A stretch of 56,403 nucleotides of DNA from a virus (lineage: Duplodnaviria > Caudoviricetes), in the IMG/VR virus record IMGVR_UViG_3300048584_000026, positions 1-56,403 of that record. One strand, given 5' to 3'. The notes under the pieces were generated by a model. It was not told where the DNA came from, ran no database searches, and saw only the letters and a list, made by a program, of their open reading frames with translations. The translations under genes and the position numbers were made by a program. Positions 1 through 56,403 of this stretch are shown here, piece by piece. Every line of letters starts with the position of its first letter. The first letter of the stretch is position 1.

Positions 1-113
1 TCGTGATTGCAGACCATGATCTTGAGTTCCGCGTAGCCAAGCCTGCGCCATTCGGCGCTGGTCTCCCGCTCGTCTACGGACTCCTTCCTCGGGGCTGCCT
101 TGATACGTCTCAC
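1..113 (-). CDS. VRR-NUC-like nuclease, N-terminal part (runs off the window start)
   Basis: Hand translation from GTG at 113, which overlaps the MTase stop: MRRIKAAPRKESVDERETSAEWRRLGYAELKIMVCNH. Its position between polymerase and helicase matches Chi-like gene order. Confidence 0.5.
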   Translation of the reverse strand, partial: MRRIKAAPRKESVDERETSAEWRRLGYAELKIMVCNH

Positions 114-841
114 AGGCCGCCCATATCCATATCAGCGATATTGACAGGGCATGTCATCAGCCGGTCGATCATGTGCGTGGTGCAGGGTCCGTCGTGGCCG
201 CGAACCCAGACGACCCACATGCAGTCCATGAGCGGGGAGTTGCCTCGCTCCTGCGCAAGGAAAGCCGGACGCCATGTCAGATTCAGTTCCATGTAGGGCT
301 TCGTCTCACGGAAAAGCGCCTTGCGGTTCTTCGTGTTCCAGTACTGGGCTTTGAGGAGCATGACGACCACGGGGGCGACTTCTAGCGCCCGGCGGATGAA
401 CTCCTCGGCTGCCTTGAATGGCGGGTTGGTGATTACGGCGTCGAACGCATGGCCTTCGAACTCAGGGTCCGGGCCATCAGAGGCAAGGAAGTCGATGCCC
501 CCCGTACCCCCTTGAACGTCCGGTCTCAGGTCCGTCCCGATGACACGGTAGCCGAACTCCCGCAACGGGCGAACCATCTGCCCGTCTGCACAAGCCGGTT
601 CAAGAACCAGTGCGTTCGCAGGCAGGAGGGGCGCAATGTAAGGGAGAAGGCTGTAGGTGCAGTCAACCGGCGTCGGGTAGAGGTCAGCGGGCTTGCGCGC
701 CCATTTCGCCATAGCAGCGGCGATAGCGCCTGCGATCCCGCCGTACGTATCGACCGCCTTCTCGGTAACACCGAACTGCTCCAGATCGACGGAGGTATCT
801 TCGCCGGGCATGTCCCAGAAATCGTCGTGCGACATCATCAA
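110..841 (-). CDS. Orphan DNA amino-methyltransferase (N6-A/N4-C)
   Basis: DLYPTP, SAM-binding motif I LEPACADG, catalytic motif IV ITNPPF; ends ADMDMGGL. Confidence 0.85.
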   Translation of the reverse strand: MMMSHDDFWDMPGEDTSVDLEQFGVTEKAVDTYGGIAGAIAAAMAKWARKPADLYPTPVDCTYSLLPYIAPLLPANALVLEPACADGQMVRPLREFGYRVIGTDLRPDVQGGTGGIDFLASDGPDPEFEGHAFDAVITNPPFKAAEEFIRRALEVAPVVVMLLKAQYWNTKNRKALFRETKPYMELNLTWRPAFLAQERGNSPLMDCMWVVWVRGHDGPCTTHMIDRLMTCPVNIADMDMGGL

Positions 842-3012
842 TCCTTCTTATATACCTTGCCTTCGTACCCGGCTGCACCCAGAGGCATTGTGCGTAGGAA
901 CTCGAACTGCTCTTGAATAGCCTTTGTCATGCAATGGCGCAATCCGGGGAGACCGTGAACTTCGTCGTCCTCGTCCTCCTCGGAAATGATTTCGTCGTGG
1001 ACGTGGCCGCAGATGTAGTAGCCTGCCGCGTGGGCCGCAAGCATCCCGAAGCCCAGAATATCGCGAGCGAGCGCCTGCACGAAGTTCTCGATGAACTTGC
1101 CGCCGTGGCTTTCGATTCGCTTCCATTGCTGGGTGATCTGGTCCTTGCCCATGTACGAGATATTGGTGCGCCAGTATGTCCCGTACTTGCCTTCTGCCTC
1201 GTACTTCTCGACACGAAGCTGGTAGTACCACATCGACCGGCCAGAGGGGAGGCCGACGCGCAGGAAGGGCTTGACGATCTGGAACTCCAGATGGCCCCAT
1301 TTGACGATCTTGCCGCCCGCCAGCATCGCGCGCTCGATGGTGTCCTCGATCTGGTACCAAGCGTTCTTGATCTCGCTGTAGGTCTCCCGGAACACTTGCA
1401 CGGCCCGGTTGGCCTCCTCACGGGTCATCTGGACGCCCATGCCCTCTGCATAGCCCCAGAGGCCCGTTTTCTCGCCGTCTCGTAGCTCCCCGCCGGACAG
1501 CCGGTACCCGGCACCCAGAACGGCTGGCTTGGCCCCTGACCGCTGAGCCTTGGTGACTTCCTCGTACGGCACTCCGTACATGTCGGTCGCAAAGTCCTTG
1601 TAGGCGCACATGCCGTTGCGAAACACGTTCAGGCCGCGCTCGCAGTCCGTTATCCAGAAGATCACGACCGACTCAATCGACGAGAGGTCGCAGACAACCA
1701 GCTTCTTATCCTGCGACGCCTGAATCGTGGATCGCACACAACCGGCCACGGCGTCCATTTGCTCGCCCGCGAAAACGCCCAGCGTCTCGTAGTCCCCGGT
1801 CTCGATCAGGTGATTGCAGAAGTCGAGCCGGTCGAAGTTGATGTGGTCCTCTGGTTCGAGCCACTTGGGCGTCCGGGGGAGGTTCTGCGGCTGGAGGGCG
1901 CGGCCCGCCCAGCGGTTCGTGCGTGACCCGCCTGCGAACTGGAAACAGTGTCTCAGGCGGTCATCATCCGCCAGACGGTCCATGACCGCCTCGTACTTGG
2001 TCGTAGATGTCTTGCTGGACGCCTGCCGCATCCGCATGACAACCCGGCAGTCCGGCATCAGGGAGCCTTCGCCTTGGACTTGGCCTAGTGCGTCGAGCCG
2101 CGCGTCAGGGTAGCACGGCACCAGCCCTTTGTTGCGCTCCTCTGGGGACGCGGCAAGGTAGCTCCGAACGCCTGCTTCTTCGGCGGCAAGCGTCTTGACG
2201 ATGTTGGCCTTCTGGAGGTTCCCGTATGGGTATCCTCGCTCCTGTAGCCACGGGAGAAGCTGCGCGCCGCTGTTCGAGTTCGCGAGGCCGGTGATACGGT
2301 TCTGCTCGGAAATGAGTTCCGTCTTGCGGCGGTCAGCGATAGCCAGAGCGTTTTCGACGAAGCGCCGGTTGATCGGCAAGCCCCGGTCGTTGATGATCTG
2401 ATCGAGTTCGTAGAGGTCCCACTGGAAATCCGGCACACCGAACCGGATCAGCTTGGACCAGACCTCTTTCTCGGAGTCGTTGTCCCGGATGCAGTACTTC
2501 TTGAAAATCTCCCAGTCCTCGGGATCGCTGTGCTGGTCACGCCAGACGAAAGGCTGATTCTTCGTCGGCTTGTTGGGCATACAGAACTCACGAATGAGCG
2601 CCCGGCCACGGGGGTCCTTCTTGTGCTTGAGTGACATCTGCTCGGCGATGTCGTCAAGGCCGCCCATGAAAGAGAACATGTAGGCGAGCGCCATGGAGCA
2701 ACGCCACGGCTTGTAGTCATGCTCGACCTCCAGCCCGATCTGCCGGGCGAGGACGCGCCAAGTGATCCACCGCTCGAACTGCGCGTTGAACGCGACTTTC
2801 AGGACCTCGGGGTCGCGCATGGCGTCCTTGAGGTCTCTGGGGATCGGCTGGCCTTCGGCAGGCACCCATAGCTGCGTTGCGTCGTCGTCCAGAGACCACG
2901 AACACATGAGAACCTTGGTCGAAGGGTTAGCCGAGTAGAGGTCGATCCCTGCGGTAAGGAGATCGACCTCGCTGGCTACTTCGAAGTCGTGGTGAAGTCT
3001 GGTCTGTGCCAT
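838..3012 (-). CDS. Family A DNA polymerase (phage type)
   Basis: Exonuclease motifs HDFE, AFNAQFE and YCIRD; QPQNLPR; motif A CDLSSIE; motif B RSGAKPAVLGAGY; ENFVQALARD; motif C HVHDEI. Confidence 0.95.
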   Translation of the reverse strand: MAQTRLHHDFEVASEVDLLTAGIDLYSANPSTKVLMCSWSLDDDATQLWVPAEGQPIPRDLKDAMRDPEVLKVAFNAQFERWITWRVLARQIGLEVEHDYKPWRCSMALAYMFSFMGGLDDIAEQMSLKHKKDPRGRALIREFCMPNKPTKNQPFVWRDQHSDPEDWEIFKKYCIRDNDSEKEVWSKLIRFGVPDFQWDLYELDQIINDRGLPINRRFVENALAIADRRKTELISEQNRITGLANSNSGAQLLPWLQERGYPYGNLQKANIVKTLAAEEAGVRSYLAASPEERNKGLVPCYPDARLDALGQVQGEGSLMPDCRVVMRMRQASSKTSTTKYEAVMDRLADDDRLRHCFQFAGGSRTNRWAGRALQPQNLPRTPKWLEPEDHINFDRLDFCNHLIETGDYETLGVFAGEQMDAVAGCVRSTIQASQDKKLVVCDLSSIESVVIFWITDCERGLNVFRNGMCAYKDFATDMYGVPYEEVTKAQRSGAKPAVLGAGYRLSGGELRDGEKTGLWGYAEGMGVQMTREEANRAVQVFRETYSEIKNAWYQIEDTIERAMLAGGKIVKWGHLEFQIVKPFLRVGLPSGRSMWYYQLRVEKYEAEGKYGTYWRTNISYMGKDQITQQWKRIESHGGKFIENFVQALARDILGFGMLAAHAAGYYICGHVHDEIISEEDEDDEVHGLPGLRHCMTKAIQEQFEFLRTMPLGAAGYEGKVYKKD

Positions 3013-3029
3013 GACAGGTCAAAGAAGGT

Positions 3030-3089
3030 GGCGGCTCGGGTGATCCTCCCGCCGGGAACCCCCAACAGGTCCCGAGCCGCCGAGCCGCC
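3030..3089. other. Intergenic hairpin between SSB and polymerase
   Basis: GGCGGCTCGGG (3030-3040) pairs with CCCGAGCCGCC (3071-3081); the right arm is partly duplicated at 3081-3089. Confidence 0.55.
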
Positions 3090-3090
3090 C

Positions 3091-3741
3091 TTACAGGCCG
3101 CCCATGTCGTCGCCATCATCTCCGCCGAAGCCGCCTTCGTCGTCGTCGTCGAACGACGAGATCGCGGCATCCTTGGAAATCCCGCCTTCGGCGATCAGCG
3201 GACCTTCGCGGCGGAGGCGGACGGCGCGCAGGCTGGCGTTGATACGCTTGCCATGCTCGTTGTCCTGCCACCACGGCTGGATCAGCATGTCGATGTAATA
3301 GCCCGCCTTGATCTCCTTCTTGATCTCCTCGGGCGATTCCATTTCCGACTTGTCCGGGTGGAGGACGGTCGGCTTTTCCGTTTCACGGCTGGCGACGATA
3401 AACGCCCCATCGTATTCCGGCTTCTTGGTCGGCTTGCCGTCACGAACGAACTTGAGGTCGTCCTTGATGTCCGTTCCCTTGTTGCGCTCCTTGAGCATGT
3501 CCATGCAGACATCCAGCAGGAGGTCGATGGCAGGCTGGTGGGTCTTGACAGGGAGGATGCCGGTCATCGAGTACGCCGGGGTGTCCTTCTCGTTCTTGCG
3601 CCACATCTTGTCGATGTGGGGATAGCTGGCGCGAACGTCGGCGATCAGGATGGTGCCATCACTGTACACCTTGCAAATCGTCTGTCCGGCAGCGTTCTTG
3701 GCCGACCGGAGAACGGTACGGGGGGTGCTGGTCTCACTCAT
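3091..3741 (-). CDS. ssDNA-binding protein (DUF2815 / T7 gp2.5-like)
   Basis: VRASYPHI...GKRINASLRAVR motif, acidic tail, position next to polymerase; ends DDGDDMGGL. Confidence 0.8.
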   Translation of the reverse strand: MSETSTPRTVLRSAKNAAGQTICKVYSDGTILIADVRASYPHIDKMWRKNEKDTPAYSMTGILPVKTHQPAIDLLLDVCMDMLKERNKGTDIKDDLKFVRDGKPTKKPEYDGAFIVASRETEKPTVLHPDKSEMESPEEIKKEIKAGYYIDMLIQPWWQDNEHGKRINASLRAVRLRREGPLIAEGGISKDAAISSFDDDDEGGFGGDDGDDMGGL

Positions 3742-3757
3742 ATTCAAGTTCCTTGTT

Positions 3758-5044
3758 TCACGAGTTACCGATGGCATCCGTTTCATCATCGAAAGCGGAT
3801 ACCGCTGACGCGATCCCTTCCCGTTTATCGGAACTGGGGATCATCGTCACTTTCCCCGGCGGCTGGTGAACGAAAGGCGCAATGCGCTTGTCGTTCGCCT
3901 TAAGACTGCCGCCGAGAGAAACCCTTAATAGCTGAACTGCCTGCGCAGGGGAAATGAATTTTTGCTCGTACATGTCGAGATCAGTAATACCGCGACCGCG
4001 AAGCATACGACGAGCAGCCGCTTCGTCTGTCCATTTACGGTTTCCGGCCCGGCCCATCCCGAGTTTTTGTCCCGGAACTTCGACATCCATTTCCAACTTC
4101 TTAAGCAAGTAGTCGTACATCTCCCGGAAATACTTCTCCAGAATCGGTCGCCACTCATAAATCTGGGCAAGACGCTCGACCGGGACTTCGCTGTACACTG
4201 GGAGACGTAGTTCGGAAACCATTTCCTGTTCTATCACGGCCACGGCTTGAGCCGGGGACATCTCGTTGTCGTCGAGATCGTCGAAACTGGCCGCCGCGAG
4301 CTTGACGTTTACCGCTGCCAGCGCCGGACAAGTGAACCGGGCAGGGCAGTACTCGCAGGCAATCGGATCGGGGTTGTACGGTGCCTCTGGGTCCCATGCC
4401 TTGTGAGCAGCCGCCCGGTAACGCTCTCCGAACTCAAGAAGCTGGTCGCGCGTGATGGTCCAGACATCGTAATTCTCTCGACGCGGTTGCACGATCTGGA
4501 TTTCGATCTCTTGGAAGTCGTACAGCCAGTCAAGCTCCTCGAACGCGCCAAGCGCGTAAGCCTGCCCCTGTTCGTTGTCCTCTGCATCCACCCAGACCTT
4601 GCCGTATTTGAGGTCCTTGACCCGCAGCTTGCCCCACTCGGCGCTGATGTGGTCCGAAGTCCCGAAGCTCGGAACGGGGGTGTACTTGGATAGATCGACC
4701 TTGACTTCGACGTAGTGCTTGCCCGGCATAGTCGAGACGAGCGAAACGTATTCTTCGACGTAGGAAATCATTTCCTCGGTGATCTCGATCTCGAACCCGT
4801 CCTTGGTGTGAACGGTGCCGAGATACCGATATGGGTTCCCGCTGGTCAGCCACTCCTCGGCAAGCCAGTGAGCGATAGAACCTTCGGCGGCGTAATAGCT
4901 GGGGTTATCGCCCGCCAGATGACCGGCGATCAGTGATCGCGGGCATCGCATCCAACGGTGTGCGCTGGACGGCCCAAAGATCGAGTGACCCGTGGCGTTC
5001 TTGTCCGCGAGCATCTGATCTGTGATAGGATGATGTTCGGACAT
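3758..5044 (-). CDS. Cas4-like PD-(D/E)XK exonuclease (DUF2800)
   Basis: HSIFGPSSAHRWMRCP, FGTSD, DLKYG, QGQAYALG and C-terminal CEYCPARFTC cysteine cluster. Confidence 0.85.
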   Translation of the reverse strand: MSEHHPITDQMLADKNATGHSIFGPSSAHRWMRCPRSLIAGHLAGDNPSYYAAEGSIAHWLAEEWLTSGNPYRYLGTVHTKDGFEIEITEEMISYVEEYVSLVSTMPGKHYVEVKVDLSKYTPVPSFGTSDHISAEWGKLRVKDLKYGKVWVDAEDNEQGQAYALGAFEELDWLYDFQEIEIQIVQPRRENYDVWTITRDQLLEFGERYRAAAHKAWDPEAPYNPDPIACEYCPARFTCPALAAVNVKLAAASFDDLDDNEMSPAQAVAVIEQEMVSELRLPVYSEVPVERLAQIYEWRPILEKYFREMYDYLLKKLEMDVEVPGQKLGMGRAGNRKWTDEAAARRMLRGRGITDLDMYEQKFISPAQAVQLLRVSLGGSLKANDKRIAPFVHQPPGKVTMIPSSDKREGIASAVSAFDDETDAIGNS

Positions 5045-5048
5045 GGTA

Positions 5049-5111
5049 TCCCCGGTTTAGTAGGAAGCCGGGTTCGGGTCGCGGAGACCCGGCTTCCTAC
5101 TAAACCGGGGA
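5049..5111. promoter_or_regulatory. Perfect 25-bp inverted repeat covering the exonuclease RBS
   Basis: TCCCCGGTTTAGTAGGAAGCCGGGT (5049-5073) and its exact reverse complement (5087-5111), 13-nt loop, just upstream of the ATG at 5044. Confidence 0.8.
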
Positions 5112-5169
5112 AGGATCAAGGCTTTGCAGTCCAATCCCCTTCCCCGGCCCTCGGTGCGACCCGAGGGGC

Positions 5170-5217
5170 TGCGCAGGGCGCTCTCCAGCGGGATCAACTG
5201 GAGCAACGCCCTGCGCA
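5170..5217. other. Second intergenic hairpin
   Basis: TGCGCAGGGCG/CGCCCTGCGCA outer stem with CTCCAG/CTGGAG inner stem. Confidence 0.6.
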
Positions 5218-5231
5218 AGGCGGCTGACCTG

Positions 5232-5597
5232 TTACAGGCCGCCGTTATCGTCGCCTTCCGGTTCCTCGGCGAGCTTTTCTTCCGCCGCATCCCAGTAGGT
5301 CTGCCAGTTGGCCGCGTCAGCGATCAGGTTCGCCAGCTTCTCGTGGCCCTGCGCCTTGATAAGGTCCTTGGCAGCGGCATCGCCGAACTTCTGCTGGACC
5401 TCAAGGAACTTGTCGCGAAGCTGTTCCGCCGTGAAGTCCGGCTTGGCGGCCTTGGCTTCGGCGGCTTCGCGCTTCTTCTTCTCGGCGGCAGTTTCCTTCT
5501 TCTCTGCCGGGGCGGCAGCCGCCGGGGCAGCAGCGCCACCCTCAAGCAGCGCCCGGATCGCAGCAACGTCAGCCGCAATCTGTTCAATCATACCCAT
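5232..5597 (-). CDS. Ala/Lys-rich hypothetical replication-module protein
   Basis: GGAGA RBS, typical codon use, position upstream of the exonuclease; ends EGDDNGGL. Confidence 0.75.
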   Translation of the reverse strand: MGMIEQIAADVAAIRALLEGGAAAPAAAAPAEKKETAAEKKKREAAEAKAAKPDFTAEQLRDKFLEVQQKFGDAAAKDLIKAQGHEKLANLIADAANWQTYWDAAEEKLAEEPEGDDNGGL

Positions 5598-5653
5598 GTG
5601 TGCTTCTCCGTTTGTAGGGTTCGACCGCGCCCCGAATCGGAGCGACGGGGCCT

Positions 5654-5682
5654 TCCTGCCCGATCCACGGGCTTACTGTCAA
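5654..5682 (-). promoter_or_regulatory. Putative sigma70-type promoter for the replication operon
   Basis: TTGACA on the minus strand at 5677-5682 in a divergent intergenic region; weak -10. Confidence 0.4.
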
Positions 5683-5754
5683 TAGCAGATCACTTACTTG
5701 CGTTAAATACCAATCTAGGGCAAGTTCCCCCCGAATCGAGGACAAGGCACCCCC

Positions 5755-6024
5755 ATGTCAGCAGAAAAATTTCCCGTTCCCGCTTGGGTAGAGCCGGAAC
5801 AGAGGGCCGAATTTGCCGTTCGTCTGGCGGCCTTCTACCACGATAAAAGCGGGAGCCTCGGGAAACTTTCCGTGGCTCTCGGCGGCTCGTCGTCAATGCT
5901 GCACATGCAGTTGAACACCACCGGGACCATCACCGTAAACACCTGTATCAAGATCGAGGAACTTCTGGGTCGCGAGACCTTCCCGCGCGAATTTTTCCGT
6001 CCTGACATTTTCGTTGCGGAGTAG
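5755..6024 (+). CDS. Cro-like HTH protein
   Basis: GSLGKLSVALGGSSS helix pattern and C-terminal REFFRPDIF typical of Cro/YdaS-like proteins; lies upstream of the primase. Confidence 0.6.
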   Translation: MSAEKFPVPAWVEPEQRAEFAVRLAAFYHDKSGSLGKLSVALGGSSSMLHMQLNTTGTITVNTCIKIEELLGRETFPREFFRPDIFVAE

Positions 6025-6032
6025 ACCGAGTC

Positions 6033-8504
6033 ATGGCCGCACGGCGCTACATGGAGGAGTTCGGCGTTAAGATCGCCGGGAACGGGTATGAGGTCATCCC
6101 GATCATTCCCGGCGAAAAACGCCCGGCGGGTAAGAACTGGCAGAAGCTCGCCGGTACGGTAGAGGGGGTCCACGACTACCTCGCCGACGGCAAAGGCGAT
6201 CACGGGATCGGCATTAAGGCCCGTCTATGCCCCAGCGTTGACATCGACGTTCTGGACGAGGCGGTAAACGCTGAAATCCAGCAGATCGTTCTGGATATAG
6301 TCGGTGATACGCCCCTAAAGAGAATTGGTTTCGCGCCGAAGGTCCTTTGGGTCTACCGGGCCGAGAAGGACTCGATGTTCCCGAAGGTCGATACCGGCAT
6401 GTGGGTTGATTCCCAAGGTCGGTCATCGAAGGTAGAAATCCTTGCCGACGGCCAGCAGTTTGTCGCGGCGCACATCCACCCAGACACAGGCAAGCCGTAC
6501 AAGTGGCTGACGGATTCACCGCTGACCCTAGGCCGATCTGATCTGCCGGTGCTTACGCACGAGCAGGCGAACCAGATCAAGGAGAAGGTCCTCCAGCTTT
6601 TCCTAGCGCACGGCTGGACCAAGAAATCCAAGAACGCGATCACGCGGCTGGTCAACCCTCTCGACGACGACGATCCGTTCAGCGCCTACAGGCCCAAGGT
6701 CCAGATCGGCGACCGGGAGCTTGAGCGCAAGCTGTTCCAGATCAAGGACAACACAGACCACGATGTCTGGGTCCAGATCGGCATGGCGCTGTACCACCAG
6801 TACGACGGAAGCGAGCAGGGTTTCGAACTCTGGGATCGTTGGTCCTCCAGCGCACACAATTACAGCGAGGAGGAGTGCCGCAAGCGTTGGCCCAGCTTCT
6901 CGAACAAGGACAATTCGCACACGCCGATGACGTGTCGGATCATCCTCAAGCTCGCCAAGACTTCCGAGAAAGAGGAGATCGAGGAGAAGTCCAAGGACTT
7001 CGCCGACCGGCTGGCTCTGGCGGGCAGCACGGACGAGCTTGTCGCGGTTTGCGACGAGATCAAGGTGACAGAGTTCCCGAACCACGTCCGGGAGCTTATC
7101 ACCGGCAAGGTCCGCGCCAACTGGAAGCGGCTCACCGGGGACAACCCACGTATCGGTTTCATCCGTGAGCTTATCCGGTTCGAAAACCGCGAAATCATTT
7201 CCGCTCCGCCGTGGGTGAAGCCGTGGGTCTACTGCTCGCAGACCGACGAACTGTTCAACATGGTGAACCGCACCCAGCTTGACCGGGCAGCCTTTAACGT
7301 GGCCCACGCCCGGTTCATGCTCACACCGCAAGAGCGGCTGGAGGGCAAAGCGGTCCCGGAGACCCAGCCTGTTGACGCCGTGGTGAACCTGTTCCAGATT
7401 CCGGTCGTCTACAATCGCATGTTCATGCCCGGTCAGCCGACCCTCTACTCCATGGACGGGATCGACTACGCGAACAGCTACACCGAAGAAGGTATCCCGG
7501 AGCTTCCGGGGAACCTGTCCCCGGTCGAAGAAGAAGCGATCCAGATATTCCTCGGCCACTTGGAGCATATCATCGCCAACGAGAACGACCGGCGTATCTT
7601 CCTCGATTTCCTGACCTACATCGTGAAGAACCCCGGACAGCGGATTAACTGGGCGATCCTGTTGCAGGGCGCAGAGGGCGACGGTAAGTCGTTCTTCTCC
7701 GTCGTTCTGGAGGCCGTTCTGGGTACCAACAACATCAACATGATTGCCGGGAACGCGCTGGAGGAAAAGTACAACCCATGGGCCGAGAACGCCCTCGTCT
7801 GCTTCATCGAAGATGTCCGGTTGCATGGCGCTAATCGCTTCGACGCGATCAACACGCTCAAGCCGATGATTACGAACAGCCGCGTCTCGATCCGGCGGAT
7901 GCAGACGAACATCTACACGGTCGTCAACACGATGAATTACATCCTGACCGCGAACGTGAAGGACGCTATGCCGGTCGGCGACGAGGACAGCCGTATCTTC
8001 CCGATCTTTACCCGGTTCCAGCGGTCGAGCGATCTGGACCGCTTCAAGACAGACAACCCGCACTATTACGACCGGCTGTTCGCGATCCTCCAGTTCGCCG
8101 GGGCGCTCCGCCAGTTCTTCTTGCTGCGGAAGATCAGCCCCGACTTCAATCCGAAGGCCCGTGCGCCCAAGTCGAGCTATCGCCGCGAGATGATCCTGCT
8201 GAACAAGTCGGAGGAGGTCACGGCTCTGGAGGACACGCTGGAGGTCAGCGATCAGCCGGACTACAGCGAGTTCCTGCTGGACAGCGGCAAGCTTGCCGAT
8301 CACTTCATGGGAACCGATGCTCTCGCCCCGCGTAGTAAGGCTCTGAGCCGTCTGTTGAGCCAGTATGGGTTCACGCTGCTGGGGCGCTTCAAGGTGAACG
8401 GAGAGAAGCGCCAGTATTGGTCAATGAAACCGTGGGCGTGGCCTGAGGACGACAACAAGCGCGGTGACGCGATTCGGGACTACCTCGATCCGGAGGGCTT
8501 GTGA
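6033..8504 (+). CDS. Bifunctional primase-polymerase with PriCT-2 and SF3-like helicase domains
   Basis: IPIIPGEKRP...GIGI...VDIDV prim-pol; WVQIGMALY...WDRWS PriCT-2; Walker A GAEGDGKS; ends DPEGL. Confidence 0.9.
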   Translation: MAARRYMEEFGVKIAGNGYEVIPIIPGEKRPAGKNWQKLAGTVEGVHDYLADGKGDHGIGIKARLCPSVDIDVLDEAVNAEIQQIVLDIVGDTPLKRIGFAPKVLWVYRAEKDSMFPKVDTGMWVDSQGRSSKVEILADGQQFVAAHIHPDTGKPYKWLTDSPLTLGRSDLPVLTHEQANQIKEKVLQLFLAHGWTKKSKNAITRLVNPLDDDDPFSAYRPKVQIGDRELERKLFQIKDNTDHDVWVQIGMALYHQYDGSEQGFELWDRWSSSAHNYSEEECRKRWPSFSNKDNSHTPMTCRIILKLAKTSEKEEIEEKSKDFADRLALAGSTDELVAVCDEIKVTEFPNHVRELITGKVRANWKRLTGDNPRIGFIRELIRFENREIISAPPWVKPWVYCSQTDELFNMVNRTQLDRAAFNVAHARFMLTPQERLEGKAVPETQPVDAVVNLFQIPVVYNRMFMPGQPTLYSMDGIDYANSYTEEGIPELPGNLSPVEEEAIQIFLGHLEHIIANENDRRIFLDFLTYIVKNPGQRINWAILLQGAEGDGKSFFSVVLEAVLGTNNINMIAGNALEEKYNPWAENALVCFIEDVRLHGANRFDAINTLKPMITNSRVSIRRMQTNIYTVVNTMNYILTANVKDAMPVGDEDSRIFPIFTRFQRSSDLDRFKTDNPHYYDRLFAILQFAGALRQFFLLRKISPDFNPKARAPKSSYRREMILLNKSEEVTALEDTLEVSDQPDYSEFLLDSGKLADHFMGTDALAPRSKALSRLLSQYGFTLLGRFKVNGEKRQYWSMKPWAWPEDDNKRGDAIRDYLDPEGL

Positions 8505-8505
8505 C

Positions 8506-8694
8506 GTGCAAGGGTACAACTTCAATAACGACAAGGGCCGCCGGATCGCTGTCTGGCTGGCCGCGATCCAGAAGGATCGAAACTACGCCCGGATGCTGCT
8601 CGGCCTGCCTCTGGTCGCGCCGGTCAAAACGGAGGTTCGTCTGACAGCGGAGCGGCTGGGGTATCGAGCGCCGGTAGCCAAGCTGGGGGACTGA
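8506..8694 (+). CDS. Possible small hypothetical protein
   Basis: GTG right after the primase stop; overlaps the convergent HNH gene by about 70 nt. Confidence 0.3.
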   Translation: MQGYNFNNDKGRRIAVWLAAIQKDRNYARMLLGLPLVAPVKTEVRLTAERLGYRAPVAKLGD

Positions 8695-9181
8695 ACCACG
8701 GGATGCCGTCGTTCTCCGGTTCCGGCTCGACCGGCTCAGGCTCTAGGCCGACCTCCACCCTGATCCAGTATAGCTCCCGGTTGACAGACCCCGTGACGGC
8801 CTGTAGATGGTGGACGCATAGGGTGTTCCCGCACTCGTGATCGACCTCCATGCCGTCGATCTCCAGCCCGTGAATGAATCGCGCGGCCCAGCGGTGAACC
8901 CGCCAAGACTTCCCCTCGAACCAGAAGCTCCCGTACCAAGCGGTCTTGCCCCGGCCACGGGTCTTGCCCCCTATCCAGTTGACGCATCCGGTGACAGGAT
9001 CGAACCGGCACTGGGCTAGGAATCGCTCAAGGGCGGTCCGCGTCGAGCAGAACCGCCCTCTGGGGCCTCTGGCAGGCGCTACAGGCCGTTGCAGCCCCTC
9101 AGGAGCCTCCTCAGACGCCGGGAGGCCGCCGGGACCCGCTTCACGACCGACGCTGGCGCATGTCGCATGTGGGATTGCCAT
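8624..9181 (-). CDS. HNH endonuclease (start uncertain)
   Basis: GCVNWIG...YGSF...VHRWA...VDHECGNTLCVHHLQAVT. Confidence 0.8.
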   Translation of the reverse strand: MAIPHATCASVGREAGPGGLPASEEAPEGLQRPVAPARGPRGRFCSTRTALERFLAQCRFDPVTGCVNWIGGKTRGRGKTAWYGSFWFEGKSWRVHRWAARFIHGLEIDGMEVDHECGNTLCVHHLQAVTGSVNRELYWIRVEVGLEPEPVEPEPENDGIPWFSPPAWLPALDTPAAPLSDEPPF

Positions 9182-9309
9182 GCCGGGACCTCTAGCACGA
9201 TCTGGAGAATCTGGTAAGCCGTCCTGCGGTCCACCAGCTTCTCGTCTCGCCAGATCGGGTCGAAGGCATCGTGCGCCCGCTTCTTGGGGTTTACCCGTAC
9301 TCGCCGCAT
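9079..9309 (-). CDS. Hypothetical protein (DUF3268-like)
   Basis: KKRAHDAFDPIW...RRTAYQIL...SHM motif; ends CNGL. Confidence 0.55.
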   Translation of the reverse strand: MRRVRVNPKKRAHDAFDPIWRDEKLVDRRTAYQILQIVLEVPAWQSHMRHAPASVVKRVPAASRRLRRLLRGCNGL

Positions 9310-9779
9310 CCCGCGCCCTTGTCCGAACGGCCTGCGTGATAGCCGCCTGTAAACGTCTGCCACGGAACCCAACCCTTCGGGCAATGGAATCCCCAGTCCC
9401 GGACCTTCGGGCCGGTCATAAACAGACTGATCGACGGCTGGCCCCCGATAAGCTCCAGCCGGTGAGCGTCGGTCGCCTTGCGAGAGATCACATCGCCCGG
9501 TATCCGGTGTAGCAGGAAGTCCGGCGTGTGTTCGATGTATCCGCCCGCGATCACGAACGATGTGTTATCCCAAGGGTGGTCGTGCATCACGTCGTCGTCG
9601 GACCGCAGGGTCTCGTGGAGGTAGACGTTCAGGCTCTCGTTCCGGGGGATAATGTACCAGCGGCGCATGTAGTCCCCGCCAATCACAAAATCCGGCTCAC
9701 GCTGCATCACGTCAAGCGCCCAGAGGTACATGTCGCCGATATTGGCGTACTGATCGGCGAACCGCTTCATATCGAACAT
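9291..9779 (-). CDS. Cupin-like metal-binding protein
   Basis: YLH...MHDHPW...GGYIE...HRLEL...TGPKVRDWGF. Confidence 0.7.
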   Translation of the reverse strand: MFDMKRFADQYANIGDMYLWALDVMQREPDFVIGGDYMRRWYIIPRNESLNVYLHETLRSDDDVMHDHPWDNTSFVIAGGYIEHTPDFLLHRIPGDVISRKATDAHRLELIGGQPSISLFMTGPKVRDWGFHCPKGWVPWQTFTGGYHAGRSDKGAGCGEYG

Positions 9780-9780
9780 A

Positions 9781-10062
9781 TCAGGCCCTCCCCTTGCCCC
9801 GGAGACGGCGCTTCTGGCGCTTGGTCAGCGGCTTGGGGGTGTAGATATGATCGACCGCGCCCGCGCGAAGCTGTAGCGGGATCAGGGTCCGCCCAGATCG
9901 GCCTCGGGGTCCTCGGTCTGTCAGGTTTTGCGGACCCGGACCCCCGAACTCGATTGAACATCCTGCTGCGAGCGCGGCAGCCCGCATCAGGTGCATCAGG
10001 CCGACGCCGCCGCCGTGGTGGTGTGCAATCACCGCGACCGGCTTTTCACTCTCAGTCATCAC
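9781..10062 (-). CDS. Hypothetical basic protein
   Basis: AGGAGGT RBS, coupled to neighbouring genes. Confidence 0.6.
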   Translation of the reverse strand: MMTESEKPVAVIAHHHGGGVGLMHLMRAAALAAGCSIEFGGPGPQNLTDRGPRGRSGRTLIPLQLRAGAVDHIYTPKPLTKRQKRRLRGKGRA

Positions 10063-10256
10063 AGACCTCCTGTGTTGCGCTTGCCCAGTTCGATGCCAAC
10101 GAACTCGGCGAGATACTGGCCGAAGCTGACCAGAAGCTCCTGCCCTTCGAACATCACGACCGAGTCGCGATCCTGATCCTTGATGACGGTTTGCAGGGCT
10201 TCCAGCCGCTTGCGGTCAAACGGACCGCAGTTGGTCTGTACAGGTTTCTCAGCCAT
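10059..10256 (-). CDS. Hypothetical protein
   Basis: Coupled ORF; VMFEGQELLVSFGQYLAE; ends TGGL. Confidence 0.65.
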   Translation of the reverse strand: MAEKPVQTNCGPFDRKRLEALQTVIKDQDRDSVVMFEGQELLVSFGQYLAEFVGIELGKRNTGGL

Positions 10257-10258
10257 AG

Positions 10259-10711
10259 TCAGTTTCGCTCCTTGTTTTCGGCCATGGTTTGCATCAGGCG
10301 GGCCGCGTCGATGATGTGGTCCAGATCGAGATCGGCGAGCAGCAGGAACTCGCCCGAGATCGGGTTGCGGATGTACAGGGGCTTAGCGTTCGAGTTCCCT
10401 GTGATCTCCAGCAGCCGGAACCCATAGGCCGCCGCGTTCGATAGCACGACCGCAAGCGGCTCGATCTGGTCCATGCGAACCGGGAGAACGACACGGCCTG
10501 CGCGAATGTCAGCGTCCCCGACGACCTGTTGCTTTTCGAGGAAGGCGCTCAGATCGCGCCGAACCGCCTCGTCGTTCAGGTGCCGCAGGCGGACCTCGTA
10601 CACCGCCTCTTTGTTCAGGTACCGTTTCAGCCGCTCGAACGCCAAACCCATCAGGATCGAGGTCCCCGCGACAGCGGTGCCGAACGCAATGATTTCGGGA
10701 ATCGTTTCCAT
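10259..10711 (-). CDS. Hypothetical protein with N-terminal TM helix
   Basis: Hydrophobic IIAFGTAVAGTSILMGLAF; AAGGA RBS. Confidence 0.65.
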   Translation of the reverse strand: METIPEIIAFGTAVAGTSILMGLAFERLKRYLNKEAVYEVRLRHLNDEAVRRDLSAFLEKQQVVGDADIRAGRVVLPVRMDQIEPLAVVLSNAAAYGFRLLEITGNSNAKPLYIRNPISGEFLLLADLDLDHIIDAARLMQTMAENKERN

Positions 10712-10713
10712 GG

Positions 10714-11100
10714 TCAGTCCTTCTTGTCCAGCATATCCGCCAACTGATCGAGGGCCGTGATAGCTTCGGCTCGCTTTGCGCTGTCCGGATTCTTGAGTTG
10801 CTTCACACAGGCTCGGATCATCACAGCCATAGTGGTCCGTTGGGCCTTCTGCAAGGCCATCAGATCGTTATAGCTCTTGGCTACACGCTCAAGGGTCTTT
10901 CTATCAGGTTCGGGGCAAGAGTCGGCTGGTACATCCCGGTCTGCCAGTTCGCGCACTTCATCTGCCGCATATCTTAGGTATCGGCTGACAGCTTCGCACC
11001 GCTGTGCCAAAGCAACTGCGCCTTGACCCCGAAGCGGAGTTGCCTTCTTCGTGTACTCCGTTGCTCGTGTGCGCAAAATATTGATAAGAGCTTCCGTCAT
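10714..11100 (-). CDS. Hypothetical helical protein
   Basis: ATG 1 nt after the upstream stop; lower GC than neighbours. Confidence 0.6.
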   Translation of the reverse strand: MTEALINILRTRATEYTKKATPLRGQGAVALAQRCEAVSRYLRYAADEVRELADRDVPADSCPEPDRKTLERVAKSYNDLMALQKAQRTTMAVMIRACVKQLKNPDSAKRAEAITALDQLADMLDKKD

Positions 11101-11101
11101 G

Positions 11102-11929
11102 TCAGGCTGCCTTCGGTCGGTTGATGTAGGTGAGGGGTTCCCCGTTCTTGTCGTAGGTATGCTCGACCACGGTTGCCTTGCAACGAGTCTTGCTTCCCCT
11201 GACATAGTGACGAGACCCTTCTTCTCCCTGCCGCAGGAAACCTAGCAGCCGGGGCGACGACTTGGTGGCGATCTTGCAGCCGTTCTCGTCGGTGCAGAGC
11301 GTCCAGTGCGACATGATATGCGGGAACTCGCTGATAAGTCGGCTCTGGGTGTGGATCAGAGTCAATTCGAAATCGCGGCGCTCCTTGATCGTGCCAACAT
11401 GGCGAGCAGCGGCCACTCGGGCGCGTTCCTTCTCGTTGCGCTCGATGATCTGGTTCACGACCTCGATCTGCCGGTCAGTCGGCTCCTTGGCTTCCACGAC
11501 GATACGATCCCGGATCGACTGGAGTACTTCGACCTCACCGTGCGCCAGTTCCGCGTCGATCCGGGCGATGAAACCCTCGTTCCCGGAAATGATTTCCGCC
11601 CGCTGGGCGTCACGGCGCTCCTGCTCGATCCGAGCGGCCTCGGCCCGAGCAGCGGCCTTCTTCGCGGTCCGCTTCTCAGCCGCCGCGTCCAGCCGGGCGT
11701 TCTGCTCCGGGGTGTAGAGCTTATGGGTCTCGTTGACCGGATCAATACCGGAGCCGCCGCAGCGATAGCACTTCCAGCCGGTGTTGCTGCCAGCCGGTCC
11801 CCAAGCATCCGATCCGCCTGCGCCGCCGCAACGAACGCACTTCCGCGAGCAGATGTGCAGCGGCTTACCGTTCTTGTCGGCGTGGGTGGCCCGGAGAGCC
11901 TGACCAGATCGGTTGTAGAGGATGACCAT
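11102..11929 (-). CDS. Zn-finger (CxxCxGxG repeat) protein
   Basis: CVRCGGAGG...CYRCGGSG, coiled coil, beta-rich C-terminus; first gene after a TTGACA promoter. Confidence 0.7.
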   Translation of the reverse strand: MVILYNRSGQALRATHADKNGKPLHICSRKCVRCGGAGGSDAWGPAGSNTGWKCYRCGGSGIDPVNETHKLYTPEQNARLDAAAEKRTAKKAAARAEAARIEQERRDAQRAEIISGNEGFIARIDAELAHGEVEVLQSIRDRIVVEAKEPTDRQIEVVNQIIERNEKERARVAAARHVGTIKERRDFELTLIHTQSRLISEFPHIMSHWTLCTDENGCKIATKSSPRLLGFLRQGEEGSRHYVRGSKTRCKATVVEHTYDKNGEPLTYINRPKAA

Positions 11930-11963
11930 GAACTCGACTCACTTGTTCGGCTTCGACGATCTG

Positions 11964-11992
11964 GAGGTACGGATTTTCTGATTCATTGTCAA
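11964..11992 (-). promoter_or_regulatory. Putative sigma70-type promoter
   Basis: Minus strand TTGACA-17 nt-TACCTC. Confidence 0.55.
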
Positions 11993-12014
11993 GTTTTGTT
12001 ATGTGAAGTTCACT

Positions 12015-12346
12015 GGGGCAAGATCAGGGGCAAGATCAGGGGCAAGATCGGATCATGCCCCTCGTTTTCGGCCACTTTGGGGGGAAAATGAATCAGAAAT
12101 CCCTTCCCGCGAGGGGCAAGATCGCCCGTGTTTTGATCTTGCCCCTGATCTTGCCCCTGATCTTGCCCCTGAGAAAATACTGAATTTCCTTACTTATTTC
12201 GAGATACCCCCCTAAAGGGGCAAGATAATCTTAAAAACGAAGCTCTGTATACGAGGAAAAACTTGCCGTGTTAAGTGACGAACACATAACTTTGGTGAAA
12301 TTTTTTCCCACAGCCTGAATAAGGGAAAATCGGTCGATCTTGCCCC
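12015..12346. repeat. Iteron-like GGGGCAAGATC array (about 10 copies, both orientations)
   Basis: Forward at 12015, 12027, 12039, 12113 and 12217 (1 mismatch); reverse at 12051 (1 mismatch), 12135, 12147, 12159 and 12336; adjacent AT-rich tract. Confidence 0.9.
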
Positions 12347-12583
12347 TCGGATGCCTCGTTCATAAAAGTCGGTCAGACTCATTAACAGAAATTCGTTCGA
12401 CCGGGTGCGGCCCTCCAGCACCCGAAAACCGGCATCGCCAAGCTTCGTTTGCACAGATCAGACAGGAACTTGGACCAACTTCGGAAATGATTTCGCGATC
12501 CGGAAATGCCTAGGAGCAGATAACCGGAAATCATTTCCAATAGCGAGGTCATACGCGAAATCGGGAATGTCAGAAGAAAAGCG

Positions 12584-12595
12584 GCTCAGCGCCCC
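12584..12595 (-). other. Probable cos (cohesive end) site GGGGCGCTGAGC
   Basis: 10/12 match to the phage Chi cohesive end GGTGCGCAGAGC (recalled from literature); opening the genome here restores Chi-like gene order; lambda-type terminase and portal present. Confidence 0.55.
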
Positions 12596-12782
12596 CACCC
12601 CCGCTGGCCCGCTCTGCCTATAGTACCTAAAGGGTCTATCGCTGATTCATTATGCCCTAGGCCCCGTTCTGGCGGCCTGTGAGTAATGATTCAGGGCGGC
12701 CCGCTAGGCCCCTAGCTGAATCATTTTCGTGCAATCCTGAGGCCCTGCACAAGGCCCAGCCGCTCGCCCTTGTTGCGGGCAT

Positions 12783-12816
12783 AAGAAAAGGGCCGCCGGG
12801 TTTCCCCAGCGGCCCT
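12783..12816 (-). terminator. Rho-independent terminator closing the 12.8-18.5 kb operon
   Basis: Minus strand AGGGCCGCTGGGGAAACCCGGCGGCCCTTTTCTT. Confidence 0.75.
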
Positions 12817-12838
12817 GTTGCGTCCGATTGTCCGGACC

Positions 12839-12976
12839 TCAGGCGTTCAAGCTATCGCATAGGCGGGCCACCTCAGCGGCGGCCCTATCAGCGGCCACGC
12901 TATCCCCTCGCCTCAGGGCCGCCCGCCTGTCCCTGTCCGCCGCTAGGGCGAGGTCCGCTATATGCTGCGAGTTCAC
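12839..12976 (-). CDS. Small hypothetical protein (45 aa, not in ORF track)
   Basis: GTG overlaps the upstream stop; MNSQHIADLALAADRDRRAALRRGDSVAADRAAAEVARLCDSLNA. Confidence 0.45.
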   Translation of the reverse strand: MNSQHIADLALAADRDRRAALRRGDSVAADRAAAEVARLCDSLNA

Positions 12977-13212
12977 AGGCGGCCCCCTTTATCGCAGGCC
13001 CGGCGGCCCGTGAGGCCCGCCCGTCCGCCGGTTCGCCTGTCCCTGAGGGCGGCCCTGTCCCGCTTATCCCGTTGCCTCAGCCGCAGGGCCTCAGCATAGG
13101 CCGCGATATGCGCGAAAGCGAATCCCCCAAAATAGGCGGCCTCGCCATAGTCGCAACAGGTGGCCGCGTGGCCGCAGGGTTGAATAAAGCGGGCCACGAT
13201 TAGAGACCCCAC
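12973..13212 (-). CDS. Hypothetical protein
   Basis: Fills the operon; Cys-containing; start uncertain. Confidence 0.45.
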   Translation of the reverse strand: MGSLIVARFIQPCGHAATCCDYGEAAYFGGFAFAHIAAYAEALRLRQRDKRDRAALRDRRTGGRAGLTGRRACDKGGRL

Positions 13213-13415
13213 AGGGCGAGCGATTGCCCCACAGACAAGCCTTGCGCCTTGTCCACTTGATAGGCCCCCCAGATCAGCCCAGCCGTTGCGAGGGCCACGG
13301 CTAACAGGATTGCGATTCCCATTCGGTCCGCATTGCGTTTACGGACCTCAGCCGCAGACAGGCGGGCCTTGCGGACATAGCGGCCACGGGGGGCGGGTTG
13401 CGAGTTATGGCGCAT
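13200..13415 (-). CDS. Small membrane protein
   Basis: Basic N-terminus followed by TM helix MGIAILLAVALATAGLIWGAY; ends WGL. Confidence 0.6.
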   Translation of the reverse strand: MRHNSQPAPRGRYVRKARLSAAEVRKRNADRMGIAILLAVALATAGLIWGAYQVDKAQGLSVGQSLALWGL

Positions 13416-13429
13416 TAGATCAGCCCCCC

Positions 13430-13582
13430 TTAGCAACAGGGACGGACAGGGCCGCCCGCGTAAGGGGAAACGATTGCGGGGCGTACCTCGCGCCCGTGGC
13501 GATTGTACAGGGGGCCTGTGTAGGGCGTGAACCGTTCGGCAATGTCCCCCCAGCGGGGCGAGCGGGTAATGGGAAGGCGCAT
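13430..13582 (-). CDS. Small hypothetical protein
   Basis: AAGGAGTC RBS before MRLPITRSPRW. Confidence 0.55.
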   Translation of the reverse strand: MRLPITRSPRWGDIAERFTPYTGPLYNRHGREVRPAIVSPYAGGPVRPCC

Positions 13583-13654
13583 AGATGGACTCCTTGTGTG
13601 GCGGGCCACCGTGGCCCGTAGGGCCATGCTACGGGCCACCCTTTAACAAACGGT

Positions 13655-13685
13655 AAAGGCCGCCGGACTCTCGCCCGGCGGCCTT
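13655..13685 (-). terminator. GC hairpin, possible weak terminator
   Basis: AAGGCCGCCGG...CCGGCGGCCTTT on the minus strand. Confidence 0.5.
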
Positions 13686-13713
13686 GCCTTGCCCAGTGTT
13701 GCCCCGAACGGGT

Positions 13714-14364
13714 TTAGAGGCCCGGACCTCGCGCGAGGTACTGCACCTTAGCCCCGTGAATCCGGTCCGTCCCGTGGTCCCTATCGCAGACACGGAACTT
13801 GTCGCGCGGGACCTGTACGCCCGCCCTCAGGGCGTCCAAAAGGGACTCTAGGCTGTAGACCTTGCGCCCGCGTCCGTCCGCAAGGCCCGTGAACTGCCAC
13901 GCCCCGGACGGGACGCGCGGCCCATGGGCGTTTTCAGGGCGTGAGATTCCGCCGCAGGCGTGAACCGCAAACCACTCGCCACGCGGCTCGCGTGTTTCTG
14001 TGTACCTGAAAACGACGGGCGAGCCGTTCGCCCATAGGTCCCGCATATAGACCCGGACGACTGGCGAGGTATCGGAATCCCAGTCGTCCGAGTCCCCCAG
14101 TTCGTCCCAGTCGAACGAGGCGAGGGCGTCCGCAAGGGCCTCGCGTCCCCCCGTGTCCGCCCAGTTCGTTATGGCGTCCCGCGCGGCCTGATAGTCGAAA
14201 CCGTCAGGGCGTCCGCAGGATTGCAGGTCCGCCGCAAGTTCCCGCAACACAGCGGCCACTGAGTCCGGGCCTGACGGGTACGCAATCAGGATAAATTCAT
14301 CCTGAGACCGCAGCCGCTCCATTCCGCTCGCAGCCGTGCAAAGGGTTTCCAATCTGTAGCGCAT
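13714..14364 (-). CDS. Hypothetical protein
   Basis: AAGGAGTC RBS, 216 aa; ends GPGL. Confidence 0.7.
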   Translation of the reverse strand: MRYRLETLCTAASGMERLRSQDEFILIAYPSGPDSVAAVLRELAADLQSCGRPDGFDYQAARDAITNWADTGGREALADALASFDWDELGDSDDWDSDTSPVVRVYMRDLWANGSPVVFRYTETREPRGEWFAVHACGGISRPENAHGPRVPSGAWQFTGLADGRGRKVYSLESLLDALRAGVQVPRDKFRVCDRDHGTDRIHGAKVQYLARGPGL

Positions 14365-14386
14365 TACTTGACTCCTTGTCTGTGAT

Positions 14387-14632
14387 TTAGGCCGCCCAGC
14401 TAGGGCGGGTTCCGTTGAATAGATAGGCCCTGCAATCGTCTGCCATTGCGAGGGCCGCCGGTCCGTCGTCCGCCTCAGGACAATCTGTGTCTACCAGATC
14501 ACCACGCGAGTCGAACTCAAACCAGTAAGCGCGGGACGCCCTGAGGCTTGAACACGGCCACCCCCGGTTAAAGCTCGCAACGCCCGCCGCAGAAACCCGG
14601 ACCTTGTTTCCGGAAATGATTTCTACGCCCAT
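14387..14632 (-). CDS. Hypothetical protein
   Basis: Coupled (TAATG); WFEFDSRGDLVD; ends WAA. Confidence 0.7.
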   Translation of the reverse strand: MGVEIISGNKVRVSAAGVASFNRGWPCSSLRASRAYWFEFDSRGDLVDTDCPEADDGPAALAMADDCRAYLFNGTRPSWAA

Positions 14633-14862
14633 TAGGCGGCCCCCCTTCCATCAATCGTGAGGCGCGCGCGGCGGACGCAATAGGCGTGAAAGTACCGCAG
14701 GCGCGAGCCGTTTGCGTTTTTGGGCCTGCGGTACCGGCGGGCGTCCGCCTGTACTCGCAGGGCGTCAACCTTGGACGAATTGAGGGCGTGGAAATCCGTT
14801 TCCAGATCACAGCCCGCCGCTGTCAGGATTGCGCGCGCGTCCCATGGGTCAAGGCGGGCCAT
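14632..14862 (-). CDS. Hypothetical protein
   Basis: DFHAL...YRRPKNANGSRLRYF; ends GAA. Confidence 0.7.
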   Translation of the reverse strand: MARLDPWDARAILTAAGCDLETDFHALNSSKVDALRVQADARRYRRPKNANGSRLRYFHAYCVRRARLTIDGRGAA

Positions 14863-14863
14863 G

Positions 14864-15550
14864 TCAGCGGCCCCCCTTGTTTAGCAGGGCCTCGGGGGCA
14901 TCTATCCCGTAGTGGCCCGCCGCAACGCCCGCCGGGTCCCGTTGCGCCTGTCTGGCAATCCACGACTCAGCCTCAGGGATGCTGGCAAGGCGGGCGAGAA
15001 TAGCGGGGCGGGCCGCGTCCGGGTGGCAGTAGCTAACGGCCACCTTGCCCCGTCCCGCAGCCTTTAACCGGCGGACTCGGCATATCTGCGAGTCGCCCAC
15101 ATTGCGCCCGGACCACGTGGCCCCGTCCGGGCCTGTGAACTGCACAAAATGCACTCGCCCGCCCCAGTTATGGCGGCCCGTCCAATGCACGGACACAGGG
15201 AAAGACAGGCCGCCGGGCCAATCCGTGACTCGCATAGGCTCGCCCGCCTTAGGTTGCAGCCCGAAACACGGAATCCCTGTCAGGTACAACACAGCGTCCC
15301 CATGGGCCAACATGGCCGCCCGTTCCCTGAGGCTCGCGCAATCGTAACACGAAAACGCGGCGGACTCGCCCTCGCCCGTCCGGGCGTACCCGGTACCGCC
15401 ACCCAGCTTGAACGGCTTCACCTGTCCGCAGTCTGCGCAACGGAACCCGGCGGGCATATACTCAGGCAAGAAACGGAACGCGCGGGCGGACTTGCACGGG
15501 TCAAGGGCGCAAGCCGCGTCAAGTTCGGCATAGGTTTCAAATACTCGCAT
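14864..15550 (-). CDS. Hypothetical Zn-binding protein
   Basis: CADC and CYDC pairs; AGGAGTCGAA RBS. Confidence 0.7.
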   Translation of the reverse strand: MRVFETYAELDAACALDPCKSARAFRFLPEYMPAGFRCADCGQVKPFKLGGGTGYARTGEGESAAFSCYDCASLRERAAMLAHGDAVLYLTGIPCFGLQPKAGEPMRVTDWPGGLSFPVSVHWTGRHNWGGRVHFVQFTGPDGATWSGRNVGDSQICRVRRLKAAGRGKVAVSYCHPDAARPAILARLASIPEAESWIARQAQRDPAGVAAGHYGIDAPEALLNKGGR

Positions 15551-15749
15551 TTTTCGACTCCTTGGAAACGGTTTCCGGGCGGGCCTCGCGCGTTGCGGCG
15601 GCCCAGCCGTCTAAAAGGCCCTTTGCGTACCCGCTCGCCCATAGCAGGGCGAGGGCGGGCAACATAAAGGCGAGAAAGTACCGGCGGGCGTACCGTCTAC
15701 AGGCGGCCCAGTTAGCGGCGGATTCCTCGGGCGCGAGGGGCCTCAGCAT
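15537..15749 (-). CDS. Small membrane protein
   Basis: TM segment YFLAFMLPALALLWASGY; coupled. Confidence 0.55.
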   Translation of the reverse strand: MLRPLAPEESAANWAACRRYARRYFLAFMLPALALLWASGYAKGLLDGWAAATREARPETVSKESKNASI

Positions 15750-17020
15750 TAAGCGGACTCGGCTGAGGTATCACAGGGCAGGGCGGCCACCCCCAGCGAT
15801 TGCGCGAGGGCGTGAATCTCGGGCCAAGCGAACCTATGGCAACCCGCGACAAAATCGCCCGAAGCCTCAACCCGGTTGACGTTGAACTGACCGACTCGGA
15901 TTGTCCGCAGGCCCGCCGGTTCCCATGCCTCGCCCCGTTCCCTGACACAAACAAGGAACTGATAGACCCGGATAGCCTCGCGCAACGGGACCCGCGCGCC
16001 CTGAGAGGTCTCAAGCGTTCCGCCGCTGATCTCGCCCGCCTTGTTCCGCTTGACGCCCGTTGCCCTGATATAGGCCGCCCCGTCAGTCGAACGGGGCAAG
16101 CTATGGGTTGCCACCTTGAGTCCCTCGCGCCATCCCGCGAGTTTTTCCTCAGCGTTTGCCCAGCGCAAGGCTGCGAGCCGTTCCGCGTTCGCCTTACGCT
16201 GTTGCTTTGCAGCCTCGCGCCTCGCCCGTTCCTTAGGCGTCAGGCGGGCGAGGGCGCGGGCCTTGCGGGCCTCACGTTCCGCGATAATCGCGGCGGCCTC
16301 AGCGTCTACGGCTGCGAACGAGTCCGGAAAATCCGCCGGGATATGCAAGGGCGCGAAAAATTCCGCGTAGTCCTGCACCATTGCCCAGCGTTCCCGCAAC
16401 ACAGCGGCCACCTGTTGCGCCTCAGTAAGGCGGGCGGGTTCGCTATCCTCGCCCGGCGTCCACGTATGGCCCGGAACCCATGGGCAATAAATGTCCCCCC
16501 GCTTGTTCCGGAACAAGTCCGCCCGGTCCCGGTAGACCTGAATCAGGTGAGTCAGGTTGCCTGTGTGGTCTACGGCTGAGGGCGTAGGGACCTCGCCCCT
16601 ATCGTCAAGGCCACAGCGGGCCTGCCAATAGTCCGCCCCGGCGGAATAGCCCCCGATATGCGGGACCTCAAAAACGCGGCCACGAGTCCACGGCTCGCCT
16701 TGTTCGCTCGCCCCGACAAGGTGGCGAACCGCGCCAGTAGCGCCTGCAATGTGGCCGCCCGTTGCGGGTCCCCAGTCATTAGGAACGACTAGCAAGCAAA
16801 GGGCCTCGCGCCCATGAATCGGTTCAAGCCGTGCAACGGGGGTTTGGTAGCTGTAGAAGATACGCCCGACAAAACGAACGCGCGGGCAATCTGCGGACGC
16901 GGCCCCGGAACTGAATCCGAAGTAGGAACCTTGACCGGGCGTAGGGGAACGCCCGAACGGCTGCGACTGGGTGGCCCATGCATGGGCAACTTGCGAATGA
17001 GTGCTAAAGACAGTTTTCAT
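15749..17020 (-). CDS. Large hypothetical early protein
   Basis: AGGAGTCGAA RBS before MKTVFSTH; coiled coil; C-terminal LETSQGARVP...VAGCHRF. Confidence 0.75.
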   Translation of the reverse strand: MKTVFSTHSQVAHAWATQSQPFGRSPTPGQGSYFGFSSGAASADCPRVRFVGRIFYSYQTPVARLEPIHGREALCLLVVPNDWGPATGGHIAGATGAVRHLVGASEQGEPWTRGRVFEVPHIGGYSAGADYWQARCGLDDRGEVPTPSAVDHTGNLTHLIQVYRDRADLFRNKRGDIYCPWVPGHTWTPGEDSEPARLTEAQQVAAVLRERWAMVQDYAEFFAPLHIPADFPDSFAAVDAEAAAIIAEREARKARALARLTPKERARREAAKQQRKANAERLAALRWANAEEKLAGWREGLKVATHSLPRSTDGAAYIRATGVKRNKAGEISGGTLETSQGARVPLREAIRVYQFLVCVRERGEAWEPAGLRTIRVGQFNVNRVEASGDFVAGCHRFAWPEIHALAQSLGVAALPCDTSAESA

Positions 17021-17042
17021 GGGTTCGACTCCTTGTTTGATC

Positions 17043-17213
17043 TCAGGCGGCCCGGCGGGCGGCCGCGCGGTAGTTATCGGCTTGTGCATCATAGCGGGCG
17101 GCCCGCTCGCCCCATGCCTCAGCCTCGGGCGAGTAACCGGCGGCCTGATAGGCGGCCCGCGCGGCGAGTTCGGAATAGTGGTCCGCTTTCGCGCTGTAGT
17201 TCGTTGCTTTCAC
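17043..17213 (-). CDS. Small Ala-rich protein (56 aa, not in ORF track)
   Basis: AAGGAGTC RBS, GTG start; MKATNYSAKADHYSELAARAAYQAAGYSPEAEAWGERAARYDAQADNYRAAARRAA. Confidence 0.6.
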   Translation of the reverse strand: MKATNYSAKADHYSELAARAAYQAAGYSPEAEAWGERAARYDAQADNYRAAARRAA

Positions 17214-17230
17214 AGTCTGGACTCCTTGTC

Positions 17231-17464
17231 TCAGTTAGAGGGGGCAAAGTATCGCGCGAGGTCCCGCGCGAAAGTACGGGATTCGATTGCAGCTAGTGCA
17301 AAATCCGAATGGGCAAACGTGAGGCGGGCAAAGGACATATGGTCGCATTGCGAGTCGCAATCCCAGCCGCGCGCGGCCATGGCCGAATCCAGTTCCTCAG
17401 GGTCAAAAGAGACCTCAGGAACCGCAAAGACAGCGGACAGGCCCAAAAGGTCCCCCGCGTTCAC
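17231..17464 (-). CDS. Hypothetical protein
   Basis: GTGA-coupled to the upstream gene. Confidence 0.6.
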   Translation of the reverse strand: MNAGDLLGLSAVFAVPEVSFDPEELDSAMAARGWDCDSQCDHMSFARLTFAHSDFALAAIESRTFARDLARYFAPSN

Positions 17465-18510
17465 GCCCGGACCTCACGGGCGAGGGCCGCGCGTCCCTCA
17501 GCGGTGGAATCGTAAATATCGACTCCATATCGGGCGGCCATGGCGCGGGCCGCGCGTTCCGCGTCCGGGTACCGGGGGGCGTATTGGATAGCGTCAACGG
17601 GCGAGCCGTCCGCAGTCTCAGCCGCAACACGATAACAGGGCGAGCCGTCCGCCTCAGCGTCCGCCACTGTGATACGCTCCACGCGGGCGAGCGGGTCCGC
17701 CTCGCAAGGGTCAAGGGCCGCCAGAATGGATTGCACCACGTCCCGCGCGCCACCTGTCAGGCCGCCGCGCGTTTCTCGCGCAATCTGCGCAGCCCTTGCG
17801 ATACGTGAGGCGGGCGAGGGTTCCGCGCCTGCGGTACCGAGGGCCGCGTAAGCCCCTTTGACGGCTGAATCCATTTCATCCCGCGCGCTATCGCCCGCCG
17901 GGCCTATGCAATGCGCAGTCTCATTAGCCACGATTGCGAGGGTTAGCAGGGCCTCGCGCAACCCGTCCGCCTCAGCCTTGAGAGGCGCAAGGGCGTTGCG
18001 TTCGTCCGCAAGGGCGGCCATCCGCCGCAGTTCCTCGCGCGCCATCCGGCGGCCCTCGCCCGTGCCATGCATCAAGGCAATCTCAATAACGCCCGCCGCA
18101 GTTGCCCAGTTCGATTCAATGGAAACGGTTCCCGCAGTCTCAGGCCCGGCGGGTACGGGTTCCGGTTCCGCGCCCTGCGATTCCACGAACGCGGCAAGGT
18201 CCCGCGAAAATTGCCGCCTAATCGCGGCCCGCCACATAACCCGCTGATTTTCAGGCAACGCGCGGCCATGCAACCCGGAACGGGTCCGCAACTCCACGTC
18301 AACGCTGACCCGCTCGCCCGTTGCCGCGTTGCGGTCAAAAGTCCGAACGACTTCCCCCCAGTACTCGCGCCCGCTGTGTTCAAAGCGGAACGCCTGCGAA
18401 TGAGTGCGGCCCCGTTCGCGCCAGTAACCCGAGGCGCGAACGACTGGCCCGAAGTAGACAGTCAAGGACTCGCTGAGGGTCCGCGCGGTTTCATCCCGGT
18501 GAATTTTCAT
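17461..18510 (-). CDS. Hypothetical multi-domain early protein
   Basis: GGAG RBS before MKIHRDET; first gene of the block. Confidence 0.7.
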   Translation of the reverse strand: MKIHRDETARTLSESLTVYFGPVVRASGYWRERGRTHSQAFRFEHSGREYWGEVVRTFDRNAATGERVSVDVELRTRSGLHGRALPENQRVMWRAAIRRQFSRDLAAFVESQGAEPEPVPAGPETAGTVSIESNWATAAGVIEIALMHGTGEGRRMAREELRRMAALADERNALAPLKAEADGLREALLTLAIVANETAHCIGPAGDSARDEMDSAVKGAYAALGTAGAEPSPASRIARAAQIARETRGGLTGGARDVVQSILAALDPCEADPLARVERITVADAEADGSPCYRVAAETADGSPVDAIQYAPRYPDAERAARAMAARYGVDIYDSTAEGRAALAREVRA

Positions 18511-18604
18511 AGTCCAAACTCCACGAATCAAGCGGCGGCCCTTTGCCGCACCCTGTCCGCTGTACCTGACAGAACTTAACAGAGTCTAGCTTTATCACAG
18601 ACAG

Positions 18605-19015
18605 GGCGGACCCCAGCCGCTCGCCCGGCGGACCCCAGCCGCTCGCCCGGTCCGCCGGGATGACGAATCGCGCGGGATTCCATGCCCCCGCGCGCCTAGG
18701 TGACGCGCGCGCCTATACGTACGCGGGCGCGCTCGCCCGTGTATACGCGCGCGGGCGCGCTCGCCCGTGTATACGCGCGCGGGCGCGCACACGGGGAACC
18801 GGGAGACCCCCCTGTAGTGGTGTGACAGCACCCCCTCTGTAGTGGTGTGACAGATCGTTCGACCAACCGGCCATCGCGCCGCCGGATCACCACGCTCGCC
18901 CCGTGGCCGATCCTGCCGCGCTCGGTCTCGAAATGATTTCCGCTGCTCGACCTGATCGAACAACCGTAACACCCCCTCTGTAGCGGAGTCAGGGGACCCC
19001 CTCTGTAGCGGAGTC
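18605..19015. repeat. Cluster of tandem and inverted repeats
   Basis: 22-bp unit x2 (18605-18648); 28-bp unit x2 plus a partial copy (18722-18788); CTGTAGTGGTGTGACAG at 18812 and 18837; ACCCCCTCTGTAGCGGAGTC at 18971 and 18996. Confidence 0.9.
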
Positions 19016-19027
19016 GGGGCAGCAGGA

Positions 19028-19056
19028 TTGACAGTCTAGGATGTTTCGTGCATCTA
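19028..19056 (+). promoter_or_regulatory. Putative promoter of the accessory arm
   Basis: TTGACA-17 nt-CATCTA. Confidence 0.5.
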
Positions 19057-19085
19057 AGCAGCCCGAATCAAGGTCGAGGAGTTTC

Positions 19086-19370
19086 ATGCAAGAAGTTTAC
19101 GAGATCGAGCAGCGGGAGAACCGTCAGGCTCAGATAGAGCATATGGACATCGGTGACACGGTGTCCATATCCCGGCGGATCGAGATGATGCACGGGTTTG
19201 CGGAAGGCGCTATTGCTGAACACAACCGCCAGCTTCGCGGCATCGCCGATCAGCAGACGCACCGGGCGCGCAGGCGCTTCAAGGAGCGCAAGTTCAAGGT
19301 CGAGAATGGTTCGTTTATGACGCGGGAAGGGGCGCTGGTAATCACCGCCGCTATCACGCGGGTCGAGTAA
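19086..19370 (+). CDS. Hypothetical protein
   Basis: GAGGAG RBS before MQEVYEIE. Confidence 0.7.
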   Translation: MQEVYEIEQRENRQAQIEHMDIGDTVSISRRIEMMHGFAEGAIAEHNRQLRGIADQQTHRARRRFKERKFKVENGSFMTREGALVITAAITRVE

Positions 19371-19391
19371 CACCGAAGGAGTCGAGATAAG

Positions 19392-19721
19392 ATGGTCGAT
19401 AGGTTCGAAGGATACAAGACGAAGAACGGCAAGCTGTTCTTGTCAGAAGAAGCAGCGATCCGGGAGGAAGTGCTGGACGATCTCTGTGAGATCATGCCTG
19501 AGTTGGTTTTGATCCGGCCAAAGCTGGACAGCAACCTCCGCGCTCTGGCAACCGCCATGGGTCCCATGCTGGACCTCGTAAGGGTCCCATCTGAGGGCCA
19601 TATGCCGTGTTGTGTAAACACCCCGCGCGGTCAGGATAACCACACCAATTGCGCCGCGCACCCGGAACACCAGACGGACGCTGTTGTCGATCTGGCTGAC
19701 AGGCTCGCCGGTCGTGCCTAG
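19392..19721 (+). CDS. Hypothetical protein
   Basis: AGGAGTCGA RBS; YKTKNGKLFLSEEAA motif. Confidence 0.7.
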   Translation: MVDRFEGYKTKNGKLFLSEEAAIREEVLDDLCEIMPELVLIRPKLDSNLRALATAMGPMLDLVRVPSEGHMPCCVNTPRGQDNHTNCAAHPEHQTDAVVDLADRLAGRA

Positions 19722-19935
19722 GGTCCGGTCAATCACTATCGGTATGGCGCGGACTTACCAGCATCCGCACATCGCGTACGAGAACTTCCGGATCGAGGGT
19801 CAAGTGACCGTCGATCTGGAGGACGACGAGACGCCAGCCGAAGCCGCTGAGAAATCATTTCCGATTCTGCGCGAGCAGATGATCGCCACCTACAAGCAGT
19901 TCAAGCCGAAGGATGGCACAGGAGGTCGAGACTGA
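19714..19935 (+). CDS. Hypothetical protein
   Basis: Coupled; YENFRIEGQVTVDLEDDE. Confidence 0.6.
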   Translation: MPRVRSITIGMARTYQHPHIAYENFRIEGQVTVDLEDDETPAEAAEKSFPILREQMIATYKQFKPKDGTGGRD

Positions 19936-20240
19936 TGGGAAACACCGTATGGCAACGTCGGCGCAAGGCCGCCGAGATCGCTGGGCGCGAGGCTGCTGAC
20001 GGCGGGCCTGACCGTAGCGAGGAGTTCAAGGCTCTGGGTCTGGATGAATCCTACCACAAGGGCAGGCGTGAACGCGAAAGCGAAATGCAGGCGGCTCAGA
20101 CATACGAGAGCCACCCGCTCCGCCAGATCAGCCACGAGGCGAGCGATCTCTACAACCGAACCGAGAACCCCGAGGTTCGCGAACTGTCCGAGCTTATCGA
20201 GCGGATGGCAGACTATCTGCTGGAAAAGGAAGAATCCTGA
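19935..20240 (+). CDS. Hypothetical protein
   Basis: GGAGG RBS, TGATG coupling. Confidence 0.65.
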   Translation: MGNTVWQRRRKAAEIAGREAADGGPDRSEEFKALGLDESYHKGRRERESEMQAAQTYESHPLRQISHEASDLYNRTENPEVRELSELIERMADYLLEKEES

Positions 20241-20482
20241 TGCCCAAGAACGCTGAACCCGAGATCAAGCAGCGCCGCATGGCGATGATCGGCAAGGTCC
20301 TCGCTATTCAGGTTGAGCCGGGGACCAAGATTTTCCACCCCCTGACAGAGAAGCTGCTCGGGATCGTGGCAGATCGCCAGCCGGTCATCAATCACGACGA
20401 CAACGCGGTCTACCTGTCCACCGACGACTGGAACGCAGCGCAGGCCGCGCTCCCGGCAGCCCCGAAGCCAGTCAAGCACTGA
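20240..20482 (+). CDS. Hypothetical protein
   Basis: TGATG coupling. Confidence 0.65.
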   Translation: MPKNAEPEIKQRRMAMIGKVLAIQVEPGTKIFHPLTEKLLGIVADRQPVINHDDNAVYLSTDDWNAAQAALPAAPKPVKH

Positions 20483-20763
20483 TGCAGCGGGACCAGATCG
20501 AAGCCCGTGTCCGGGAGATACTGGGTCACTACCGAGTGAACCAGAAGTTCATCCGGGGGGCTGGGAAAGCCAACTACGCCTATGCGGTGTACGCGGGGAA
20601 GAACCTCGGGCGCACCACACCGAACCCCGACGTGAAACAGGTCAGCGAGGACCTGACATCGGGCGAAGCCAAAGCCCTCGCCAAGGAACTCACCGTGGCC
20701 GATCTGGTCACTTTCATCGAGAGCATCAAGGAGTCGAACCAAGGTGCGCCAACCGAAGGATGA
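20482..20763 (+). CDS. Hypothetical protein
   Basis: TGATG coupling. Confidence 0.65.
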   Translation: MQRDQIEARVREILGHYRVNQKFIRGAGKANYAYAVYAGKNLGRTTPNPDVKQVSEDLTSGEAKALAKELTVADLVTFIESIKESNQGAPTEG

Positions 20764-21157
20764 CACAATTCTGCTTGGCTACGATGACAAAGGCCGAGAA
20801 CGGATTCTCGGGGCTGACGGCTACGTGCATCTTAAAGTCGGCTCAGATCATCCGATGGCACACAAAAACGGATGGGCGCGAGAGCACCGGGTCATGATGT
20901 CCGAGCGTCTGGGCCGAGTCCTCAAGCCTTCGGAAGTCGTTCACCACAAAAACGACGAGCGCACAGACAACAGGATTGGCAATTTCGAGCTAAAGGGAGC
21001 CGGGGTTCATACCGGCGAACATAAGCATCGCAAGGGGACTGGCAAACCCACTTGCGGAAAAGGACACCCGTGGACGATTTACCCTTCGGGTCGCCGCCGT
21101 TGCCGAGTTTGCGAAAATGCAGCAGATAGGAGTCGATATCATGTCAACAAAAAGTAA
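20744..21157 (+). CDS. HNH homing-type endonuclease
   Basis: EHRVMMSERLGR...VVHHKNDERTDNRIGN; C-terminal CGKGH...CRVC; lower GC. Confidence 0.85.
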   Translation: MRQPKDDTILLGYDDKGRERILGADGYVHLKVGSDHPMAHKNGWAREHRVMMSERLGRVLKPSEVVHHKNDERTDNRIGNFELKGAGVHTGEHKHRKGTGKPTCGKGHPWTIYPSGRRRCRVCENAADRSRYHVNKK

Positions 21158-22166
21158 TCCGGGGGCTTTTAGAGCTTATGACGCCGCCTTGCCCGACGAG
21201 CCGATCTTCACCATCCTCGGTCGTGATCCAGCCGCACCGGCCACGATGCGCTTCTGGGCCGATACTCGCACGATGCTCGGCAAGACCGAGACAGCGGACG
21301 ACTGTGACCGGATCACCGATGCCCGGCGCGATGCGACCCTCATGGCCCAGTGGCGAGCGTCCAACCTCGATCCTTTTGGCGATGGGCCGACGTGGCACGG
21401 CGTCAACGTGACTGATGAACTGGGCGGCCCGATTCGGGTCGAGCCGGACAACACGGTCTATGTCCCGGCGGAACGTGACGGGGACGAGGCCGTGCGCCTG
21501 AGCATCGAATGGCTCCAGCGCCAGACTGCCGCGCTTGTCGCGGGCGACATCAGCCGGGAGTTCTTCGCCGAACTGATGGGCCACGCTTGCAAGGCACCGG
21601 ATCGTCGGCGTGAGCGCGTGGTGCCGGTGGAGGAGGCAGCCTTCGACGCGGCCAAGCGCGACGACCGGACGATCTCGATGATGAAGGCGATCCAGTACGC
21701 CTTGGGCCTGATCGACACGCTGGCGGTCAACGCTGCACGTCAGAGTCTCTTTGAGCCTGTCCGGAAAGCACTGTTCGACGCGCTCGGCGAGGCCCCCGTG
21801 GGTGTGAGCAAGCCCCAGACGCCCGGCGAACAGGTCGTGGTGGACAGCCAGCCGACCGATCTGGCCCACGCCCCTGAGGTCCCGCCGCACCGCTTCTCGG
21901 TGTTCCATAAGGGCGAGACCTACGCCTACGCGCGCGGGCTGGAGATCAACCCGATGCACTTGCCCACGGCGCTCGATGCCATGGAGAAGGACGGCTGGAG
22001 CCTTGTGGCGATCTTCGGGCAGACCGATAGCCAGCACGTCGGCTTCATCTTCCGTCGGGCGACCGCCGTTCACGTCGTCAACCGGATCGAGGCACCCCCG
22101 GCCACGGGGCCTGCGACCGAGACCCTGCCTGCGTGGGACGACCGTGGCCGGGGGATCATGCCCTGA
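21141..22166 (+). CDS. Hypothetical multi-domain protein
   Basis: AGGAGTCGA RBS; N-terminal DEPIFTILGRDPAAP motif; C-terminal EKDGWSLVAI motif. Confidence 0.7.
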   Translation: MSTKSNPGAFRAYDAALPDEPIFTILGRDPAAPATMRFWADTRTMLGKTETADDCDRITDARRDATLMAQWRASNLDPFGDGPTWHGVNVTDELGGPIRVEPDNTVYVPAERDGDEAVRLSIEWLQRQTAALVAGDISREFFAELMGHACKAPDRRRERVVPVEEAAFDAAKRDDRTISMMKAIQYALGLIDTLAVNAARQSLFEPVRKALFDALGEAPVGVSKPQTPGEQVVVDSQPTDLAHAPEVPPHRFSVFHKGETYAYARGLEINPMHLPTALDAMEKDGWSLVAIFGQTDSQHVGFIFRRATAVHVVNRIEAPPATGPATETLPAWDDRGRGIMP

Positions 22167-22180
22167 CAACACGAAGGGGC

Positions 22181-22209
22181 TTGACCCCTACAGCGGTCTA
22201 GGTTACTCA
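22181..22209 (+). promoter_or_regulatory. Possible promoter
   Basis: TTGACC-17 nt-TACTCA in an intergenic gap. Confidence 0.4.
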
Positions 22210-22264
22210 GATGCCCGGTGATGTCGAGTCGCCGGGCATTTTGCCACCAAGGAGTCGAAGCCCT

Positions 22265-22711
22265 ATGACTACCGCCGCTGCCGCTACTGCCGCTCACCAG
22301 AAGATCGAGTTCTGCTTGCAGATCGGAACCGTCTCCAAGGAACTCGCTGACTGGGCCGAAGTGCAGTTCGCCGCTGGGCGCTCGCTTGACTCTGTGCGCC
22401 AGCAGCTTCGCCGGGTCATCCGCGCCGTCACCCCGCTCCGGGAGGCCGCAGAGCCTATCGCGGATAATGTGACCCGCACGGAGACCGAGTTCAACCTAAA
22501 CTGGGCGCACGAGAACCCCGAGCTTTTCGCGCAGGCCGTCAAGGCTTTCCAGACCAAGGCCCCGATCACCCACTGGGCGCATCACATCGACCTGAGCCGC
22601 GAACAGTTTATGACGCTGATCGCTGTGCGGCGCGACAAGCCGTTCGACTCTGTCATGGATTACGTTATGGCGGACAAGCTCTATCTCCGGGAGACTGGCT
22701 ATGACGTGTGA
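22265..22711 (+). CDS. Hypothetical protein
   Basis: AAGGAGTCGAAGCC RBS before MTTAAA. Confidence 0.7.
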   Translation: MTTAAAATAAHQKIEFCLQIGTVSKELADWAEVQFAAGRSLDSVRQQLRRVIRAVTPLREAAEPIADNVTRTETEFNLNWAHENPELFAQAVKAFQTKAPITHWAHHIDLSREQFMTLIAVRRDKPFDSVMDYVMADKLYLRETGYDV

Positions 22712-22907
22712 GAAGGAGGCCGATCCGGCTGCACTCGACCGTTGGCATGACGGCTGGTTCGACGGCTACCGGGGCAACCCCGAAGACTCCACCGACCTTG
22801 ACTATCTGCTCGGATACAAGGAAGGGCAGACCCAGCGTGTCGTGATCGTCAACGCTCCCGCCCGCCCGGAAGGCTACTACCACTCGCCCATCGGCACTTT
22901 CGACTGA
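22701..22907 (+). CDS. Small hypothetical protein
   Basis: WHDGWFDGY...YLLGYKEG aromatic-Gly repeat. Confidence 0.6.
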   Translation: MTCEKEADPAALDRWHDGWFDGYRGNPEDSTDLDYLLGYKEGQTQRVVIVNAPARPEGYYHSPIGTFD

Positions 22908-22922
22908 AAGGAAATCATTTCC

Positions 22923-23540
22923 ATGTCTACCCGTGAAACCAGCCCGGAGATTGCAAGTCTCGCTGGGCGCATCCTCGCCGCAGGAAACCCGCTCGATAAC
23001 GCTCAGGTCGTAATCTCGATCATCGACGGTCTGGCGGGCGCAAGCACCGGCAAGCAGGCGCAGGAATCGCTCAAGGCGATCCTCGGCTCGTATTTCGAAA
23101 ACATGCTGTCCCTCGCCGGGTCCTGTCTCTCGCAGACCGAGGACGATGACGGCCAGCCGCCGCAAGTGGCAATCACGGCCACGGTGAGCTGGGACAAGAT
23201 CACCAACGCGATCATCGGCGCGTTCGAAGGCGGCTCGACCTACTGGCTCCGGGAGGTCGAGTACACCCACACCCCCGACGGCATCGAGGGCCGCCCGGCG
23301 TACGCAGAGGACGAGTTCTGGGCGAAGGGCGGCAAGATGATGCTGATCTACGACAACCCGGAAGATTCGGATCGCCGCGCGCGCAAGGAAGTCGGCCTGA
23401 TCGAAATCCGCAAGGGCCTGCGCTCCATGGCGGAGAAGTCCTACCGGCACTTCGACGACATGATCTCGGAGAACGACGACGCGATCACCCATGACGTGTT
23501 CATTCAGCACGTCCTGTTCGGCGAAGTTGTCTACGGCTAA
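22923..23540 (+). CDS. Hypothetical protein
   Basis: AFEGGSTYW...[15 protein letters not shown]; ATG directly follows a perfect GGAAATCATTTCC. Confidence 0.75.
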
Positions 23541-23565
23541 TCTTAACGCAAGGAGAAGTACCACA

Positions 23566-23814
23566 ATGCACCTGTCCACCGAAGAAATGATTTCCAAGGT
23601 CAACCGGATTATCCGGGAGAATCTGGGCGTCGAGGAAAGCAAGATCACCCGCGAAGCCAGCTTCCTTGACGATCTCGGTTGCGACTCGCTCGATATGGTC
23701 GAACTGACCATGGCGTTCGAGGAGGAGTTCACCATCGAAATCCCGGACGACGACGCTGAGAAGGTCAACACCGTCGGCGATGCCTACGACATGCTCAGCG
23801 CCAAACTGACGTAA
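23566..23814 (+). CDS. acpP: Acyl carrier protein
   Basis: [43 protein letters not shown], with the phosphopantetheine Ser in DSL; AAGGAG RBS. Confidence 0.92.
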
Positions 23815-23945
23815 GGGGGGCTGGGCCGTCATGCGAGAGAACGACGTAACGAAGGCGGCCCAGCCGCCCCGCGAACCCCGCCGGGGGAGTACGGTCGAGA
23901 TGGTGGACCGTATCAAGGATCAGATCGAAACCAAGGAGCCGCCCC

Positions 23946-25004
23946 GTGGCCGTTGAAGCCTTTATCCCGAAGAAGTTTTCCAAGGCTCACGAGTGGGTCA
24001 TCCGGCAGGCGAACCAGATTATCACTGAATACATGGAGCAGGGCTACACCCTGACTCTGCGTCAGGTCCACTACCAGTTCGTCGCCCGCGATCTCTACGA
24101 GAACACGCAAGCCAACTACAAGCGTCTCGGCAACATTCTCGACGCGGCCCGTAAGGCGGGTCTGGTGGACTGGGATGCTATCGAGGACCGGACCCGCCTC
24201 CTGCGCCGTATCCCGGTATGGGACGGCCCTGAGCGGGCGCTGGAACGGGTCAGGACGGCCTTCAAACTGGACCCGTGGGACGAGCAGCCTAAGCTCCGCC
24301 GGATCGAGGTCTGGGTCGAGAAGGACGCGGCGGTCGGGATCGTCGAGCCGACGTGCAACGATCTGCGGTTGCCCTACTTCTCGTGTCGCGGCTACTCGTC
24401 GTCCTCGGGGCTGTACGAGGCAGGCAAGCGGCTTGAGGCGTACAAGAACGCCGGGTACGAGACTATCGTGCTGTACCTCGGGGATCACGACCCCAGTGGG
24501 GTCCAGATGACCGACGTGTCGCTGGAGCGAGTGCAGATGTACGCGCGCCACGAGGTTGACTTCCGCCGTATTGCGCTCACCATGTCCCAGATCGAGGCGA
24601 ACCCGATCCCGCCCAACTTCGTCAAGGAGACCGATTCCCGGACCCAGTGGTACGTCGATAAGTTCGGCACGACCGAGTGCTGGGAACTGGACGCTCTGTC
24701 TCCCCGGATCGTGGACCGGATCATCCGCGACGAGATCGAGCCGCTTATCGACCGCGAAGCATGGGACAAGACTCTGGCGACCGAGGAGGAGCATCGCGCC
24801 GTTCTTTCGGAAATCATTTCCGACTGGAACCGTACCAAGGCAGCCCCGGCCATGGCGAAGAAGCTGCACGAGTTCGCGACCGAGTATTCGGTTGAGGCCC
24901 AGCCGATCAATGACGAGGGAGAGTACGAGAGCGAAGACTCGGCGACCCTGAGCCTGTTTATCGACGAGTCGGCACAAGTTCTCAGCGAACATGGGTTGCT
25001 CTGA
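23946..25004 (+). CDS. Topo VI-A/Spo11-like WHD-Toprim protein
   Basis: LTLRQVHYQ; VWVEKDA; CRGYSS; YLGDHDPSG; WELDAL. Confidence 0.75.
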   Translation: MAVEAFIPKKFSKAHEWVIRQANQIITEYMEQGYTLTLRQVHYQFVARDLYENTQANYKRLGNILDAARKAGLVDWDAIEDRTRLLRRIPVWDGPERALERVRTAFKLDPWDEQPKLRRIEVWVEKDAAVGIVEPTCNDLRLPYFSCRGYSSSSGLYEAGKRLEAYKNAGYETIVLYLGDHDPSGVQMTDVSLERVQMYARHEVDFRRIALTMSQIEANPIPPNFVKETDSRTQWYVDKFGTTECWELDALSPRIVDRIIRDEIEPLIDREAWDKTLATEEEHRAVLSEIISDWNRTKAAPAMAKKLHEFATEYSVEAQPINDEGEYESEDSATLSLFIDESAQVLSEHGLL

Positions 25005-25264
25005 TGACCGACCGCCGCGAACGCCCGTGGCGTAAGCTGCGCGTGGTGGTGGAGGTCTCCGTACCTCCTACCAGCCGCGCGACCGAGAAGGACTTGCTCT
25101 ATCACGTAGAGCAGGCCATGCCTAAGACGCTCCCGCTGCGTCGAGCCTGTCACGCAAACGCTCAGCAGGCGGCAGTCAGGCTCAAAGGTTTTACCGCGTT
25201 CTGGCCTTGGTTTCTCCGCAAGGAGAAGGGCCTTACAATCAGGAAGAAGGACAACACTGTATGA
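25004..25264 (+). CDS. Hypothetical basic protein
   Basis: Coupled at both ends. Confidence 0.6.
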   Translation: MTDRRERPWRKLRVVVEVSVPPTSRATEKDLLYHVEQAMPKTLPLRRACHANAQQAAVRLKGFTAFWPWFLRKEKGLTIRKKDNTV

Positions 25265-25593
25265 CTGACACGACTGAAACCCGTCCGGCAACGCTGGACG
25301 AACTTGCTGCCGCGATCCTCCAATGGGGTATCGACCGCGACTTCCCGAACGGCGCGACGGCAGGCGGACAGGTCAACAAGTTGTTCGAGGAAGGCGGCGA
25401 ACTCTCGGGGGCTGTCACCCGCAACAAAGTGCCGATGATCGTAGACGGGATCGGCGATTGCTTCGTGGTTCTCTGCATGATTGCCTTGACCACGGGCGTC
25501 GATCTCCGCGAATGTATCGCGGCAGCGTACGACGAGATCAAGGACCGCAAGGGTACTATGATCGACGGCAAGTTCGTCCGGGAGGAGAACTAA
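25261..25593 (+). CDS. MazG-like NTP pyrophosphohydrolase
   Basis: KLFEEGGEL...DGIGD...AYDEIKDRKG. Confidence 0.8.
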   Translation: MTDTTETRPATLDELAAAILQWGIDRDFPNGATAGGQVNKLFEEGGELSGAVTRNKVPMIVDGIGDCFVVLCMIALTTGVDLRECIAAAYDEIKDRKGTMIDGKFVREEN

Positions 25594-25595
25594 CC

Positions 25596-25910
25596 ATGGC
25601 CGAAGATAAGCGCCCCAACCCATACCCATACCCGACCGCCGAGGAGTTCGAGGCTGCGCCGGGGAGCCGTGAACAGAAGGCCGCCCGGTGTATCGCGGCT
25701 CGCCGGTTCGACGGCATCCCGACTCGTGCTTTCCTCCTCGGGGGCAACGATCACTCGCCGCTGATGCAGGGCCTCGTGGATTTCACGACTGCCGTGTACA
25801 AGCTGATCGACCGGATCGAGGATTCGGGAGCCAAGGTCGAAGAAGTCGAAGCAATCCGTGAAATGATGGAGTCCCATGGATGCCCCTCCGCCGATACGAC
25901 GGAACCGTAA
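25596..25910 (+). CDS. Hypothetical protein
   Basis: GGAGGAG RBS. Confidence 0.6.
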   Translation: MAEDKRPNPYPYPTAEEFEAAPGSREQKAARCIAARRFDGIPTRAFLLGGNDHSPLMQGLVDFTTAVYKLIDRIEDSGAKVEEVEAIREMMESHGCPSADTTEP

Positions 25911-26104
25911 TCGACCCGTTCTGGGTGGACCTAGCCGGGCGGGACGAAGCTACGTTCCCGTCCGGCTTCTACCGCGCCTGCTGCCGTGCGTCTCCGGTGT
26001 TCCAGCTTGGCGACTGGCGGCGTAGGCGGCGAGAGGCCGAAGCGCGAAATGATTTCCGTGCGCTCGATGCCCTCGATCAGGAATATGAAAGGATCGGGAT
26101 GTGA
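25880..26104 (+). CDS. Hypothetical protein
   Basis: Overlap-coupled ORF. Confidence 0.5.
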   Translation: MPLRRYDGTVIDPFWVDLAGRDEATFPSGFYRACCRASPVFQLGDWRRRRREAEARNDFRALDALDQEYERIGM

Positions 26105-26373
26105 GCGACGAAATCGAGGCCAAGAAGGAGTACGTGCGCCGGTCGAAGCAGACTCGGAAGCACCATTGCCATTGGCCCGGCTGTGATGCTCAGGTAGCCC
26201 CGGCCAAGTGGGGCTGCATGAAACACTGGATGCGGCTACCCAAGCGGCTCCGAGATAAGGTATGGGCGACGTTCCGGCCCGGTCAGGAGACAAACTGGAC
26301 GCCCAGCCGGGAATACGTCAAAGTCGCCAGAGAGGTTCAACTATGGATCAGTTGCGAGGAATCGGGTCTGTGA
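26101..26373 (+). CDS. Small Zn-finger protein
   Basis: HHCHWPGC...WGCMKHW; ends ESGL. Confidence 0.7.
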   Translation: MSDEIEAKKEYVRRSKQTRKHHCHWPGCDAQVAPAKWGCMKHWMRLPKRLRDKVWATFRPGQETNWTPSREYVKVAREVQLWISCEESGL

Positions 26374-26549
26374 CAACGAAGAAGCCAAGCAACGCGGCGA
26401 TTGTCATCACCAACCGGAACACGGGCGCGCAAACGGTAAAGCGTGTCAAGAAATCGAGCAAGACGGTCGATCTGGTGACACAGTACCACGCGCGCCATCC
26501 CGACTATTTCGTCTACCGCATCAACATCTATGCAAGGAAAGCAGCATGA
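26370..26549 (+). CDS. Small basic protein
   Basis: GTGA coupling; ends KAA. Confidence 0.55.
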   Translation: MTTKKPSNAAIVITNRNTGAQTVKRVKKSSKTVDLVTQYHARHPDYFVYRINIYARKAA

Positions 26550-27079
26550 CCATCGCAGTCAACAACCTCTACCAACATGCCGACGGCGGCTTCTACTGCC
26601 TTTTGTCGGACGACGCGGCGCTCAAGGAGCCGACCTCCGTAGGCATCTGGCACGACGCCGTGATCTACATCGGCACAGACGGCAAGATGCGCTCGACGAC
26701 TCAGGCCCGCTGGGCCGGGCGGTTCTCCCCCGTGGCCGAGTACACCGGGGATGACGAGCAAGTCCTGATGATGGTCCGCCGGGCGAATCCGGGCGATACC
26801 AGCTTCGACTTCCTCCGTGTATTCGAGTCGTGGCACGAATCGGAAATGGGCATCACCGGCCACATGCTCGAACTGGCGGTCGCGGCTGCGGTCGAGAAGT
26901 ACGAGTGGCCCCGGAGTTTCCTTGAGGCCCCGACTCGTATGATGGGTGCAACGGATGACGACCCCCAGAGCGTCGAAGTCACTATCTCGACCGAGGACTT
27001 GCAGCGCGTCGTGCAGACCTACGAGATCGAACGTGTCCCGATTCCGCACGGTTTCACATTCCGGATCACGAAAGCCTGA
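26546..27079 (+). CDS. DUF1653-like domain protein
   Basis: LYQHADGGFY...VIY...GRFSPV. Confidence 0.6.
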   Translation: MTIAVNNLYQHADGGFYCLLSDDAALKEPTSVGIWHDAVIYIGTDGKMRSTTQARWAGRFSPVAEYTGDDEQVLMMVRRANPGDTSFDFLRVFESWHESEMGITGHMLELAVAAAVEKYEWPRSFLEAPTRMMGATDDDPQSVEVTISTEDLQRVVQTYEIERVPIPHGFTFRITKA

Positions 27080-27109
27080 TATTGGCGGAAATGATTTCCA
27101 GATTCCGGG

Positions 27110-27139
27110 TTGACATCTGCGTTCAGCGAGCGCAGATGT
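27110..27139 (+). promoter_or_regulatory. Promoter of the gapR-parB unit, with internal inverted repeat
   Basis: TTGACA at 27110; ACATCTGCG/CGCAGATGT dyad; perfect GGAAATGATTTCC 10 nt upstream (27087-27099). Confidence 0.55.
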
Positions 27140-27176
27140 TTTCCTGTTCTTGAAGGTCGAAAGGTCGAACAATCAC

Positions 27177-27482
27177 ATGACTGGTATGGGTCACAACTCC
27201 GGTACAGGAGATGATACTTTCGCTGTCTCTGAGGAGCAGATGAAAGCTGCCGACGTTGACGCTGAACGCCTTCGCCTGCTGATCGAGCGTATCGAGCGGC
27301 TGGAGGAGGAGAAGAAAGGTGTCGCCGACGACATCAAGGACGTTTACCTTGAGGCCAAGGCCGTTGGTTACGACCCCAAGATCATGCGAAAGATCGTCGC
27401 GCTCCGCAAGATGAAGCCCGACGACAGATCAGAGCAAGACATGCTGCTCGACACTTACAAAAACGCGCTTGGCATGTCGTGA
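27177..27482 (+). CDS. gapR: GapR-family nucleoid-associated protein (DUF2312)
   Basis: [47 protein letters not shown]...[10 protein letters not shown]. Confidence 0.9.
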
Positions 27483-27515
27483 ACGTGAAACCCGGAATCT
27501 AGGAGTACCGATACC

Positions 27516-28757
27516 ATGACTACCACCATCAACCTCCCCGCCGACAAGTTCGACAACACCATGACGTTCGTGCGGCCTGAAAACCCGGCCACGCGCGTTG
27601 CGCTGGACAAGCTGGCTGTGTTGCCCGGCTTCAATACCCGCGTCAAGGACGCGGACTACAACGAGCGTGTCACCGGCATCGCCGAGAGCATCGTCGCCAA
27701 CGGCTTCTTCGATGACAAGCCGTTCGCTGTGACCATGCTGCCCGGCGATGATACGGTCTACATCTACGACGGTGAACACCGTTTCGACGCGGCCAAGGCG
27801 GCCCTGCTCGACGGTGCCGAGTTCCCGGACGGCCTGCCGGTCGCATGGGCGAAGGACGGCGCGACGGTCCGCGACCTGACGATCCACCTTGCCCACGGTA
27901 ACGCAGGCGAGCGGCTGAACATGGTCGAACTTGCTGCGGTCGTGCGCCGTATGCAGGGCCTCGGCATGGAGAAGGGCGAGATCGCCGAAGCTCTGGGCCG
28001 TACGACCCGCCACATCGACAACCTGTTCGTCCTCGCCGAAGCGAACCAGACCGTGAAGCGCGCCGTCGCCAGTGGCAAGATCGCTGGGGCCGAGGCCGTC
28101 AAGCTTGTCCGCAAGCACGGCAGCAAGGATGCGGCGACCGAGATCACGGCCCGGATCAAGAAGGCCGAGGAGCAGGGTAAGGCGAAGGCCACGCCCAAGA
28201 CGGCTATCAGCGCGCCGACCGGCCCAAAGATGAAGAAGGTCAACCTGACCATGACCTTCGGCACTGGCGACGTTATGGCCGATCTGTTGAAGAACATGGC
28301 GAAGGCGATTCGCGCCGAAGTCCAGATCGGCGAAGGCGACAAGCTGGCCGAGGACGGCAAGATCGAGGTCGTGATCCACGTCGTCGATCAGCAGGCCGAG
28401 GCTGCCAAGATCGCGGCAGAGAAGGCCAAGGCCGAAGCTGCGGCGAAGCGTGAAGCCGAGAAGGCGGAAGCTGCGAAGGCCAAGGCCGAAGCCAAGGCCA
28501 AGCGTGAAGCCGAGAAGGCGGAGGCAGCCAAGAAGAAGGAAGCCGAAGCCAAGGCCAAGCGCGCCGCCGAAGCCAAGCTCCTCAAGGAAGCCGCGAAGGG
28601 CAAGCCCGCCAGCGGGGCCAAGACCCCTGCGAAGGACAAGCCCGCGAAGGCCCCTGCGAAGCCCAAGGCTGCGTCGAAGGCTTCGGAGGCCCCAGCAGCC
28701 GCAGAATCGCCGGAAAAGGCCCCCAGCACGGGCGACGACGGCATGGGCGGCCTCTAA
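27516..28757 (+). CDS. ParB-like protein (ParB/Srx domain, HTH, Ala/Lys-rich tail)
   Basis: GFNTR, YIYDGEHR (GxxR box), HTH EIAEALGRTTRHI, AK/EA repeats; ends DDGMGGL. Confidence 0.8.
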   Translation: MTTTINLPADKFDNTMTFVRPENPATRVALDKLAVLPGFNTRVKDADYNERVTGIAESIVANGFFDDKPFAVTMLPGDDTVYIYDGEHRFDAAKAALLDGAEFPDGLPVAWAKDGATVRDLTIHLAHGNAGERLNMVELAAVVRRMQGLGMEKGEIAEALGRTTRHIDNLFVLAEANQTVKRAVASGKIAGAEAVKLVRKHGSKDAATEITARIKKAEEQGKAKATPKTAISAPTGPKMKKVNLTMTFGTGDVMADLLKNMAKAIRAEVQIGEGDKLAEDGKIEVVIHVVDQQAEAAKIAAEKAKAEAAAKREAEKAEAAKAKAEAKAKREAEKAEAAKKKEAEAKAKRAAEAKLLKEAAKGKPASGAKTPAKDKPAKAPAKPKAASKASEAPAAAESPEKAPSTGDDGMGGL

Positions 28758-28760
28758 GCC

Positions 28761-29234
28761 GTGATCGTCGGCGTCACCGGCCACCGGGACGTTGAACAGG
28801 AGCCGGGCGAACTTCTAGCGTTCGCCCGGCTTTCTGTTGCCCTGATGGTCGAGCGAGGCTGTACGGAAATCATTACCGGCATGGCACGAGGCTGGGACCT
28901 CAAGGTCGCTCGGGCTGCCGCCGATCTCGGGGTACCCTTCATCGCTGCCGTCCCGTTCATAGGACAGACGGAGTACTGGGTACCGGCTGACCGGGCAGAC
29001 CACGACTGGGCGCTCGCCAGAGCCAGCCGGGTACACATCCAGTCGAAGGTCGCGCTGAACGTCGCCTACATCCTCCGGGACGAGTGGATCGTGAACCAGT
29101 GCGACGAGCTATGGGCGCTGGACAGCGGCAGGCGATCCGGCAGCCATACGACCGTATTGTATGCGGAGAAGGTCGAGCGTACAGTGAGGTCGCTCTGGGA
29201 GCCGTGGTTGCGCTTCCGAGCAGAAAGGACCTGA
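28761..29234 (+). CDS. SLOG-family (YspA/DUF1273-like) protein
   Basis: IVGVTGHR, ITGMARGWD, AAVPF, RDEWIV, SGSHTTV. Confidence 0.75.
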   Translation: MIVGVTGHRDVEQEPGELLAFARLSVALMVERGCTEIITGMARGWDLKVARAAADLGVPFIAAVPFIGQTEYWVPADRADHDWALARASRVHIQSKVALNVAYILRDEWIVNQCDELWALDSGRRSGSHTTVLYAEKVERTVRSLWEPWLRFRAERT

Positions 29235-29370
29235 GATGCCGCATCGCCCCTACCAGACAATGCAGACCAGCCCGAAGCCCCGCATGGCCGAGGAAGCCCC
29301 TATCCAGCGCGTTGTGGGTGCCGGGATCGAGCGCCACATGGGGGCGACCCGTATCCCTCGCCCACGCGCC

Positions 29371-29399
29371 TTGAAACCCCCGGTCGGTTAGACTATACC
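29371..29399 (+). promoter_or_regulatory. Putative promoter for a small RNA
   Basis: TTGAAA-17 nt-TATACC with no plus-strand gene downstream. Confidence 0.5.
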
Positions 29400-29404
29400 T
29401 CGAA

Positions 29405-29503
29405 TCGCTTCTCTGGGAGCGACAGCGCCGGGTTCTCGACCGCCCGCCGCCTGCATCGGAAGGCCCTGCGTGTCGGCTTCGACTCCTCGCGCAGGGCCTT
29501 CTT
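29405..29503 (+). ncRNA. Candidate anti-RBS small RNA
   Basis: 5' hairpin (29405-29422); 12-bp terminal stem (29459-29470 with 29490-29501) enclosing GGCTTCGACTCCT. Confidence 0.45.
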
Positions 29504-29506
29504 GAT

Positions 29507-29791
29507 TCAGTCCTTCGGGCAATCCAGATCAGGCATCCCCGTTTCGTCGAAGAACTTGCAGAGCCGGACGCCAGCCGATCTCAGCCGGTCGCCCCAGCTT
29601 TCGACGCGGGCGTTGTAGGTTGCCTCGGCCACGGGGTCGGTCGCGATCTCGTCGCCGGGGACCGGCTTGGCCTCAGTCACCGCCCTCAGGTCGGCAGGCG
29701 GGGGGTACCCGCCCGATCCGGCGCAGGCGCTCGCAAGCAAGAGCGTGGGCAGCAGGGCTGATCTCGCCCCCCGGTGCAGCTTCGATGACAT
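29507..29791 (-). CDS. o-spanin (Rz1-like lipoprotein)
   Basis: Signal peptide with lipobox LLASAC, Pro-rich, overlaps the i-spanin gene. Confidence 0.7.
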   Translation of the reverse strand: MSSKLHRGARSALLPTLLLASACAGSGGYPPPADLRAVTEAKPVPGDEIATDPVAEATYNARVESWGDRLRSAGVRLCKFFDETGMPDLDCPKD

Positions 29792-30059
29792 CTCGCAGTT
29801 CCTCCTCGTTCTGGGCATTGGTGATAGCGTCAGCCGTTCGTTGGTCTGCCGCGTTTTCCCGCGCCGGTCCAGCCGCCGCTTCGCGCTCGGTCTCGTGCTG
29901 CTCGATGACAGAGGCATCGTAGGCGCACTTGCCGAGCGAGAGGACCGCGACGAGCAGGATGGCGAGAGTGATGAACCCGGCGATCCGGGCAGCCTTGTAG
30001 GATAGCTCCTTGCCCAGCAGAGCGGGCAGGAAAGCGCCGATAGAGGCGATCAGTGACAT
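29673..30059 (-). CDS. i-spanin (Rz-like)
   Basis: N-terminal TM helix plus helical periplasmic domain, downstream of the endolysin. Confidence 0.7.
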   Translation of the reverse strand: MSLIASIGAFLPALLGKELSYKAARIAGFITLAILLVAVLSLGKCAYDASVIEQHETEREAAAGPARENAADQRTADAITNAQNEEELRDVIEAAPGGEISPAAHALACERLRRIGRVPPACRPEGGD

Positions 30060-30122
30060 AGCGTGTCTCCTTGGTCAGGACGCACACTTGTAGCCTAGCC
30101 CCTTGCGCGGGTCTAGCCCCGA

Positions 30123-30160
30123 GAAAAACCCCGCCTATCCGGGGGGCGGACGGCGGGGTT
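30123..30160 (-). terminator. Rho-independent terminator between endolysin and spanins
   Basis: Minus strand AACCCCGCC...GGCGGGGTTTTTC. Confidence 0.7.
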
Positions 30161-30313
30161 GATGAGTCTGGGAGAGGAGAGAGTTTGCGTCCGGCCTATC
30201 AAACTCTCGGCGATCCTATCACCCGGCGAGCCGGTCCTTCGGATCACAGCGCCCTAAGCCCTAGGGGCCAGTGCCGTGCTGTCCGATCTACCTAGACCGA
30301 TTCGGCTGTTCCG

Positions 30314-31129
30314 TCAAGCAGGGGGCCGGTACCCACTCTCCAGCAGAGCGGTCTGGAAGTCCATGGCGTACTCGGCGATCAAGTCCTGCCGGTCGCGCCC
30401 GTTGATGATGTCACGGCTGGCGACAAACTGGGCGAGACGTGCAGGCCCAGATGCGGGTAGATCGTCGTCAATGTCGCGCCCAGTGAACCAGCCCTCGCGC
30501 ATACCGGCCACGAGGATTGCGGCGGCAATCGCGGGTTCCATGGCCCGCTCAGGCTGGGCCACCAGATCGACATCGAAGCCCATCTCCCGGAGCTTCTTGG
30601 TCGCCCGGCGATAGTTGGTCAGGCCCGTGAGTTGCACGTAACCGCGACCGGCGAATTTGGCCCCGTCGCCCGGCGTCAGATTGCCAAGCTCGCGGGCCTT
30701 CGCCGGTCGCGCCCCCCTGATGTCGTACATCCGAGTGAAGTAGGCCGGGCCGCCGATCTCCTTGATTGGCTGCATCGTCCCGTTGACCTCGTGATAGGTT
30801 GTCGCCAGCGCATAGGCAACCCACGAGATACCCCAGCCTTGCTTGGCGCAAGCCTTGATGATTCGGTCGCAACCCTCGAACTCGCCAGCCGTGATTTTCG
30901 GACCCAGCATGTCGTTGCCCCGGAGCCAGTCGTAGAAGGCCCCGTAATCCCGGAAAGCGAAGCTGGCGTCCTCTGTTTCGGTCACGGGGGGCGCAGCAGG
31001 CGCAGGAGCCGGTCGCGGAGCCGTCACCACGATCTCGTCCTGTCCTCGGACCATGTTGGCGGCGGCCTGCGCGAAGGCTTGCTCAAGGGCCGTCCAGTCT
31101 TGCGAGCGGAGGGTGATGGTATCAGTCAT
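30314..31129 (-). CDS. Endolysin, GH19 (chitinase-like)
   Basis: YALATTYHE...GDGAKFAGRGYVQLTGLTNY...RDIING. Confidence 0.9.
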   Translation of the reverse strand: MTDTITLRSQDWTALEQAFAQAAANMVRGQDEIVVTAPRPAPAPAAPPVTETEDASFAFRDYGAFYDWLRGNDMLGPKITAGEFEGCDRIIKACAKQGWGISWVAYALATTYHEVNGTMQPIKEIGGPAYFTRMYDIRGARPAKARELGNLTPGDGAKFAGRGYVQLTGLTNYRRATKKLREMGFDVDLVAQPERAMEPAIAAAILVAGMREGWFTGRDIDDDLPASGPARLAQFVASRDIINGRDRQDLIAEYAMDFQTALLESGYRPPA

Positions 31130-31553
31130 GGTAGCGGCTCCTCGGGGCAGCGTCAGGCTCGTCGTCAGGGCGCTCAGGGCGTCCGATATGGGTCTCGGCT
31201 TCGGTGACGCGCCCTCCCCGCTCCACGCGGCCCTTGCGGGTCATCTCGACGCCTGAGCGCAGGGTACGGGCCGCTTGGACGATCCGAGTGATCTGCTCGG
31301 CGCTAGGCGCGATCATGTAGTACGTGATCGTGAACCAGAGCAGCAGGCACAGGTAGAGCGCCGCCGTGCGCAGCGAGTCCTGATCGTCCATTTTGTAGAC
31401 GACGAACACCAGTAGCGCCCAGATCGAGACCGTGGCGATATACGAGTACAGCCGCCGCCAGAGGAAATTGCTCTCAGGCAGCGGGTCCTGTACGTCGATC
31501 TCCGCCGTGGCCGGGCTGTTCGTGACCTTGACCTGACTATCGGGCTTGCTCAA
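31122..31553 (-). CDS. Holin-like protein (2 TM)
   Basis: Two TM helices and a charged C-terminus, directly upstream of the endolysin. Confidence 0.6.
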   Translation of the reverse strand: MSKPDSQVKVTNSPATAEIDVQDPLPESNFLWRRLYSYIATVSIWALLVFVVYKMDDQDSLRTAALYLCLLLWFTITYYMIAPSAEQITRIVQAARTLRSGVEMTRKGRVERGGRVTEAETHIGRPERPDDEPDAAPRSRYHD

Positions 31554-31936
31554 CTCCGCCTCCGCATTTGGTCCACCAGATCAACCGTAGCCGCCCGGAG
31601 CCGGTGCTGCTCCTCGATCTGGGACCGCGTGATTTCGCGCTGATCTTGCAGCGCCTCCACCATGTCGTCAGCCCGGCGCACGAGTTGCCGGACCAGATCA
31701 CGAAGCTCGGCGTTGGCCTGCGTGATCGAGCGCATGGATTCGCTCAAGTCTCTGACCGCCACGGGATCGAGCAACGCAGCAGGCTTGGCCTCGCCAGCCG
31801 GGCCTTCCTTCTTGATCTCTTTGATGCCTTTGTGGATGCCCCCGATGACCGCAGCAACGGCCATGAAGAACACCGTCAAGCTGGTAGCAACCGCCGACAG
31901 GTCAGGCGATGATGCTGTGATGTCTGCGGGCGTCAC
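31550..31936 (-). CDS. Membrane-anchored coiled-coil lysis-cassette protein
   Basis: One TM helix plus coiled coil; AAGGAG RBS before GTG. Confidence 0.6.
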   Translation of the reverse strand: MTPADITASSPDLSAVATSLTVFFMAVAAVIGGIHKGIKEIKKEGPAGEAKPAALLDPVAVRDLSESMRSITQANAELRDLVRQLVRRADDMVEALQDQREITRSQIEEQHRLRAATVDLVDQMRRRS

Positions 31937-32402
31937 GGCGGGTCTCCTTTTCGACCTCCCGCTGTTTCTCCGCGTGAACGACATCCACGGCGGCTCGGTA
32001 CGCTGAAAGGAGGTCAGCGATTACGAACCACGGATAGACCACAAGGCCCGTGTTGGGAACCCCTGACTGCCACAAGCCGATCACGATCTGGGTGAAAATG
32101 AACATGGAGATGAAGCTGGCGATAACACGGACCAGCGGTGTGCGGGTCCACGCGCCATTGACGAATAGCGCGATGCCCCGGCAGAGGCCAACGCAGAAGG
32201 CCGCGCCACCCCAGAACAACGCCGGGTAAGGCGTGAAGCGGTCAGAGATCGCCATAAGCCCGCCGAGCAGGGCCGAGGTAGCGGGGTGGTGGAACATCTC
32301 AGGGTGAACCAGAACGTACCAGCCCCACGCGACCAGAATACCCGCCATGAGCCACTCCATTTTGCGAGCGGGCCAGTGAGACCTGAGCGAATCAATAACC
32401 AT
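31902..32402 (-). CDS. Multi-TM membrane protein (possible holin/antiholin)
   Basis: About 4 hydrophobic helices; first gene of the lysis cassette. Confidence 0.6.
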   Translation of the reverse strand: MVIDSLRSHWPARKMEWLMAGILVAWGWYVLVHPEMFHHPATSALLGGLMAISDRFTPYPALFWGGAAFCVGLCRGIALFVNGAWTRTPLVRVIASFISMFIFTQIVIGLWQSGVPNTGLVVYPWFVIADLLSAYRAAVDVVHAEKQREVEKETRRDARRHHSIIA

Positions 32403-32540
32403 AGTCAGTTTCCTCGACTCTTCCATAGCGCGCCCCGTGGACCAGTAAGCCGCGCTTGTAGCCGTTCGGGCGTCAGTTGTCCAGTTTTGCCCCGATCACG
32501 GGAACAAGCTGAGAACAAACGGAAATGGTTTCCGAGAGGG

Positions 32541-33662
32541 CTAAAGCAGATCGGCCACGGGGGAAGTCAGGCGCGCACGGAAGTTCCGGTAGACATGCCC
32601 GGTGCTGCTGCCGCCGATAGTGCCTTCGACGTAGGCCAGATAGGCTTTTGCGTTTGTCGGGACCGCCCCAGATACGACCTCGATAGGATCGGTCTCGGCG
32701 TACTGCTTGAGCGCCCCGCTCGTCAGAGACGAGATCAGCACGTCTGAGGCATCGAAGAAGTCGATCCCGATCCCTGCATTGAAAGAGACGTTCGAGGACC
32801 GTAGCGAACAGGCAACTTCGGCATTGACGACGTTATCTTCGATAGCGGCGATCTGTGCAGCGGTGAAGCTGGCCTTCTTGCCCCAGCGGCGGCGCGGAGA
32901 CCCTGTGTTCGAGGCGTTGCCGAACCGAACCCCCAAGTGGCCGTAGAAGGTGTTGGCGTACGACGAGGCGTCGAAGATCACATCCGACCCGCCGTAGTTG
33001 GTCCAGTCTGCAAGAGCCTTGGGTTCGAAAAGCGTTGCGCTGCTGACCCCGCTCAGGAGTGTGCGGGAGATGTCGTCAACGAAGATTTCGTGAGCGTTAC
33101 CCCCTGCGCCTCGCGTTGATTCCATCCCGAAGGCGAGCTTACGGGTTCCGGGCGGGAGAGGCAGAGTCAGGTCCTCAAGGGTCCACGCAGACGGGTTCGT
33201 AGCGCGTCCTCTCACTTGCGCCAGAGCTACGTCGCTCGCGTTCAGTGCAGTCAGGGTCGGGCGGCCAAAGTCGTTTACCTTCGTTGTGCCGGTGATGCGG
33301 TACAGGTCAAACCGAGCCGAGACGATCCCGGCGTCAATATCTGCGTGGTACGCGCTGGGGATGCTCTCTGCAAAACCGATCAAGCTGCTGCCGTTGGTGC
33401 TGGTGGCGGTACGGATGTTACACCGCAGGAACCGGCTCCCGGTCCGCGCAGTTCGGCCCCCTGCGCTCGTCGGCGTATCAGGGGTCATGCTCGCAGAGTC
33501 GCCTAGTAGGTATGCCCACGGAGCCGGTACTGCGTCCTCGAACCCGGCGTTCGGGAGCGCCGCGTAACTCACCGGGTAACTTTCAACCGGAGTCGGGATG
33601 GGGTCGTAGGCAGAACCCCCGCTCGAAAGCATAGCCTGCTGTGCGTAGAAACCGATGCCCAT
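32541..33662 (-). CDS. Tail fibre / receptor-binding protein
   Basis: Ser/Thr/Gly-rich beta protein with an NAGFE carbohydrate-binding-like start; last tail gene. Confidence 0.55.
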   Translation of the reverse strand: MGIGFYAQQAMLSSGGSAYDPIPTPVESYPVSYAALPNAGFEDAVPAPWAYLLGDSASMTPDTPTSAGGRTARTGSRFLRCNIRTATSTNGSSLIGFAESIPSAYHADIDAGIVSARFDLYRITGTTKVNDFGRPTLTALNASDVALAQVRGRATNPSAWTLEDLTLPLPPGTRKLAFGMESTRGAGGNAHEIFVDDISRTLLSGVSSATLFEPKALADWTNYGGSDVIFDASSYANTFYGHLGVRFGNASNTGSPRRRWGKKASFTAAQIAAIEDNVVNAEVACSLRSSNVSFNAGIGIDFFDASDVLISSLTSGALKQYAETDPIEVVSGAVPTNAKAYLAYVEGTIGGSSTGHVYRNFRARLTSPVADLL

Positions 33663-33672
33663 GGCGATGTCC

Positions 33673-34329
33673 TTACGGGTTGGTGTGACCGATCAAGTCA
33701 AAGACATTGACCGCAGCCCGCTTGAGCATGGCAGACATGCCCGGTGCCATGACCAGCGAACCCCCGGCGGGCGGGTTGATCGTGACGCCTGCCCCAGCAA
33801 TCAGGGTGAGGTTCGCAGCGCCAACATTGCGGAGATTCCACTCCCCGTTGTCCGGCAGGGCTTCGGTGCTGTTGGGCCGGACAGTCAGTGACTTGGCGCT
33901 CGTGGCGGTAAACCGGAGATACTGCCCGGCTTGGCTCGCCAACAGGTTTGCGGCGGTGCCGGTAACTTCGGCCACGGTTGAGTAAGGCGATCCGCCAGCC
34001 GTGAAAGGAACCCACGCGGTCCCGTCGAAAAGCAACAGCGCGTTTGCCGCACGGTCGTAGACACGCCACCCCTCCAGCGGCGTGACGTTGATCCAAGCGT
34101 CTGCGTCCCGGATGCCGATCTTGTTGGCCTGCGTCGGGTGTGACGCGCTGAACAGGTAGACCTGACCGTTGGTCGGCGAACTGGGCGTAGTGGAAACGGT
34201 TTCCAAAACCCCGCCCTGAACCAGAACGGACAGCAACAGGAAGTTCAGGCTGACTTCATCGGCCCAGCCGCTTTCGCCGACATCGAAGAAGGCTTGCAGT
34301 CCGAGGTTCGGTAGTGTGCGAGCAGGCAT
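33673..34329 (-). CDS. DUF2793-like tail protein
   Basis: TLPNLGL...W..VTPLEGWRVYD...FDGTAW. Confidence 0.7.
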   Translation of the reverse strand: MPARTLPNLGLQAFFDVGESGWADEVSLNFLLLSVLVQGGVLETVSTTPSSPTNGQVYLFSASHPTQANKIGIRDADAWINVTPLEGWRVYDRAANALLLFDGTAWVPFTAGGSPYSTVAEVTGTAANLLASQAGQYLRFTATSAKSLTVRPNSTEALPDNGEWNLRNVGAANLTLIAGAGVTINPPAGGSLVMAPGMSAMLKRAAVNVFDLIGHTNP

Positions 34330-34344
34330 GTCAAAAGTCCTCTG

Positions 34345-36678
34345 TTATCCGCCCCAGTTCTCGCCCCAGCCATAGCCCCAGCCAGAGACAAGAACAACCT
34401 TGAAACGATAGTGGAAGTAGGACGCAACGCCGTCCCGGAGAGATTCGAACTCGATCCAGACGCTCACAGGGCTGCCGTCGGCAGACTGGAGAGCCGTGGT
34501 GTAGGTCCATGTCGCGCCGGAACCCACATCGTCCTCGCGCAGCAGCGTAACGCCGTCTATGTCGTACACGCGCACGTTGTAGGTGGTCCCAGCTTCCGGG
34601 CCGATGCTGCCCTCCCCGTGGCCGACAAGAACGTCTGCCTGTAGCTTGCGATCCCGGTGAGTCCAAGTCAGCACCGGCTCGGGATATTCTACATCACCGA
34701 GCGAGTAGATCGACACACCGTTGACCTTGAGATCGCCCGGCGGATACGGACGGAAAAGGCGCTGGTCTACCTGAACCGAAACTTCGACTGCGTTTTCCGG
34801 GTCCAGCAGATCGGTAGACGTGCGGGTCAAGGCTTTGCCGTACACCGTCTCTCCGTCTTGGTACTCGATCCCGTCCGATCCGATCTCGTCGTCAATCAGC
34901 CAGATAGTCGATTCTGCGGCGTGGGCTGCCGGGATCGTGTCAGCGACCCCCCGCTTGATCGTGGCTACACGGGTCTCGGAGTCGAAGGTCGTGAACTCCA
35001 TTTGCTCGTCGTTCACGAGAACCGCCATCCCGGCTTCAAACTCGGTCAGGAAGTCCCTCAGGTTTGCCTCGGCCACGGTGAGTTCATCGTCGAGCGGGCC
35101 GATGCTGGTGAGCAGCGTCAGCCAGTTCGTAAAGCCGACCGTCGGGTTTTCGTTGTCCGGATACTCCTCGCTGGTGAGGCTCGTCAGCACGTCGAAGCCT
35201 TGCGCCTGTACACCGGCAGGGGCTTTCGCCAAGATCGCGACGTAGCTGGTCGCCGCGTCTACGGCGTCTTGGTCAGCGGTAGAACTGAGCCGGTAGAAGT
35301 CGCGCCAGTTCATCTCGTAGAGAAGGGTCTCAGGGGACGCGGCGGCTACGAAATTAGGCGGAGTCCAGATGTTCGACGGCGGGGCGATGAACTCGGTCTG
35401 CGGCATACCGAAAACATCCTGAACCGCTTTCACGCTGATCCGGCTGTCCTCCAGCGTACCGTCCCGGACCTCGCCCGCGCGCAGGATCATGTTGCTTATG
35501 CCCTTCGCGGGGTCTGATACACGGAAAGGCATACCCGGCGCGATCCGCCAGCCGCGACGGTCGAGCAGCACAGTCATCTTGCGCAGAGGCAACTGCACCT
35601 TGAGTTCGCGCAGAGCTACCCGCGCGCACAGGTTCCGCGTGGGAAGCCCCCGGAACTCGACCGTGTTGGAAATGATTTCGCCTTGCGACTGGATAGCCGC
35701 GAGGTTGTGGACCCGGACCATAATATCTTCTTTGGTCGTCGGATCGAATCCCTTGACGACGATCTCGTTGAAGCTGGTCTCCTCTGTCCCAGCGTCGTCG
35801 TCAATGAGATCGAGCAGCCCGGTTTCCGGCGTGAACAACGGTAAGTCGTTGACATCGTAATCCTCCCGGATCAGGCGAAGCGTCAGCTTCCCGGTCTGGC
35901 GGTCCACGTACTGCACAGCCCCGATGTGGTTAATCACCATGGGGATGAAGTCGTTGATACTCTCCTGCCGGAACCATGGGATGCAGAGACCCAAGCCTTC
36001 CTCGCAAAGCGTGTTGGCAGCCTGAACGAAGCTATTCTCGTCGATGAACTCGACCGGGATGCCGCGCCCCCACTCGGGGTTCGTATTGACCTCGTACAGG
36101 ATGTGCGCCGGGTTCATGGCGCTGATGAACCCGCCGTTCTCGCTCTGGATAAGGATGCGCGCCTTGGCCGGATACCAAGGGTCGTCGTTGTACCAGCCTG
36201 CGTCCCAGCGACGGACTCGGAAGCTCCACTCTTTCGGGTATGGGTTCATGGCGGCCACCATGCCGTCAAACCATAGCGTCACGACGCCCCGGAAATTCGG
36301 TACGTCGCCGCCAAGCTGGCTCGCAATCGCGGGCAGGGTCCGGAGAGTTCTCAGGGAGATGCCGGTAAGCCCGCCCCCGAAGCCTACAGAGACGCCGGTA
36401 GCTGCGCTATACTGCAAAGGCCCTTGGAGTTCTTGGTCAGCGGCTCCGTTGTAGCAGTAAAGCCCGCCGTCGATCCCGCCTTCTTTCTTCTCTCCTCCGA
36501 ACAGTTCAGGCTTCCGGATAGAAACCAGCGACCCGGATTCTTTGAGAGGGATCACGGAGTCGTACGCCGTCAGGTCGCCGACCCGAATCTCGGCGATCTC
36601 GTTAATCGGTCCACGACCCAAACCCATGTGGATCGAGAAGAAATACCGGAAACCGATAGTTTGCTTCTTAGCACCCAT
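34345..36678 (-). CDS. Central tail / host-specificity protein
   Basis: MGAKKQTIGFRY, LFGGEKKEGG, MNPAHILYE, RGVADT, WTHRDR, GWGYGWGENWG. Confidence 0.85.
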   Translation of the reverse strand: MGAKKQTIGFRYFFSIHMGLGRGPINEIAEIRVGDLTAYDSVIPLKESGSLVSIRKPELFGGEKKEGGIDGGLYCYNGAADQELQGPLQYSAATGVSVGFGGGLTGISLRTLRTLPAIASQLGGDVPNFRGVVTLWFDGMVAAMNPYPKEWSFRVRRWDAGWYNDDPWYPAKARILIQSENGGFISAMNPAHILYEVNTNPEWGRGIPVEFIDENSFVQAANTLCEEGLGLCIPWFRQESINDFIPMVINHIGAVQYVDRQTGKLTLRLIREDYDVNDLPLFTPETGLLDLIDDDAGTEETSFNEIVVKGFDPTTKEDIMVRVHNLAAIQSQGEIISNTVEFRGLPTRNLCARVALRELKVQLPLRKMTVLLDRRGWRIAPGMPFRVSDPAKGISNMILRAGEVRDGTLEDSRISVKAVQDVFGMPQTEFIAPPSNIWTPPNFVAAASPETLLYEMNWRDFYRLSSTADQDAVDAATSYVAILAKAPAGVQAQGFDVLTSLTSEEYPDNENPTVGFTNWLTLLTSIGPLDDELTVAEANLRDFLTEFEAGMAVLVNDEQMEFTTFDSETRVATIKRGVADTIPAAHAAESTIWLIDDEIGSDGIEYQDGETVYGKALTRTSTDLLDPENAVEVSVQVDQRLFRPYPPGDLKVNGVSIYSLGDVEYPEPVLTWTHRDRKLQADVLVGHGEGSIGPEAGTTYNVRVYDIDGVTLLREDDVGSGATWTYTTALQSADGSPVSVWIEFESLRDGVASYFHYRFKVVLVSGWGYGWGENWGG

Positions 36679-36874
36679 TATCAGCCTCCCGGCGCGCGGC
36701 CTCTACCGGACGCAGAGCCATGGGATCGCCGGTCGCAATGAAATCATCCGCCGGTCGGCCAGCGGCCACGAATTGAGACCATGACCAGCCGCGCGCGGCA
36801 AACCACACTCGGGTCCCCTTCGTGCAGAGTTTAGCTTGCCGGATGTGCCGGATGTGAACGACGAGATCGGACAT
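36668..36874 (-). CDS. Small tail assembly protein
   Basis: HIRQAKLCTKGTRVWF...ATGDPMA. Confidence 0.7.
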   Translation of the reverse strand: MSDLVVHIRHIRQAKLCTKGTRVWFAARGWSWSQFVAAGRPADDFIATGDPMALRPVEAARREADNGC

Positions 36875-37107
36875 CACTTCTTGCCCTTCGACTTGATCTT
36901 GGTCGTGCGGTAGTTGCCGTACCAGAGGACCATCCAGCCTTCGGTCCAACAATCGCCGAAGAACACCGCCTGCGGCGTCCCTTCGTCGGCCTGAGGAAAA
37001 TCGAAGTCCTCCAATGCAGCGGGCTTCTGGTTCTGCGGACGGACGAGGAGCGACTGGATTGCAACCGAAGCGACCAAGAACACCAAGGCCCAAGCAAACA
37101 TCGGCAT
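36874..37107 (-). CDS. Small tail-tip protein
   Basis: Hydrophobic N-terminus; DFDFPQADEGTPQAVFFG. Confidence 0.7.
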   Translation of the reverse strand: MPMFAWALVFLVASVAIQSLLVRPQNQKPAALEDFDFPQADEGTPQAVFFGDCWTEGWMVLWYGNYRTTKIKSKGKK

Positions 37108-37117
37108 GGCGAAACTC

Positions 37118-37936
37118 CTAAAAGACTGGCGACCCGTCAAAAGGCGACTTACCCGGTAGGTGCGGGAAGCCGCCGAAATTGGCGAGGTTGTCAAACCGCT
37201 TGCACGAAGCCGTGTCGCGGGAGCAACCCGGATAGAGCGTTACCTCACTCCCGAGCGAAAGTCCACTGGTCGATCCGAAAACCCGGAAATCATTTCCGTT
37301 CTGGAACTCTATCCCGTATCGCTGGAAGCTCCCGTCCTCGCGGATGAACTCAGCGAAGCCCCCGGTAAAGCTCCCTTCGGCGGGGGGAAGGTACGTCGTG
37401 ACGGTGAAGTTGGTCCCGCTCAGGGTCTCGATGGTGTGGGGATAGGCGTGGAGACTCTTGTTCACACGGCAACCGAACTCGGAGTACAGGACGTGGGGAC
37501 ACATCCGCCCCCATGCCAGCCGAAGGCCCTGCCGGTCGTACGACCCCCCTAGAGACCGGCAAGTCATCTGCGCAGCCGCTTGGTTATCGGCCACGGCGGC
37601 GTTCACGACCGTCCCGGACCAGAGCAGCGGTGTCTCCTCGTCCGGGTCGCCGATGTGCCAGCGCCGAACCGAGAGCCAGACTTTACCGGAAAGCTGTCCG
37701 TTCCGGAAGATCGCTGCGACCGGGTTGTCTGCTTGCACGGTGATCTGCAAGTCGTTTTGGTCTGAGCCGCCTTGTGTCACGCCTTCGTCCGAGATCACTT
37801 GCGCAGTCCAGACGTGGCCGTTTACCGTGCGGTCCTCGTCGTCCGTGCAGTAGCGCCAGTACGTGTTTCCATACCGGAACTCATACAGGGCAACCGGGCG
37901 AGCCTGTTGATTGGAGATTTCGAGCGGGCTGAACAC
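37118..37936 (-). CDS. Tail hub protein (DUF2163/BR0599-like)
   Basis: CPHVLY..C and PGCSRDTASCKRFDNLANFGGFPHLP. Confidence 0.85.
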   Translation of the reverse strand: MFSPLEISNQQARPVALYEFRYGNTYWRYCTDDEDRTVNGHVWTAQVISDEGVTQGGSDQNDLQITVQADNPVAAIFRNGQLSGKVWLSVRRWHIGDPDEETPLLWSGTVVNAAVADNQAAAQMTCRSLGGSYDRQGLRLAWGRMCPHVLYSEFGCRVNKSLHAYPHTIETLSGTNFTVTTYLPPAEGSFTGGFAEFIREDGSFQRYGIEFQNGNDFRVFGSTSGLSLGSEVTLYPGCSRDTASCKRFDNLANFGGFPHLPGKSPFDGSPVF

Positions 37937-37948
37937 GGTGGAATCCTT

Positions 37949-39652
37949 TTAGGGCAGATCGAAGAACCAGCGGAGCGGGAAAATCTCGCCCAGTGTGAAG
38001 TATCCGCCGACGAGGGGCGACATGCTGTGCGACCCGGCTTTGGGGTAGATGATACGGTAGGCGCTATCTCCGAAGCGACGGTACCGTACTCGGGCCTGCG
38101 CGTTCGGGTACGGCCCGAGACTGGTGTTGGCAAACTGCATCTGGAGAGTGAACCCCTGAGGTTCGAGGTCCTGTGAAGTCCAGACAGCTTCGAAAAACTG
38201 CGGCGGATTTCGAGCCGTCACTTCGTCCTCGGGCGGCATGACGAAGTAGAAGTCCGCTGACTCGTCGTCCGTGCGATCAATAGACGGGCCGTCATCCGGG
38301 TCTATGATGAAGCCGAGCGTGGGCAAACTGAGGCCATAGTCGCGCCACTGGACCTGTATCCGGACGTACCACGGCGGGGTCCCGCAGGCGTCCTCGTCCA
38401 TGGCTGCCGTCTGAACCGGAAACGAGATCGGCAGCGGGGCCGAGCGGACATTCTTGAACGTCCGGAACAGCGCCCCGCTTTCGTGGTGTGCGTCAACCCC
38501 GCCGTAATGCACGATCTCGAAATCATCGGTATCGAACCGGGCGGCATCCACGAAGCTGATCCGTTGGACAAGACCCGGCGAGAGGGCTAGACCCAGCGGG
38601 GCGTCTAGGTTCAGGCGCTCCGTGGCGTCGGTCAGGCCGGGCGACACGGATACGATACGGCGGATAAGGGTCCCGGTGCTGTGCTTGATCGCGATGTAGT
38701 TGCGACCGCTCTGCGGGCCTTGGGTGTATCCGTAGCCGACGTTCTCTACCGTGATCTGGCTGGACGCCGACGGCGGAGAGTTCACCAGCCGTAGATCGGC
38801 TTTGAACGTCGGCAGCCAGAACGCGCCCTGACGGCCCCGGTGCCTATAGATAAGATCACGGAACGCCGCAAGCCGTTCCTTGCCGGGCAAGAACCACCTG
38901 TGCGCCTGACCCATGAGCGCGCGCAGCAGCGGGTCAGTCTGGTAGGTCAGGCCGATCCCGGTATCCAACAACTGCACGTCCCGGTCAAGAGTCGCGTCGA
39001 GATCGTCTACCCAGTTGGGTTCTTCCAAGAACACCGGCAGACCCGCGTAGGTCGGCGAAGGATCGGCGGCAGGCTCCCACGGGTTAGCCCCGACGAGTCG
39101 GAACTGGGCCGACACGGTAGCCACCCCGGCTGTCTTGTGCGCCATGTTCCCGAACTGGTCGATCACGGCCCGGCGCAAAGGCAGGAGTTTGGTCCCCAGC
39201 GGCCACGGGCGAGTGACGGGCGCTGCCAGAGTGACGCCTTCGTCGTCCACGGACGCGATCTCGACGACCTCGTAGAAGCGCGCGTCCTTGCCGGTCAGGA
39301 TCGCCAGCTTGCCTTCGTGGTACTGCCACTCACGCAGCCGCGTGTCGAAGTCGATCCGGTCGCTCACCGTGGCCGTGAGAGGCTGGGCGAGGGTCACAGT
39401 CTCCCAGTGCAGGGGTACCGTGACCTCGCCGCCGCCGAGACGGTTCATAAACAGATCGCAGAACGTGCGCTCAGGTCCCCGGAGCAGGAAGTCTGCTTCG
39501 AAGGTGCGCCGGGGCGTGGATCGCAGGGAAAGCCGCTGCTCGGCCCCTTGAGAGGACGTGAGAACGCTGGTGAGGAACGACACGCGCTCCACCATAGGCT
39601 CCCGCCAGTTCGGGCGGAACGAAAAGACAGGGAGATCGCTATCGCTCGTCAC
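37949..39652 (-). CDS. Distal tail protein
   Basis: PNWREPMVERVSFLTSVL...GAEQR; RGRQGAFWLPT; follows the tape measure gene. Confidence 0.75.
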   Translation of the reverse strand: MTSDSDLPVFSFRPNWREPMVERVSFLTSVLTSSQGAEQRLSLRSTPRRTFEADFLLRGPERTFCDLFMNRLGGGEVTVPLHWETVTLAQPLTATVSDRIDFDTRLREWQYHEGKLAILTGKDARFYEVVEIASVDDEGVTLAAPVTRPWPLGTKLLPLRRAVIDQFGNMAHKTAGVATVSAQFRLVGANPWEPAADPSPTYAGLPVFLEEPNWVDDLDATLDRDVQLLDTGIGLTYQTDPLLRALMGQAHRWFLPGKERLAAFRDLIYRHRGRQGAFWLPTFKADLRLVNSPPSASSQITVENVGYGYTQGPQSGRNYIAIKHSTGTLIRRIVSVSPGLTDATERLNLDAPLGLALSPGLVQRISFVDAARFDTDDFEIVHYGGVDAHHESGALFRTFKNVRSAPLPISFPVQTAAMDEDACGTPPWYVRIQVQWRDYGLSLPTLGFIIDPDDGPSIDRTDDESADFYFVMPPEDEVTARNPPQFFEAVWTSQDLEPQGFTLQMQFANTSLGPYPNAQARVRYRRFGDSAYRIIYPKAGSHSMSPLVGGYFTLGEIFPLRWFFDLP

Positions 39653-42600
39653 TTGAGAACCTGCTTGATGGTGTCCTTGTTCTGCCGAATCACGGTCAGG
39701 ATCGACTTCTGCCCAGACCGGCTCTGCATAGCGTTAGGGACTGCGCCCGGATCAAGCAACAGCACTTGCTTGATGTTGCTGCCGCCGCTGTCTCCGCCGC
39801 CGCCTTTGCCCAGATTCCGGATGTGCCGAGGATCGTCCTCGGTCAGGACCTCCTCGCCCCGCTGGAGGACCGCCTTGTACTCGTCCGGGCGCAGACCCAT
39901 GCCCCCGCCTCCATGGAACTTGGGCGCTCCGAGCCAGCTATTGCTGCCGCCCGTGCGCCGCTGACGGCTGGCCCCGCGACTGCCGACCACGCCGCCGTCG
40001 TGGAACAGGAAGGACAGCAAGCCGCCGCCTCCGCCCCCAGCCGGGACGCCAAGGATCGACTGAGCGATCTGCAAGGCGATCATCTGGATAAGCACTTGGG
40101 CGATGGCCTCAAGGATGCTGCCGAACACACTCAATGCGGTGCGCCCGAGGTTGCCCAGCGCGTCCCCGAAGCTCTCCGTACCCGAGATCAGGCCGAAGAT
40201 AGACTGAGCTACCGCGTTGAACGCCTGCGCCACCCCATTCTGGATCGCCTGAGAGGCCGCTGCGTTGACTTGCTGCAAGCGAGGGTCGATCTGGGCCAGA
40301 CCAGCCTCTACCGCGTCCAGACGGGCCAGCCATGTCGCGTAGGCAATGTCCGTGAGGACCGGCAGATTGGTCAGCGGGTCGATAGTCGCGTTCAGGAGCG
40401 CCGCCTGCTCGCGCAACTTGGTCAGGACTGGCTCAATGGCCGCTGCCTGCTGGGCGTATGCCTCGGTCGTGAGGTCCCGCACTTCGGCGTCCGTACGCAG
40501 GCCAAGCTCGAACAACGCCTGATACGACCGCACGAGTTCGTCCCGCTCGCGAATCAGCGTATCGAGTTCGGCACCAGCCGCCTCGAATCCCGCAAGCCCG
40601 ATGTCTGCCGCAGCGCGGTCGATGGCCTCCCCGGAGATAATGCGTTCGAGAGAAGCGATCCACGAAACCATTTCCGGCGACGGCGTAGCCCCGGCGATAG
40701 CGCGCGCAACGGCCAGTGCCTTTTCAGCAGCGGTCACGATCTGGGGCGACAACCGGCGCGTCACTTCCTCGGCCTGTGCCATAGCCTCCGTCGTCGAGAT
40801 CGCCCCGCGCGCCTGAGCCTCGGAGATACGCTCAAGCTCGGCCACGCGCTGCTTGTCGAGCAGGGCAGCCTGCTCTTGGAAGAACTTGATGCGTTCCTCG
40901 TCTTTGAGGCGCTGCTTGGTGGCTTCGACCTGACGCTCGATGGCCTCGAACGACATGCCGTCCTCGCTCGCGGTCAGACCGAGACCACGCGCCCGCTCAA
41001 GGCTATCGGCGATGTTCTCGTACTTCTCGTCGATAGCCGTCAGGCGCTCCTCCAACGAAGCCGAGACGCCTGCGAAAGCTGCCCGGTTCAACTGGCGAAG
41101 CTGACCCTCCAACTGACGCAGAGCCGATTCACGTTTGCGATCTTCGGCAGCCTGCGCACGGGCCGCCCGGTTCTGCGCCGCTGCTGCTCGGCGGCTGGAG
41201 GCGTTCGCACTACGGGACGACTTCGCATTTTCGTCATTGATCTTGCGCTGCTCGGCAGCCGTCGCCTGCTGGACCGCACGATCCTCCAAGGCTTTGCTGA
41301 CGCCTGCGTTCTGGGCGCGACGGCGGGCGTCTACCTCTACCCGGCGAAGCCGCTCCTCCTTGGTGAGTTCCCGGCTGGACTCAACCTCGTCGTCAAGCTC
41401 CTGCCGGAACCGGCGATCCCGAATCTGCTGATCGCTCGCTCCTCGGGCCGGGGCCGGGGTCAGGCCGCGCTGCTTCCGGATGACCTCGAAAGCGTCCTCC
41501 TGTGCGCCTGCGATGCCTTTACCAGCCAGCAGGCCGGTCAGGAACGTGAAGCCCACAATGGCCGAATTTACCCGGCTCTCGATGCCATCCAGAATAGGGC
41601 CGAAGATACGACCGAGGAAGTCAGCGAAATTGCTGAACGCGCTCTGGAGGTTCTTGACCGCCGGAGTCCACTCGGACTGGGTTGCCTTGGCGATCTGGGC
41701 GTTACGCTCGGCCACGCGGTCAAGCACGAACTGGCGCGCTTCGCCTGCCTTGCCAGCCTCAAACAGAGCTTGCGCGTGATCCAGATCGGCTTCGGTGAGA
41801 TCGTTCGTCCGTTCGGCAAGCTCCAGAACCGCGTCGATCCCGCCTTGCTGGACATCGACGAGCAACTGCGTTGCCTCCACCACGTCGATCCCCAGCCGCT
41901 CTGCCAGCCGCCCGGCGGCCTCGGCGTAGGTCTCGATGGAGTCGGTGTCGAAGCCCTCCTCCACGAGCAGGAGCATGGCGCTGCGGGCCTCGTCAGCGGA
42001 CTTGGCAACCCCCTCCAGTTTCTCCTGTGCATCGGCAAAGCGTTCGGCGTCGATCCCGGCACCCAGCGGCGCGGCAGCAAGGTCCTCCTGCGCCTTCTTG
42101 AGTCGTTCAGCGTCTTGGGCAAGCTCGAAAAACGCAGCGCCGACCGCGACCGCGATAGCGATAAGCGGGAAGAACCGCAGGACCAGCTTAGCGACACTGG
42201 AGATCAGGCCGGGGAAAATCTGGCTGATCTGGGAACCCTGCTGGATAAGAACCGTGAGCGGGTTCTGGCCCGCCTGCAAGCTCACGAAGATGTCTTGAAG
42301 CTGGAAGTTCAGGTTCGCCAGATCATTCGGCTTGAGGCCGAACAAGGCGTTGGTCTCCCGGCCCCCGCGCCCGAGAGACGTGTTGATCCGGTCCGTAGCC
42401 ACGCTAACGCGCTGCGCCGCAGCCTCCAGTCGTGCTTGCTCGTTTGCCAGATCGGCGGTGCTGATACCGGCCCGGCGAAGCGACTGCCCCAACTGGTCGA
42501 GCCGGTTGTCCTCTATAGCCAGAGCGCGCCCGGTTTGCTCCAGACGGGCTTCGGCCTGCCGAAGTGAGTTCGCAAGCTCCTCGGTCGGCTTCTCGGCCTG

Positions 42601-43875
42601 TACCATGGCGAGAGCGAACCGCTGCACGTCTGCCTGCGCCGCCGCAAACTCAGTACGGGCTGCGTCGGTAGCGGCGGCCTGATCGCGGAACTGGTCCACC
42701 AGACTGCCCTGCTGGACCAAGGCCGCCGACGCGGCAGCGAGATCGTTGTACGCTTCGTTCAGCTTCCCGACGTTGGTGACGCCTTCGGCAGAAGCAGCGT
42801 CCGCCGTCGCGATGGCCGCTTCAACCCCATCCAGAGTCTTGAGCGCCGCCTGTCCCGGATCAATGATAGCCCGGAGGCCAGCGGCCACTTGCGAGGACGA
42901 GCCTGCCAGCAGTTGCCCGGACTGGGCAAAGCGGGTCATGTCGTTGCTCGCTTCCAGCGCCATCTGACCGACGGCACGGAACCCGGTCAGGGCGCTAAGC
43001 TGGTTCTCGGCGACCGCGACCGAGTTCACGGAATCGGCGAACAGCTTCACGAACCGGCTGGCGTCCCCGAGGCGCTGAGCTTCGGAGATTTTCGTGTCGA
43101 ACGCCTGCTGCTGGGCAAGCTGCTTTTCGGCCTGAGCGATCTCGGTAATCAGCGCCGCCCGGCGAGCAGCCGCCTCCTGCTGCGCCCGGACCTCACCATC
43201 TGCCAGCGCCTTCCGCTCGGCAGCCTCCAGCCGGGCAAGCTCGGTCTCCTGCCGCTGAGCCTTTGCAGCGTCCTCGCGGGCCTTGGTTTCCCGCTGCTTG
43301 GCAGCCGCGATATTCGCGGCATAGTCCGAGACTGCCGCGTTGACCTGAGACAGCCCTGCGCCGATCTGGCGAGCGGTGTTTACGACGCCAGCCTGCGCAG
43401 AATCGAGATCGCGCGTAGCGATACCGGCGCGGTCCAGCACGGCCACTTGCTCGGCGAGGTCTGCTTTGTTCTTGTCTACGGCTGCCGAAGTCCGGACCAC
43501 GGCATTTTCGAGCCGCTGCATCTGCTGCTCTTGGCGGGCCGTGGCTTCGCCGGACGCAGCGATCTCGGCCTTAAGGGCTGCGAGGTCGGCCTTAGCTTTG
43601 TCCGCTGCTGCCGCCACCTTGTCCGAGGTTGCGGCGAGGCGGGTGTAAGAGTCGATCTGGCCTTGGATCGCCGAGAGGTCACGCCCAGCCTGAGCAAGCG
43701 CCTCCTGCGTCTGCCGCAGTTCTTGGAGGCTGATCTCGCCCGACTGGGCTGCCTTGACCTGTTCTGCGATCTTGCTGTTCAGCGTGTCGATGTTTGCGAC
43801 GACTTGCTGGAAGGAGCGCCCGGTCGTCTCCTTCGCCGAGATCAGCAGTTCAATGTCGCGCCGGGTAGTTGCCAT
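39649..43875 (-). CDS. Tape measure protein
   Basis: 1408-aa Ala-rich helical protein; QLQDIFVSLQAGQNPLTVLIQQGSQI; C-terminal FHDGG/KFHGGG. Confidence 0.93.
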   Translation of the reverse strand: MATTRRDIELLISAKETTGRSFQQVVANIDTLNSKIAEQVKAAQSGEISLQELRQTQEALAQAGRDLSAIQGQIDSYTRLAATSDKVAAAADKAKADLAALKAEIAASGEATARQEQQMQRLENAVVRTSAAVDKNKADLAEQVAVLDRAGIATRDLDSAQAGVVNTARQIGAGLSQVNAAVSDYAANIAAAKQRETKAREDAAKAQRQETELARLEAAERKALADGEVRAQQEAAARRAALITEIAQAEKQLAQQQAFDTKISEAQRLGDASRFVKLFADSVNSVAVAENQLSALTGFRAVGQMALEASNDMTRFAQSGQLLAGSSSQVAAGLRAIIDPGQAALKTLDGVEAAIATADAASAEGVTNVGKLNEAYNDLAAASAALVQQGSLVDQFRDQAAATDAARTEFAAAQADVQRFALAMVQAEKPTEELANSLRQAEARLEQTGRALAIEDNRLDQLGQSLRRAGISTADLANEQARLEAAAQRVSVATDRINTSLGRGGRETNALFGLKPNDLANLNFQLQDIFVSLQAGQNPLTVLIQQGSQISQIFPGLISSVAKLVLRFFPLIAIAVAVGAAFFELAQDAERLKKAQEDLAAAPLGAGIDAERFADAQEKLEGVAKSADEARSAMLLLVEEGFDTDSIETYAEAAGRLAERLGIDVVEATQLLVDVQQGGIDAVLELAERTNDLTEADLDHAQALFEAGKAGEARQFVLDRVAERNAQIAKATQSEWTPAVKNLQSAFSNFADFLGRIFGPILDGIESRVNSAIVGFTFLTGLLAGKGIAGAQEDAFEVIRKQRGLTPAPARGASDQQIRDRRFRQELDDEVESSRELTKEERLRRVEVDARRRAQNAGVSKALEDRAVQQATAAEQRKINDENAKSSRSANASSRRAAAAQNRAARAQAAEDRKRESALRQLEGQLRQLNRAAFAGVSASLEERLTAIDEKYENIADSLERARGLGLTASEDGMSFEAIERQVEATKQRLKDEERIKFFQEQAALLDKQRVAELERISEAQARGAISTTEAMAQAEEVTRRLSPQIVTAAEKALAVARAIAGATPSPEMVSWIASLERIISGEAIDRAAADIGLAGFEAAGAELDTLIRERDELVRSYQALFELGLRTDAEVRDLTTEAYAQQAAAIEPVLTKLREQAALLNATIDPLTNLPVLTDIAYATWLARLDAVEAGLAQIDPRLQQVNAAASQAIQNGVAQAFNAVAQSIFGLISGTESFGDALGNLGRTALSVFGSILEAIAQVLIQMIALQIAQSILGVPAGGGGGGLLSFLFHDGGVVGSRGASRQRRTGGSNSWLGAPKFHGGGGMGLRPDEYKAVLQRGEEVLTEDDPRHIRNLGKGGGGDSGGSNIKQVLLLDPGAVPNAMQSRSGQKSILTVIRQNKDTIKQVLK

Positions 43876-43880
43876 CTCGC

Positions 43881-44195
43881 TTAGTCCTCAAGCTCGCGCA
43901 GTAGTTTCTCGAACGCCTTTACAGCCTTTTTGCCTCCCATGAAAGAAGCAGACGCGACATGCTGGTCTGCAATCATCTGGAAAGCCATCTCTCGGCGCTT
44001 GACGGTTCGAAGAAGTTCTTCCTCGTTGGCAAGCTTGCCGAGAGCGTATCGGTGTGCGTCCGGGTGGCCGTTTGCCTTTAGGTGGCTGACGGTTTCGCGG
44101 ATGTTGCGATAATAGTCTGCAACGATGTCATCAGGGGTCCCGGCGGAAGGCCGTTTGCCTCCAGCAGACTTGCCACGACCCCCGCGAGCTTTCCC
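43881..44195 (-). CDS. -1 frameshift extension of the tail assembly chaperone (gpT-like)
   Basis: GGGAAAG slippery site at 44189-44195; the -1 frame is open to TAA at 43881 (…NGHPDAHRYALGK…LLRELED). Confidence 0.8.
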   Translation of the reverse strand, partial: GKARGGRGKSAGGKRPSAGTPDDIVADYYRNIRETVSHLKANGHPDAHRYALGKLANEEELLRTVKRREMAFQMIADQHVASASFMGGKKAVKAFEKLLRELED

Positions 44196-44560
44196 AACTC
44201 GATCCCGCCATCCTCGACCGAGAGCAGCGCGATTGCCTTGAGAGCTTCGATCTGCTTCACGAATGACAGTCGCCGGAACTTCTCAACATCGTCCGGCGAT
44301 TCTGCTTCGGCGCAACGGGAAATGATTTCCACGACCATAGACGGGAAGTCCTTGGCAAGCTCCATGACCAGATCGGCCACGCGGTCCTTCGGGAGGACCG
44401 GGCGCTTACCAGAGTACTTGGAGACGACCTTCTTCATGTCCTCCAGATAGTGCATCGTGAGGAACGTCACGTCCTCCGAGTTCATGCCCCGGACGGTGAA
44501 GAAGCCGCCCTTGGAGCCTACCTCGATCCGGGTAGTCTCGATCTCAAAATTAACTGCCAT
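44078..44560 (-). CDS. Tail assembly chaperone (gpG-like)
   Basis: Between major tail and tape measure genes; AGGAGTCGA RBS. Confidence 0.8.
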   Translation of the reverse strand: MAVNFEIETTRIEVGSKGGFFTVRGMNSEDVTFLTMHYLEDMKKVVSKYSGKRPVLPKDRVADLVMELAKDFPSMVVEIISRCAEAESPDDVEKFRRLSFVKQIEALKAIALLSVEDGGIELGKLAGVVASLLEANGLPPGPLMTSLQTIIATSAKPSAT

Positions 44561-44583
44561 ATCGACTCCTGTTGGTAACACGG

Positions 44584-44614
44584 AAAAGGCGGCCCCGGAG
44601 GACCGCCTTCCCTT
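44584..44614 (-). terminator. Terminator after the major tail gene
   Basis: Minus strand AAGGCGGTCCTCCGGGGCCGCCTTTT. Confidence 0.65.
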
Positions 44615-44643
44615 TGCGTCCTGCCCTCTGTGGAGCAGGCAGA

Positions 44644-45435
44644 TTACGCGGTGACGGGCCGCCCGTCAATGTAGTGCTTGAACAGCCCTGCCTTGCGCAG
44701 GACTTCCCCGGTGAACGACATCTCGCTCCACGAGTCGGCCTTGAACTCGTAGTCGCCATCCGGCGAGAGTTCGACCAGCGGCCAGTAGTCGTCGCGGTTG
44801 ACGCCTGCGGTGTTGTCCGCGATGTAGCGCAGCGCGCCCCGGATCGTCTCGCCCTTGGAGATGATGACGGTTCGCGAGTGGGCCGCGATGTCGTAGGTGA
44901 CGATGATCGAGTCGCCGTCAGTGATGTCCGGGGCATCTTCCTTGATGTAGATGCGGCCCAGTTCGAGATCGACCTCGTAGTTCGCGCCGCCCGCGCCGCC
45001 GGGGATGGCCGCCGGAGTCGGGGTGGCATCATTGGTCACGGAGTCGATGGTCACGGAGCGCGCGCCGGTCGGGCTGAGCGCCGAAACGCCAAGCTGGTAC
45101 CAGCGGCCACGGAGGACGGTCAGGGTGTCAACCTCGTTGGTCGCGGCAGAGACGGCAAGCTGCTCGGCGGTACCCTTCCAGAGCATCGCGAGGTTTTCCG
45201 GCTGGATGTCGTCCGTGGTGAAGCCGACGGTCTGGTCCGACTGGGTGACAACCGAAGCGTCCTTGTCGCGTTCCTTCTCGTCAGACGAGAAGTGTTCTTC
45301 GCGGGTCTCGTCGGTCGATCCGGTCAAGCTGGTCGTGTTGCCGATGTAGAACTCGCCGGTCAGGTTGTCATTTTCGTCCATGCGGTCGAAATAGAGCTTA
45401 CCAGCCCCGAGAGTGTAGTTCTTCGTGCGCGCCAT
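44644..45435 (-). CDS. Major tail tube protein
   Basis: NYTLGAGKLYF...YIGNT...LSPDGDYEFK...MSFTGEVL. Confidence 0.85.
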   Translation of the reverse strand: MARTKNYTLGAGKLYFDRMDENDNLTGEFYIGNTTSLTGSTDETREEHFSSDEKERDKDASVVTQSDQTVGFTTDDIQPENLAMLWKGTAEQLAVSAATNEVDTLTVLRGRWYQLGVSALSPTGARSVTIDSVTNDATPTPAAIPGGAGGANYEVDLELGRIYIKEDAPDITDGDSIIVTYDIAAHSRTVIISKGETIRGALRYIADNTAGVNRDDYWPLVELSPDGDYEFKADSWSEMSFTGEVLRKAGLFKHYIDGRPVTA

Positions 45436-45437
45436 GG

Positions 45438-45986
45438 TCAATTCTCCTCAACAAAGGGCATAGCAAGGTCAGTCACATTCCCGACTGAGATGGGCATGTA
45501 GAAGTATGCGGTGTCTGATACAGCATCTTTGCCCGGTCGCACAATAGGAATTTGATACCGGACATCAGCGACAAGTCCCCCGAGTCGCCACTCATTCGGG
45601 TAGAGGCCCCCACGGCCTCCGTTTTTCTTCTCCGTGGTGATGCGGGCGAGCCGCATCTGGGTCCACGCCAGAAGCGAGTACGCCGGGTCGAGCGGGTGCT
45701 TCTGATCGTCGTTCGCGAAGCCTTGGATAAGTATGGTCCAGTCCTCGCCCTGTATCAGGCCCACGCCCGCGCCGTTAGGGTCAAGCTGGCGAGGGGCCTC
45801 CAGAATAGCGAGAAACGGGTTCTGCACTTCGTCACCGAACTCAAGCCGACCGCGAAAGACGCTGGAACTCAGATCGTACGGGCAGACAACCCCCTGCATC
45901 TCGTCGGGTAGATCGGTCCAGTCTGGCGTGATCCCCTCAAGATGGGAGGTCAACGCTTTCAGAATTGCGAGCTTCTTGGAAATCAT
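45438..45986 (-). CDS. Tail terminator-like protein
   Basis: VFRGRLEFG; position before the major tail gene. Confidence 0.7.
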   Translation of the reverse strand: MISKKLAILKALTSHLEGITPDWTDLPDEMQGVVCPYDLSSSVFRGRLEFGDEVQNPFLAILEAPRQLDPNGAGVGLIQGEDWTILIQGFANDDQKHPLDPAYSLLAWTQMRLARITTEKKNGGRGGLYPNEWRLGGLVADVRYQIPIVRPGKDAVSDTAYFYMPISVGNVTDLAMPFVEEN

Positions 45987-45995
45987 TTCACAACC

Positions 45996-46625
45996 TCACT
46001 GACCGCCGCTGAGCCTGACATATTGGCGAACGAACTCTCTCTGGAGGTCGTCCGCGATTCGGGGACTTTCGGCCACGCTGACTTCGCGGAACACCTGATC
46101 CACGGACGGCCCGTACAGCAAATACAGGTCCGGCGCTAGTTGTACACCTTGTCCGCCCTTCTTGCGTCCCCGGAGCGTCTGCCCCGGCTGGAGCCGGATC
46201 GCAAGGCCCACGTTGAACCCGTCGCTGGTATCCCGCCCTCTACGGAGCTTGACGAAGAACGCGCCGCCGATTCGCCTCGCCCCGCCGGTCGGGTTCACCT
46301 TGACCCGGACGCCCCCGGTGCGGCGCGCGCCCTCAGGGCTATCGTTCGAGAACCGAGCCAGTGAGGTCGGCCTGAACCGCGCGATGATACTGGCCGTCAG
46401 ATCAGCGTTTGTCGCCTTCTTGCTCTGGCCGAACCTCTGCGGGTCCTCCAGATAGCCCGGAGGGAAGGCCGCCTCCTTCTTCATCGCCCGGCGAAGCTGG
46501 GGGACGGCCTTGCGGCCTGCCGTGCTGTTGATAGCGATACGGGCCGCCGACCGCGCGGTGTCCGGCTGGGACCGCAGGAAGTCCTCGATGTCGAGAAGGT
46601 TGACGGCGCTGATTCTGGCGGACAT
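45996..46625 (-). CDS. Tail completion protein (lambda gpZ-like)
   Basis: Basic; LYGPSVDQVF motif. Confidence 0.7.
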   Translation of the reverse strand: MSARISAVNLLDIEDFLRSQPDTARSAARIAINSTAGRKAVPQLRRAMKKEAAFPPGYLEDPQRFGQSKKATNADLTASIIARFRPTSLARFSNDSPEGARRTGGVRVKVNPTGGARRIGGAFFVKLRRGRDTSDGFNVGLAIRLQPGQTLRGRKKGGQGVQLAPDLYLLYGPSVDQVFREVSVAESPRIADDLQREFVRQYVRLSGGQ

Positions 46626-46640
46626 GCCCCGCTCCTCGGT

Positions 46641-47048
46641 CTAGCCCCGCTTGCGGGCCACGACCCACACGGTCTCGCCGGGGCCGTCTGGCGGCTGCTG
46701 GGTGTCCAAGACGAAGATCAGGCCCTTGTAGTCCGGGATCGTGACCTCTGCGGCACGGGAGAGCGCCAGAGGGGCCTCTCCGTTGGCTACCAGAGCAGCG
46801 GAAACCTCGGCCACGTTTTCGTCATGGAAAACCAGCCGGTCGATCCCGTCGATGATCTCGGCGTAGTCGTCGGTCAGGCCGCCGGTACGGTCCAGCTTGT
46901 TGTGGTACCGAACCGTGAGCCGGGGGCCAGTATAGTCGTCGGCGAAGATCAGGCCGTCCGGGTGTGCGTCGTCTACCAGAGACGCGGAAACGGCGAGCCG
47001 TCCGTGAACGGCTCGCCGCGCTTTCGCTTTGATGTCTGCGAAAGACAT
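46641..47048 (-). CDS. Head-tail joining protein
   Basis: KAKARRAVH...; position after the capsid genes. Confidence 0.6.
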   Translation of the reverse strand: MSFADIKAKARRAVHGRLAVSASLVDDAHPDGLIFADDYTGPRLTVRYHNKLDRTGGLTDDYAEIIDGIDRLVFHDENVAEVSAALVANGEAPLALSRAAEVTIPDYKGLIFVLDTQQPPDGPGETVWVVARKRG

Positions 47049-47058
47049 CAGGACGACC

Positions 47059-47460
47059 TCAGAGGCCGCCGTCGGGATCGCCCGATTCGTTGTCGCTGGC
47101 GGCTTCGTGAGCGGTCGCCAGAGCAAGCAGATCGGCCTTCTTGGCGTTGGCTTCGAAGGTCACGCCATGGAAGGTCAGGTAGGCGCGGAGTTGATCGACG
47201 GACTTCTTGTCCACCGTCACGTCCTGACCGTCAAAGTCCGGCAGCAGGACGACTTCCGGCTCCGAGGCCACGACCGTACCGCCTTCGCTGATCGGATCGC
47301 GGTAGTGCAGCTTGCCGGTCGCCTTGGACAGGCGGTCGAACAGTTCGATTTCAGAATCGGTCAGGTCCACGACCTTGCCGGGTGCGAAGCGGACGCGGCG
47401 CTTGGTGCCTTCGACTTCGCGGTCCGTGGTGAAAGCCACGAGGAGCAGCTTGAGTGCCAT
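47059..47460 (-). CDS. Hypothetical head-associated protein
   Basis: HeH/LEM-like VDQLRAYL...KKADLLAL; ends GDPDGGL. Confidence 0.65.
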   Translation of the reverse strand: MALKLLLVAFTTDREVEGTKRRVRFAPGKVVDLTDSEIELFDRLSKATGKLHYRDPISEGGTVVASEPEVVLLPDFDGQDVTVDKKSVDQLRAYLTFHGVTFEANAKKADLLALATAHEAASDNESGDPDGGL

Positions 47461-47500
47461 ATTCAGGGTTCCTTGATTCTCTGGGTGGCGGGTAGGCAGG

Positions 47501-47530
47501 AAAGGGGGGCCGGTCTCCCAGCCCCCCTCC
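47501..47530 (-). terminator. Terminator after the major capsid gene
   Basis: GGGGGGC...GCCCCCCTTT hairpin on the minus strand. Confidence 0.6.
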
Positions 47531-47542
47531 TAGTCCAAGCTA

Positions 47543-48634
47543 TCAGGCGTCGGGATCGTGCGCCTGCAACTTGAAGCTGTTGTTCGGCTCCATGGGAACC
47601 GGCAGCGGTGCCGACTGGGTGAGGGTGTATTCCTTCGCCGGGTCAGCGTTCTTCTGGTCCACGATACGCGGGAACATCCGCATGGCGCGAAGCTGGGCGT
47701 TCGGGTCCTTGATGGCCCCGAAGGTCTGAACACCGTTGAGCTTGTTGCCCACGCCGACGACCGCGTTGGTGTCGATGTAGTGTTCCTCGGTGAGCGCGCC
47801 CGTGGCCGGGTTACGCTCGTGGTAGTACCCGGCGTAGGTCCAGATACGGACTCGGGCTGCCGACTGACCCCCGGCCAGAACGGCCTTGAGTTCGGCTTCC
47901 TTGTCGGTCTCGGCCTGCCCGAGGATCAGCGCGTCGGCAGCGGTGCCGCCGATACGGTAGTTCGTGTCGAGCAGTTCCTTCACGTCGGCGTTCTTGTAGA
48001 AGCGGTCGTACGCTTCTTCGCCCATGATGATGTCGGTGATGCGCCCGCCCGAGAGCTTGCGCGCCAGCTTCATCTTCACGTTCAGGTCGTCGAGCGGAGT
48101 AGCGCCCGATTCGCCCCAGCGCGCGGTGCCGGACAGAACTTCGGTCAGGCCAGCGTCACGGTTGAAGTCGATGGTGACGCGGGGATAGTCCTCGCCTTCC
48201 ACCACGACCGCGCCGTTGACGAGCGCCTGCGAACACATCCAGTTGATCCGGCGCTCGATCATCTCGCGCTCCAGACGGAAGTTCTCGGCGATGGTCGCGT
48301 CGTACCGCTGCTGCGGCGTCAGGTTCCCCGTGCCGATGGATTCACCGGCCCGGCGCTTGAACTGCTGATTGATGTCGATGTCGTGCTTCGGCTTGACATA
48401 GGCAGGCTTGAACGACCGGGTGTCGAAGCCGCCCTTCGCCATGACACGCCCTTCGACGTGCGGGGCGACGAACGGAGCGAGGATGTAGCGATCTTCCGTG
48501 ATCTCGTCGAACATCACCTTCTCGGTCGTGAAGGTGATCTCGTCCGGAAACCACTGGAGGAAGAAAAGCGGGTCGATCTGCTGGCGGTTCTGAACGCCAA
48601 TCAGGGTCATCGTATCATAGAGTTCAACGGCCAT
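47543..48634 (-). CDS. Major capsid protein (lambda gpE family)
   Basis: LAPFVAP, FKPAYVKPK, TQSAPLPVP. Confidence 0.92.
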   Translation of the reverse strand: MAVELYDTMTLIGVQNRQQIDPLFFLQWFPDEITFTTEKVMFDEITEDRYILAPFVAPHVEGRVMAKGGFDTRSFKPAYVKPKHDIDINQQFKRRAGESIGTGNLTPQQRYDATIAENFRLEREMIERRINWMCSQALVNGAVVVEGEDYPRVTIDFNRDAGLTEVLSGTARWGESGATPLDDLNVKMKLARKLSGGRITDIIMGEEAYDRFYKNADVKELLDTNYRIGGTAADALILGQAETDKEAELKAVLAGGQSAARVRIWTYAGYYHERNPATGALTEEHYIDTNAVVGVGNKLNGVQTFGAIKDPNAQLRAMRMFPRIVDQKNADPAKEYTLTQSAPLPVPMEPNNSFKLQAHDPDA

Positions 48635-48740
48635 GTGGCGTCTCCTTCGCAGGTCCCCCGTTCCTATCTGAACGGCACAGGAAATTGGTTACTTGAAATT
48701 CCCGGCGGCCACAAGAGCCGCCGGGAGGATTGGTCGTGGA

Positions 48741-49196
48741 TCAGAGCAGACGCTTGACCCGGAACGGAGCGCCCCAACGCTCCAGAGCCGCCATGCGGGT
48801 CTCGTAGGTCGTGAGACCAGCGGGCCAGACAAGCAGATCGGGGTTGAAGCAGCCGCCGCAGTAGTACGGGCCGTAGGTGTCGGCGTTGAAGCCGCCCGCA
48901 CGGGTGTCCATATCCGCCGCTGCCACGCCGACCGGGAAAGCAACCGGGCTGGGTGCCGTCTGGCTGCTCGCGCCGCCCGTGACTGCAACAGTCGCGGTCG
49001 GGTCCCACGGAACCAGATCGCCGGTCGCATCCTTGGCGAGGATGGTGAGGACCGCGATGTTCTGGTTCGTCTTGTAGAGGGCCGCCGAAGTCTTGATGTC
49101 ATCTTCGGCGGTGAAAAGCTGGGTCGGGGAGAACGAGCCTTCCAGCGTGTTCCCCTGTGCCTGCCATTCGGTGTTGCTATAGCCGTCAACAGCCAT
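48741..49196 (-). CDS. Head decoration protein (gpD-like)
   Basis: LVPWDP...YYCGGCFNPDLLVWP; lies between protease and capsid genes. Confidence 0.8.
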   Translation of the reverse strand: MAVDGYSNTEWQAQGNTLEGSFSPTQLFTAEDDIKTSAALYKTNQNIAVLTILAKDATGDLVPWDPTATVAVTGGASSQTAPSPVAFPVGVAAADMDTRAGGFNADTYGPYYCGGCFNPDLLVWPAGLTTYETRMAALERWGAPFRVKRLL

Positions 49197-49244
49197 GGTG
49201 TGTGTCTCCTTGTGAAATGGTTTCCATGGAGAGCAGGATCAGGC

Positions 49245-49730
49245 TTACGCCTTCGCCTGCTCCAGCTTACGGCCCGTCGCTGCCGCCTGCGCGCCCATGA
49301 TGCGAGCGACATTGGCCGAGACAGCATCGCCATCACCGCCGCCGTCCTTGCCGTCCGGACCGACGTTCGGATGCTTGTCCGTGTCCATGGCCTGCTCGAA
49401 CTGCGACTTGCCCTTGGCCTTGTCGTCAGCGTCGTCGCCTTCCATGTACTCGTCGTCGTCCTCGTCGTCCTTCTTCTTCTTGGACTTCTTCTCGCCGCCC
49501 TTGGCCGCTTCGCCCGAGTCGTCGCCTTCCGGCTCGTCCTTCTTGGCTTCGGCCTTCGGCGAGACCTTGAGCATCGCCACGGCGTCGTCAACCGACATGT
49601 CGGTGTTGTAGGCCAGATGCTCGGCGAGACCTTCACGGCCTGCTGCTTCTTCGTGGGTCATAATGCCCTTGATACGCGCCTTCGTTTCGTTCGCAACGGC
49701 GGCCCGATCCTCGGAACTGATTTCTGCCAT
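49245..49730 (-). CDS. Nested in-frame scaffold protein (lambda Nu3-like)
   Basis: Internal GGAGGA RBS before MAEISSEDR; RIKGIM..EEAAGRE.LA motif. Confidence 0.65.
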   Translation of the reverse strand: MAEISSEDRAAVANETKARIKGIMTHEEAAGREGLAEHLAYNTDMSVDDAVAMLKVSPKAEAKKDEPEGDDSGEAAKGGEKKSKKKKDDEDDDEYMEGDDADDKAKGKSQFEQAMDTDKHPNVGPDGKDGGGDGDAVSANVARIMGAQAAATGRKLEQAKA

Positions 49731-50651
49731 GGTTACTTCCTCCTGAGAGTCCTCTACGGTGGGTTCATCTGACTTGCCAAGCTCAGCTACAAACGACGCC
49801 ACCGCCGTCGTTGGAGATTCCGCCGCGTCGATCAGGCCGAGCGACAACGCTTCCGACGGCCTCATTACACGAGCCTCGGTACCCTTGACAACACTTTCTT
49901 CGATGCCTCGAAATTCGGCCACGGCGCGATGAAACTCAGTCGCGCGCTCGTCTACCATGCTTTGCAGATACGCCCGGTCCTCCTCGGACATCGGCTCGTA
50001 CATGTTGCCGCTCGTCTTGAACTTGCCGTTCTTGATGAAATCGGTCTCGATTCCCCAGTCGGCGAGCATCTTGGCGATGTTCATGTGAAGGATGTAGACG
50101 CCGATGCTGCCGACCGATCCGGACGGTGCGCAGACGATCCGGTTGCACGGCGCTGCCAGCCAGAAGCCGCCCGAGGCGGACAGGCTGTTGACGAGCGCCA
50201 TGGTCGGCTTCTCCAGCCCCGCGATCTCGCGCGCAAGCTCGTCACACCCAGCCGCCTCGCCGCCCGGCGAATCGTGATCGAACACGATCAGGGTGACATC
50301 GGGGTCCTTGTCAGCGAGGTTCATCTGCTTCCGGATGAAATCATATCCGGTCACGAAGCCCCAGCAATAGTTGAAGCGGTTAATCAGGATGCCGTGGACA
50401 GGGATCACCGCTACGCCGTCCTGATAGATGAAGGGCTTGGTCGGGCCGTCCGGGCCATCCTCATAGCCCCACGCCCCGGCAACCTCGCCCCGAACCTCGT
50501 TCCAAGCGGCCCCCGGGTCCGTCACCTGTTCGGCTTCGCTGAGAAGCCCCATCAGCATTGATTCGGCGTGACGGTCGCTGATAAGGCAATCGCCTGCCGA
50601 CATGCGGCTAAGGGTTTTCGCCATCAGACCGCGCTTACGCAGCTTCGTCAT
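49245..50651 (-). CDS. S49 capsid maturation protease
   Basis: VAVIPVHG, DSPGG, SASGGFWLA, GSIGV. Confidence 0.9.
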   Translation of the reverse strand: MTKLRKRGLMAKTLSRMSAGDCLISDRHAESMLMGLLSEAEQVTDPGAAWNEVRGEVAGAWGYEDGPDGPTKPFIYQDGVAVIPVHGILINRFNYCWGFVTGYDFIRKQMNLADKDPDVTLIVFDHDSPGGEAAGCDELAREIAGLEKPTMALVNSLSASGGFWLAAPCNRIVCAPSGSVGSIGVYILHMNIAKMLADWGIETDFIKNGKFKTSGNMYEPMSEEDRAYLQSMVDERATEFHRAVAEFRGIEESVVKGTEARVMRPSEALSLGLIDAAESPTTAVASFVAELGKSDEPTVEDSQEEVTMAEISSEDRAAVANETKARIKGIMTHEEAAGREGLAEHLAYNTDMSVDDAVAMLKVSPKAEAKKDEPEGDDSGEAAKGGEKKSKKKKDDEDDDEYMEGDDADDKAKGKSQFEQAMDTDKHPNVGPDGKDGGGDGDAVSANVARIMGAQAAATGRKLEQAKA

Positions 50652-52423
50652 TGTGTGCCTCCATTGCCGCCCAGTACCATGTCGCCGAAGTGCCGCGCAA
50701 GCTCCGAGGGGAGGCGTACCGTGACGCTATCCCCATCGTCGTCCATTTCGGTCTCGTCCTGCTGCTCCTGAGCCTCCTGAGCGTCCTCCTGAGCCTGATC
50801 GCCCCCTTGGCCGGTGTTGCCCTTGTTGGTCCCCATGTCGAACACCAGAGAGCGTTCTGACATGACCCCGGCCTCCAGCGCCTTCTGCTCGAAAATCTCG
50901 CGCCAGTCCTCGCCCAGACGCCCGATCTCGATCTCGTAGGTGGACAGGCCCGCCTTGATCCGGAGGATCGCGGCCTGCGTTTCCTTGAGTTCGTCGATCT
51001 GCCCGGTGCCGGTGCCGATCCACGAGCAACGGCTGAACGCCTCGCGCATCAGGGGCCGGTAGTAGTCGTCACGGGTGAAGCCCGGCGGAAGCGGGACCTC
51101 CCCCTGCGAAATGAACTCCTCAAGCACGTTGCCGTAGATCGCGTTCGCCAGACGATCCGCGACCATCTTCTTGCGCGCGCGCATCGACCGGCGAGTGTTC
51201 TCCGTAGAGAGCTTCGCGGTCGCGTAGGACATCCGCGAATAGTCGCGGCTGAACTCGGCATAGTCCAGACCGAGAGCGGCGGCTGTGTGCCGAAGCAGCG
51301 AAGCCTCGAAATCAGTTCCGACTCCGCCGGGCGTACCGAGCGTTTTCATGTTCAGCTTGGTGCCGGGGTACAGGTGCGGGATCATCGCGCCGTCGAGCGC
51401 GATGTTCTCTGCCCCGGACAGGTACTTCTGCAAGCCCGCCAGATAGGCCCCGATGGCATCGTTCAAGGATTCCGCGTTCGAGGCGTCTCCGCCCATGGCG
51501 ACAATCATTTCCGCCGTCGGCATCTCCGATTCGATGGCAGCGCAGTAGGTCGCATTGATGACCGCGTTCTGGAGAACCACGTCCTGCAAGTGCTTGGTCA
51601 TCCGCATACGCTTGAGGGCTGCGACCATATCGGCCACGCCGCGATGCTGATCCGGGAAAAGCTGCTCGATGATATGGACGACTTGCGGACGACCCCACGG
51701 CTTGTAGCGAGGGACGTAGGCGAAATCGAGCATGTCGTATGCGCCGGGCCAGAAGGCGTTCGGGTGGTTCCGCTGGAAGTAGTATCCAACGGGCTTGCCC
51801 CGTGCATCGACCTTGACCCCGCGCCGCATATCGCGCGTGTCGCTTTGCCAGTCCGGGTTACGGAGACGGCTGGGATCGACCGACTGGAAGCATGTCTTGA
51901 TCGGTCGCCCGGCGGAGCGATCCCACTCCGAGGTCTCGATGATCTCCCCAGTCATCACGAACCCGGCTACGCCGAGCCTGATCTTGCCGGTGAACGTGTT
52001 CATGCCTGCCGCGTCAAGGTAGCAGGCTTCGCTCTCGGCGATCAGGTGGAACCGATCTTCGATCACTCGCTGGGCCGCGTCCGCCCACTCTTTCGTCGCG
52101 CCGGGGATCATCTTCCACGCGATCTTGGCGTTCAGCCGGTACTGCGCGCCAACAATCGAATCCATGTGCGTCTGGATCGCGCCACGGGCATAGCCATCGT
52201 TGATGACCATATCCTTCGCCCGCGCGTCAGCAGGCTCCTTGACCGAGTTGATAGCCCGGTCAGGCGGGACCGCAGCCACGTCCCAGTTGTGGGTCTCCCG
52301 GCTGGTACGTTCTGCGCCCTCCAGTCCGCCGCCGAGCGCCTGCTCGCTGCTACGGTAAATCTGGATGTCGGTCCGGCCACGGGTTGCTTTGCCGAAGTCG
52401 AAAATCTGCTGTTCAGCGTTCAT
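50648..52423 (-). CDS. Portal protein (lambda gpB family)
   Basis: GVKVDARGKPVGYY, QHRGV, SRDYSRMSYA, IDELKE. Confidence 0.92.
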   Translation of the reverse strand: MNAEQQIFDFGKATRGRTDIQIYRSSEQALGGGLEGAERTSRETHNWDVAAVPPDRAINSVKEPADARAKDMVINDGYARGAIQTHMDSIVGAQYRLNAKIAWKMIPGATKEWADAAQRVIEDRFHLIAESEACYLDAAGMNTFTGKIRLGVAGFVMTGEIIETSEWDRSAGRPIKTCFQSVDPSRLRNPDWQSDTRDMRRGVKVDARGKPVGYYFQRNHPNAFWPGAYDMLDFAYVPRYKPWGRPQVVHIIEQLFPDQHRGVADMVAALKRMRMTKHLQDVVLQNAVINATYCAAIESEMPTAEMIVAMGGDASNAESLNDAIGAYLAGLQKYLSGAENIALDGAMIPHLYPGTKLNMKTLGTPGGVGTDFEASLLRHTAAALGLDYAEFSRDYSRMSYATAKLSTENTRRSMRARKKMVADRLANAIYGNVLEEFISQGEVPLPPGFTRDDYYRPLMREAFSRCSWIGTGTGQIDELKETQAAILRIKAGLSTYEIEIGRLGEDWREIFEQKALEAGVMSERSLVFDMGTNKGNTGQGGDQAQEDAQEAQEQQDETEMDDDGDSVTVRLPSELARHFGDMVLGGNGGTQ

Positions 52424-52674
52424 CGGGGGGTCCTCCGCCCAAACAGAAACCGGATTGGCCCGCGATACTGGGCGAAGGCCGACCCTGTACACTGGGCCTT
52501 CTCGTTTTCCAACTGGCTGATGTAGGAGAGAAGGCTGTTGATCGAGACCTTGGAGTAAGACACGCTCTCCCCGTTCTGGTCAACGATCCTCGAAACCATC
52601 TGGCCGGTCATAAGCTCGTCGTACGCCTTGCGGGCAGCGGCGAGGCGCGCGTCGATAGTGTTGCAGTCTGCCAT
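52420..52674 (-). CDS. Head completion protein (gpW-like)
   Basis: ARKAYDELMTG...NGESVSY...LLSYISQLE. Confidence 0.85.
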   Translation of the reverse strand: MADCNTIDARLAAARKAYDELMTGQMVSRIVDQNGESVSYSKVSINSLLSYISQLENEKAQCTGSAFAQYRGPIRFLFGRRTPR

Positions 52675-52684
52675 GGGCCAGTCC

Positions 52685-54883
52685 TCAAGCAATCTTGGAA
52701 GCGATTTCGCTCAGGTCATAACGGGTTTTCTTGCGCTCTGCAAATGCTTCGCTGCCCTGCCGGATGATAAACGGGTTGTCGGGGTCGTCCGGATCGGCCC
52801 AGACCGGAACTCGGTTCCAAAAACTAGGCCGCTCGCAGCGGATGTACTTGGTCATACATAGACCAATGGCGTAATACAGCAAGTCCCATGCTTCGTTGTT
52901 CCTGACGCCGGGTGCTTTGACCCAGCCCTTTTCTTTCAGGACCTCGGAGCAGAACTCCTTGAACAGCCAAGCCGGGTTCCACTTGGGGATTCTTACCATG
53001 CCTTTATTAGGCACTTCGGAGGAAAGTCTGTTGTTCGCTTCGTTCTTCAACTGATTCGAGTTCAACTGCCAGACCGGAACGTCACCGCGCGCCGTGGCAA
53101 GGTTCTTCCTGTCACTGGCGTCAGGGAAAGTCTCCCGGACCTGAGGCGCGTTGGGCGTACCCGTACCCTTGAGCAGCAGGAAACGATTTCCGAGTCCAAC
53201 AGCCTTGAGGGTGCGCCAGAACGCATAAGCGTTCGCAGTCACGCCAGCCTTACCCCCGGAGTCGCAACCCGCGATCCGGATAGCCATACGCGTATCACGA
53301 CCCTGCATAGGGTAGCTGCGCTTCACGACTTGATCTGTCAGGAGGTCCCAGTCCTCTAGGTAGGTCCCCGGCTTGACCCACTGGACATCGCCATCCTCGT
53401 CCTTGCGCTTCGACTTGCGAATGTCGAACCGCTCCACCAGCACGAGGTCATAAGGCTCGCCGGGAACAACGCCCCAGACCTGTACGACGAACATGTTCTT
53501 CTGCACGTCGATAGTAGCCAGAAGAAAAGCGATCTCGGAAATGATTTCAATCTCGCCGGTCTCAGGGTTGCGTCCGAAGTCCTCCGCCCGAGAGATCAGG
53601 TCCTCTGGGGTGCGTTCGGCTTCGGCAGCCTTCGGCTTATAGGGCCGCCCCAAGTCGGTGTTGTAGAACTTGCGCAGCGGCTCCTCGTTCAGTGTGGAGT
53701 CAAACTCCTCCTCCGCTGTCAGGTATGCTGCGACCAGTTTCGGCCAGTTGGTGAAGGCCGCAGAGCATCCCTCCAGCCAATAGCTCGCATACTTCGACCG
53801 GCGGGGATTGCCGATGACGCGGCCTGCCTCGATCCGGCAGCCGTCAGGCAGCCAGAGACCGTTCTGGGCGAGCGTGAACCGCTCGTCAGGGTGAATCTTG
53901 CCCTCGCAAACAGGACACTTGAGGCGGACGGTCTCGGCGGCATCAAGGCCGTTCGCAAACGGGTCCCACTCCAGCAGTTCAAACCGAGGCTCGAAATACT
54001 CGCCACATCTGCCGCAAGGAATGTACCAGCGCCGACGGTCGCCGCGATTGTACAGGGCCAGAATCCCCGTGGTCGGGGGTGCCTCGTGCGCTGTCTTGGG
54101 GACGTAACGAAAGTCCGTAATCGCGCGGCTGGGGGAGGACTCGCAGAGGGTCATCGCGAAAGAGCCGTACGAGGTCGTGCGCTTGGTCGCCAAGTCGAAA
54201 GGGTCGCCTTCCCCGTCGATGTCATCCTCCATGCGGTCGCGGTCAGTCAGCGCGATCCGGGGGATAGGCTTACCGGCGAGTTCGGCTTTCGTCGGCCACG
54301 CGAGGCCAAGGATCGTTCCGTTCTTGTAGTGCTTGTCGAACTTGTTGTCCGCGTCACGGCTCTCCAGAAGCTCTTTGCCCACAAGCTCAGAGTCCCGGTG
54401 CAAGCGGTCGATACGCCGGTTTGAGAAGTCGCGGGCGTTGCCCTGCGTCGGGGAGAAGATGGTCATGTCCGACGGCTCTGCGCGAACCGAGTAGCCTGCC
54501 CAGTTCAGGATCAACTCGGTTTTGCCGCACTGGGCCGGACCCACAAAGATAACCGCATCAAGCTCCGGGTCCACCAGCTTGTCCAACGGCTCCCGAAGGT
54601 ACGGCGCATACGAAAAGCGCCAAGGCCCGACGTAGCCCGGCGCGTTGTTCAGGTAGCGTTCTTGCTCCGTCCATTCAGACGGCTTACGGTGATCGGGATC
54701 GAGCCATATCTGCTCGACGGTCCGGCAGACTACATCACCGAGATCGCTATAGCCCGTTATACTGGTCCTCGGTTTCCGGGGAGCCAAGAAGGCCAGTTCC
54801 TCGCTCGTCAACCGGCTCGTGTTCACGAACGAGGAGAGGGCCGTCAGGTCCATGTCCTGCGTCGTACTCGGGGCCGTCGCCAT
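52685..54883 (-). CDS. Terminase large subunit (lambda gpA family)
   Basis: GPAQCGKTE, GDRRRWYIPC, TIDVQ, CDSGG, NEAWDLLYYA. Confidence 0.95.
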   Translation of the reverse strand: MATAPSTTQDMDLTALSSFVNTSRLTSEELAFLAPRKPRTSITGYSDLGDVVCRTVEQIWLDPDHRKPSEWTEQERYLNNAPGYVGPWRFSYAPYLREPLDKLVDPELDAVIFVGPAQCGKTELILNWAGYSVRAEPSDMTIFSPTQGNARDFSNRRIDRLHRDSELVGKELLESRDADNKFDKHYKNGTILGLAWPTKAELAGKPIPRIALTDRDRMEDDIDGEGDPFDLATKRTTSYGSFAMTLCESSPSRAITDFRYVPKTAHEAPPTTGILALYNRGDRRRWYIPCGRCGEYFEPRFELLEWDPFANGLDAAETVRLKCPVCEGKIHPDERFTLAQNGLWLPDGCRIEAGRVIGNPRRSKYASYWLEGCSAAFTNWPKLVAAYLTAEEEFDSTLNEEPLRKFYNTDLGRPYKPKAAEAERTPEDLISRAEDFGRNPETGEIEIISEIAFLLATIDVQKNMFVVQVWGVVPGEPYDLVLVERFDIRKSKRKDEDGDVQWVKPGTYLEDWDLLTDQVVKRSYPMQGRDTRMAIRIAGCDSGGKAGVTANAYAFWRTLKAVGLGNRFLLLKGTGTPNAPQVRETFPDASDRKNLATARGDVPVWQLNSNQLKNEANNRLSSEVPNKGMVRIPKWNPAWLFKEFCSEVLKEKGWVKAPGVRNNEAWDLLYYAIGLCMTKYIRCERPSFWNRVPVWADPDDPDNPFIIRQGSEAFAERKKTRYDLSEIASKIA

Positions 54884-55421
54884 ATCCTTCGAACTCCTTC
54901 ATAATCGCTTTGCGTCCCTCCACCAGCGCGCCTTCGACGACGCGGCGAACAACGGCCTTCTGCTCTCGGCTCAGGCCCGCTTCGCGCTCGATTGTGTCAG
55001 GTAGCAGCAGGAGGATCATACGGACGCTGTTGAACAGCACTGAGATCAGCCGCACAACGCGGCTGGTGCGCCAGAGATCACCGATCATCTCCTCGTACGA
55101 CGCACGGGTTTTTTGGGCGCTCCAGAAGGCGTTCTGGAGCATCGGCGGGAGGTCTGAGTGGTTCATGTTCATAATGACGCGCTCGATGTCGTAGCCCGGC
55201 TTGACAAGCCGGGTAGCGGCCTCTGGGACCGAGTAGATCGGCGTACCCCGGCGGCGACCGACCGGCACAAGGCTGGAGACCTTGCTGGTGACGACCTTAG
55301 GGTCCATTTTGAACATGATGGCAAGCTGACGGATAGTCGCGCCCTCGTAGATGATCGCCGAGCTTTCGGGATCGTCCGACCGGACCAGATTTTCGTCTTG
55401 CTTACGTGCCGCCGAAGCCAC
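54747..55421 (-). CDS. Terminase small subunit (DUF1441-like)
   Basis: HTH TIRQLAIMF, LPPMLQNAFW, LLPDTIEREAGL; overlaps terL; ends EDQYNGL. Confidence 0.8.
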   Translation of the reverse strand: MASAARKQDENLVRSDDPESSAIIYEGATIRQLAIMFKMDPKVVTSKVSSLVPVGRRRGTPIYSVPEAATRLVKPGYDIERVIMNMNHSDLPPMLQNAFWSAQKTRASYEEMIGDLWRTSRVVRLISVLFNSVRMILLLLPDTIEREAGLSREQKAVVRRVVEGALVEGRKAIMKEFEGYGDGPEYDAGHGPDGPLLVREHEPVDERGTGLLGSPETEDQYNGL

Positions 55422-55661
55422 TTATAGACCTTTCCAGATTTTGTATCGCGCGTTGTGAATCGCGTCCTCGACCGTAGGACCTTCTGCACAGGCATACAGG
55501 GTACCGGGCGACAACACAACCGACGGACCGTCGCCGGGAGCATAGAGCGAGCAATAGAACGGCCCGCTCTCCCCTCCGTTGATGGCGAACAATGCGCTGA
55601 TGTAGGTACGCTCGCTAGTCAAAAGCCGCAGCAAGTGAGGCTCGATCTGAGGTCTGGGCAT
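55422..55661 (-). CDS. Small hypothetical protein
   Basis: AGGAGTCGA RBS; ends WKGL. Confidence 0.55.
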   Translation of the reverse strand: MPRPQIEPHLLRLLTSERTYISALFAINGGESGPFYCSLYAPGDGPSVVLSPGTLYACAEGPTVEDAIHNARYKIWKGL

Positions 55662-56403
55662 GTCTCGACTCCTTGGGCTGGCCGGTTATCTCGGCCCGCA
55701 TATCCATGATGTAGCGGAAAAGCGCGTTCTGTGCATCCTCTTTCGATTGCAGGCGCTTGACGGCAACCTCGTCAGCAGAACCAGAGACGACCAGCGGCCA
55801 CGAGCGGACCGGGCGCGTCTGGCCTTGGCGGGCAAGGCGCTTGTGAATCTGGTACCACTTCTCGTAGCTCCAGAACATGTCGAAGATCGCGATGTCGTGG
55901 CCCGGCCCCTTTTGGAGGTTCAGGCCGAACTCGCTGCCCTGCGGGTGCGCCGCAAGCAGGCCGATCTTGCCCTTGTTCCATGCCTCCTGCTGGCTTCCCT
56001 GCCGGTCCATGACTTGCATTTTCGGAAATGCTTTCTTGAGCCGGGCGAGGCTTGACTGCCACCAGTACACCAGAAAAATCGGCTCGCCATGAAGCTCGTC
56101 GATTAGCTGCCGTAGCTCCTCGATCTTATGGTCATGGATCAGGCGGGCCTTCTTCTTGTCGTCGTAGACCGATCCGGAGCAGAACTGGAGGAGCTTCTGG
56201 CTCAGGCTCGCCGGACTGTCTGCGTCGATAAAGTCCTCGGGGCTGTCCGGGAGCCTGCTGAAATCAGCGTCAGGCCGCAGCCGCAGGATTCGGCTCTCGA
56301 TGAACTGGCGCTCCATTTCACGAAGCTCGGGGCCTAGCTCGATCTTGCGCGTCAGGTCCGCCCAGCCAGTCGCGACCGGAGGTAGGTGATCTTCTGCTTT
56401 CGC
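55615..56403 (-). CDS. SNF2-type helicase, C-terminal part (runs off the window end)
   Basis: KLLQFCSG, WNKGKI, HPQGSEFGLNLQ, RLARQGQ; frame is open to 56403. Confidence 0.88.
   Translation of the reverse strand, partial: AKAEDHLPPVATGWADLTRKIELGPELREMERQFIESRILRLRPDADFSRLPDSPEDFIDADSPASLSQKLLQFCSGSVYDDKKKARLIHDHKIEELRQLIDELHGEPIFLVYWWQSSLARLKKAFPKMQVMDRQGSQQEAWNKGKIGLLAAHPQGSEFGLNLQKGPGHDIAIFDMFWSYEKWYQIHKRLARQGQTRPVRSWPLVVSGSADEVAVKRLQSKEDAQNALFRYIMDMRAEITGQPKESRHAQTSDRASLAAAFD

Follow-up and report, generated by a model that had tools for sequence, protein, structure and literature searches.

Palindromic sites and genes of the phage genome

The window, meaning the whole stretch of 56,403 nt that was analysed, is a phage genome of 97% completeness, for which a G+C content of 62% was measured instead of the approximately 65% given in the initial annotation. 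It encodes a ParB/KorB-like protein of 413 aa (27516-28757, plus strand), directly upstream of which a GapR-like gene is located (27150-27482, plus strand, start at 27150 or 27240). Recounting of the palindrome GAAATSATTTC identified 19 exact copies, eight of which are the full 13-mer GGAAATSATTTCC, in agreement with the numbers and positions reported initially, whereas 12 one-mismatch copies were found where six close variants had been listed, giving 31 sites at no more than one mismatch.

The first exact site (983-993, GAAATGATTTC) resides in the DNA polymerase A gene (838-3012, minus strand), is read as E-I-I-S and is kept in the related genomes G408, G418, G409 and G410. It is followed by sites in the DUF2800/PD-(D/E)XK exonuclease gene (4764-4774, full 13-mer, kept in 4/4 relatives), in the primase-helicase gene 6033-8504 (7191-7201, kept in three relatives, with the centre C/G flipped in G408) and inside the minus-strand ORF 11102-11929 (11586-11596, full 13-mer). 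Two sites 43 bp apart (12484-12494 and, as full 13-mer, 12527-12537) locate to a large non-coding region, where a cos had been predicted initially and which next to them holds nine copies of a different repeat at 12015-12346, arranged around an AT-rich stretch. Further sites lie in the minus-strand ORF 14387-14632 (14613-14623, by eye codons 4-7, kept in G408), in the divergent intergenic region 18511-19085 (18930-18940) and, read in the third frame as K-S-F, in the small ORF 19744-19935 (19851-19861). The full 13-mer at 22911-22921 fills a 15-nt intergenic gap with the start codon of 22923-23540 lying 2 nt on, while the site at 45979-45989 overlaps the start codon of 45438-45986 (minus strand); both are kept in 4/4 relatives, and the earlier statement that they abut start codons was confirmed. 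The acyl-carrier-protein gene 23566-23814 carries a site in its codons 7-10 (23584-23594), ORF 23946-25004 a full 13-mer (24810-24820), and a site between called genes overlaps small uncalled ORFs (26046-26056). Towards the right end, sites were found in the tail (tip attachment J-like) gene 34345-36678 (35669-35679), in the tail gene 37118-37936 (37286-37296, full 13-mer, second frame, N-D-F), in ORF 44078-44560 (44319-44329, full 13-mer, matched by family sites at the equivalent position of G410, G414 and G426) and in the large terminase gene 52685-54883 (53538-53548).

The remaining exact site, a full 13-mer (27088-27098), begins 9 nt past the stop of 26546-27079 and is the first one upstream of gapR-parB. 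Here a gapR-parB promoter had been placed initially, but the TTGACA following the site turned out to be no promoter but the 5' arm of a terminator-like hairpin between this site and gapR (27112-27140, plus strand), whose 13 pairs lead into a T-rich tail. A search of 26800-27600 gave no sigma-70-like promoter.

One-mismatch sites locate to 2309-2319 (where G410 and G423 also have a family site), 4215-4225 and 53180-53190 (each with a GAAAC half, the latter in the terminase gene), 10686-10696, 28866-28876 (about 110 nt downstream of parB), the intergenic gaps at 32522-32532 and 49214-49224, the tape-measure gene (40664-40674), the head protease gene (49714-49724, with family sites at the equivalent position of G410, R22L and G414), 50337-50347, the portal gene (51308-51318, the deepest-conserved place, with a family site in 5/11 compared genomes) and the helicase-like gene 55615-56316 (56025-56035).

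Enrichment, selection and spacing

In 100 dinucleotide shuffles 0.02 exact copies were expected and none of the shuffles gave more than one, while 0.63 sites (maximum 3) were expected at no more than one mismatch. Eleven exact sites fall within the 63 crudely called window genes. The initial annotation had proposed codon-shuffled controls, in which the enrichment held: swapping synonymous codons with the proteins kept gave a mean of 0.47 in-gene sites (at most 3 in 1000 runs), and shuffling the codon order gave 0.011. Wherever a called protein contains an E[IM]IS tetrapeptide (9/9 cases), it is the exact motif that encodes it. The sites had been described as being read in different frames, which is correct insofar as all three occur, but their use is uneven, with 9/11 in-gene sites read as E-I/M-I-S and one in each of the other two frames. 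With the exception of 18930, 18/19 exact sites are found at the same place in G408, in flanks that are only 71-88% identical and with C/G flips occurring freely at the dyad (P ~6e-17 by a simple binomial at 80% identity). The palindromic sites are real and under strong purifying selection, and the earlier view that selection acts on the DNA itself is supported.

The 31 window sites are also evenly spread, their spacing showing a CV of 0.63 as compared to 0.95 by chance (P=0.003) and a largest gap of 4.3 kb as compared to 7.3 kb (P=0.007). Strict sites alone gave the same picture, and an even spread was likewise found in 10/11 other genomes (P <=0.016), G425 being the exception.

The site family in related phages

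Sites of the form GAA-N-T-N-A-N-TTC, 13-71 each and at 0.30-1.1 per kb, were identified in 21 related genomes or fragments, and GAARTNAYTTC occurs in at least three copies in 32/80 TerL-retrieved loci. The lattice is a feature of a clade of Erythrobacter-type siphophage genomes, which carry 15-71 copies each and wherein the fourth motif base is A, G, C or mixed depending on the lineage. The window sites are members of this clade-wide family, the half-site of which drifts from one lineage to another, and the initial proposal of a genome-wide system was borne out. Site types are mixed in G423 and G424 and also in G412, where 16/25 sites are hybrids of one GAAAT and one GAAGT half. Eight of these point either way, and both orientations occur within a single transcription direction. 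Asymmetric hybrids in either orientation suggest that the motif is read as duplex DNA by a dimeric protein, via independent half-site contacts, and argue against a hairpin, RNA or strand-specific signal.

This bears on the idea that the palindrome acts by its structure or through one strand, be it as RNA or ssDNA hairpin serving in priming or processing, as cruciform or as Chi-like recombination signal. Lagging-strand fragments resemble in length the 1-3 kb spacing of the sites, and local RNA folding allows for a hairpin of five pairs with a 3-nt loop. However, this hairpin is weak and followed by a T-tract solely at 27088, by coincidence; the hybrids dominating G412 break base-pair complementarity and follow no positional pattern, and the window-type primase was undetected in G420-G422, which possess the densest lattices of all. 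A structural or one-strand role is considered most improbable.

The ParB-like protein as candidate reader

Among regulator-type genes, ParB alone occurs in 16/16 complete lattice-bearing genomes; the other window proteins common to all of them are replication and structural ones. Using tblastn with window proteins, by which small, strongly diverged reader proteins could escape detection, ParB was found in 14/15 lattice-bearing relatives (and by profile in the 15th, G419), as compared to 10 for GapR, 11 each for the Cro-like protein and the methyltransferase and 12 for the primase. GapR was excluded as universal lattice reader, as its gene was not found in five complete lattice-bearing genomes (nor in three fragments), and is regarded as a mere neighbour of parB. 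Among TerL-retrieved genomes, which were unselected for ParB, all eight that bear the lattice and are at least 92% complete carry ParB. Seven lattice-free genomes of at least 89% completeness were scanned over their full length, 16 further records not having been fetched whole; three of the seven carry ParB, and the four without it hold 0-1 sites each. The initial annotation had reasoned that a motif equally common without parB would point to a host factor; with no lattice in any of the four ParB-less relatives, this comparison came out for ParB. For the 16 complete lattice genomes, 6/16 of which had been retrieved through ParB itself, the association amounts to a Fisher P=0.004 uncorrected for kinship, and the star-like shape of both the TerL and the ParB tree makes independent gains uncountable. 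In 15/20 genomes a site was found within 641 bp upstream of parB or of gapR-parB, whereas about 26% would be expected from density. Seven relatives show a weak or no lattice despite ParB, namely AH2 and SS2019XI (first 50 kb scanned each), G416 (16.7 kb scanned), G406, G427, G430 and G432.

The protein comprises an N-terminal ParB-type nucleotide-binding fold, an HTH_ParB domain (24.3 bits, cut-off 22.6) and a small dimerisation domain (~residues 237-298). It also has a long helix of Ala/Glu/Lys, and its Pro/Ala/Lys tail is disordered. The Pfam ParB N-terminal model gave no match at E <=1e-3, and PDB sequence matches were marginal (E 0.03-0.3). A box-II stretch aligns to box II of Spo0J, its G, R and A being invariant across 19 homologues, as is P-G-F-N-x-R, and one box-III position holds R in most homologues and E in the subgroup of the window. 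The best structural match of the AF2 model (pLDDT 78.8) is KorB (8QA9/8QA8, E 1.4e-8), with ParB and Noc next. The homodimer model scored 0.42 (best control 0.18; the mark was reached by 20/30 proteins solved as one-chain pairs and 1/23 solved as single chains) with at least 89% contact agreement between runs and a partner pLDDT of at least 77, which may only reflect likeness, as ParB dimers have already been solved.

The recognition helix differs between A-type and G-type phages (R/V, T/P, N/D, L/V) at positions that align, via Spo0J, with K171, R173, N178 and T179, which are ParB residues listed as parS contacts in PMC7383237. Helix and motif covary loosely and on the basis of few independent changes, since one G-type motif pairs with helices as dissimilar as ...T-P-R-Y-L-D-D..., ...S-E-R-H-V-G-D... 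and ...T-N-K-H-V-R-D... and the C-type phage has a helix near-identical to common G-type ones.

This looseness, together with the lattice-free ParB phages and the many early genes that lack a family assignment, leaves room for another phage DNA-binding protein as reader, be it a small unrecognised one or the Cro-like protein (5755-6024), with ParB binding something else, e.g., the repeat cluster 12015-12346, which could just as well be a ParB-type centromere. A GGAA-N5-TTCC layout would fit a small HTH dimer, and the position of the Cro-like gene upstream of the primase is conserved. Nevertheless, the Cro-like protein, put forward initially as alternative, makes a weak candidate: it was undetected in 4/15 complete lattice-bearing relatives, the three densest lattices included, phages with identical motif differ in its putative recognition helix, nothing in Pfam, PHROG or NCBIfam matches it and its own upstream region lacks a lattice site. 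Given that beyond replication and structural genes no window protein other than ParB is common to all lattice genomes, a different phage reader was judged rather unlikely.

Somewhat less probable still is a sphingomonad or alphaproteobacterial host protein that is recruited by the phages, with the motif variants reflecting hosts. In its favour, the lattice phages are relatives of Erythrobacter phages, Burkholderia and Pseudomonas phages are among the lattice-free relatives, and the outer GAA...TTC is constant although the phage ParBs share just ~30-40% identity. Yet the window motif, at ~340 per Mb in the phage, occurs only 0-13 times per genome in 401 sampled Pseudomonadota genomes, a sample that may lack the true host, a single sampled genome with 57 copies carrying the motif within a longer repeat element; mixed and hybrid specificities moreover group by phage ParB clade (SH-aLRT 97).

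ParB homologues that activate phage thymine dioxygenases have been published (PMC13229309), and the window encodes both a methyltransferase-like protein (110-841) and one labelled dioxygenase by PHROGs, hence the motif could be a DNA-modification target, of the methyltransferase or of a ParB-activated base dioxygenase, instead of a simple binding site. The published activators are without obvious DNA-binding domain, unlike the HTH-bearing window protein. The PHROGs dioxygenase is predicted to fold as a small cupin rather than as a TET/JBP enzyme (Tet_JBP matched nothing in the window, but likewise nothing in control genomes, which leaves this search unvalidated), and it was undetected in 6/15 and the methyltransferase in 4/15 lattice genomes. 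As modification alone leaves the selection for evenly spaced sites unexplained, this role appears very unlikely.

A probable genome-wide loading lattice

Taken together, the 31 (G)GAAAT-S-ATTTC(C) copies are, with somewhat better than even probability, dispersed double-stranded-DNA sites for a two-fold symmetric phage protein, most likely the ParB/KorB-like one, and would form a genome-wide loading lattice. The initial idea that this protein loads at the sites stands insofar as it is the best candidate reader, whereas a classical parS or partition role is unlikely. In such a reading the sites would be a classical centromere for partition of an extrachromosomal prophage or else, in a temperate phage, an immunity network of stoperator type. 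ParB homology speaks for it, as does the occurrence of dispersed repressor sites in temperate phages. Stoperators differ, however, from the lattice sites, which are palindromic and without orientation bias. Neither a ParA-type ATPase (PF13614, PF01656) nor a tyrosine integrase (PF00589) was found in the 97%-complete genome, and a ParB-based scan of 185,579 species genomes gave no close prophage relative but four loci of 35-37% identity, none titled alphaproteobacterium. By eye, the ParB N-terminus is also devoid of an L-G-[RK]-G-L-type motif, the ParA-binding motif of ParB (PMC12704722). Without ParA or integrase, neither a classical parS nor a stoperator system is to be expected, and this reading is highly improbable.

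For the preferred loading lattice, it is suggested that ParB dimers dock on each palindrome via their helix-turn-helix domains, whereupon they would close into nucleotide-dependent clamps and slide off the sites. With sites every ~1-4 kb, the whole phage chromosome could thereby be kept loaded. Since both ParA and signs of lysogeny are lacking, the output would likely not be plasmid-type partition but a chromosome-wide effect by which replicating phage DNA is organised, silenced or protected. The closest fold to the phage protein, as judged from its predicted structure, is that of RK2 KorB, and KorB, Noc and ParB, all of them nucleotide-dependent sliding clamps, serve as model for how it may work.

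Site counts and selection in the window

De novo word counting identified one palindrome, GAAATSATTTC, as by far the most over-represented word of the window. It occurs 19 times as against 0.02 copies expected, eight of these being the full 13-mer GGAAATSATTTCC, which bears out the proposal of the initial annotation that a short palindrome recurs throughout the genome. Close variants exist as well, as had been stated, but their number (six) was put too low, since allowing for up to one mismatch yields 31 sites in total versus 0.63 expected. Most of these sites, in the following termed the lattice, reside inside genes. When the synonymous codons of the 63 called genes were shuffled with the proteins kept, a mean of 0.47 and a maximum of 3 sites in 1000 shuffles were obtained as compared to the 11 in-gene sites observed, hence the suggested selection on the DNA itself passed this check. 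All nine E[IM]IS tetrapeptides are encoded by the motif, despite the A/T-ending codons this requires in a G+C-rich genome. The related claim that the sites are read in different frames was found to be only partly right: more than one frame is used, yet nine of the 11 in-gene sites share the E[IM]IS frame. Bases flanking the sites beyond c-G...C-g are unrelated between sites, and a REP/MITE-like repeat element was ruled out for the window, as conservation does not extend beyond the core.

Comparison with G408, one of the related phage genomes (G4xx; L-numbers denote loci or fragments), revealed 18 of the 19 sites at orthologous positions without a change in any of their ten fixed bases, within 400-bp surroundings that are 71-88% identical, whereby C and G interchange freely at the centre. 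For 18 of 19 intact sites at 80% identity a simple binomial gives P ~6e-17. G409 retains 16 of the 19, G418 (72% complete) 11 exact sites plus one variant and the more distant G410 six. The 31 sites are also spaced more evenly than random points, with a coefficient of variation of 0.63 versus 0.95 (P=0.003) and a largest gap of 4.3 kb versus 7.3 kb (P=0.007). Such evenness was likewise identified in 10 of 11 other genomes tested (P <=0.016), the exception being G425, and the strict sites give a like picture. The lattice is very probably a real and selected protein-binding system.

A clade-wide family of motifs

The closest cultured relatives of the window phage are the Erythrobacter phages vB_EliS-R22L and R16L, which share its gene order at protein identities of 30-70%, while AH2 and SS2019XI (Casjensviridae) are among the further-off relatives. 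R22L is without the window's motif and carries GAAGT-W-ACTTC in as many copies as the window carries its own. In this annotated genome, 11 of 28 sites locate to intergenic gaps or their edges (6.6% expected), a bias which we read as placement where the coding cost is lowest.

Sites were counted in whole records of relatives fetched for comparison, and classes were assigned by the fourth half-site base. The A-type (GAAAT) comprises the window, G408, G409, G410, G418 and the fragment G407. To the G-type (GAAGT) belong R22L, G413, G414, G411, G415, G417 and G403 as well as G420 (41 sites), G421 (71 sites, 1.1 per kb), G422 (59 sites), G425 and G426. The C-type (GAACT-W-AGTTC) is represented by G419 with 24 sites, and mixed lattices were found in G412 (16 A/G hybrids, nine A/A and no G/G sites), G423 (G, C and A) and G424 (G and A). 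Among 80 loci retrieved by their large terminase (TerL), 32 carry at least three copies of GAARTNAYTTC and 41 carry none. Fragment L265 possesses GGAAAY-N-RTTTCC hybrid sites, and L252, a 14.7-kb IMG/VR fragment from a terminase relative, seven dispersed GAAAAGC-N-GCTTTTC palindromes, with parB being absent from this 14.7-kb contig. The complete relatives G427-G432 and G436 have 0-2 sites each, and in the 50 kb examined of each of AH2 and SS2019XI there were none. Of the 13-15 in-gene sites mapped between the window and phages of other motif classes, only 0-3 fall at matching places, therefore the lattice turns over at depth while the number of sites is kept. A scan of viral contigs with the 15-mer returned at least 116 stretches, mostly single chance matches, and among the matches listed the only new enriched loci were L098, L119 and L088, the first of which belongs to a divergent A-type relative and has no parB on its contig of 16 kb. 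A second scan of viral contigs with a ParB profile added only two loci.

What kind of reader the sites imply

The commonest site of G412 is asymmetric and occurs eight times per orientation, intermixed within genes of one transcription direction, and its two halves are no longer fully complementary as those of the palindrome are. These hybrids argue against hairpins, cruciforms and RNA signals and equally against strand-specific signals such as Chi or primase sites. The pattern argues for a reader that would act as a dimer, reading each duplex half-site separately and tolerating one weaker half.

In 401 sampled Pseudomonadota genomes, a sample which may not include the true host, the window's motif occurs 0-13 times each with one exception, and it is not a general bacterial feature. 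The exception, the 5-Mb bacterial genome G016, holds 57 copies of GGAAATSATTTCC spread over many contigs; in the two copies examined (L195:1501 and L196:1501) the 13-mer is embedded in a longer conserved repeat.

The ParB-like protein as candidate reader

The window record of 56,403 bp (IMG/VR; estimated completeness 97%, G+C 62%) has a gene content of the siphophage type. It encodes a DNA polymerase A, a DUF2800 nuclease, an Enc34-type ssDNA-binding protein, a Prim-Pol/D5-type primase-helicase, a lambda-type large terminase and portal, a DUF1441 small terminase and a GapR-like gene directly followed by the ParB-like gene (27516-28757, plus strand).

All window proteins were profiled by tblastn against 15 lattice-bearing and 7 lattice-free genomes, each at least 89% complete. 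ParB was detected in 14 of the 15 lattice-bearing genomes and in the remaining one (G419) by profile (E 3e-45), GapR in 10, the primase in 12 and the Cro-like protein (5755-6024) and a methyltransferase-like protein in 11 each. Genomes retrieved by their terminase, hence not chosen for ParB, encode it in eight of eight lattice cases. Of the seven lattice-free genomes that were fetched and scanned whole, three possess ParB and four do not; ten further profile-searched records were not fetched whole and thus stand outside this number. The initial annotation had named a motif equally common in relatives lacking parB as evidence against ParB, and none of the four ParB-less genomes carries the lattice. 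Over all 16 complete lattice genomes, the association of ParB with the lattice gives a Fisher P of 0.004, uncorrected for kinship. ParB homologues without a clear lattice were found in AH2, SS2019XI, G406 (7 sites), G416, G427, G430 and G432. Because of this pattern of presence and absence, ParB is necessary but not sufficient for the lattice among the genomes compared. Four of the ParBs without a clear lattice group apart from the lattice ParBs in a quick tree, and those of the three mixed-specificity phages form one clade (97); the quick ParB and TerL trees are star-like with a backbone without resolution, and the number of gains cannot be read from them. G420 and G421 (L288, L289), the phages with the densest lattices, possess a second, very divergent ParB-like gene.

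The GapR Pfam family is absent from G419-G422 and G425, i.e., from all five complete lattice genomes tested, and GapR is likewise absent from three lattice-bearing fragments, their syntenic spot included, by which GapR was ruled out as reader. The Cro-like protein, which had been put forward as the alternative to ParB, was not detected in four of the 15 genomes, and its putative recognition helix varies among phages with an identical motif; the upstream region of its own gene in the window holds no lattice site. A site lies at most 641 bp upstream of parB or gapR-parB in 15 of 20 genomes, and in G421, G422 and G425, which are without gapR, it lies 15-22 bp upstream of parB. The gapR-parB promoter claimed for the window turned out to be a terminator-like hairpin, and no promoter was found next to the site at 27088. 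Taken together, the comparative sequence evidence tips the balance towards the window ParB as candidate reader of the lattice, which keeps this part of the earlier ParB-loading proposal in place.

Fold and predicted specificity of the window ParB

Pfam assigned an HTH_ParB domain (PF17762) at 24.3 bits against a cut-off of 22.6, while the Pfam ParB N-terminal model gave no sequence match at E <=1e-3. Sequence matches in the PDB are marginal, yet they are genuine Spo0J and ParB chains to which box II and the HTH align, the latter with the HTHs of Spo0J and H. pylori ParB. An AF2 model (mean pLDDT 78.8) has KorB of RK2 (8QA9, 8QA8) as best structural neighbour in Foldseek, followed by ParB, Spo0J and Noc. 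Chains of KorB-CTPgammaS, ParB-CDP and Noc match at Foldseek E values of 1e-8 to 1e-5, and complexes of the KorB and Noc DNA-binding domains with DNA are among the fold matches. The box II stretch G-E-H-R-F-D-A-A aligns to that of Spo0J (G-x-x-R-x-x-A), and in 19 homologues box I (P37-G38-F39-N40-x-R42), G86, R89 and A92 of box II and N129 of box III (N-x-x-R) are invariant. The box III arginine three residues on is present in most homologues, whereas the window's subgroup has E there and R one position further. The protein thus has an N-terminal ParB-type nucleotide-binding fold and a central HTH; ParB folds may bind CTP, ATP or GTP according to the available part of a survey (PMC12704722).

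Downstream of the HTH follow a small domain, a 65-residue Ala/Glu/Lys helix and a disordered Pro/Ala/Lys tail (28400-28757 encoding the C-terminus). The homodimer model scored 0.42 versus 0.18 for the best control, a mark reached by 20 of 30 solved homodimers and one of 23 monomers, which may only show likeness because ParB dimers have already been solved. Contacts agree to at least 89% between runs at a pLDDT of at least 77, with an interface formed by residues 237-298 and the N-domain that may again only reflect likeness. Members of the window's subgroup have a conserved acidic-Gly tip, D-D-G-M-G-G-L, at the end of this tail, which looks like a short docking motif for a putative partner.

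The putative recognition helix of A-type phages, G-R-T-T-R-H-I-D-N-L, keeps the canonical ParB pattern as in Spo0J, and G-type phages mostly have V-T-P/S-R-Y-L-D-D-V. Positions differing between the two types align with K171, R173, N178 and T179 of Caulobacter ParB, which are listed among the parS contacts or specificity positions in the portion of PMC7383237 consulted. The apparent covariation of helix and motif is loose, because G420-G422 share the G-type motif with different helices and the helix of the C-type G419 is close to that of the G-type. The idea that an arginine in this helix marks lattice phages was dropped, as G421 and G422 have K there and the lattice-free G432 has R.

Partition, immunity and local surroundings

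ParA-type ATPases (PF13614, PF01656) gave no match in the window; the control genomes were positive in 14 of 14 cases. Neither a tyrosine integrase nor any other lysogeny gene was detected in the window, and a ParB-based scan of species genomes returned four distant loci only and no close prophage relative. As no ParA, tyrosine integrase or close prophage relative was found, a partition centromere or an immunity network is unlikely, and with it the classical parS role considered in the initial annotation. By eye, no ParA-binding motif of the L-G-[RK]-G-L type was seen in the window ParB.

A role of ParB in thymine dioxygenation was considered for the gene at 9291-9779 (minus strand), labelled cysteine dioxygenase by PHROGs and possessing invariant His and Asp residues. 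Its product has the fold of a small cupin, with B. subtilis YubC/cysteine dioxygenase and other cupins as best matches, and homologues in AH2, SS2019XI and nine of the 15 lattice phages. The idea was discarded, the putative dioxygenase being a small cupin and the ParB having an HTH; a Tet_JBP search, run without a positive control, gave no match in the window.

Scans with PHROG, Pfam and NCBIfam left most early genes without a family name (about 35 window proteins). Amid such unnamed genes the early operon encodes an acyl carrier protein (23566-23814; PF00550, E 4.5e-13) with a lattice site in its first codons; the protein may belong to a small pathway of biosynthesis or modification. Directly 3' of parB, the gene at 28761-29234 has a weak DprA/SLOG-type match (PF02481, E 8e-5, under the cut-off).

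Further repeats were identified. Nine copies of GGGGCAAGAT (0.10 expected) at 12015-12346, arranged as three direct, one, three inverted and two more, flank an AT-rich stretch adjoining the lattice sites at 12484 and 12527; the arrangement resembles origin iterons or an array of the terminase/centromere type, and is an alternative ParB target. Repeats based on CCCCCTCTGTAG (three exact plus a variant) at 18800-19010 lie between divergent leftward and rightward early genes, related words being over-represented in R22L and L008 (five copies each), and are probably a separate conserved regulatory site. About 1.1 kb at 12600-13700 is without a confident ORF and rich in GGCCAC/GTGGCC-type words, and a count over both strands of the window gave 43 copies of CGTGGCCG versus 6 expected.

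Proposed mechanism and significance

The proposed mechanism assumes that ParB dimers would nucleate at each palindrome, by analogy with KorB as described in the available text of PMC11790492. With nucleotide bound, the dimers would next turn into closed clamps that slide over roughly a kilobase, whereby sites every 1-4 kb would keep the whole phage chromosome covered. Such cover would entail selection for even spacing and not for promoter proximity. Additional, non-specific contacts with DNA could come from the Lys-rich tail, and compaction, silencing, protection or recruitment of host factors are candidate outputs of the ParB coat. A speculative and rather improbable extension is that the even lattice enables a lytic phage to maintain a ParA-independent clamp, its own ParB, along the whole chromosome during replication, and that the fourth-base barcode, which differs between relatives, renders this coat self-marking, so that own DNA is told from that of the host and of co-infecting relatives. 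If true, the coat could protect the DNA against nucleases or defence systems of the host, bring in host condensin or impose silencing on genes across the chromosome. The ParB fold would thereby gain a new role, and phage genomes a new mode of organisation.

A palindrome held at 20-70 even places, through coding sequence and in dozens of phage genomes, is an unusually clean genome-wide DNA-protein signature. Should ParB be the reader, the KorB/Noc principle of loading at many sites, sliding and acting at a distance would extend to apparently lytic phages, and the widespread ParA-less phage ParBs would gain a testable function. The A, G, C and mixed variants found in nature offer a series in which the joint change of specificity in a protein and some 30 dispersed sites can be followed, and the cultured Erythrobacter phage R22L makes the system experimentally accessible. 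Searches with the motif strings yielded, among the matches listed, no publication naming these motifs in phages, and literature searches, including the accessible portion of PMC12704722, returned none on dispersed ParB sites or palindromes in phages.

Comparison with known systems

Mycobacteriophage stoperators and the corresponding sites of phiC31, P1 and N15 are tens of copies of one 13-17-bp site scattered over the genome, many of them in genes or short gaps. They belong to temperate phages and are read by an immunity repressor (SopB in N15), and stoperators are asymmetric and oriented with transcription. Lattice sites, in contrast, are palindromic, even and orientation-free, as the asymmetric hybrids of G412 occur 8+/8-, and no lysogeny gene was detected in the window. 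With ParABS/parS systems the window shares the ParB fold, the HTH and a palindromic site, but it is without ParA and its sites spread evenly over 56 kb and do not cluster near parB or an origin.

Phage ParBs that activate thymine dioxygenases are, in the part of PMC13229309 available, ParA-less, have a non-partition role, are without a DNA-binding domain and are encoded beside a TET/JBP enzyme. The window ParB is a ParA-less phage ParB as well, but it has an HTH, and no TET/JBP neighbour was found by the Tet_JBP search, itself without a positive control.

Noc is a paralogue of ParB that has no ParA-related role; on the Bacillus subtilis chromosome it nucleates at numerous 16-bp palindromes (NBS) and spreads CTP-dependently (PMC8429893). 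Its structures are among the fold matches of the window ParB. The NBS half-site resembles the window hexamer, but has the opposite orientation towards the dyad. Noc furthermore is a cellular protein which tethers DNA to the membrane by an N-terminal helix, and such a helix was not evident by eye in the window ParB.

RK2 carries about a dozen dispersed OB sites. KorB, a ParB-family CTP clamp, loads at this short palindromic operator and exerts its action at a distance by sliding, the OB core being a 13-bp palindrome with a central G/C in the available text of PMC11790492. As far as that text goes, the layout of OB is the same as that of the window's GGAAAT-S-ATTTCC, and the inner core A-G-C-N-G-C-T of the L252 palindrome equals the OB core (PMC11790492). 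KorB structures are also the top structural neighbours of the window ParB, and in both systems many copies of one short palindrome are dispersed over the replicon. The window differs in being a phage and not a plasmid, in its site sequence, in a ParB only ~18-20% identical to KorB and in its 31 sites (up to 71 in relatives), which are mostly in genes, even and apparently not promoter-placed; neither a ParA (IncC) partner nor a KorA-like clamp-locking partner was identified in it. We rate the system as a probable KorB/Noc-type dispersed loading lattice, the novelty of which lies in its occurrence in an apparently lytic phage, in the lack of ParA and in its natural specificity variants.

Follow-up and report, generated by a model that had tools for sequence, protein, structure and literature searches.

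In phage lambda, the right end of the DNA is ejected first, and we know of no region-limited site avoidance in this phage. The locus described here resembles lambda in that a leftward operon of accessory genes (the early PL operon in lambda) diverges from a rightward operon, in a cos phage with a gpA-type terminase, but the PL operon lies mid-chromosome and not at the end. For T5, portions of the published work indicate that the first-step-transfer DNA alone is sensitive to EcoRI and to CRISPR (bioRxiv 10.1101/866236; PMC5389539) and that host DNA degradation starts at the pre-early stage (PMC5389539). Such sensitivity of the first-transferred segment only would explain a site avoidance limited to one region. 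The block resembles this T5 segment in being several kb long and terminal, with end-proximal genes (pre-early in T5) transcribed towards the end and with a repeat-rich non-coding region, which in T5 holds the stop signal, at its inner border. Unlike T5, which has 10-kb terminal repeats and no cos, the phage described here has 12-nt cohesive ends, with the block present once in the DNA analyzed; in addition, the first-step-transfer DNA of T5 displays only a mild excess of word bias (0.30 vs. 0.16-0.21). At the whole-genome level, the searched passages of Rusinov et al. 2018 (PMC6286503) describe under-representation of palindromic sites, which we also find genome-wide, but the avoidance in our phage is confined to one domain and includes non-palindromic 4-mers; those passages do not mention early genes or injected DNA.

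We analyzed a stretch of 56,403 nt (the window; IMG/VR record IMGVR_UViG_3300048584_000026) which, as judged by its genes and by a gene order like that of BcepNazgul and Chi, is a near-complete cos siphophage. Pfam searches recovered the Casjensviridae-like cos siphophage set (gpA-type large terminase, lambda-type portal, S49 protease and E-type capsid), with a TerL 45-50% identical to its homologues in AH2, BcepNazgul, phiAxp-2, Carli and R22L, a cultured Erythrobacter phage with syntenic gene order. Neither the block (blastn) nor 24 kb (megablast) had a DNA match in 50,697 phage records, and Rfam found 0 families over the whole window. Among sequencing runs, a single DNA run was listed, with a 0.05 share of the words, and no RNA run. 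The block was compared with those of two uncultured relatives, G001 and G003, and a further relative, G002, was informative by its contig end. A literature search returned nothing on vB_EliS-R22L or on Casjensviridae and cohesive ends.

The original prediction had the block begin at a predicted cos, and this was borne out: the 12-nt GCTCAGCGCCCC is found at both termini of the G003 contig, the G002 contig terminates on it, the BcepNazgul record annotates a 12-nt cos overhang at the syntenic place, and both BcepNazgul and Chi have a terminal operon beside cos. We have placed cosN accordingly (Table 1), based on where two independent contigs end and on the 12-nt terminal overlap, and the block thus adjoins the physical end of the virion DNA. 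The conserved flank on the other side of cosN is a tentative candidate for cosB. Farther out, the iterons comprise three direct (12014-12050) and three inverted (12134-12172) copies of AGGGGCAAGATC, with more at 12112, 12216 and 12335, and represent a candidate origin or terminase-binding array; the right end of R22L is of the same design but with a different repeat unit.

Table 1. Features from the cos flank to the first rightward gene (positions in the window; aa identities are to the relatives named)
Feature	Coordinates	Strand	Remarks
Iteron cluster	12009-12350	.	GATC-rich; replication-gene side of cos
Conserved cos flank with CGGAAAT repeats	12480-12583	.	Kept in window, G001, G002 and G003
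cosN, 12-nt cohesive end GCTCAGCGCCCC	12584-12595	.	Contig ends of G003 and G002
Non-coding DNA, cosN to operon terminator	12596-12788	.	Already purged; carries CTGAWTCA motifs
Intrinsic terminator of leftward operon	12789-12816	-	12-pair stem, 10 G-C pairs, then T run
Variable stretch, two doubtful ORFs (12973-13212, 13200-13436)	12817-13429	-	Purged; weak or no G001 match
Orphan gene, 50 aa	13430-13582	-	Ribosome-binding motif CAAGGAGTC; 76% in G001
Orphan gene, 216 aa	13714-14364	-	71% in G001
Orphan gene, 81 aa	14387-14632	-	85% in G001
Orphan gene, 76 aa	14632-14862	-	77% in G001, 47% in G003
Orphan gene, 228 aa, Cys-rich (CxxC pairs)	14864-15550	-	86% in G001, 63% in G003
Orphan gene, 70 aa, hydrophobic centre	15537-15749	-	
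423-aa protein, phrog_7247, function unknown	15749-17020	-	Family widespread among phages
Orphan gene, 56 aa	17043-17213	-	
Orphan gene, 77 aa	17231-17464	-	No match in G001 or G003
First gene of leftward operon, 349 aa	17461-18510	-	Few relatives (12)
Leader/control region, still purged	18511-18852	.	22-nt repeat x2 (18605-18648), 28-nt x3 (18706-18789), 25-nt x2 (18807-18854)
CCCCCTCTGTAG repeats	18831-19020	+	Copies at 18831, 18972 and 18997
First gene of divergent rightward operon	19041-19370	+	GATC-rich, outside purged domain

Scarcity of GATC and TCGA in 12596-18850, the starting point of this work, was confirmed. Only 6 of the 475 GATC in the window lie in the block, at exactly the positions first reported (13272, 13418, 14497, 14805, 16028 and 17039), vs. 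58.5 expected from the rest of the genome (Poisson 2e-18) and 16.1 from the block's own trinucleotides (P 0.004), and the GATC-rich DNA reported beyond the border is indeed there (15 in 19081-20280). TCGA occurs 9 times, with 2 copies (15554, 17025) within the ribosome-binding motif AAGGAGTCGAA. In 2000 synonymous-codon shuffles, for which the ORF set extends to 18972 and therefore counts 8 GATC and not 6, both GATC (8 vs. 16.4 +/- 3.0, P 0.002) and TCGA (13 vs. 23.1, P 0.0035) were depleted; the observed/expected analysis of words proposed as a check was made by Markov expectations and by these shuffles, and the pattern is stronger than first noted. As described, all 6 GATC in the block are AGATCA/TGATCT (chance 1.4e-5), whereas the contexts elsewhere in the window include AGATCG 147, CGATCC 119, CGATCA 77, AGATCA 73 and GGATCA 53. 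The absence of both CGATC and GGATC holds in this phage, but across the three related blocks it stands only for GGATC/GATCC (0 of 36 pooled GATC) and not for CGATC. GANTC, thought to be merely retained, is in fact enriched (7.3-7.5 per kb vs. 3.2 per kb in the rest; 39 vs. 26.7 in codon shuffles). The term restriction-proof had to be given up, as with 6 GATC and 9 TCGA remaining a 4-bp cutter would still find sites in the block.

The avoided words in the block comprise GATC (above all GGATC), TCGA, GAAG/CTTC, GATG/CATC, GGAG/CTCC, GAGC/GCTC and CGAC/GTCG, and GATC is not the most depleted of them (CTTC/GAAG 8 vs. 79; CGAC/GTCG 25 vs. 97). They are depleted on both strands, and in non-coding DNA as well, up to the cos nick; in codon shuffles, GAAG numbered 3 vs. 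22.1 and CTTC 5 vs. 21.2. This list, with at least eight mostly non-palindromic 4-mers, fits no known restriction-enzyme set. Classical type II site avoidance is on its own insufficient to account for a purge that includes many non-palindromic 4-mers. There is also avoidance on the scale of the genome, with CCWGG absent (0 vs. about 179 expected) and 32 of the 64 hexamer palindromes missing everywhere, block included; the 36 hexamer palindromes absent from the rest number 5 vs. 82 expected in the block, and CCWGG 0 vs. 16.7. As this genome-wide avoidance of palindromes and CCWGG extends into the block, we do not regard the block as a foreign import.

Codon choice in the block follows the neighboring base. 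For Ile, ATC/ATT is 1/12 after G and 17/4 after A or T (Fisher 4.5e-5); for Glu, GAA/GAG is 1/33 before G and 42/25 before other bases (1.3e-9); for Asp before C, GAT/GAC is 2/18 vs. 70/92 in the rest; and for Lys after G, AAG/AAA is 1/5. The depletion in the block is thus the outcome of selection on words of double-stranded DNA and not of codon usage.

The purged domain has the cos nick (12584-12595) as one border and the CCCCCTCTGTAG repeats (~18.85 kb) as the other. In border counts for which the avoided words were taken from G003 alone, the 205 bp that separate cosN from the terminator had 5 such words vs. 22.0 expected (P 1.5e-5), with the window's own list giving 4 vs. 16.7 for the non-coding stretch up to the terminator; the variable stretch beyond the terminator had 10 vs. 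68.9, and 654 bp across cosN from the block had 49 vs. 70.3. The domain is thus bounded by the DNA end and not by the transcript. At the inner end, a ~530-bp non-coding region (18511-19040) holds four repeat families, and the expectation that the block ends at a repeat cluster proved right, with the switch inside the cluster at ~18.85 kb: 18601-18852 had 13 avoided words vs. 27.1 expected, and in 18853-19040 the usual density was back (24 vs. 20.2). In all three genomes (window, G001 and G003), this border is the first copy of CCCCCTCTGTAG, which occurs nowhere else in any of them.

G001 and G003 carry the same purge, and with block lengths of 6 kb and 5 kb, respectively, its extent varies accordingly. 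R22L has a terminal 7.6 kb from which ACC/GGT has been purged (14 vs. 188) on both strands (ACC 12, GGT 2), and NAC/NAT there is 6/43 before C vs. 170/79 before other bases (Fisher 1.7e-13). Observed/expected ratios of tetramers had a spread of 0.57-0.72 in the four blocks (window, G001, G003 and R22L) vs. 0.22-0.36 outside them in the window, G001 and G003 and 0.29-0.55 in R22L. In contrast, the Carli block (spread 0.43) does not differ from the remainder of the Carli genome. BcepNazgul (genes 01-11) and Chi (gp63-gp75) have, as here, an operon of mostly hypothetical proteins beside the cos end, directed towards that end, with a divergent control region, but no block-limited purge, their spreads of 0.28 and 0.33 being those of their other stretches.

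The block comprises a single leftward operon of ~10 orphan genes in terminal position. Of the roughly 12 co-oriented orphan genes first counted, 10 are confident (13430-18510) and the other two doubtful; the ORF at 18595-18972, which overlies the repeats, is probably not a gene. Conservation with G001, at 57-87% identity, argues that the genes are real and under constraint. None of the 10 proteins scored above threshold in Pfam, NCBIfam or PADLOC, their PHROG matches were to families of unknown function only, and no likeness to T5 A1, A2 or dmp or to known anti-restriction proteins was seen in these four collections. The 423-aa protein, whose true start is the ATG at 17020, preceded by a ribosome-binding motif, has a BFVD match labelled DUF8033 and matches uncharacterised proteins of phages phiCbK and phiAxp-2, and a scan of bacterial genomes with it found no relative. 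Its AlphaFold2 model (mean pLDDT 90.3) had 0 matches in the PDB with Foldseek at E <= 0.001, and VIA-align in wide mode returned only generic helical-bundle rows (Z 5.3-7.1, residues 149-260). For the 349-aa first-gene protein, the existing Atlas model is of low quality (pLDDT 0.51) and yielded no useful match.

We surmise, with about even confidence for and against, that the block is a first-entering, transiently unprotected DNA domain, akin to the first-step-transfer DNA of T5. It would be packaged last and ejected first, a polarity suggested by analogy with lambda, by the pattern itself and by the tentative cosB, and would already be in the cell before protection by the phage is in place, perhaps with a pause of entry at the repeat cluster as in T5. 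The avoided words would be those read by host nucleases or by an early nuclease of the phage itself, tolerated in the other 50 kb but not in the block, and the orphan proteins of the operon may serve early takeover or protection. Hexamer palindromes are nevertheless avoided outside the block as well, so that any post-entry protection would be partial. More tentatively, and we consider this possible rather than probable, the cos siphophages of this clade may deliver their DNA slowly or in two steps, such that the leading 5-8 kb can be read as a bounded word purge, with the list (e.g. GGATC, GAAG and GATG here, the trinucleotide ACC/GGT in R22L) reporting the specificity of an early attacker. 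The latter might include systems that recognize 3-4-nt motifs (PAM-like or phosphorothioate-type) or a nuclease with which the phage shreds the host DNA.

An unlikely alternative is self-immunity: a frequent-cutting nuclease, encoded or switched on by a first-entering block, would shred the host DNA, with the block itself purged of the words cut and the rest kept in the capsid until shut-off. Few words are commoner than the avoided ones in the host-like remainder (GATC 9.2, GAAG/CTTC 12.7 and CGAC/GTCG 15.7 per kb), both block genes and list are shared by the window, G001 and G003 while R22L has mostly other genes and another list (ACC/GGT, GGCC), and the pre-early onset of host DNA degradation described in part of the T5 work (PMC5389539) provides a precedent; however, no nuclease fold or family was seen in any block protein in the searches above, a single enzyme would need very degenerate specificity, and the scheme depends on the same presumed entry order as does the reading of the block as first-entering DNA. 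Selection may instead act on the early transcript, against words that are cleaved by host endoribonucleases or toxins, or that pair with or mimic AAGGAG ribosome-binding sites. The domain is approximately one transcription unit, and the unequal depletion by strand of some words (CTCC 0 vs. GGAG 10, most of the GGAG on the coding strand being ribosome-binding sites; CATC 2 vs. GATG 10; CCAA 5 vs. TTGG 10; GCAC likewise more depleted than its complement) hints at an RNA-level share. As the main cause we deem this quite improbable, given that GAAG and CTTC are depleted equally, that the palindromes GATC and TCGA cannot be strand-specific, that the purge reaches cosN beyond the terminator and, ahead of the first gene, extends into the repeats, and that in R22L both ACC and GGT are depleted.

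It is likewise improbable that a sequence-specific modification protects or marks the DNA outside the block, with the block free of modifiable words or not amenable to modification. The phage encodes a gamma-class N6-adenine methyltransferase (110-841, phrog_799, E 2.8e-46), with a catalytic core nearest to M.TaqI (E 1e-5), which acts on TCGA, most avoided words contain GA, and the sole enriched GA word, GANTC, is the site of the alphaproteobacterial CcrM methylase. Virion DNA, on the other hand, would be modified in the block as elsewhere, and we know of no mechanism that confines methylation to one domain. The purge could also be a compositional by-product, if the block were an orphan module that evolves fast or was acquired horizontally and uses amino acids and codons in its own way. 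The block proteins are rich in R (11.6%) and A (15.5%) and poor in K (1.8%), codon bias is weaker (ATC 0.42 of Ile codons vs. 0.82 in the rest), G+C is 65% vs. 61.6%, and in each of the four phages compared, including BcepNazgul and Chi, the terminal operon is low in GAAG/CTTC and high in CGCG. We consider this largely refuted and very improbable, as the dependence of codon choice on the neighboring base is just what word avoidance would predict, the block shares in the avoidance of palindromes and CCWGG seen genome-wide, the non-coding flanks are purged too and the proteins are conserved in G001; the notion that codon usage of a recently acquired block explains everything, which the original prediction had named as its refutation, thus fails.

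Should the purge indeed be a mark of first-entering DNA, sequence alone would suffice to predict the polarity of ejection and how far the exposed segment extends, even in uncultured phages, and the specificities of host defences acting in the first minutes could be deduced for phages of unidentified host. The rule from T5, that the first-transferred DNA alone is vulnerable, would then extend to an unrelated family of cos phages, with the conserved orphan early genes singled out as candidates for takeover or protection. R22L all but lacks one trinucleotide across 7.6 kb of coding DNA, a finding for which we know of no explanation and which is directly testable in this cultured phage.

Several other candidates were considered and rejected. 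GATC depletion is not a family-wide trait (BcepNazgul 33 vs. 41 expected, Chi 52 vs. 26). PAM avoidance in the window was dismissed, AAG (0.62) and GAA/TTC (0.78) not being purged by themselves, as was hypermutation or GC-biased conversion, since the higher G+C goes together with a C-to-T shift at third positions. GGGCGAG has no strand skew (20 vs. 13) that would befit a polar signal. CCTCAG, which we do not count among the rejected candidates, is more frequent on the top strand than its complement (19:7 in the window, 21:0 in G003, 13:9 in G001), and CCTCAGC occurs 11 times in the block vs. 0 in the other 50 kb. CCTCAG may be a Chi-like polar protective array, for which over-representation and co-orientation towards the entering end would be expected; however, 13 of its 16 coding copies share one phase, NCT-GAG-G, which is what would be seen if avoidance of GAAG and GGAG had produced the motif as a by-product.

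In this phage, selection acts against a set of short words within a DNA domain that has the cos end as its border, whereas the remaining 50 kb tolerate them; the original prediction, which rested on scarce GATC and TCGA in the block at 12596-18850, had hit on a real finding and under-described it. The counts it gave were exact throughout (6 GATC at the positions listed, 15 in 19081-20280 and 9 TCGA), with all six GATC in the context AGATCA/TGATCT and two of the nine TCGA falling within the ribosome-binding motif AAGGAGTCGAA. Against these 6 GATC, 58.5 were expected from the rest of the genome and 16.1 from the block's own trinucleotides, and codon shuffling (2000 shuffles; ORF set reaching 18972) gave 16.4 expected vs. 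8 observed. Outside the block, GATC is free of selection (469 vs. 443 by Markov expectation), the rest merely being rich in GAT and ATC. The purge is far broader than GATC alone, as seen in block counts vs. those expected from the rest for CTTC/GAAG (8 vs. 79), CGAC/GTCG (25 vs. 97), CTCC/GGAG (11 vs. 59), CATC/GATG (13 vs. 59) and TCGA (9 vs. 50); ratios to the block's own Markov model were 0.20 for CTCC, 0.22 for CTTC, 0.33 for CCAA, 0.37 for GATC and 0.41 for CGAC.

The phage carries minus-strand genes for a gpA-type large terminase (52685-54883), lambda-type portal, S49 protease, E-type major capsid protein and tape measure, together with a replication module of family-A polymerase, Enc34-type SSB, DUF2800 nuclease and primase-helicase (Pfam, in the window). 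Its large terminase shares 45-50% identity with those of AH2, BcepNazgul, phiAxp-2, Sphingomonas phage Carli and Erythrobacter phages R22L and R16L, and gene order agrees with R22L along the whole length. The contig (completeness 97% in IMG/VR) lacks ~1.2 kb relative to R22L and ends at both sides (1-110; 55615-56403) inside helicase/VRR-NUC genes rather than at the termini of the genome, so the assembly ran through cos and was interrupted at another place. For comparison, three uncultured relatives were taken: G001 (terminase 93% identical), G003 (85%) and the fragment G002. The 12-nt word GCTCAGCGCCCC both starts and ends the linear contig of G003 and also ends that of G002; the window copy lies at 12584-12595, one base ahead of the predicted start of the block. 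In BcepNazgul, 11 hypothetical genes in leftward orientation come after an annotated cos overhang of 12 nt, and the right end of phage Chi holds gp63-gp75, directed towards the end. From these contig ends and layouts, which bear out the predicted cos, the block is therefore the family's terminal operon. Between the operon's first start codon and its terminator lie ten genes, with 57-87% amino-acid identity in G001, five or six of them kept in G003. The control-region repeats are likely operators or promoters, and both kinds of 25-nt unit are built on the word (C)CCCTCTGTAG; a simple scan found no sigma-70-like promoter for the leftward operon. The iteron cluster is a candidate origin or terminase-binding array, and the right end of R22L has the same design with another repeat unit.

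Features in and around the purged terminal operon (window coordinates)
Feature	Position	Strand	Details
DNA methyltransferase, 243 aa	110-841	-	phrog_799
Iteron cluster	12009-12350	.	AGGGGCAAGATC, three direct and three inverted copies around an 85-bp spacer, plus three more copies
Strong intrinsic terminator of the operon	12816-12789	-	12-pair stem followed by a T run
First gene of the leftward operon	start 18510	-	preceded by GGAG ribosome-binding site
Non-coding repeats, ~530 bp	upstream of first gene	.	common to the leftward and divergent rightward operons
Divergent control region, four direct-repeat families	18605-19020	.	22-nt unit x2, 28-nt unit x3, two 25-nt kinds x2 each

With a list of avoided words built from the genes of G003 alone, and hence independent of the window, we located the borders of the purge. 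Avoided words numbered 5 vs. 22.0 expected in the 205 bp from cosN (the 12-nt cohesive end) to the terminator, 10 vs. 68.9 between there and the first clear gene, 175 vs. 546 in the block genes and 13 vs. 27.1 in 18601-18852; counts were normal in 18853-19040 (24 vs. 20.2) and stood at 49 vs. 70.3 on the far side of cosN. A list from the window itself gave the same picture. The inner switch coincides with the first copy of CCCCCTCTGTAG, a word that in the window, G001 and G003 alike is confined to the inner border, with three or four copies there. The purged domain therefore begins at the physical end of the DNA and stops at a conserved repeat, much as originally delimited, and takes in DNA outside the coding region and past the terminator.

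The same purge, tracking block length, is found in G001 and G003. GATC in the relatives' blocks runs at 0-4 per kb vs. about 10 and GANTC at 4-13 per kb vs. 3; the context GGATC/GATCC, pooled over the three blocks, occurs 0 times vs. 59 expected from the rest and in none of their 36 GATC. The 7.6-kb terminal operon of R22L (L003 1-7600) bears a different purge: the trinucleotide ACC/GGT is found 14 times vs. 188 expected from the rest, an avoidance that affects each of the three frames as well as both strands and stops sharply at 7.5-8 kb. Its codons follow suit, with Thr ACC 3/72 (rest 206/478), Gly GGT 1/189 (rest 61/617) and NAC/NAT 6/43 preceding C vs. 170/79 preceding other bases; GGCC is also low (13 vs. 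55). To our knowledge this near-absence of ACC/GGT has no explanation. In Carli, GATC in the terminal operon is at 0.40 of the rest, and the whole genome is so strongly word-biased that the operon does not stand out. BcepNazgul and Chi, unlike the window, have the terminal operon with no special purge.

The block was not imported from elsewhere, since it obeys the palindrome and CCWGG avoidance of its genome. CCWGG is absent from the whole window (~179 expected) and from the block (16.7 expected), as is RGATCY from the window; 32 of the 64 hexamer palindromes are missing from the window, among them CGATCG, expected 62 times, and the 36 palindromes missing from the rest occur 5 times in the block vs. 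82 expected. Hexamer palindromes are likewise absent in G001 (38), G003 (45), R22L (36; records L003 and L004) and Carli (39; L025 and L026), with CCWGG counts of 0, 2, 1 and 0. The missing lists vary between phages, CGATCG occurring 148 times in R22L.

Mere composition is a very improbable source of the purge. Arg and Ala abound in the block proteins, and codon bias is weaker in the block; yet which codon is used there depends on the adjacent base in just the way that avoidance of the words would require. For Ile, ATC/ATT is 17/4 after A or T, 1/12 after G (avoiding GATC) and 1/7 after C (avoiding CATC); Asp preceding C is GAT 2 and GAC 18; Glu is GAA 1 and GAG 33 preceding G but 24 and 7 preceding C; Lys after G is AAG 1 and AAA 5. 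The selection originally proposed holds; it acts on words, not on codon usage. For tetramers, the spread of log2 observed/expected reaches 0.57 in the block vs. 0.22-0.31 in eight stretches of the same size elsewhere. Selection at the RNA level we hold to be decidedly unlikely; the depletion is on both strands, somewhat asymmetric.

We surmise that the purged domain would be present in the cell before protection exists. Its end may be packaged last and ejected first, as weakly suggested by the lambda rule for ejection polarity and by conserved repeats that are more extended on the terminase-proximal side of cosN. That the block is restriction-proof, enters first and serves anti-defence are hypotheses. 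Phage T5 offers a precedent. Its pre-early genes, also terminal, likewise run towards their end of the DNA, and a stop signal rich in repeats lies on the inner side; T5 first-step-transfer DNA alone is described as sensitive to EcoRI and CRISPR in section 4.1.5 of bioRxiv 10.1101/866236 and in PMC5389539. First entry before protection would combine known elements anew, a hypothetical first-transfer-type vulnerability and site avoidance. Cultured relatives exist in R22L and R16L, with Erythrobacter sp. JL475 as host, and in Carli, with Sphingomonas sp. LR55 as host. In a variant of the first-entry reading, which we consider unlikely, the avoided words are the targets of an early nuclease made by the phage itself; this would explain why phages with block genes in common also have the purge list in common. 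A purge caused by differential methylation seems quite unlikely; the candidate enzyme would be the gamma-class adenine methyltransferase that the phage encodes, whose catalytic core is closest to the N6-adenine methylase M.TaqI. At 243 aa, this predicted enzyme is short enough to be without a separate target-recognition domain.

Searches of Pfam, NCBIfam and PADLOC gave no match to a curated family for any of the block proteins, and evidence on the hypothetical anti-defence role speaks neither for nor against it. The 423-aa protein is one of a function-unknown family that is widespread in phages (a BFVD match is labelled DUF8033), and its relatives in phiCbK-like phages are located in the terminal repeats; its model (pLDDT 90.3) has no informative relative among solved structures.

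CCTCAG followed by C or G is ~15-fold enriched and co-oriented (12584-18530, top strand), with orientation ratios of 19:7 in the window, 21:0 in G003 and 13:9 in G001; the 11 copies of CCTCAGC in the window all lie in the block, with none in the remaining 50 kb, and R22L has an analogous GCCTCGC (16:0). A Chi-like signal, read by a nuclease that enters at the cos end, would be expected to have such an orientation. Because 13 of the 16 coding copies share the single phase NCT-GAG-G, the enrichment may have arisen as a side effect of the purge.

GANTC, the site of the alphaproteobacterial CcrM methylase, is enriched in the block (39 vs. 26.7 in codon shuffles) and raised 2.3- to 4-fold in the terminal operons of all five clade phages (window, G001, G003, R22L, Carli), reaching 14.7 per kb vs. 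3.6 in R22L and 5-12 per kb over four of five kb vs. 1.6 in the rest in Carli, whereas it is not enriched in BcepNazgul (1.4-fold) or Chi (0.6-fold). The operon's ribosome-binding motif CAAGGAGTC itself includes GANTC.

Follow-up and report, generated by a model that had tools for sequence, protein, structure and literature searches.

A stretch of noncoding DNA at the meeting point of two convergent phage gene blocks is predicted to encode a plus-strand RNA whose terminal hairpin presents a 14-nt loop complementary to an extended ribosome-binding site (RBS) word, the barcode, that precedes at least eight genes of the same phage. We consider it probable, with room for doubt, that this element is an anti-Shine-Dalgarno (anti-SD) regulatory RNA that reads a phage-private extension of the RBS. 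The reading draws on the statistics of the motif, on a structure and a strand assigned from covariation, on the joint conservation of loop and barcode, and on a second scaffold in the phages R22L and R16L, each of which was demonstrated at the level of sequence.

Genomic Setting of the Candidate RNA

The window, which is the whole stretch of DNA that was analyzed, is the whole virus record G000 (56,403 bp; CheckV 97%). Its distant kin are the Erythrobacter phages vB_EliS-R22L and vB_EliS-R16L (R22L and R16L), which have the same gene order and about 68% DNA identity with the window across the GH19 lysin gene. The following blocks were taken from a crude gene map.

8.6–18.5 kb, minus strand: gene block
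18.5–19.1 kb: control region, rich in repeats
19.1–29.4 kb, plus strand: gene block
56.3 kb down to 29.5 kb, minus strand: long block (lysis, tail, head, terminase)

The RNA locus is the point of convergence between the plus-strand block, which ends at 29391, and the long minus-strand block, which ends at 29507. The rightward block, from 19.1 to 29.4 kb, has the candidate RNA at its 3′ end.

Predicted Structure and Promoter-like Element

The features of the locus are as follows.

29370–29398, plus strand: promoter-like element CTTGAA (29370–29375), 17-nt spacer, CTATAC (29393–29398), read from the sequence
29403–29510, plus strand: predicted sRNA of about 105–110 nt with three hairpins, from fold and covariation; ends predicted
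29405–29422, plus strand: hairpin 1 (UCGCUUC/GGAGCGA, CU-rich loop), from fold and RNAalifold
29425–29450, plus strand: hairpin 2, with the block GGTTCTCGACCGCC at 29431–29444; both-side changes in 4 of 8 pairs
29458–29503, plus strand: terminal (terminator) hairpin, followed by UUCUUGAUU; both-side changes in 9 of 18 pairs, with 96.3% of alignment cells paired
29474–29487, plus strand: 14-nt loop CGGCUUCGACUCCU (DNA CGGCTTCGACTCCT), the anti-barcode, with the complement AGGAGUCGAAGCCG; identical in 7 of 7 homologs

The initial annotation had described a promoter followed by a hairpin-bearing noncoding stretch, and both descriptions agree with the sequence: TTGAAA (29371–29376), a 17-nt spacer, and TATACC (29394–29399) are present, three hairpins are found on the plus strand, and the terminal stem encloses CGGCTTCGACTCCT. 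When the segment from 29392 to 29515 was folded as the plus strand, the three hairpins were obtained with an energy of −57.8 kcal/mol (z = −4.23; none of 200 shuffles did as well), and the z value for the minus strand was −2.0. The terminal hairpin has a stem of about 14 bp that is followed on the plus strand by UUCUUGAUU, and the tail is UUCUU in 5 of 7 loci. The cost of opening the anti-barcode loop was calculated to be 2.8 kcal/mol.

The sequences contain 5–6 G·U pairs each on the plus strand, which become A·C on the opposite strand. Two of these, conserved as U·G, are found in hairpin 1, where no pair has changed on both sides. Of the 33–34 pairs in the model, 27–33 can be formed on the plus strand and 22–28 on the minus strand, and only the plus strand has a U-rich tail after the stem. 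The G·U pairs, the U-rich tail, and the promoter-like element point to the plus strand as the functional RNA strand.

All seven homologous loci carry the pattern CTTGA(A/G)-N17-CTA(T/G)A. Within the window its spacer holds the stop codon (29389–29391) of a 51-aa ORF, and in five loci the −35 element overlaps the conserved C-terminal sequence ...LKPP(V/I)(G/A) of this small ORF. At locus L274 the element overlaps the end of a different ORF, and the contig of locus L011 begins just upstream of the −35/small-ORF region. The conservation of the −35 element may in part reflect coding. The σ70 consensus of Sinorhizobium is CTTGAC-N17-CTATAT. Neither a promoter nor a terminator was returned at the locus by a σ70 consensus scan of the E. 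coli type with a loop limit of 8 nt; the −10 element is without the final T, and the hairpin loop exceeds the length allowed by the scan. No further copies of the promoter pattern were found in the window, and it thus gains no support by analogy with other phage promoters.

ARAGORN identified 0 tRNA or tmRNA genes in the window. A tRNA/tmRNA-like element or an att site was considered for the TTCGA-containing loop and rejected on this result and on the variation of the flanking stems between phages; such variation would not be expected of an att core that derives from a host tRNA. Rfam gave 0 matches at the gathering threshold across the whole window and only noise at E ≤ 10. The best subthreshold scores for 29340–29540 were 13–18 bits, relative to cutoffs of 37–100, and were from unrelated families.

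Conservation of the Element among Related Phages

Protein-anchored and pattern searches recovered the element, with a length of about 110 nt, from six other IMG/VR records (G001–G005 and the more diverged G159, locus L274), and these were the only IMG/VR records besides the window found to hold it. The phages with the element form a marine-type group. A further record of the same clade, G160, has a contig that ends just before the element. The covariance model of the RNA (R1) matched the six records with E values from 1e-9 to 1e-25. The loop and the RBS word occur together in eight related records besides the window, a count that includes G160 with its contig cut before the RNA locus.

The mean column identity of the six-locus alignment is 81%, and the CGGCTTCGACTCCT and GGTTCTCGACCGCC blocks are invariant all the same. 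The same three hairpins were obtained from the six loci with RNAalifold. In the MAFFT alignment of these loci, 92.6% of the cells are paired, compared with 83.9% for shuffled alignments (0 of 500 as high) and 48–57% for slide controls, and nine pairs have changed on both sides. The alignment that includes L274 was fitted to the model, so it leans toward structure, and there 94.0% of the cells are paired versus 79.4% for shuffles and 45–55% for slide controls. The covariation in related phages to which the initial annotation had looked as a check is borne out in this alignment, with both-side changes in 13 of 34 pairs. Taken as a whole, the alignments support selection on the element as a folded RNA of the plus strand.

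The 14-nt loop is constant in 7 of 7 homologs, and 9 of the 18 pairs in its own stem have changed on both sides. The GGTTCTCGACCGCC block of hairpin 2 is invariant in 6 of 7 homologs, and UCUCGAC is kept by L274. The cores of the loop and the barcode never vary, and there is consequently no true covariation between loop and target.

The RNA model gave no match at E ≤ 0.1 in 15 loci of ParB-related phages (244 kb), and the element was unmatched in the GenBank phage collection. A search for sequencing runs containing the window listed no RNA run, and from two DNA runs that share a small part of its words a single contig aligned, at 29657–29700, outside the element. With the covariance model, 0 matches at E ≤ 0.001 were obtained from 151 genomes of the family to which a Sphingomonadaceae metagenome-assembled genome (MAG) belongs, a search that lacked a positive control and shows little. 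Among the matches listed from loose-pattern scans of metagenomes and the genome collection, the strict two-block pattern was absent, and true homologs were possibly missed by these scans.

An Extended Ribosome-Binding Word Shared by Phage Genes

The 9-mer AGGAGTCGA has nine exact matches in the window, compared with a mean of 0.60 and a maximum of 3 in 100 dinucleotide shuffles. Eight of the nine copies are positioned 1–6 nt upstream of an ATG or GTG.

15554–15562, minus strand: RBS AGGAGTCGA(A) of gene 15550, a 228-aa protein without known function; the G002 ortholog keeps the word
17025–17033, minus strand: RBS of gene 17020, a 423-aa protein (phrog_7247, function unassigned); 4 of 4 orthologs keep the word, with different flanks
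19377–19385, plus strand: RBS of gene 19392, a 109-aa protein; the word is kept in the G001 ortholog
20729–20737, plus strand: RBS of gene 20744 (GTG start), an HNH endonuclease
21128–21136, plus strand: RBS of gene 21141, a 341-aa protein; 4 of 4 orthologs keep the word, with unrelated flanks
22250–22262, plus strand: RBS of gene 22265, a 148-aa protein, with the 13-nt match AGGAGTCGAAGCC
44562–44570, minus strand: RBS of gene 44560, a pre-tape-measure/tail assembly chaperone; 4 of 4 orthologs keep the word
55665–55673, minus strand: RBS of gene 55661, a 79-aa protein; the G001 ortholog keeps the word

The ninth copy is the hairpin loop itself, read on the minus strand (29479–29487 within the loop at 29474–29487). 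This exhaustive count confirms the initial annotation, which had placed the 9-mer only at translation starts and in the loop. The matches that it had listed at the RBSs (13/13 at 22250–22262, three of 10/10, and four of 9/9) were all found to be correct, as were the shorter AAGGAGTC forms upstream of genes 13582, 14364, and 17213. The complementarity of the loop to the initiation regions of several mRNAs exceeds chance, with 8 RBS sites in the window where 0.6 are expected.

The G001 ortholog of gene 22265 has the 13-mer, and those of G002 and G003 have the 9-mer. Six of the eight barcoded products are without a family assignment, the other two being the HNH endonuclease and the pre-tape-measure tail chaperone. 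Six of the barcoded genes are arranged around the divergent control region (13–23 kb), and these are joined by the tail chaperone and by the small gene at 55.6 kb. Judged from position only, the targets would be early genes, with two of them in the structural block.

Each of the relatives shows enrichment of the 9-mer, with 7 copies in G001, 10 in G002, 6 in G003, 3 in G005, 1 in G004, 12 in G159, and 7 in G160, where the records of G003, G005, and G004 are fragments of 14.9–24.6 kb. The reversed-pattern control gave 0 copies in all of the relatives. In the six records that were analyzed in full there are 36 sites, of which six are loops and 30 stand ahead of a start codon that opens an ORF; these nonloop sites are all (30 of 30) in a single orientation and at a fixed place 1–6 nt before the start codon. 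In four ortholog groups of four members each, those of the tail chaperone, the 423-aa phrog_7247 protein, and the 341-aa and 148-aa proteins, the 9-mer is kept and the 12 nt upstream are unrelated. These comparisons support selection on the RBS word at orthologous genes.

Bacterial genomes for comparison were drawn from the GTDB family of the Sphingomonadaceae MAG because R22L and R16L infect Erythrobacter. In 41 genomes of this family the 9-mer was not enriched (1–24 copies per 2.1–6.9 Mb, with 3–30 copies of the reversed control), and its density is about 2 per Mb, versus about 140 per Mb in the phage. The word thus appears to be private to these phages, a view supported by its lack of enrichment in the one bacterial family searched. 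In the more distant ParB-related phages, whose 15 loci span 244 kb, there are 12 GGAGTCGA sites, and 6 of these adjoin starts. Clusters of the 9-mer in the bacterial genome G022 were considered as a barcoded prophage and rejected, since they are ordinary coding-sequence occurrences.

All three genomes examined from the MAG's family have GGAUCACCUCCUUUCU as their 16S rRNA tail, from which the ideal SD sequence is AAGGAGGUGA. The barcode, AAGGAG-UC-GA, differs from the ideal SD, AAGGAG-GU-GA, at two positions (UC). Pairing of ribosomes with the barcode is still possible at 6 + 2 positions, and the UC is left unexplained by the rRNA. The initial annotation had held that the TCGA extension lies beyond anti-SD pairing, which is correct for UC and incorrect for GA, as the latter can pair with the 16S tail. 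Past position 10 the consensus of the barcodes is AAC, where the complement of the loop would predict AAG: among 19 sites with A at position 10, only 2 go on with the predicted G. Something besides the loop also shapes the word. The sequence UCGACUCC is present in an internal helix of some 16S rRNAs. Mimicry of 16S rRNA was considered and dropped, as UCGACUCC and GGAGUC are absent from 3 of 3 16S genes of the MAG's family.

A second segment, TCTCGACC, had also been suggested to pair with the RBS at 19921. An 8-nt match to GGAGGTCGAGA at 19924 is indeed present, and the pairing has no statistical support. Words of 8–11 nt complementary to loop 2 occur throughout the coding regions and show no clustering at starts.

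An Anti-Barcode Hairpin in Phages R22L and R16L

Phages R22L and R16L are without a homolog of the RNA, the best match to model R1 having E = 5.8 in a search of all of R22L and of positions 8433–21058 of R16L. The word GGAGTCGA is located at at least seven RBSs of the leftward early operon in R22L and R16L. In R22L, the hairpin GCCGCCUAGCG-[AAUUCGACUCC]-CGCUUAGGCGGC lies 6 nt past the last stop codon of the barcoded operon, and in the sense of the operon its loop, AAUUCGACUCC, is the same anti-barcode as the loop of the window. Downstream of this hairpin the module continues with a second GC hairpin and then UUUGCUAUG. In R16L the module is retained after another last gene, and a single stem pair has gone from G·U to A-U. 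That the same anti-barcode loop is carried by two nonhomologous scaffolds is supported by these sequences.

The anti-barcode hairpin of R22L is without its own promoter, and its action there may be confined to the mRNA that contains it. The search for relatives of this hairpin gave one weak protein relative, which is cut at the contig end. At the junction that is syntenic with the RNA locus of the window, R22L has an unrelated hairpin.

The RBS at position 3713 of the R22L record, GGAGTCGAATT, pairs with all 11 bases of the R22L loop, and in the window the 22250 site pairs with 13 bases of the local loop. The flanks, which are specific to each lineage (GCC versus UU) and seen at one site per lineage, are a weak hint of covariation between loop and target and the sole one found. 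The chance of finding both lineage-specific full matches together was estimated to be about 0.01.

Pairing Energetics and Proposed Mode of Action

The energies of the duplexes between the loop and the RBSs were computed to be −14.2 to −24.4 kcal/mol. The cost of opening the mRNA was 2.7–6.7 kcal/mol, and the net energies after opening of both partners were −5.5 to −15.0 kcal/mol. The values for the 22250 site were −24.4 kcal/mol for the duplex and −15.0 kcal/mol net, and the net values for the 9-mer sites are modest, at −5.5 to −7.9 kcal/mol. At the same sites the best duplex with the 16S tail has an energy of −8.0 to −11.2 kcal/mol. A duplex scan against all start regions failed to separate the targets from the background: with RNAduplex and the loop plus stem, the targets overlap the coding-sequence controls in this GC-rich genome.

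In the mechanism that we propose, the segment 29403–29510 would encode a plus-strand regulatory RNA made from its own promoter, embedded in the last small ORF, and/or released from read-through transcripts. The third hairpin would serve as the terminator, its loop CGGCUUCGACUCCU held constant while the stem drifts. This loop would pair over 9–13 nt with AGGAGUCGA(A)(GCC), the phage-private SD extension, at at least eight phage genes, with occlusion of the RBS as the most likely outcome and cleavage of the duplex as a possible next step. Because the duplex covers the SD, the regulation is expected to be repressive, and the gene set would be turned down as the RNA accumulates. We infer the transcription of the RNA, its ends, its action in trans, the repression, and the timing from these comparisons. 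The proposal in the initial annotation of one sRNA with an RBS-barcode regulon thus stands in part, with support from the structure, the invariant loop, the conserved private word, and the second scaffold.

The position of the RNA would be consistent with feedback or a timer, as it is located at the 3′ end of a block whose promoter-proximal genes 19392, 20744, 21141, and 22265 are barcoded; in R22L the hairpin is at the end of the same operon that holds the barcoded genes. A broader and more tentative possibility is a private translational address system, in which a two-base deviation from the SD tags phage genes, ribosomes still use the sites, and one RNA loop reads them without touching host mRNAs. 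Two unrelated scaffolds would read this code, a three-hairpin sRNA with a promoter in the clade of the window and a 3′-UTR hairpin in R22L and R16L, and together they would act as an RNA-based timer for a class of genes. If two unrelated scaffolds do read one code, then either the code predates both of them or a reader has arisen on two occasions.

Alternative Explanations

The barcode could instead be read by a protein, such as a RegB-like endoribonuclease or a RegA-like repressor, with the RNA either irrelevant or an antagonist that shields the sites. There is a precedent in T4, where the strong RegB sites at early genes have the extended SD GGAGRAYARAA, as described in passages of PMC3014915. 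The AAC with which the barcode consensus runs on is unmatched by the loop, and a reader protein could be among the barcoded genes without family assignment (6 of 8). Such a protein would leave unexplained, however, the exact complement in the invariant loops of two unrelated hairpins, and no RegB-like or RegA-like family was seen in the eight target proteins and about 12 neighbors that were scanned; we regard a protein reader as unlikely. A bidirectional terminator alone, with a loop that is conserved for some other reason (for example, as a protein-binding site) and with a coincidental complementarity to the RBSs, would account for a hairpin that sits exactly between the ends of the two convergent blocks at 29391 and 29507, for a stem that also forms on the minus strand, and for the unrelated hairpin at the syntenic junction of R22L. 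A terminator nevertheless requires no invariant 14-nt loop, no two additional conserved hairpins bearing G·U pairs, and no promoter-like element. The chance that a 14-nt loop contains the reverse complement of a given 9-mer is about 6/4^9, and the same coincidence recurs on the different scaffold of R22L and R16L. A simple terminator is a decidedly unlikely explanation.

The minus strand could also be the functional one, in which case the loop would be an SD mimic, AGGAGUCGAAGCCG, at the 3′ end of the late/lysis transcript and would act as a 30S decoy or a stabilizer of the mRNA 3′ end. The loop is oriented on this strand like the barcoded RBSs and is found 20 nt past the stop codon at 29507, and the hairpin folds on the minus strand as well. 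On that strand, however, hairpins 1 and 2 and the outer pairs of the terminator lose 5–6 pairs per sequence, the tail is not U-rich, and no start codon follows within 20 nt of the loop. The hairpin of R22L and R16L, downstream of a minus-strand operon, is the anti-barcode in the sense of that operon, and the other strand there has no annotated gene to drive transcription. A functional minus strand is very improbable on this evidence. A signal in the DNA itself, with an incidental RNA fold, is the most improbable of the four alternatives. The GAGTC within the word is a CcrM GANTC site, as is its complement GACTC; TCGA could be a methylation or restriction site, or the word could bind a protein as DNA, and R22L is annotated with a class I SAM-dependent methyltransferase. 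The 30 nonloop sites are all in one orientation and 1–6 nt before a start, neither of which is needed by a site in double-stranded DNA. GANTC tolerates any middle base, yet the full 9-mer is conserved, and the word is not enriched in the genomes searched from the family of the Sphingomonadaceae MAG.

Relationship to Known Regulatory RNAs

The anti-SD regulatory RNA favored here is closest in kind to the α-r14/NfeR1 sRNAs, followed by the P1 c4 RNA, as these systems are portrayed in the passages cited below. In the account given in passages of PMC10746234, α-r14/NfeR1 (and AbcR1/2) of the α-proteobacteria have three hairpins, an ultraconserved unpaired anti-SD motif, and stems that differ in sequence, and the α-r14/NfeR1 sRNAs silence several mRNAs by RBS occlusion. 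The candidate resembles NfeR1, so described, in its three hairpins, its ultraconserved anti-SD loop, and its variable stems. Unlike NfeR1, which has three copies of the generic CCUCCUCCC directed to ordinary host SDs, the candidate would use the single loop CGGCUUCGACUCCU for reading the private UCGA extension on genes of its own phage. It also differs from α-r14/NfeR1 in being encoded by a phage and in having no homology to them, with no Rfam family beyond noise even at E = 0.6.

The c4 RNA of P1/P7 is a phage RNA with complementary sequences that are thought to be in loops, and it pairs around an RBS encoded elsewhere in the phage and blocks its translation, according to passages of PMC12197685 and PMC8546580. 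The c4 RNA is directed to one target region in its own immunity operon, whereas at least eight dispersed genes share the target word in the window. There is no sequence or structure homology between c4 and the RNA of the window, the Rfam scans having given no match. Rfam contains a C4 family, and c4 is reportedly processed from the same operon. P22 sar and λ OOP, like P1 c4, each act on one neighboring target.

RNAIII of Staphylococcus aureus has C-rich seeds in hairpin loops, including that of the terminator hairpin, which pair with the SDs of several mRNAs. This RNA regulates genes of the host that encodes it, through generic UCCC seeds (3–4 nt plus extensions), and is without a private SD code. 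The candidate would be like RNAIII in having its seed in the loop of a putative terminator hairpin and unlike it in being phage-encoded and directed to a private SD extension. In T4, as presented in passages of PMC3014915, an extended SD word similarly marks a class of (early) phage genes for one phage-encoded factor, RegB. The T4 reader is a protein assisted by ribosomal protein S1, whereas the candidate reader here is an RNA loop and cleavage is only conjectured.

What appears to be new, from sequence comparison, is a phage-private SD extension on dispersed phage genes together with a dedicated reading loop and two unrelated scaffolds; the element would be a new RNA family with a known type of mechanism. 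No prior description of such a system was found in the open-access literature searched. Recently described phage sRNAs mostly act on host genes, as stated in a passage of the review PMC12197685. If the proposal is true, an sRNA that controls the phage's own regulon through a shared private RBS extension would be a new regulatory layout and an RNA counterpart of T4 RegB, and it would show a virus addressing its own messages without cross-talk to host mRNAs. The loop and the barcode are a candidate orthogonal RBS/anti-RBS pair that is directly testable, and the idea is open to bench work with R22L and R16L, for which Erythrobacter sp. JL475 serves as the culture host.

A Dispersed Palindrome

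The palindrome GAAATNATTTC was found in 19 copies across the whole window, compared with an expected number of 0.05. Both intergenic and intragenic copies are present, and certain copies adjoin ribosome binding sites that carry the barcode, the extended 9-mer found at eight genes of the window. The positions of 11 of the 19 copies are as follows.

GAAATNATTTC: 983, 4764, 7191, 11586, 12484, 12527, 14613, 18930, 19851, 22911, 23584

The related phage records G001 and G002 contain approximately 20 copies apiece, and in Erythrobacter phage R22L approximately 19 copies of GAAGTTACTTC are found in place of GAAATNATTTC. The palindrome may be a dispersed binding site for a phage DNA-binding protein. 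Our guess for the protein that binds it is the ParB-HTH protein encoded at 27516-28757, whose identity to the R22L counterpart is just 33%.

Repeats of the Control Region

The segment at 18600-19030, located between the divergent gene blocks, is made up of direct repeats of several kinds, which are likely to be operators or an origin.

ggaccccagccgctcgcccgg, two copies
unit of about 27 nt with gtgtatacgcgcgcgggcgcg inside, two copies
ccccctctgtagtggtgtgacag, two copies
ccccctctgtagcggagtc, two copies, with a TTGACA hexamer (19029) just downstream of the pair

Apparent Insertion of an HNH Endonuclease Gene

A gene for an HNH endonuclease (20744-21157) seems to have been inserted between the barcoded ribosome binding site that begins at 20729 and the gene for a protein of 341 amino acids. 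The flank tcgagagcatcaAGGAGTCGA, which is found upstream of the HNH barcode in the window, directly precedes the orthologous 339-amino acid gene in G001, and in the window another barcode, differently flanked, stands before the 341-amino acid gene. The HNH insertion would either have duplicated the barcode or have carried one of its own.

An Open Reading Frame over the Promoter-like Element

The promoter-like element upstream of the predicted small RNA is overlapped by a short open reading frame.

29236-29391, open reading frame of 51 amino acids
29370-29398, plus strand, promoter-like element

The last eight residues of the encoded protein are R(A/V)LKPP(V/I)(G/A), and this ending is conserved even at L009, one of the homologous RNA loci, where the remaining protein differs. 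The conservation of these residues may be due to a nucleotide constraint imposed by the -35 part (CTTGAA) and not to protein function.

Sequences Resembling the Barcode and Anti-barcode

The large gene at 52685-54883 (start at 54883) has a near-barcode in its start region, AAGGAGTTCGAAGG, which differs from the barcode by an additional T. The coding strand of the tail gene at 34345-36678 contains CCTTCGACTCCG (34978-34988), in which 10 nt of the core of the anti-barcode, the complementary loop of the predicted small RNA, are repeated. The sequence aacTTCCGACTCCCttt on the minus strand of the R22L record (L266, 250-290) is similar to the anti-barcode but contains an additional C, and it is located near the left end in both R22L and R16L.
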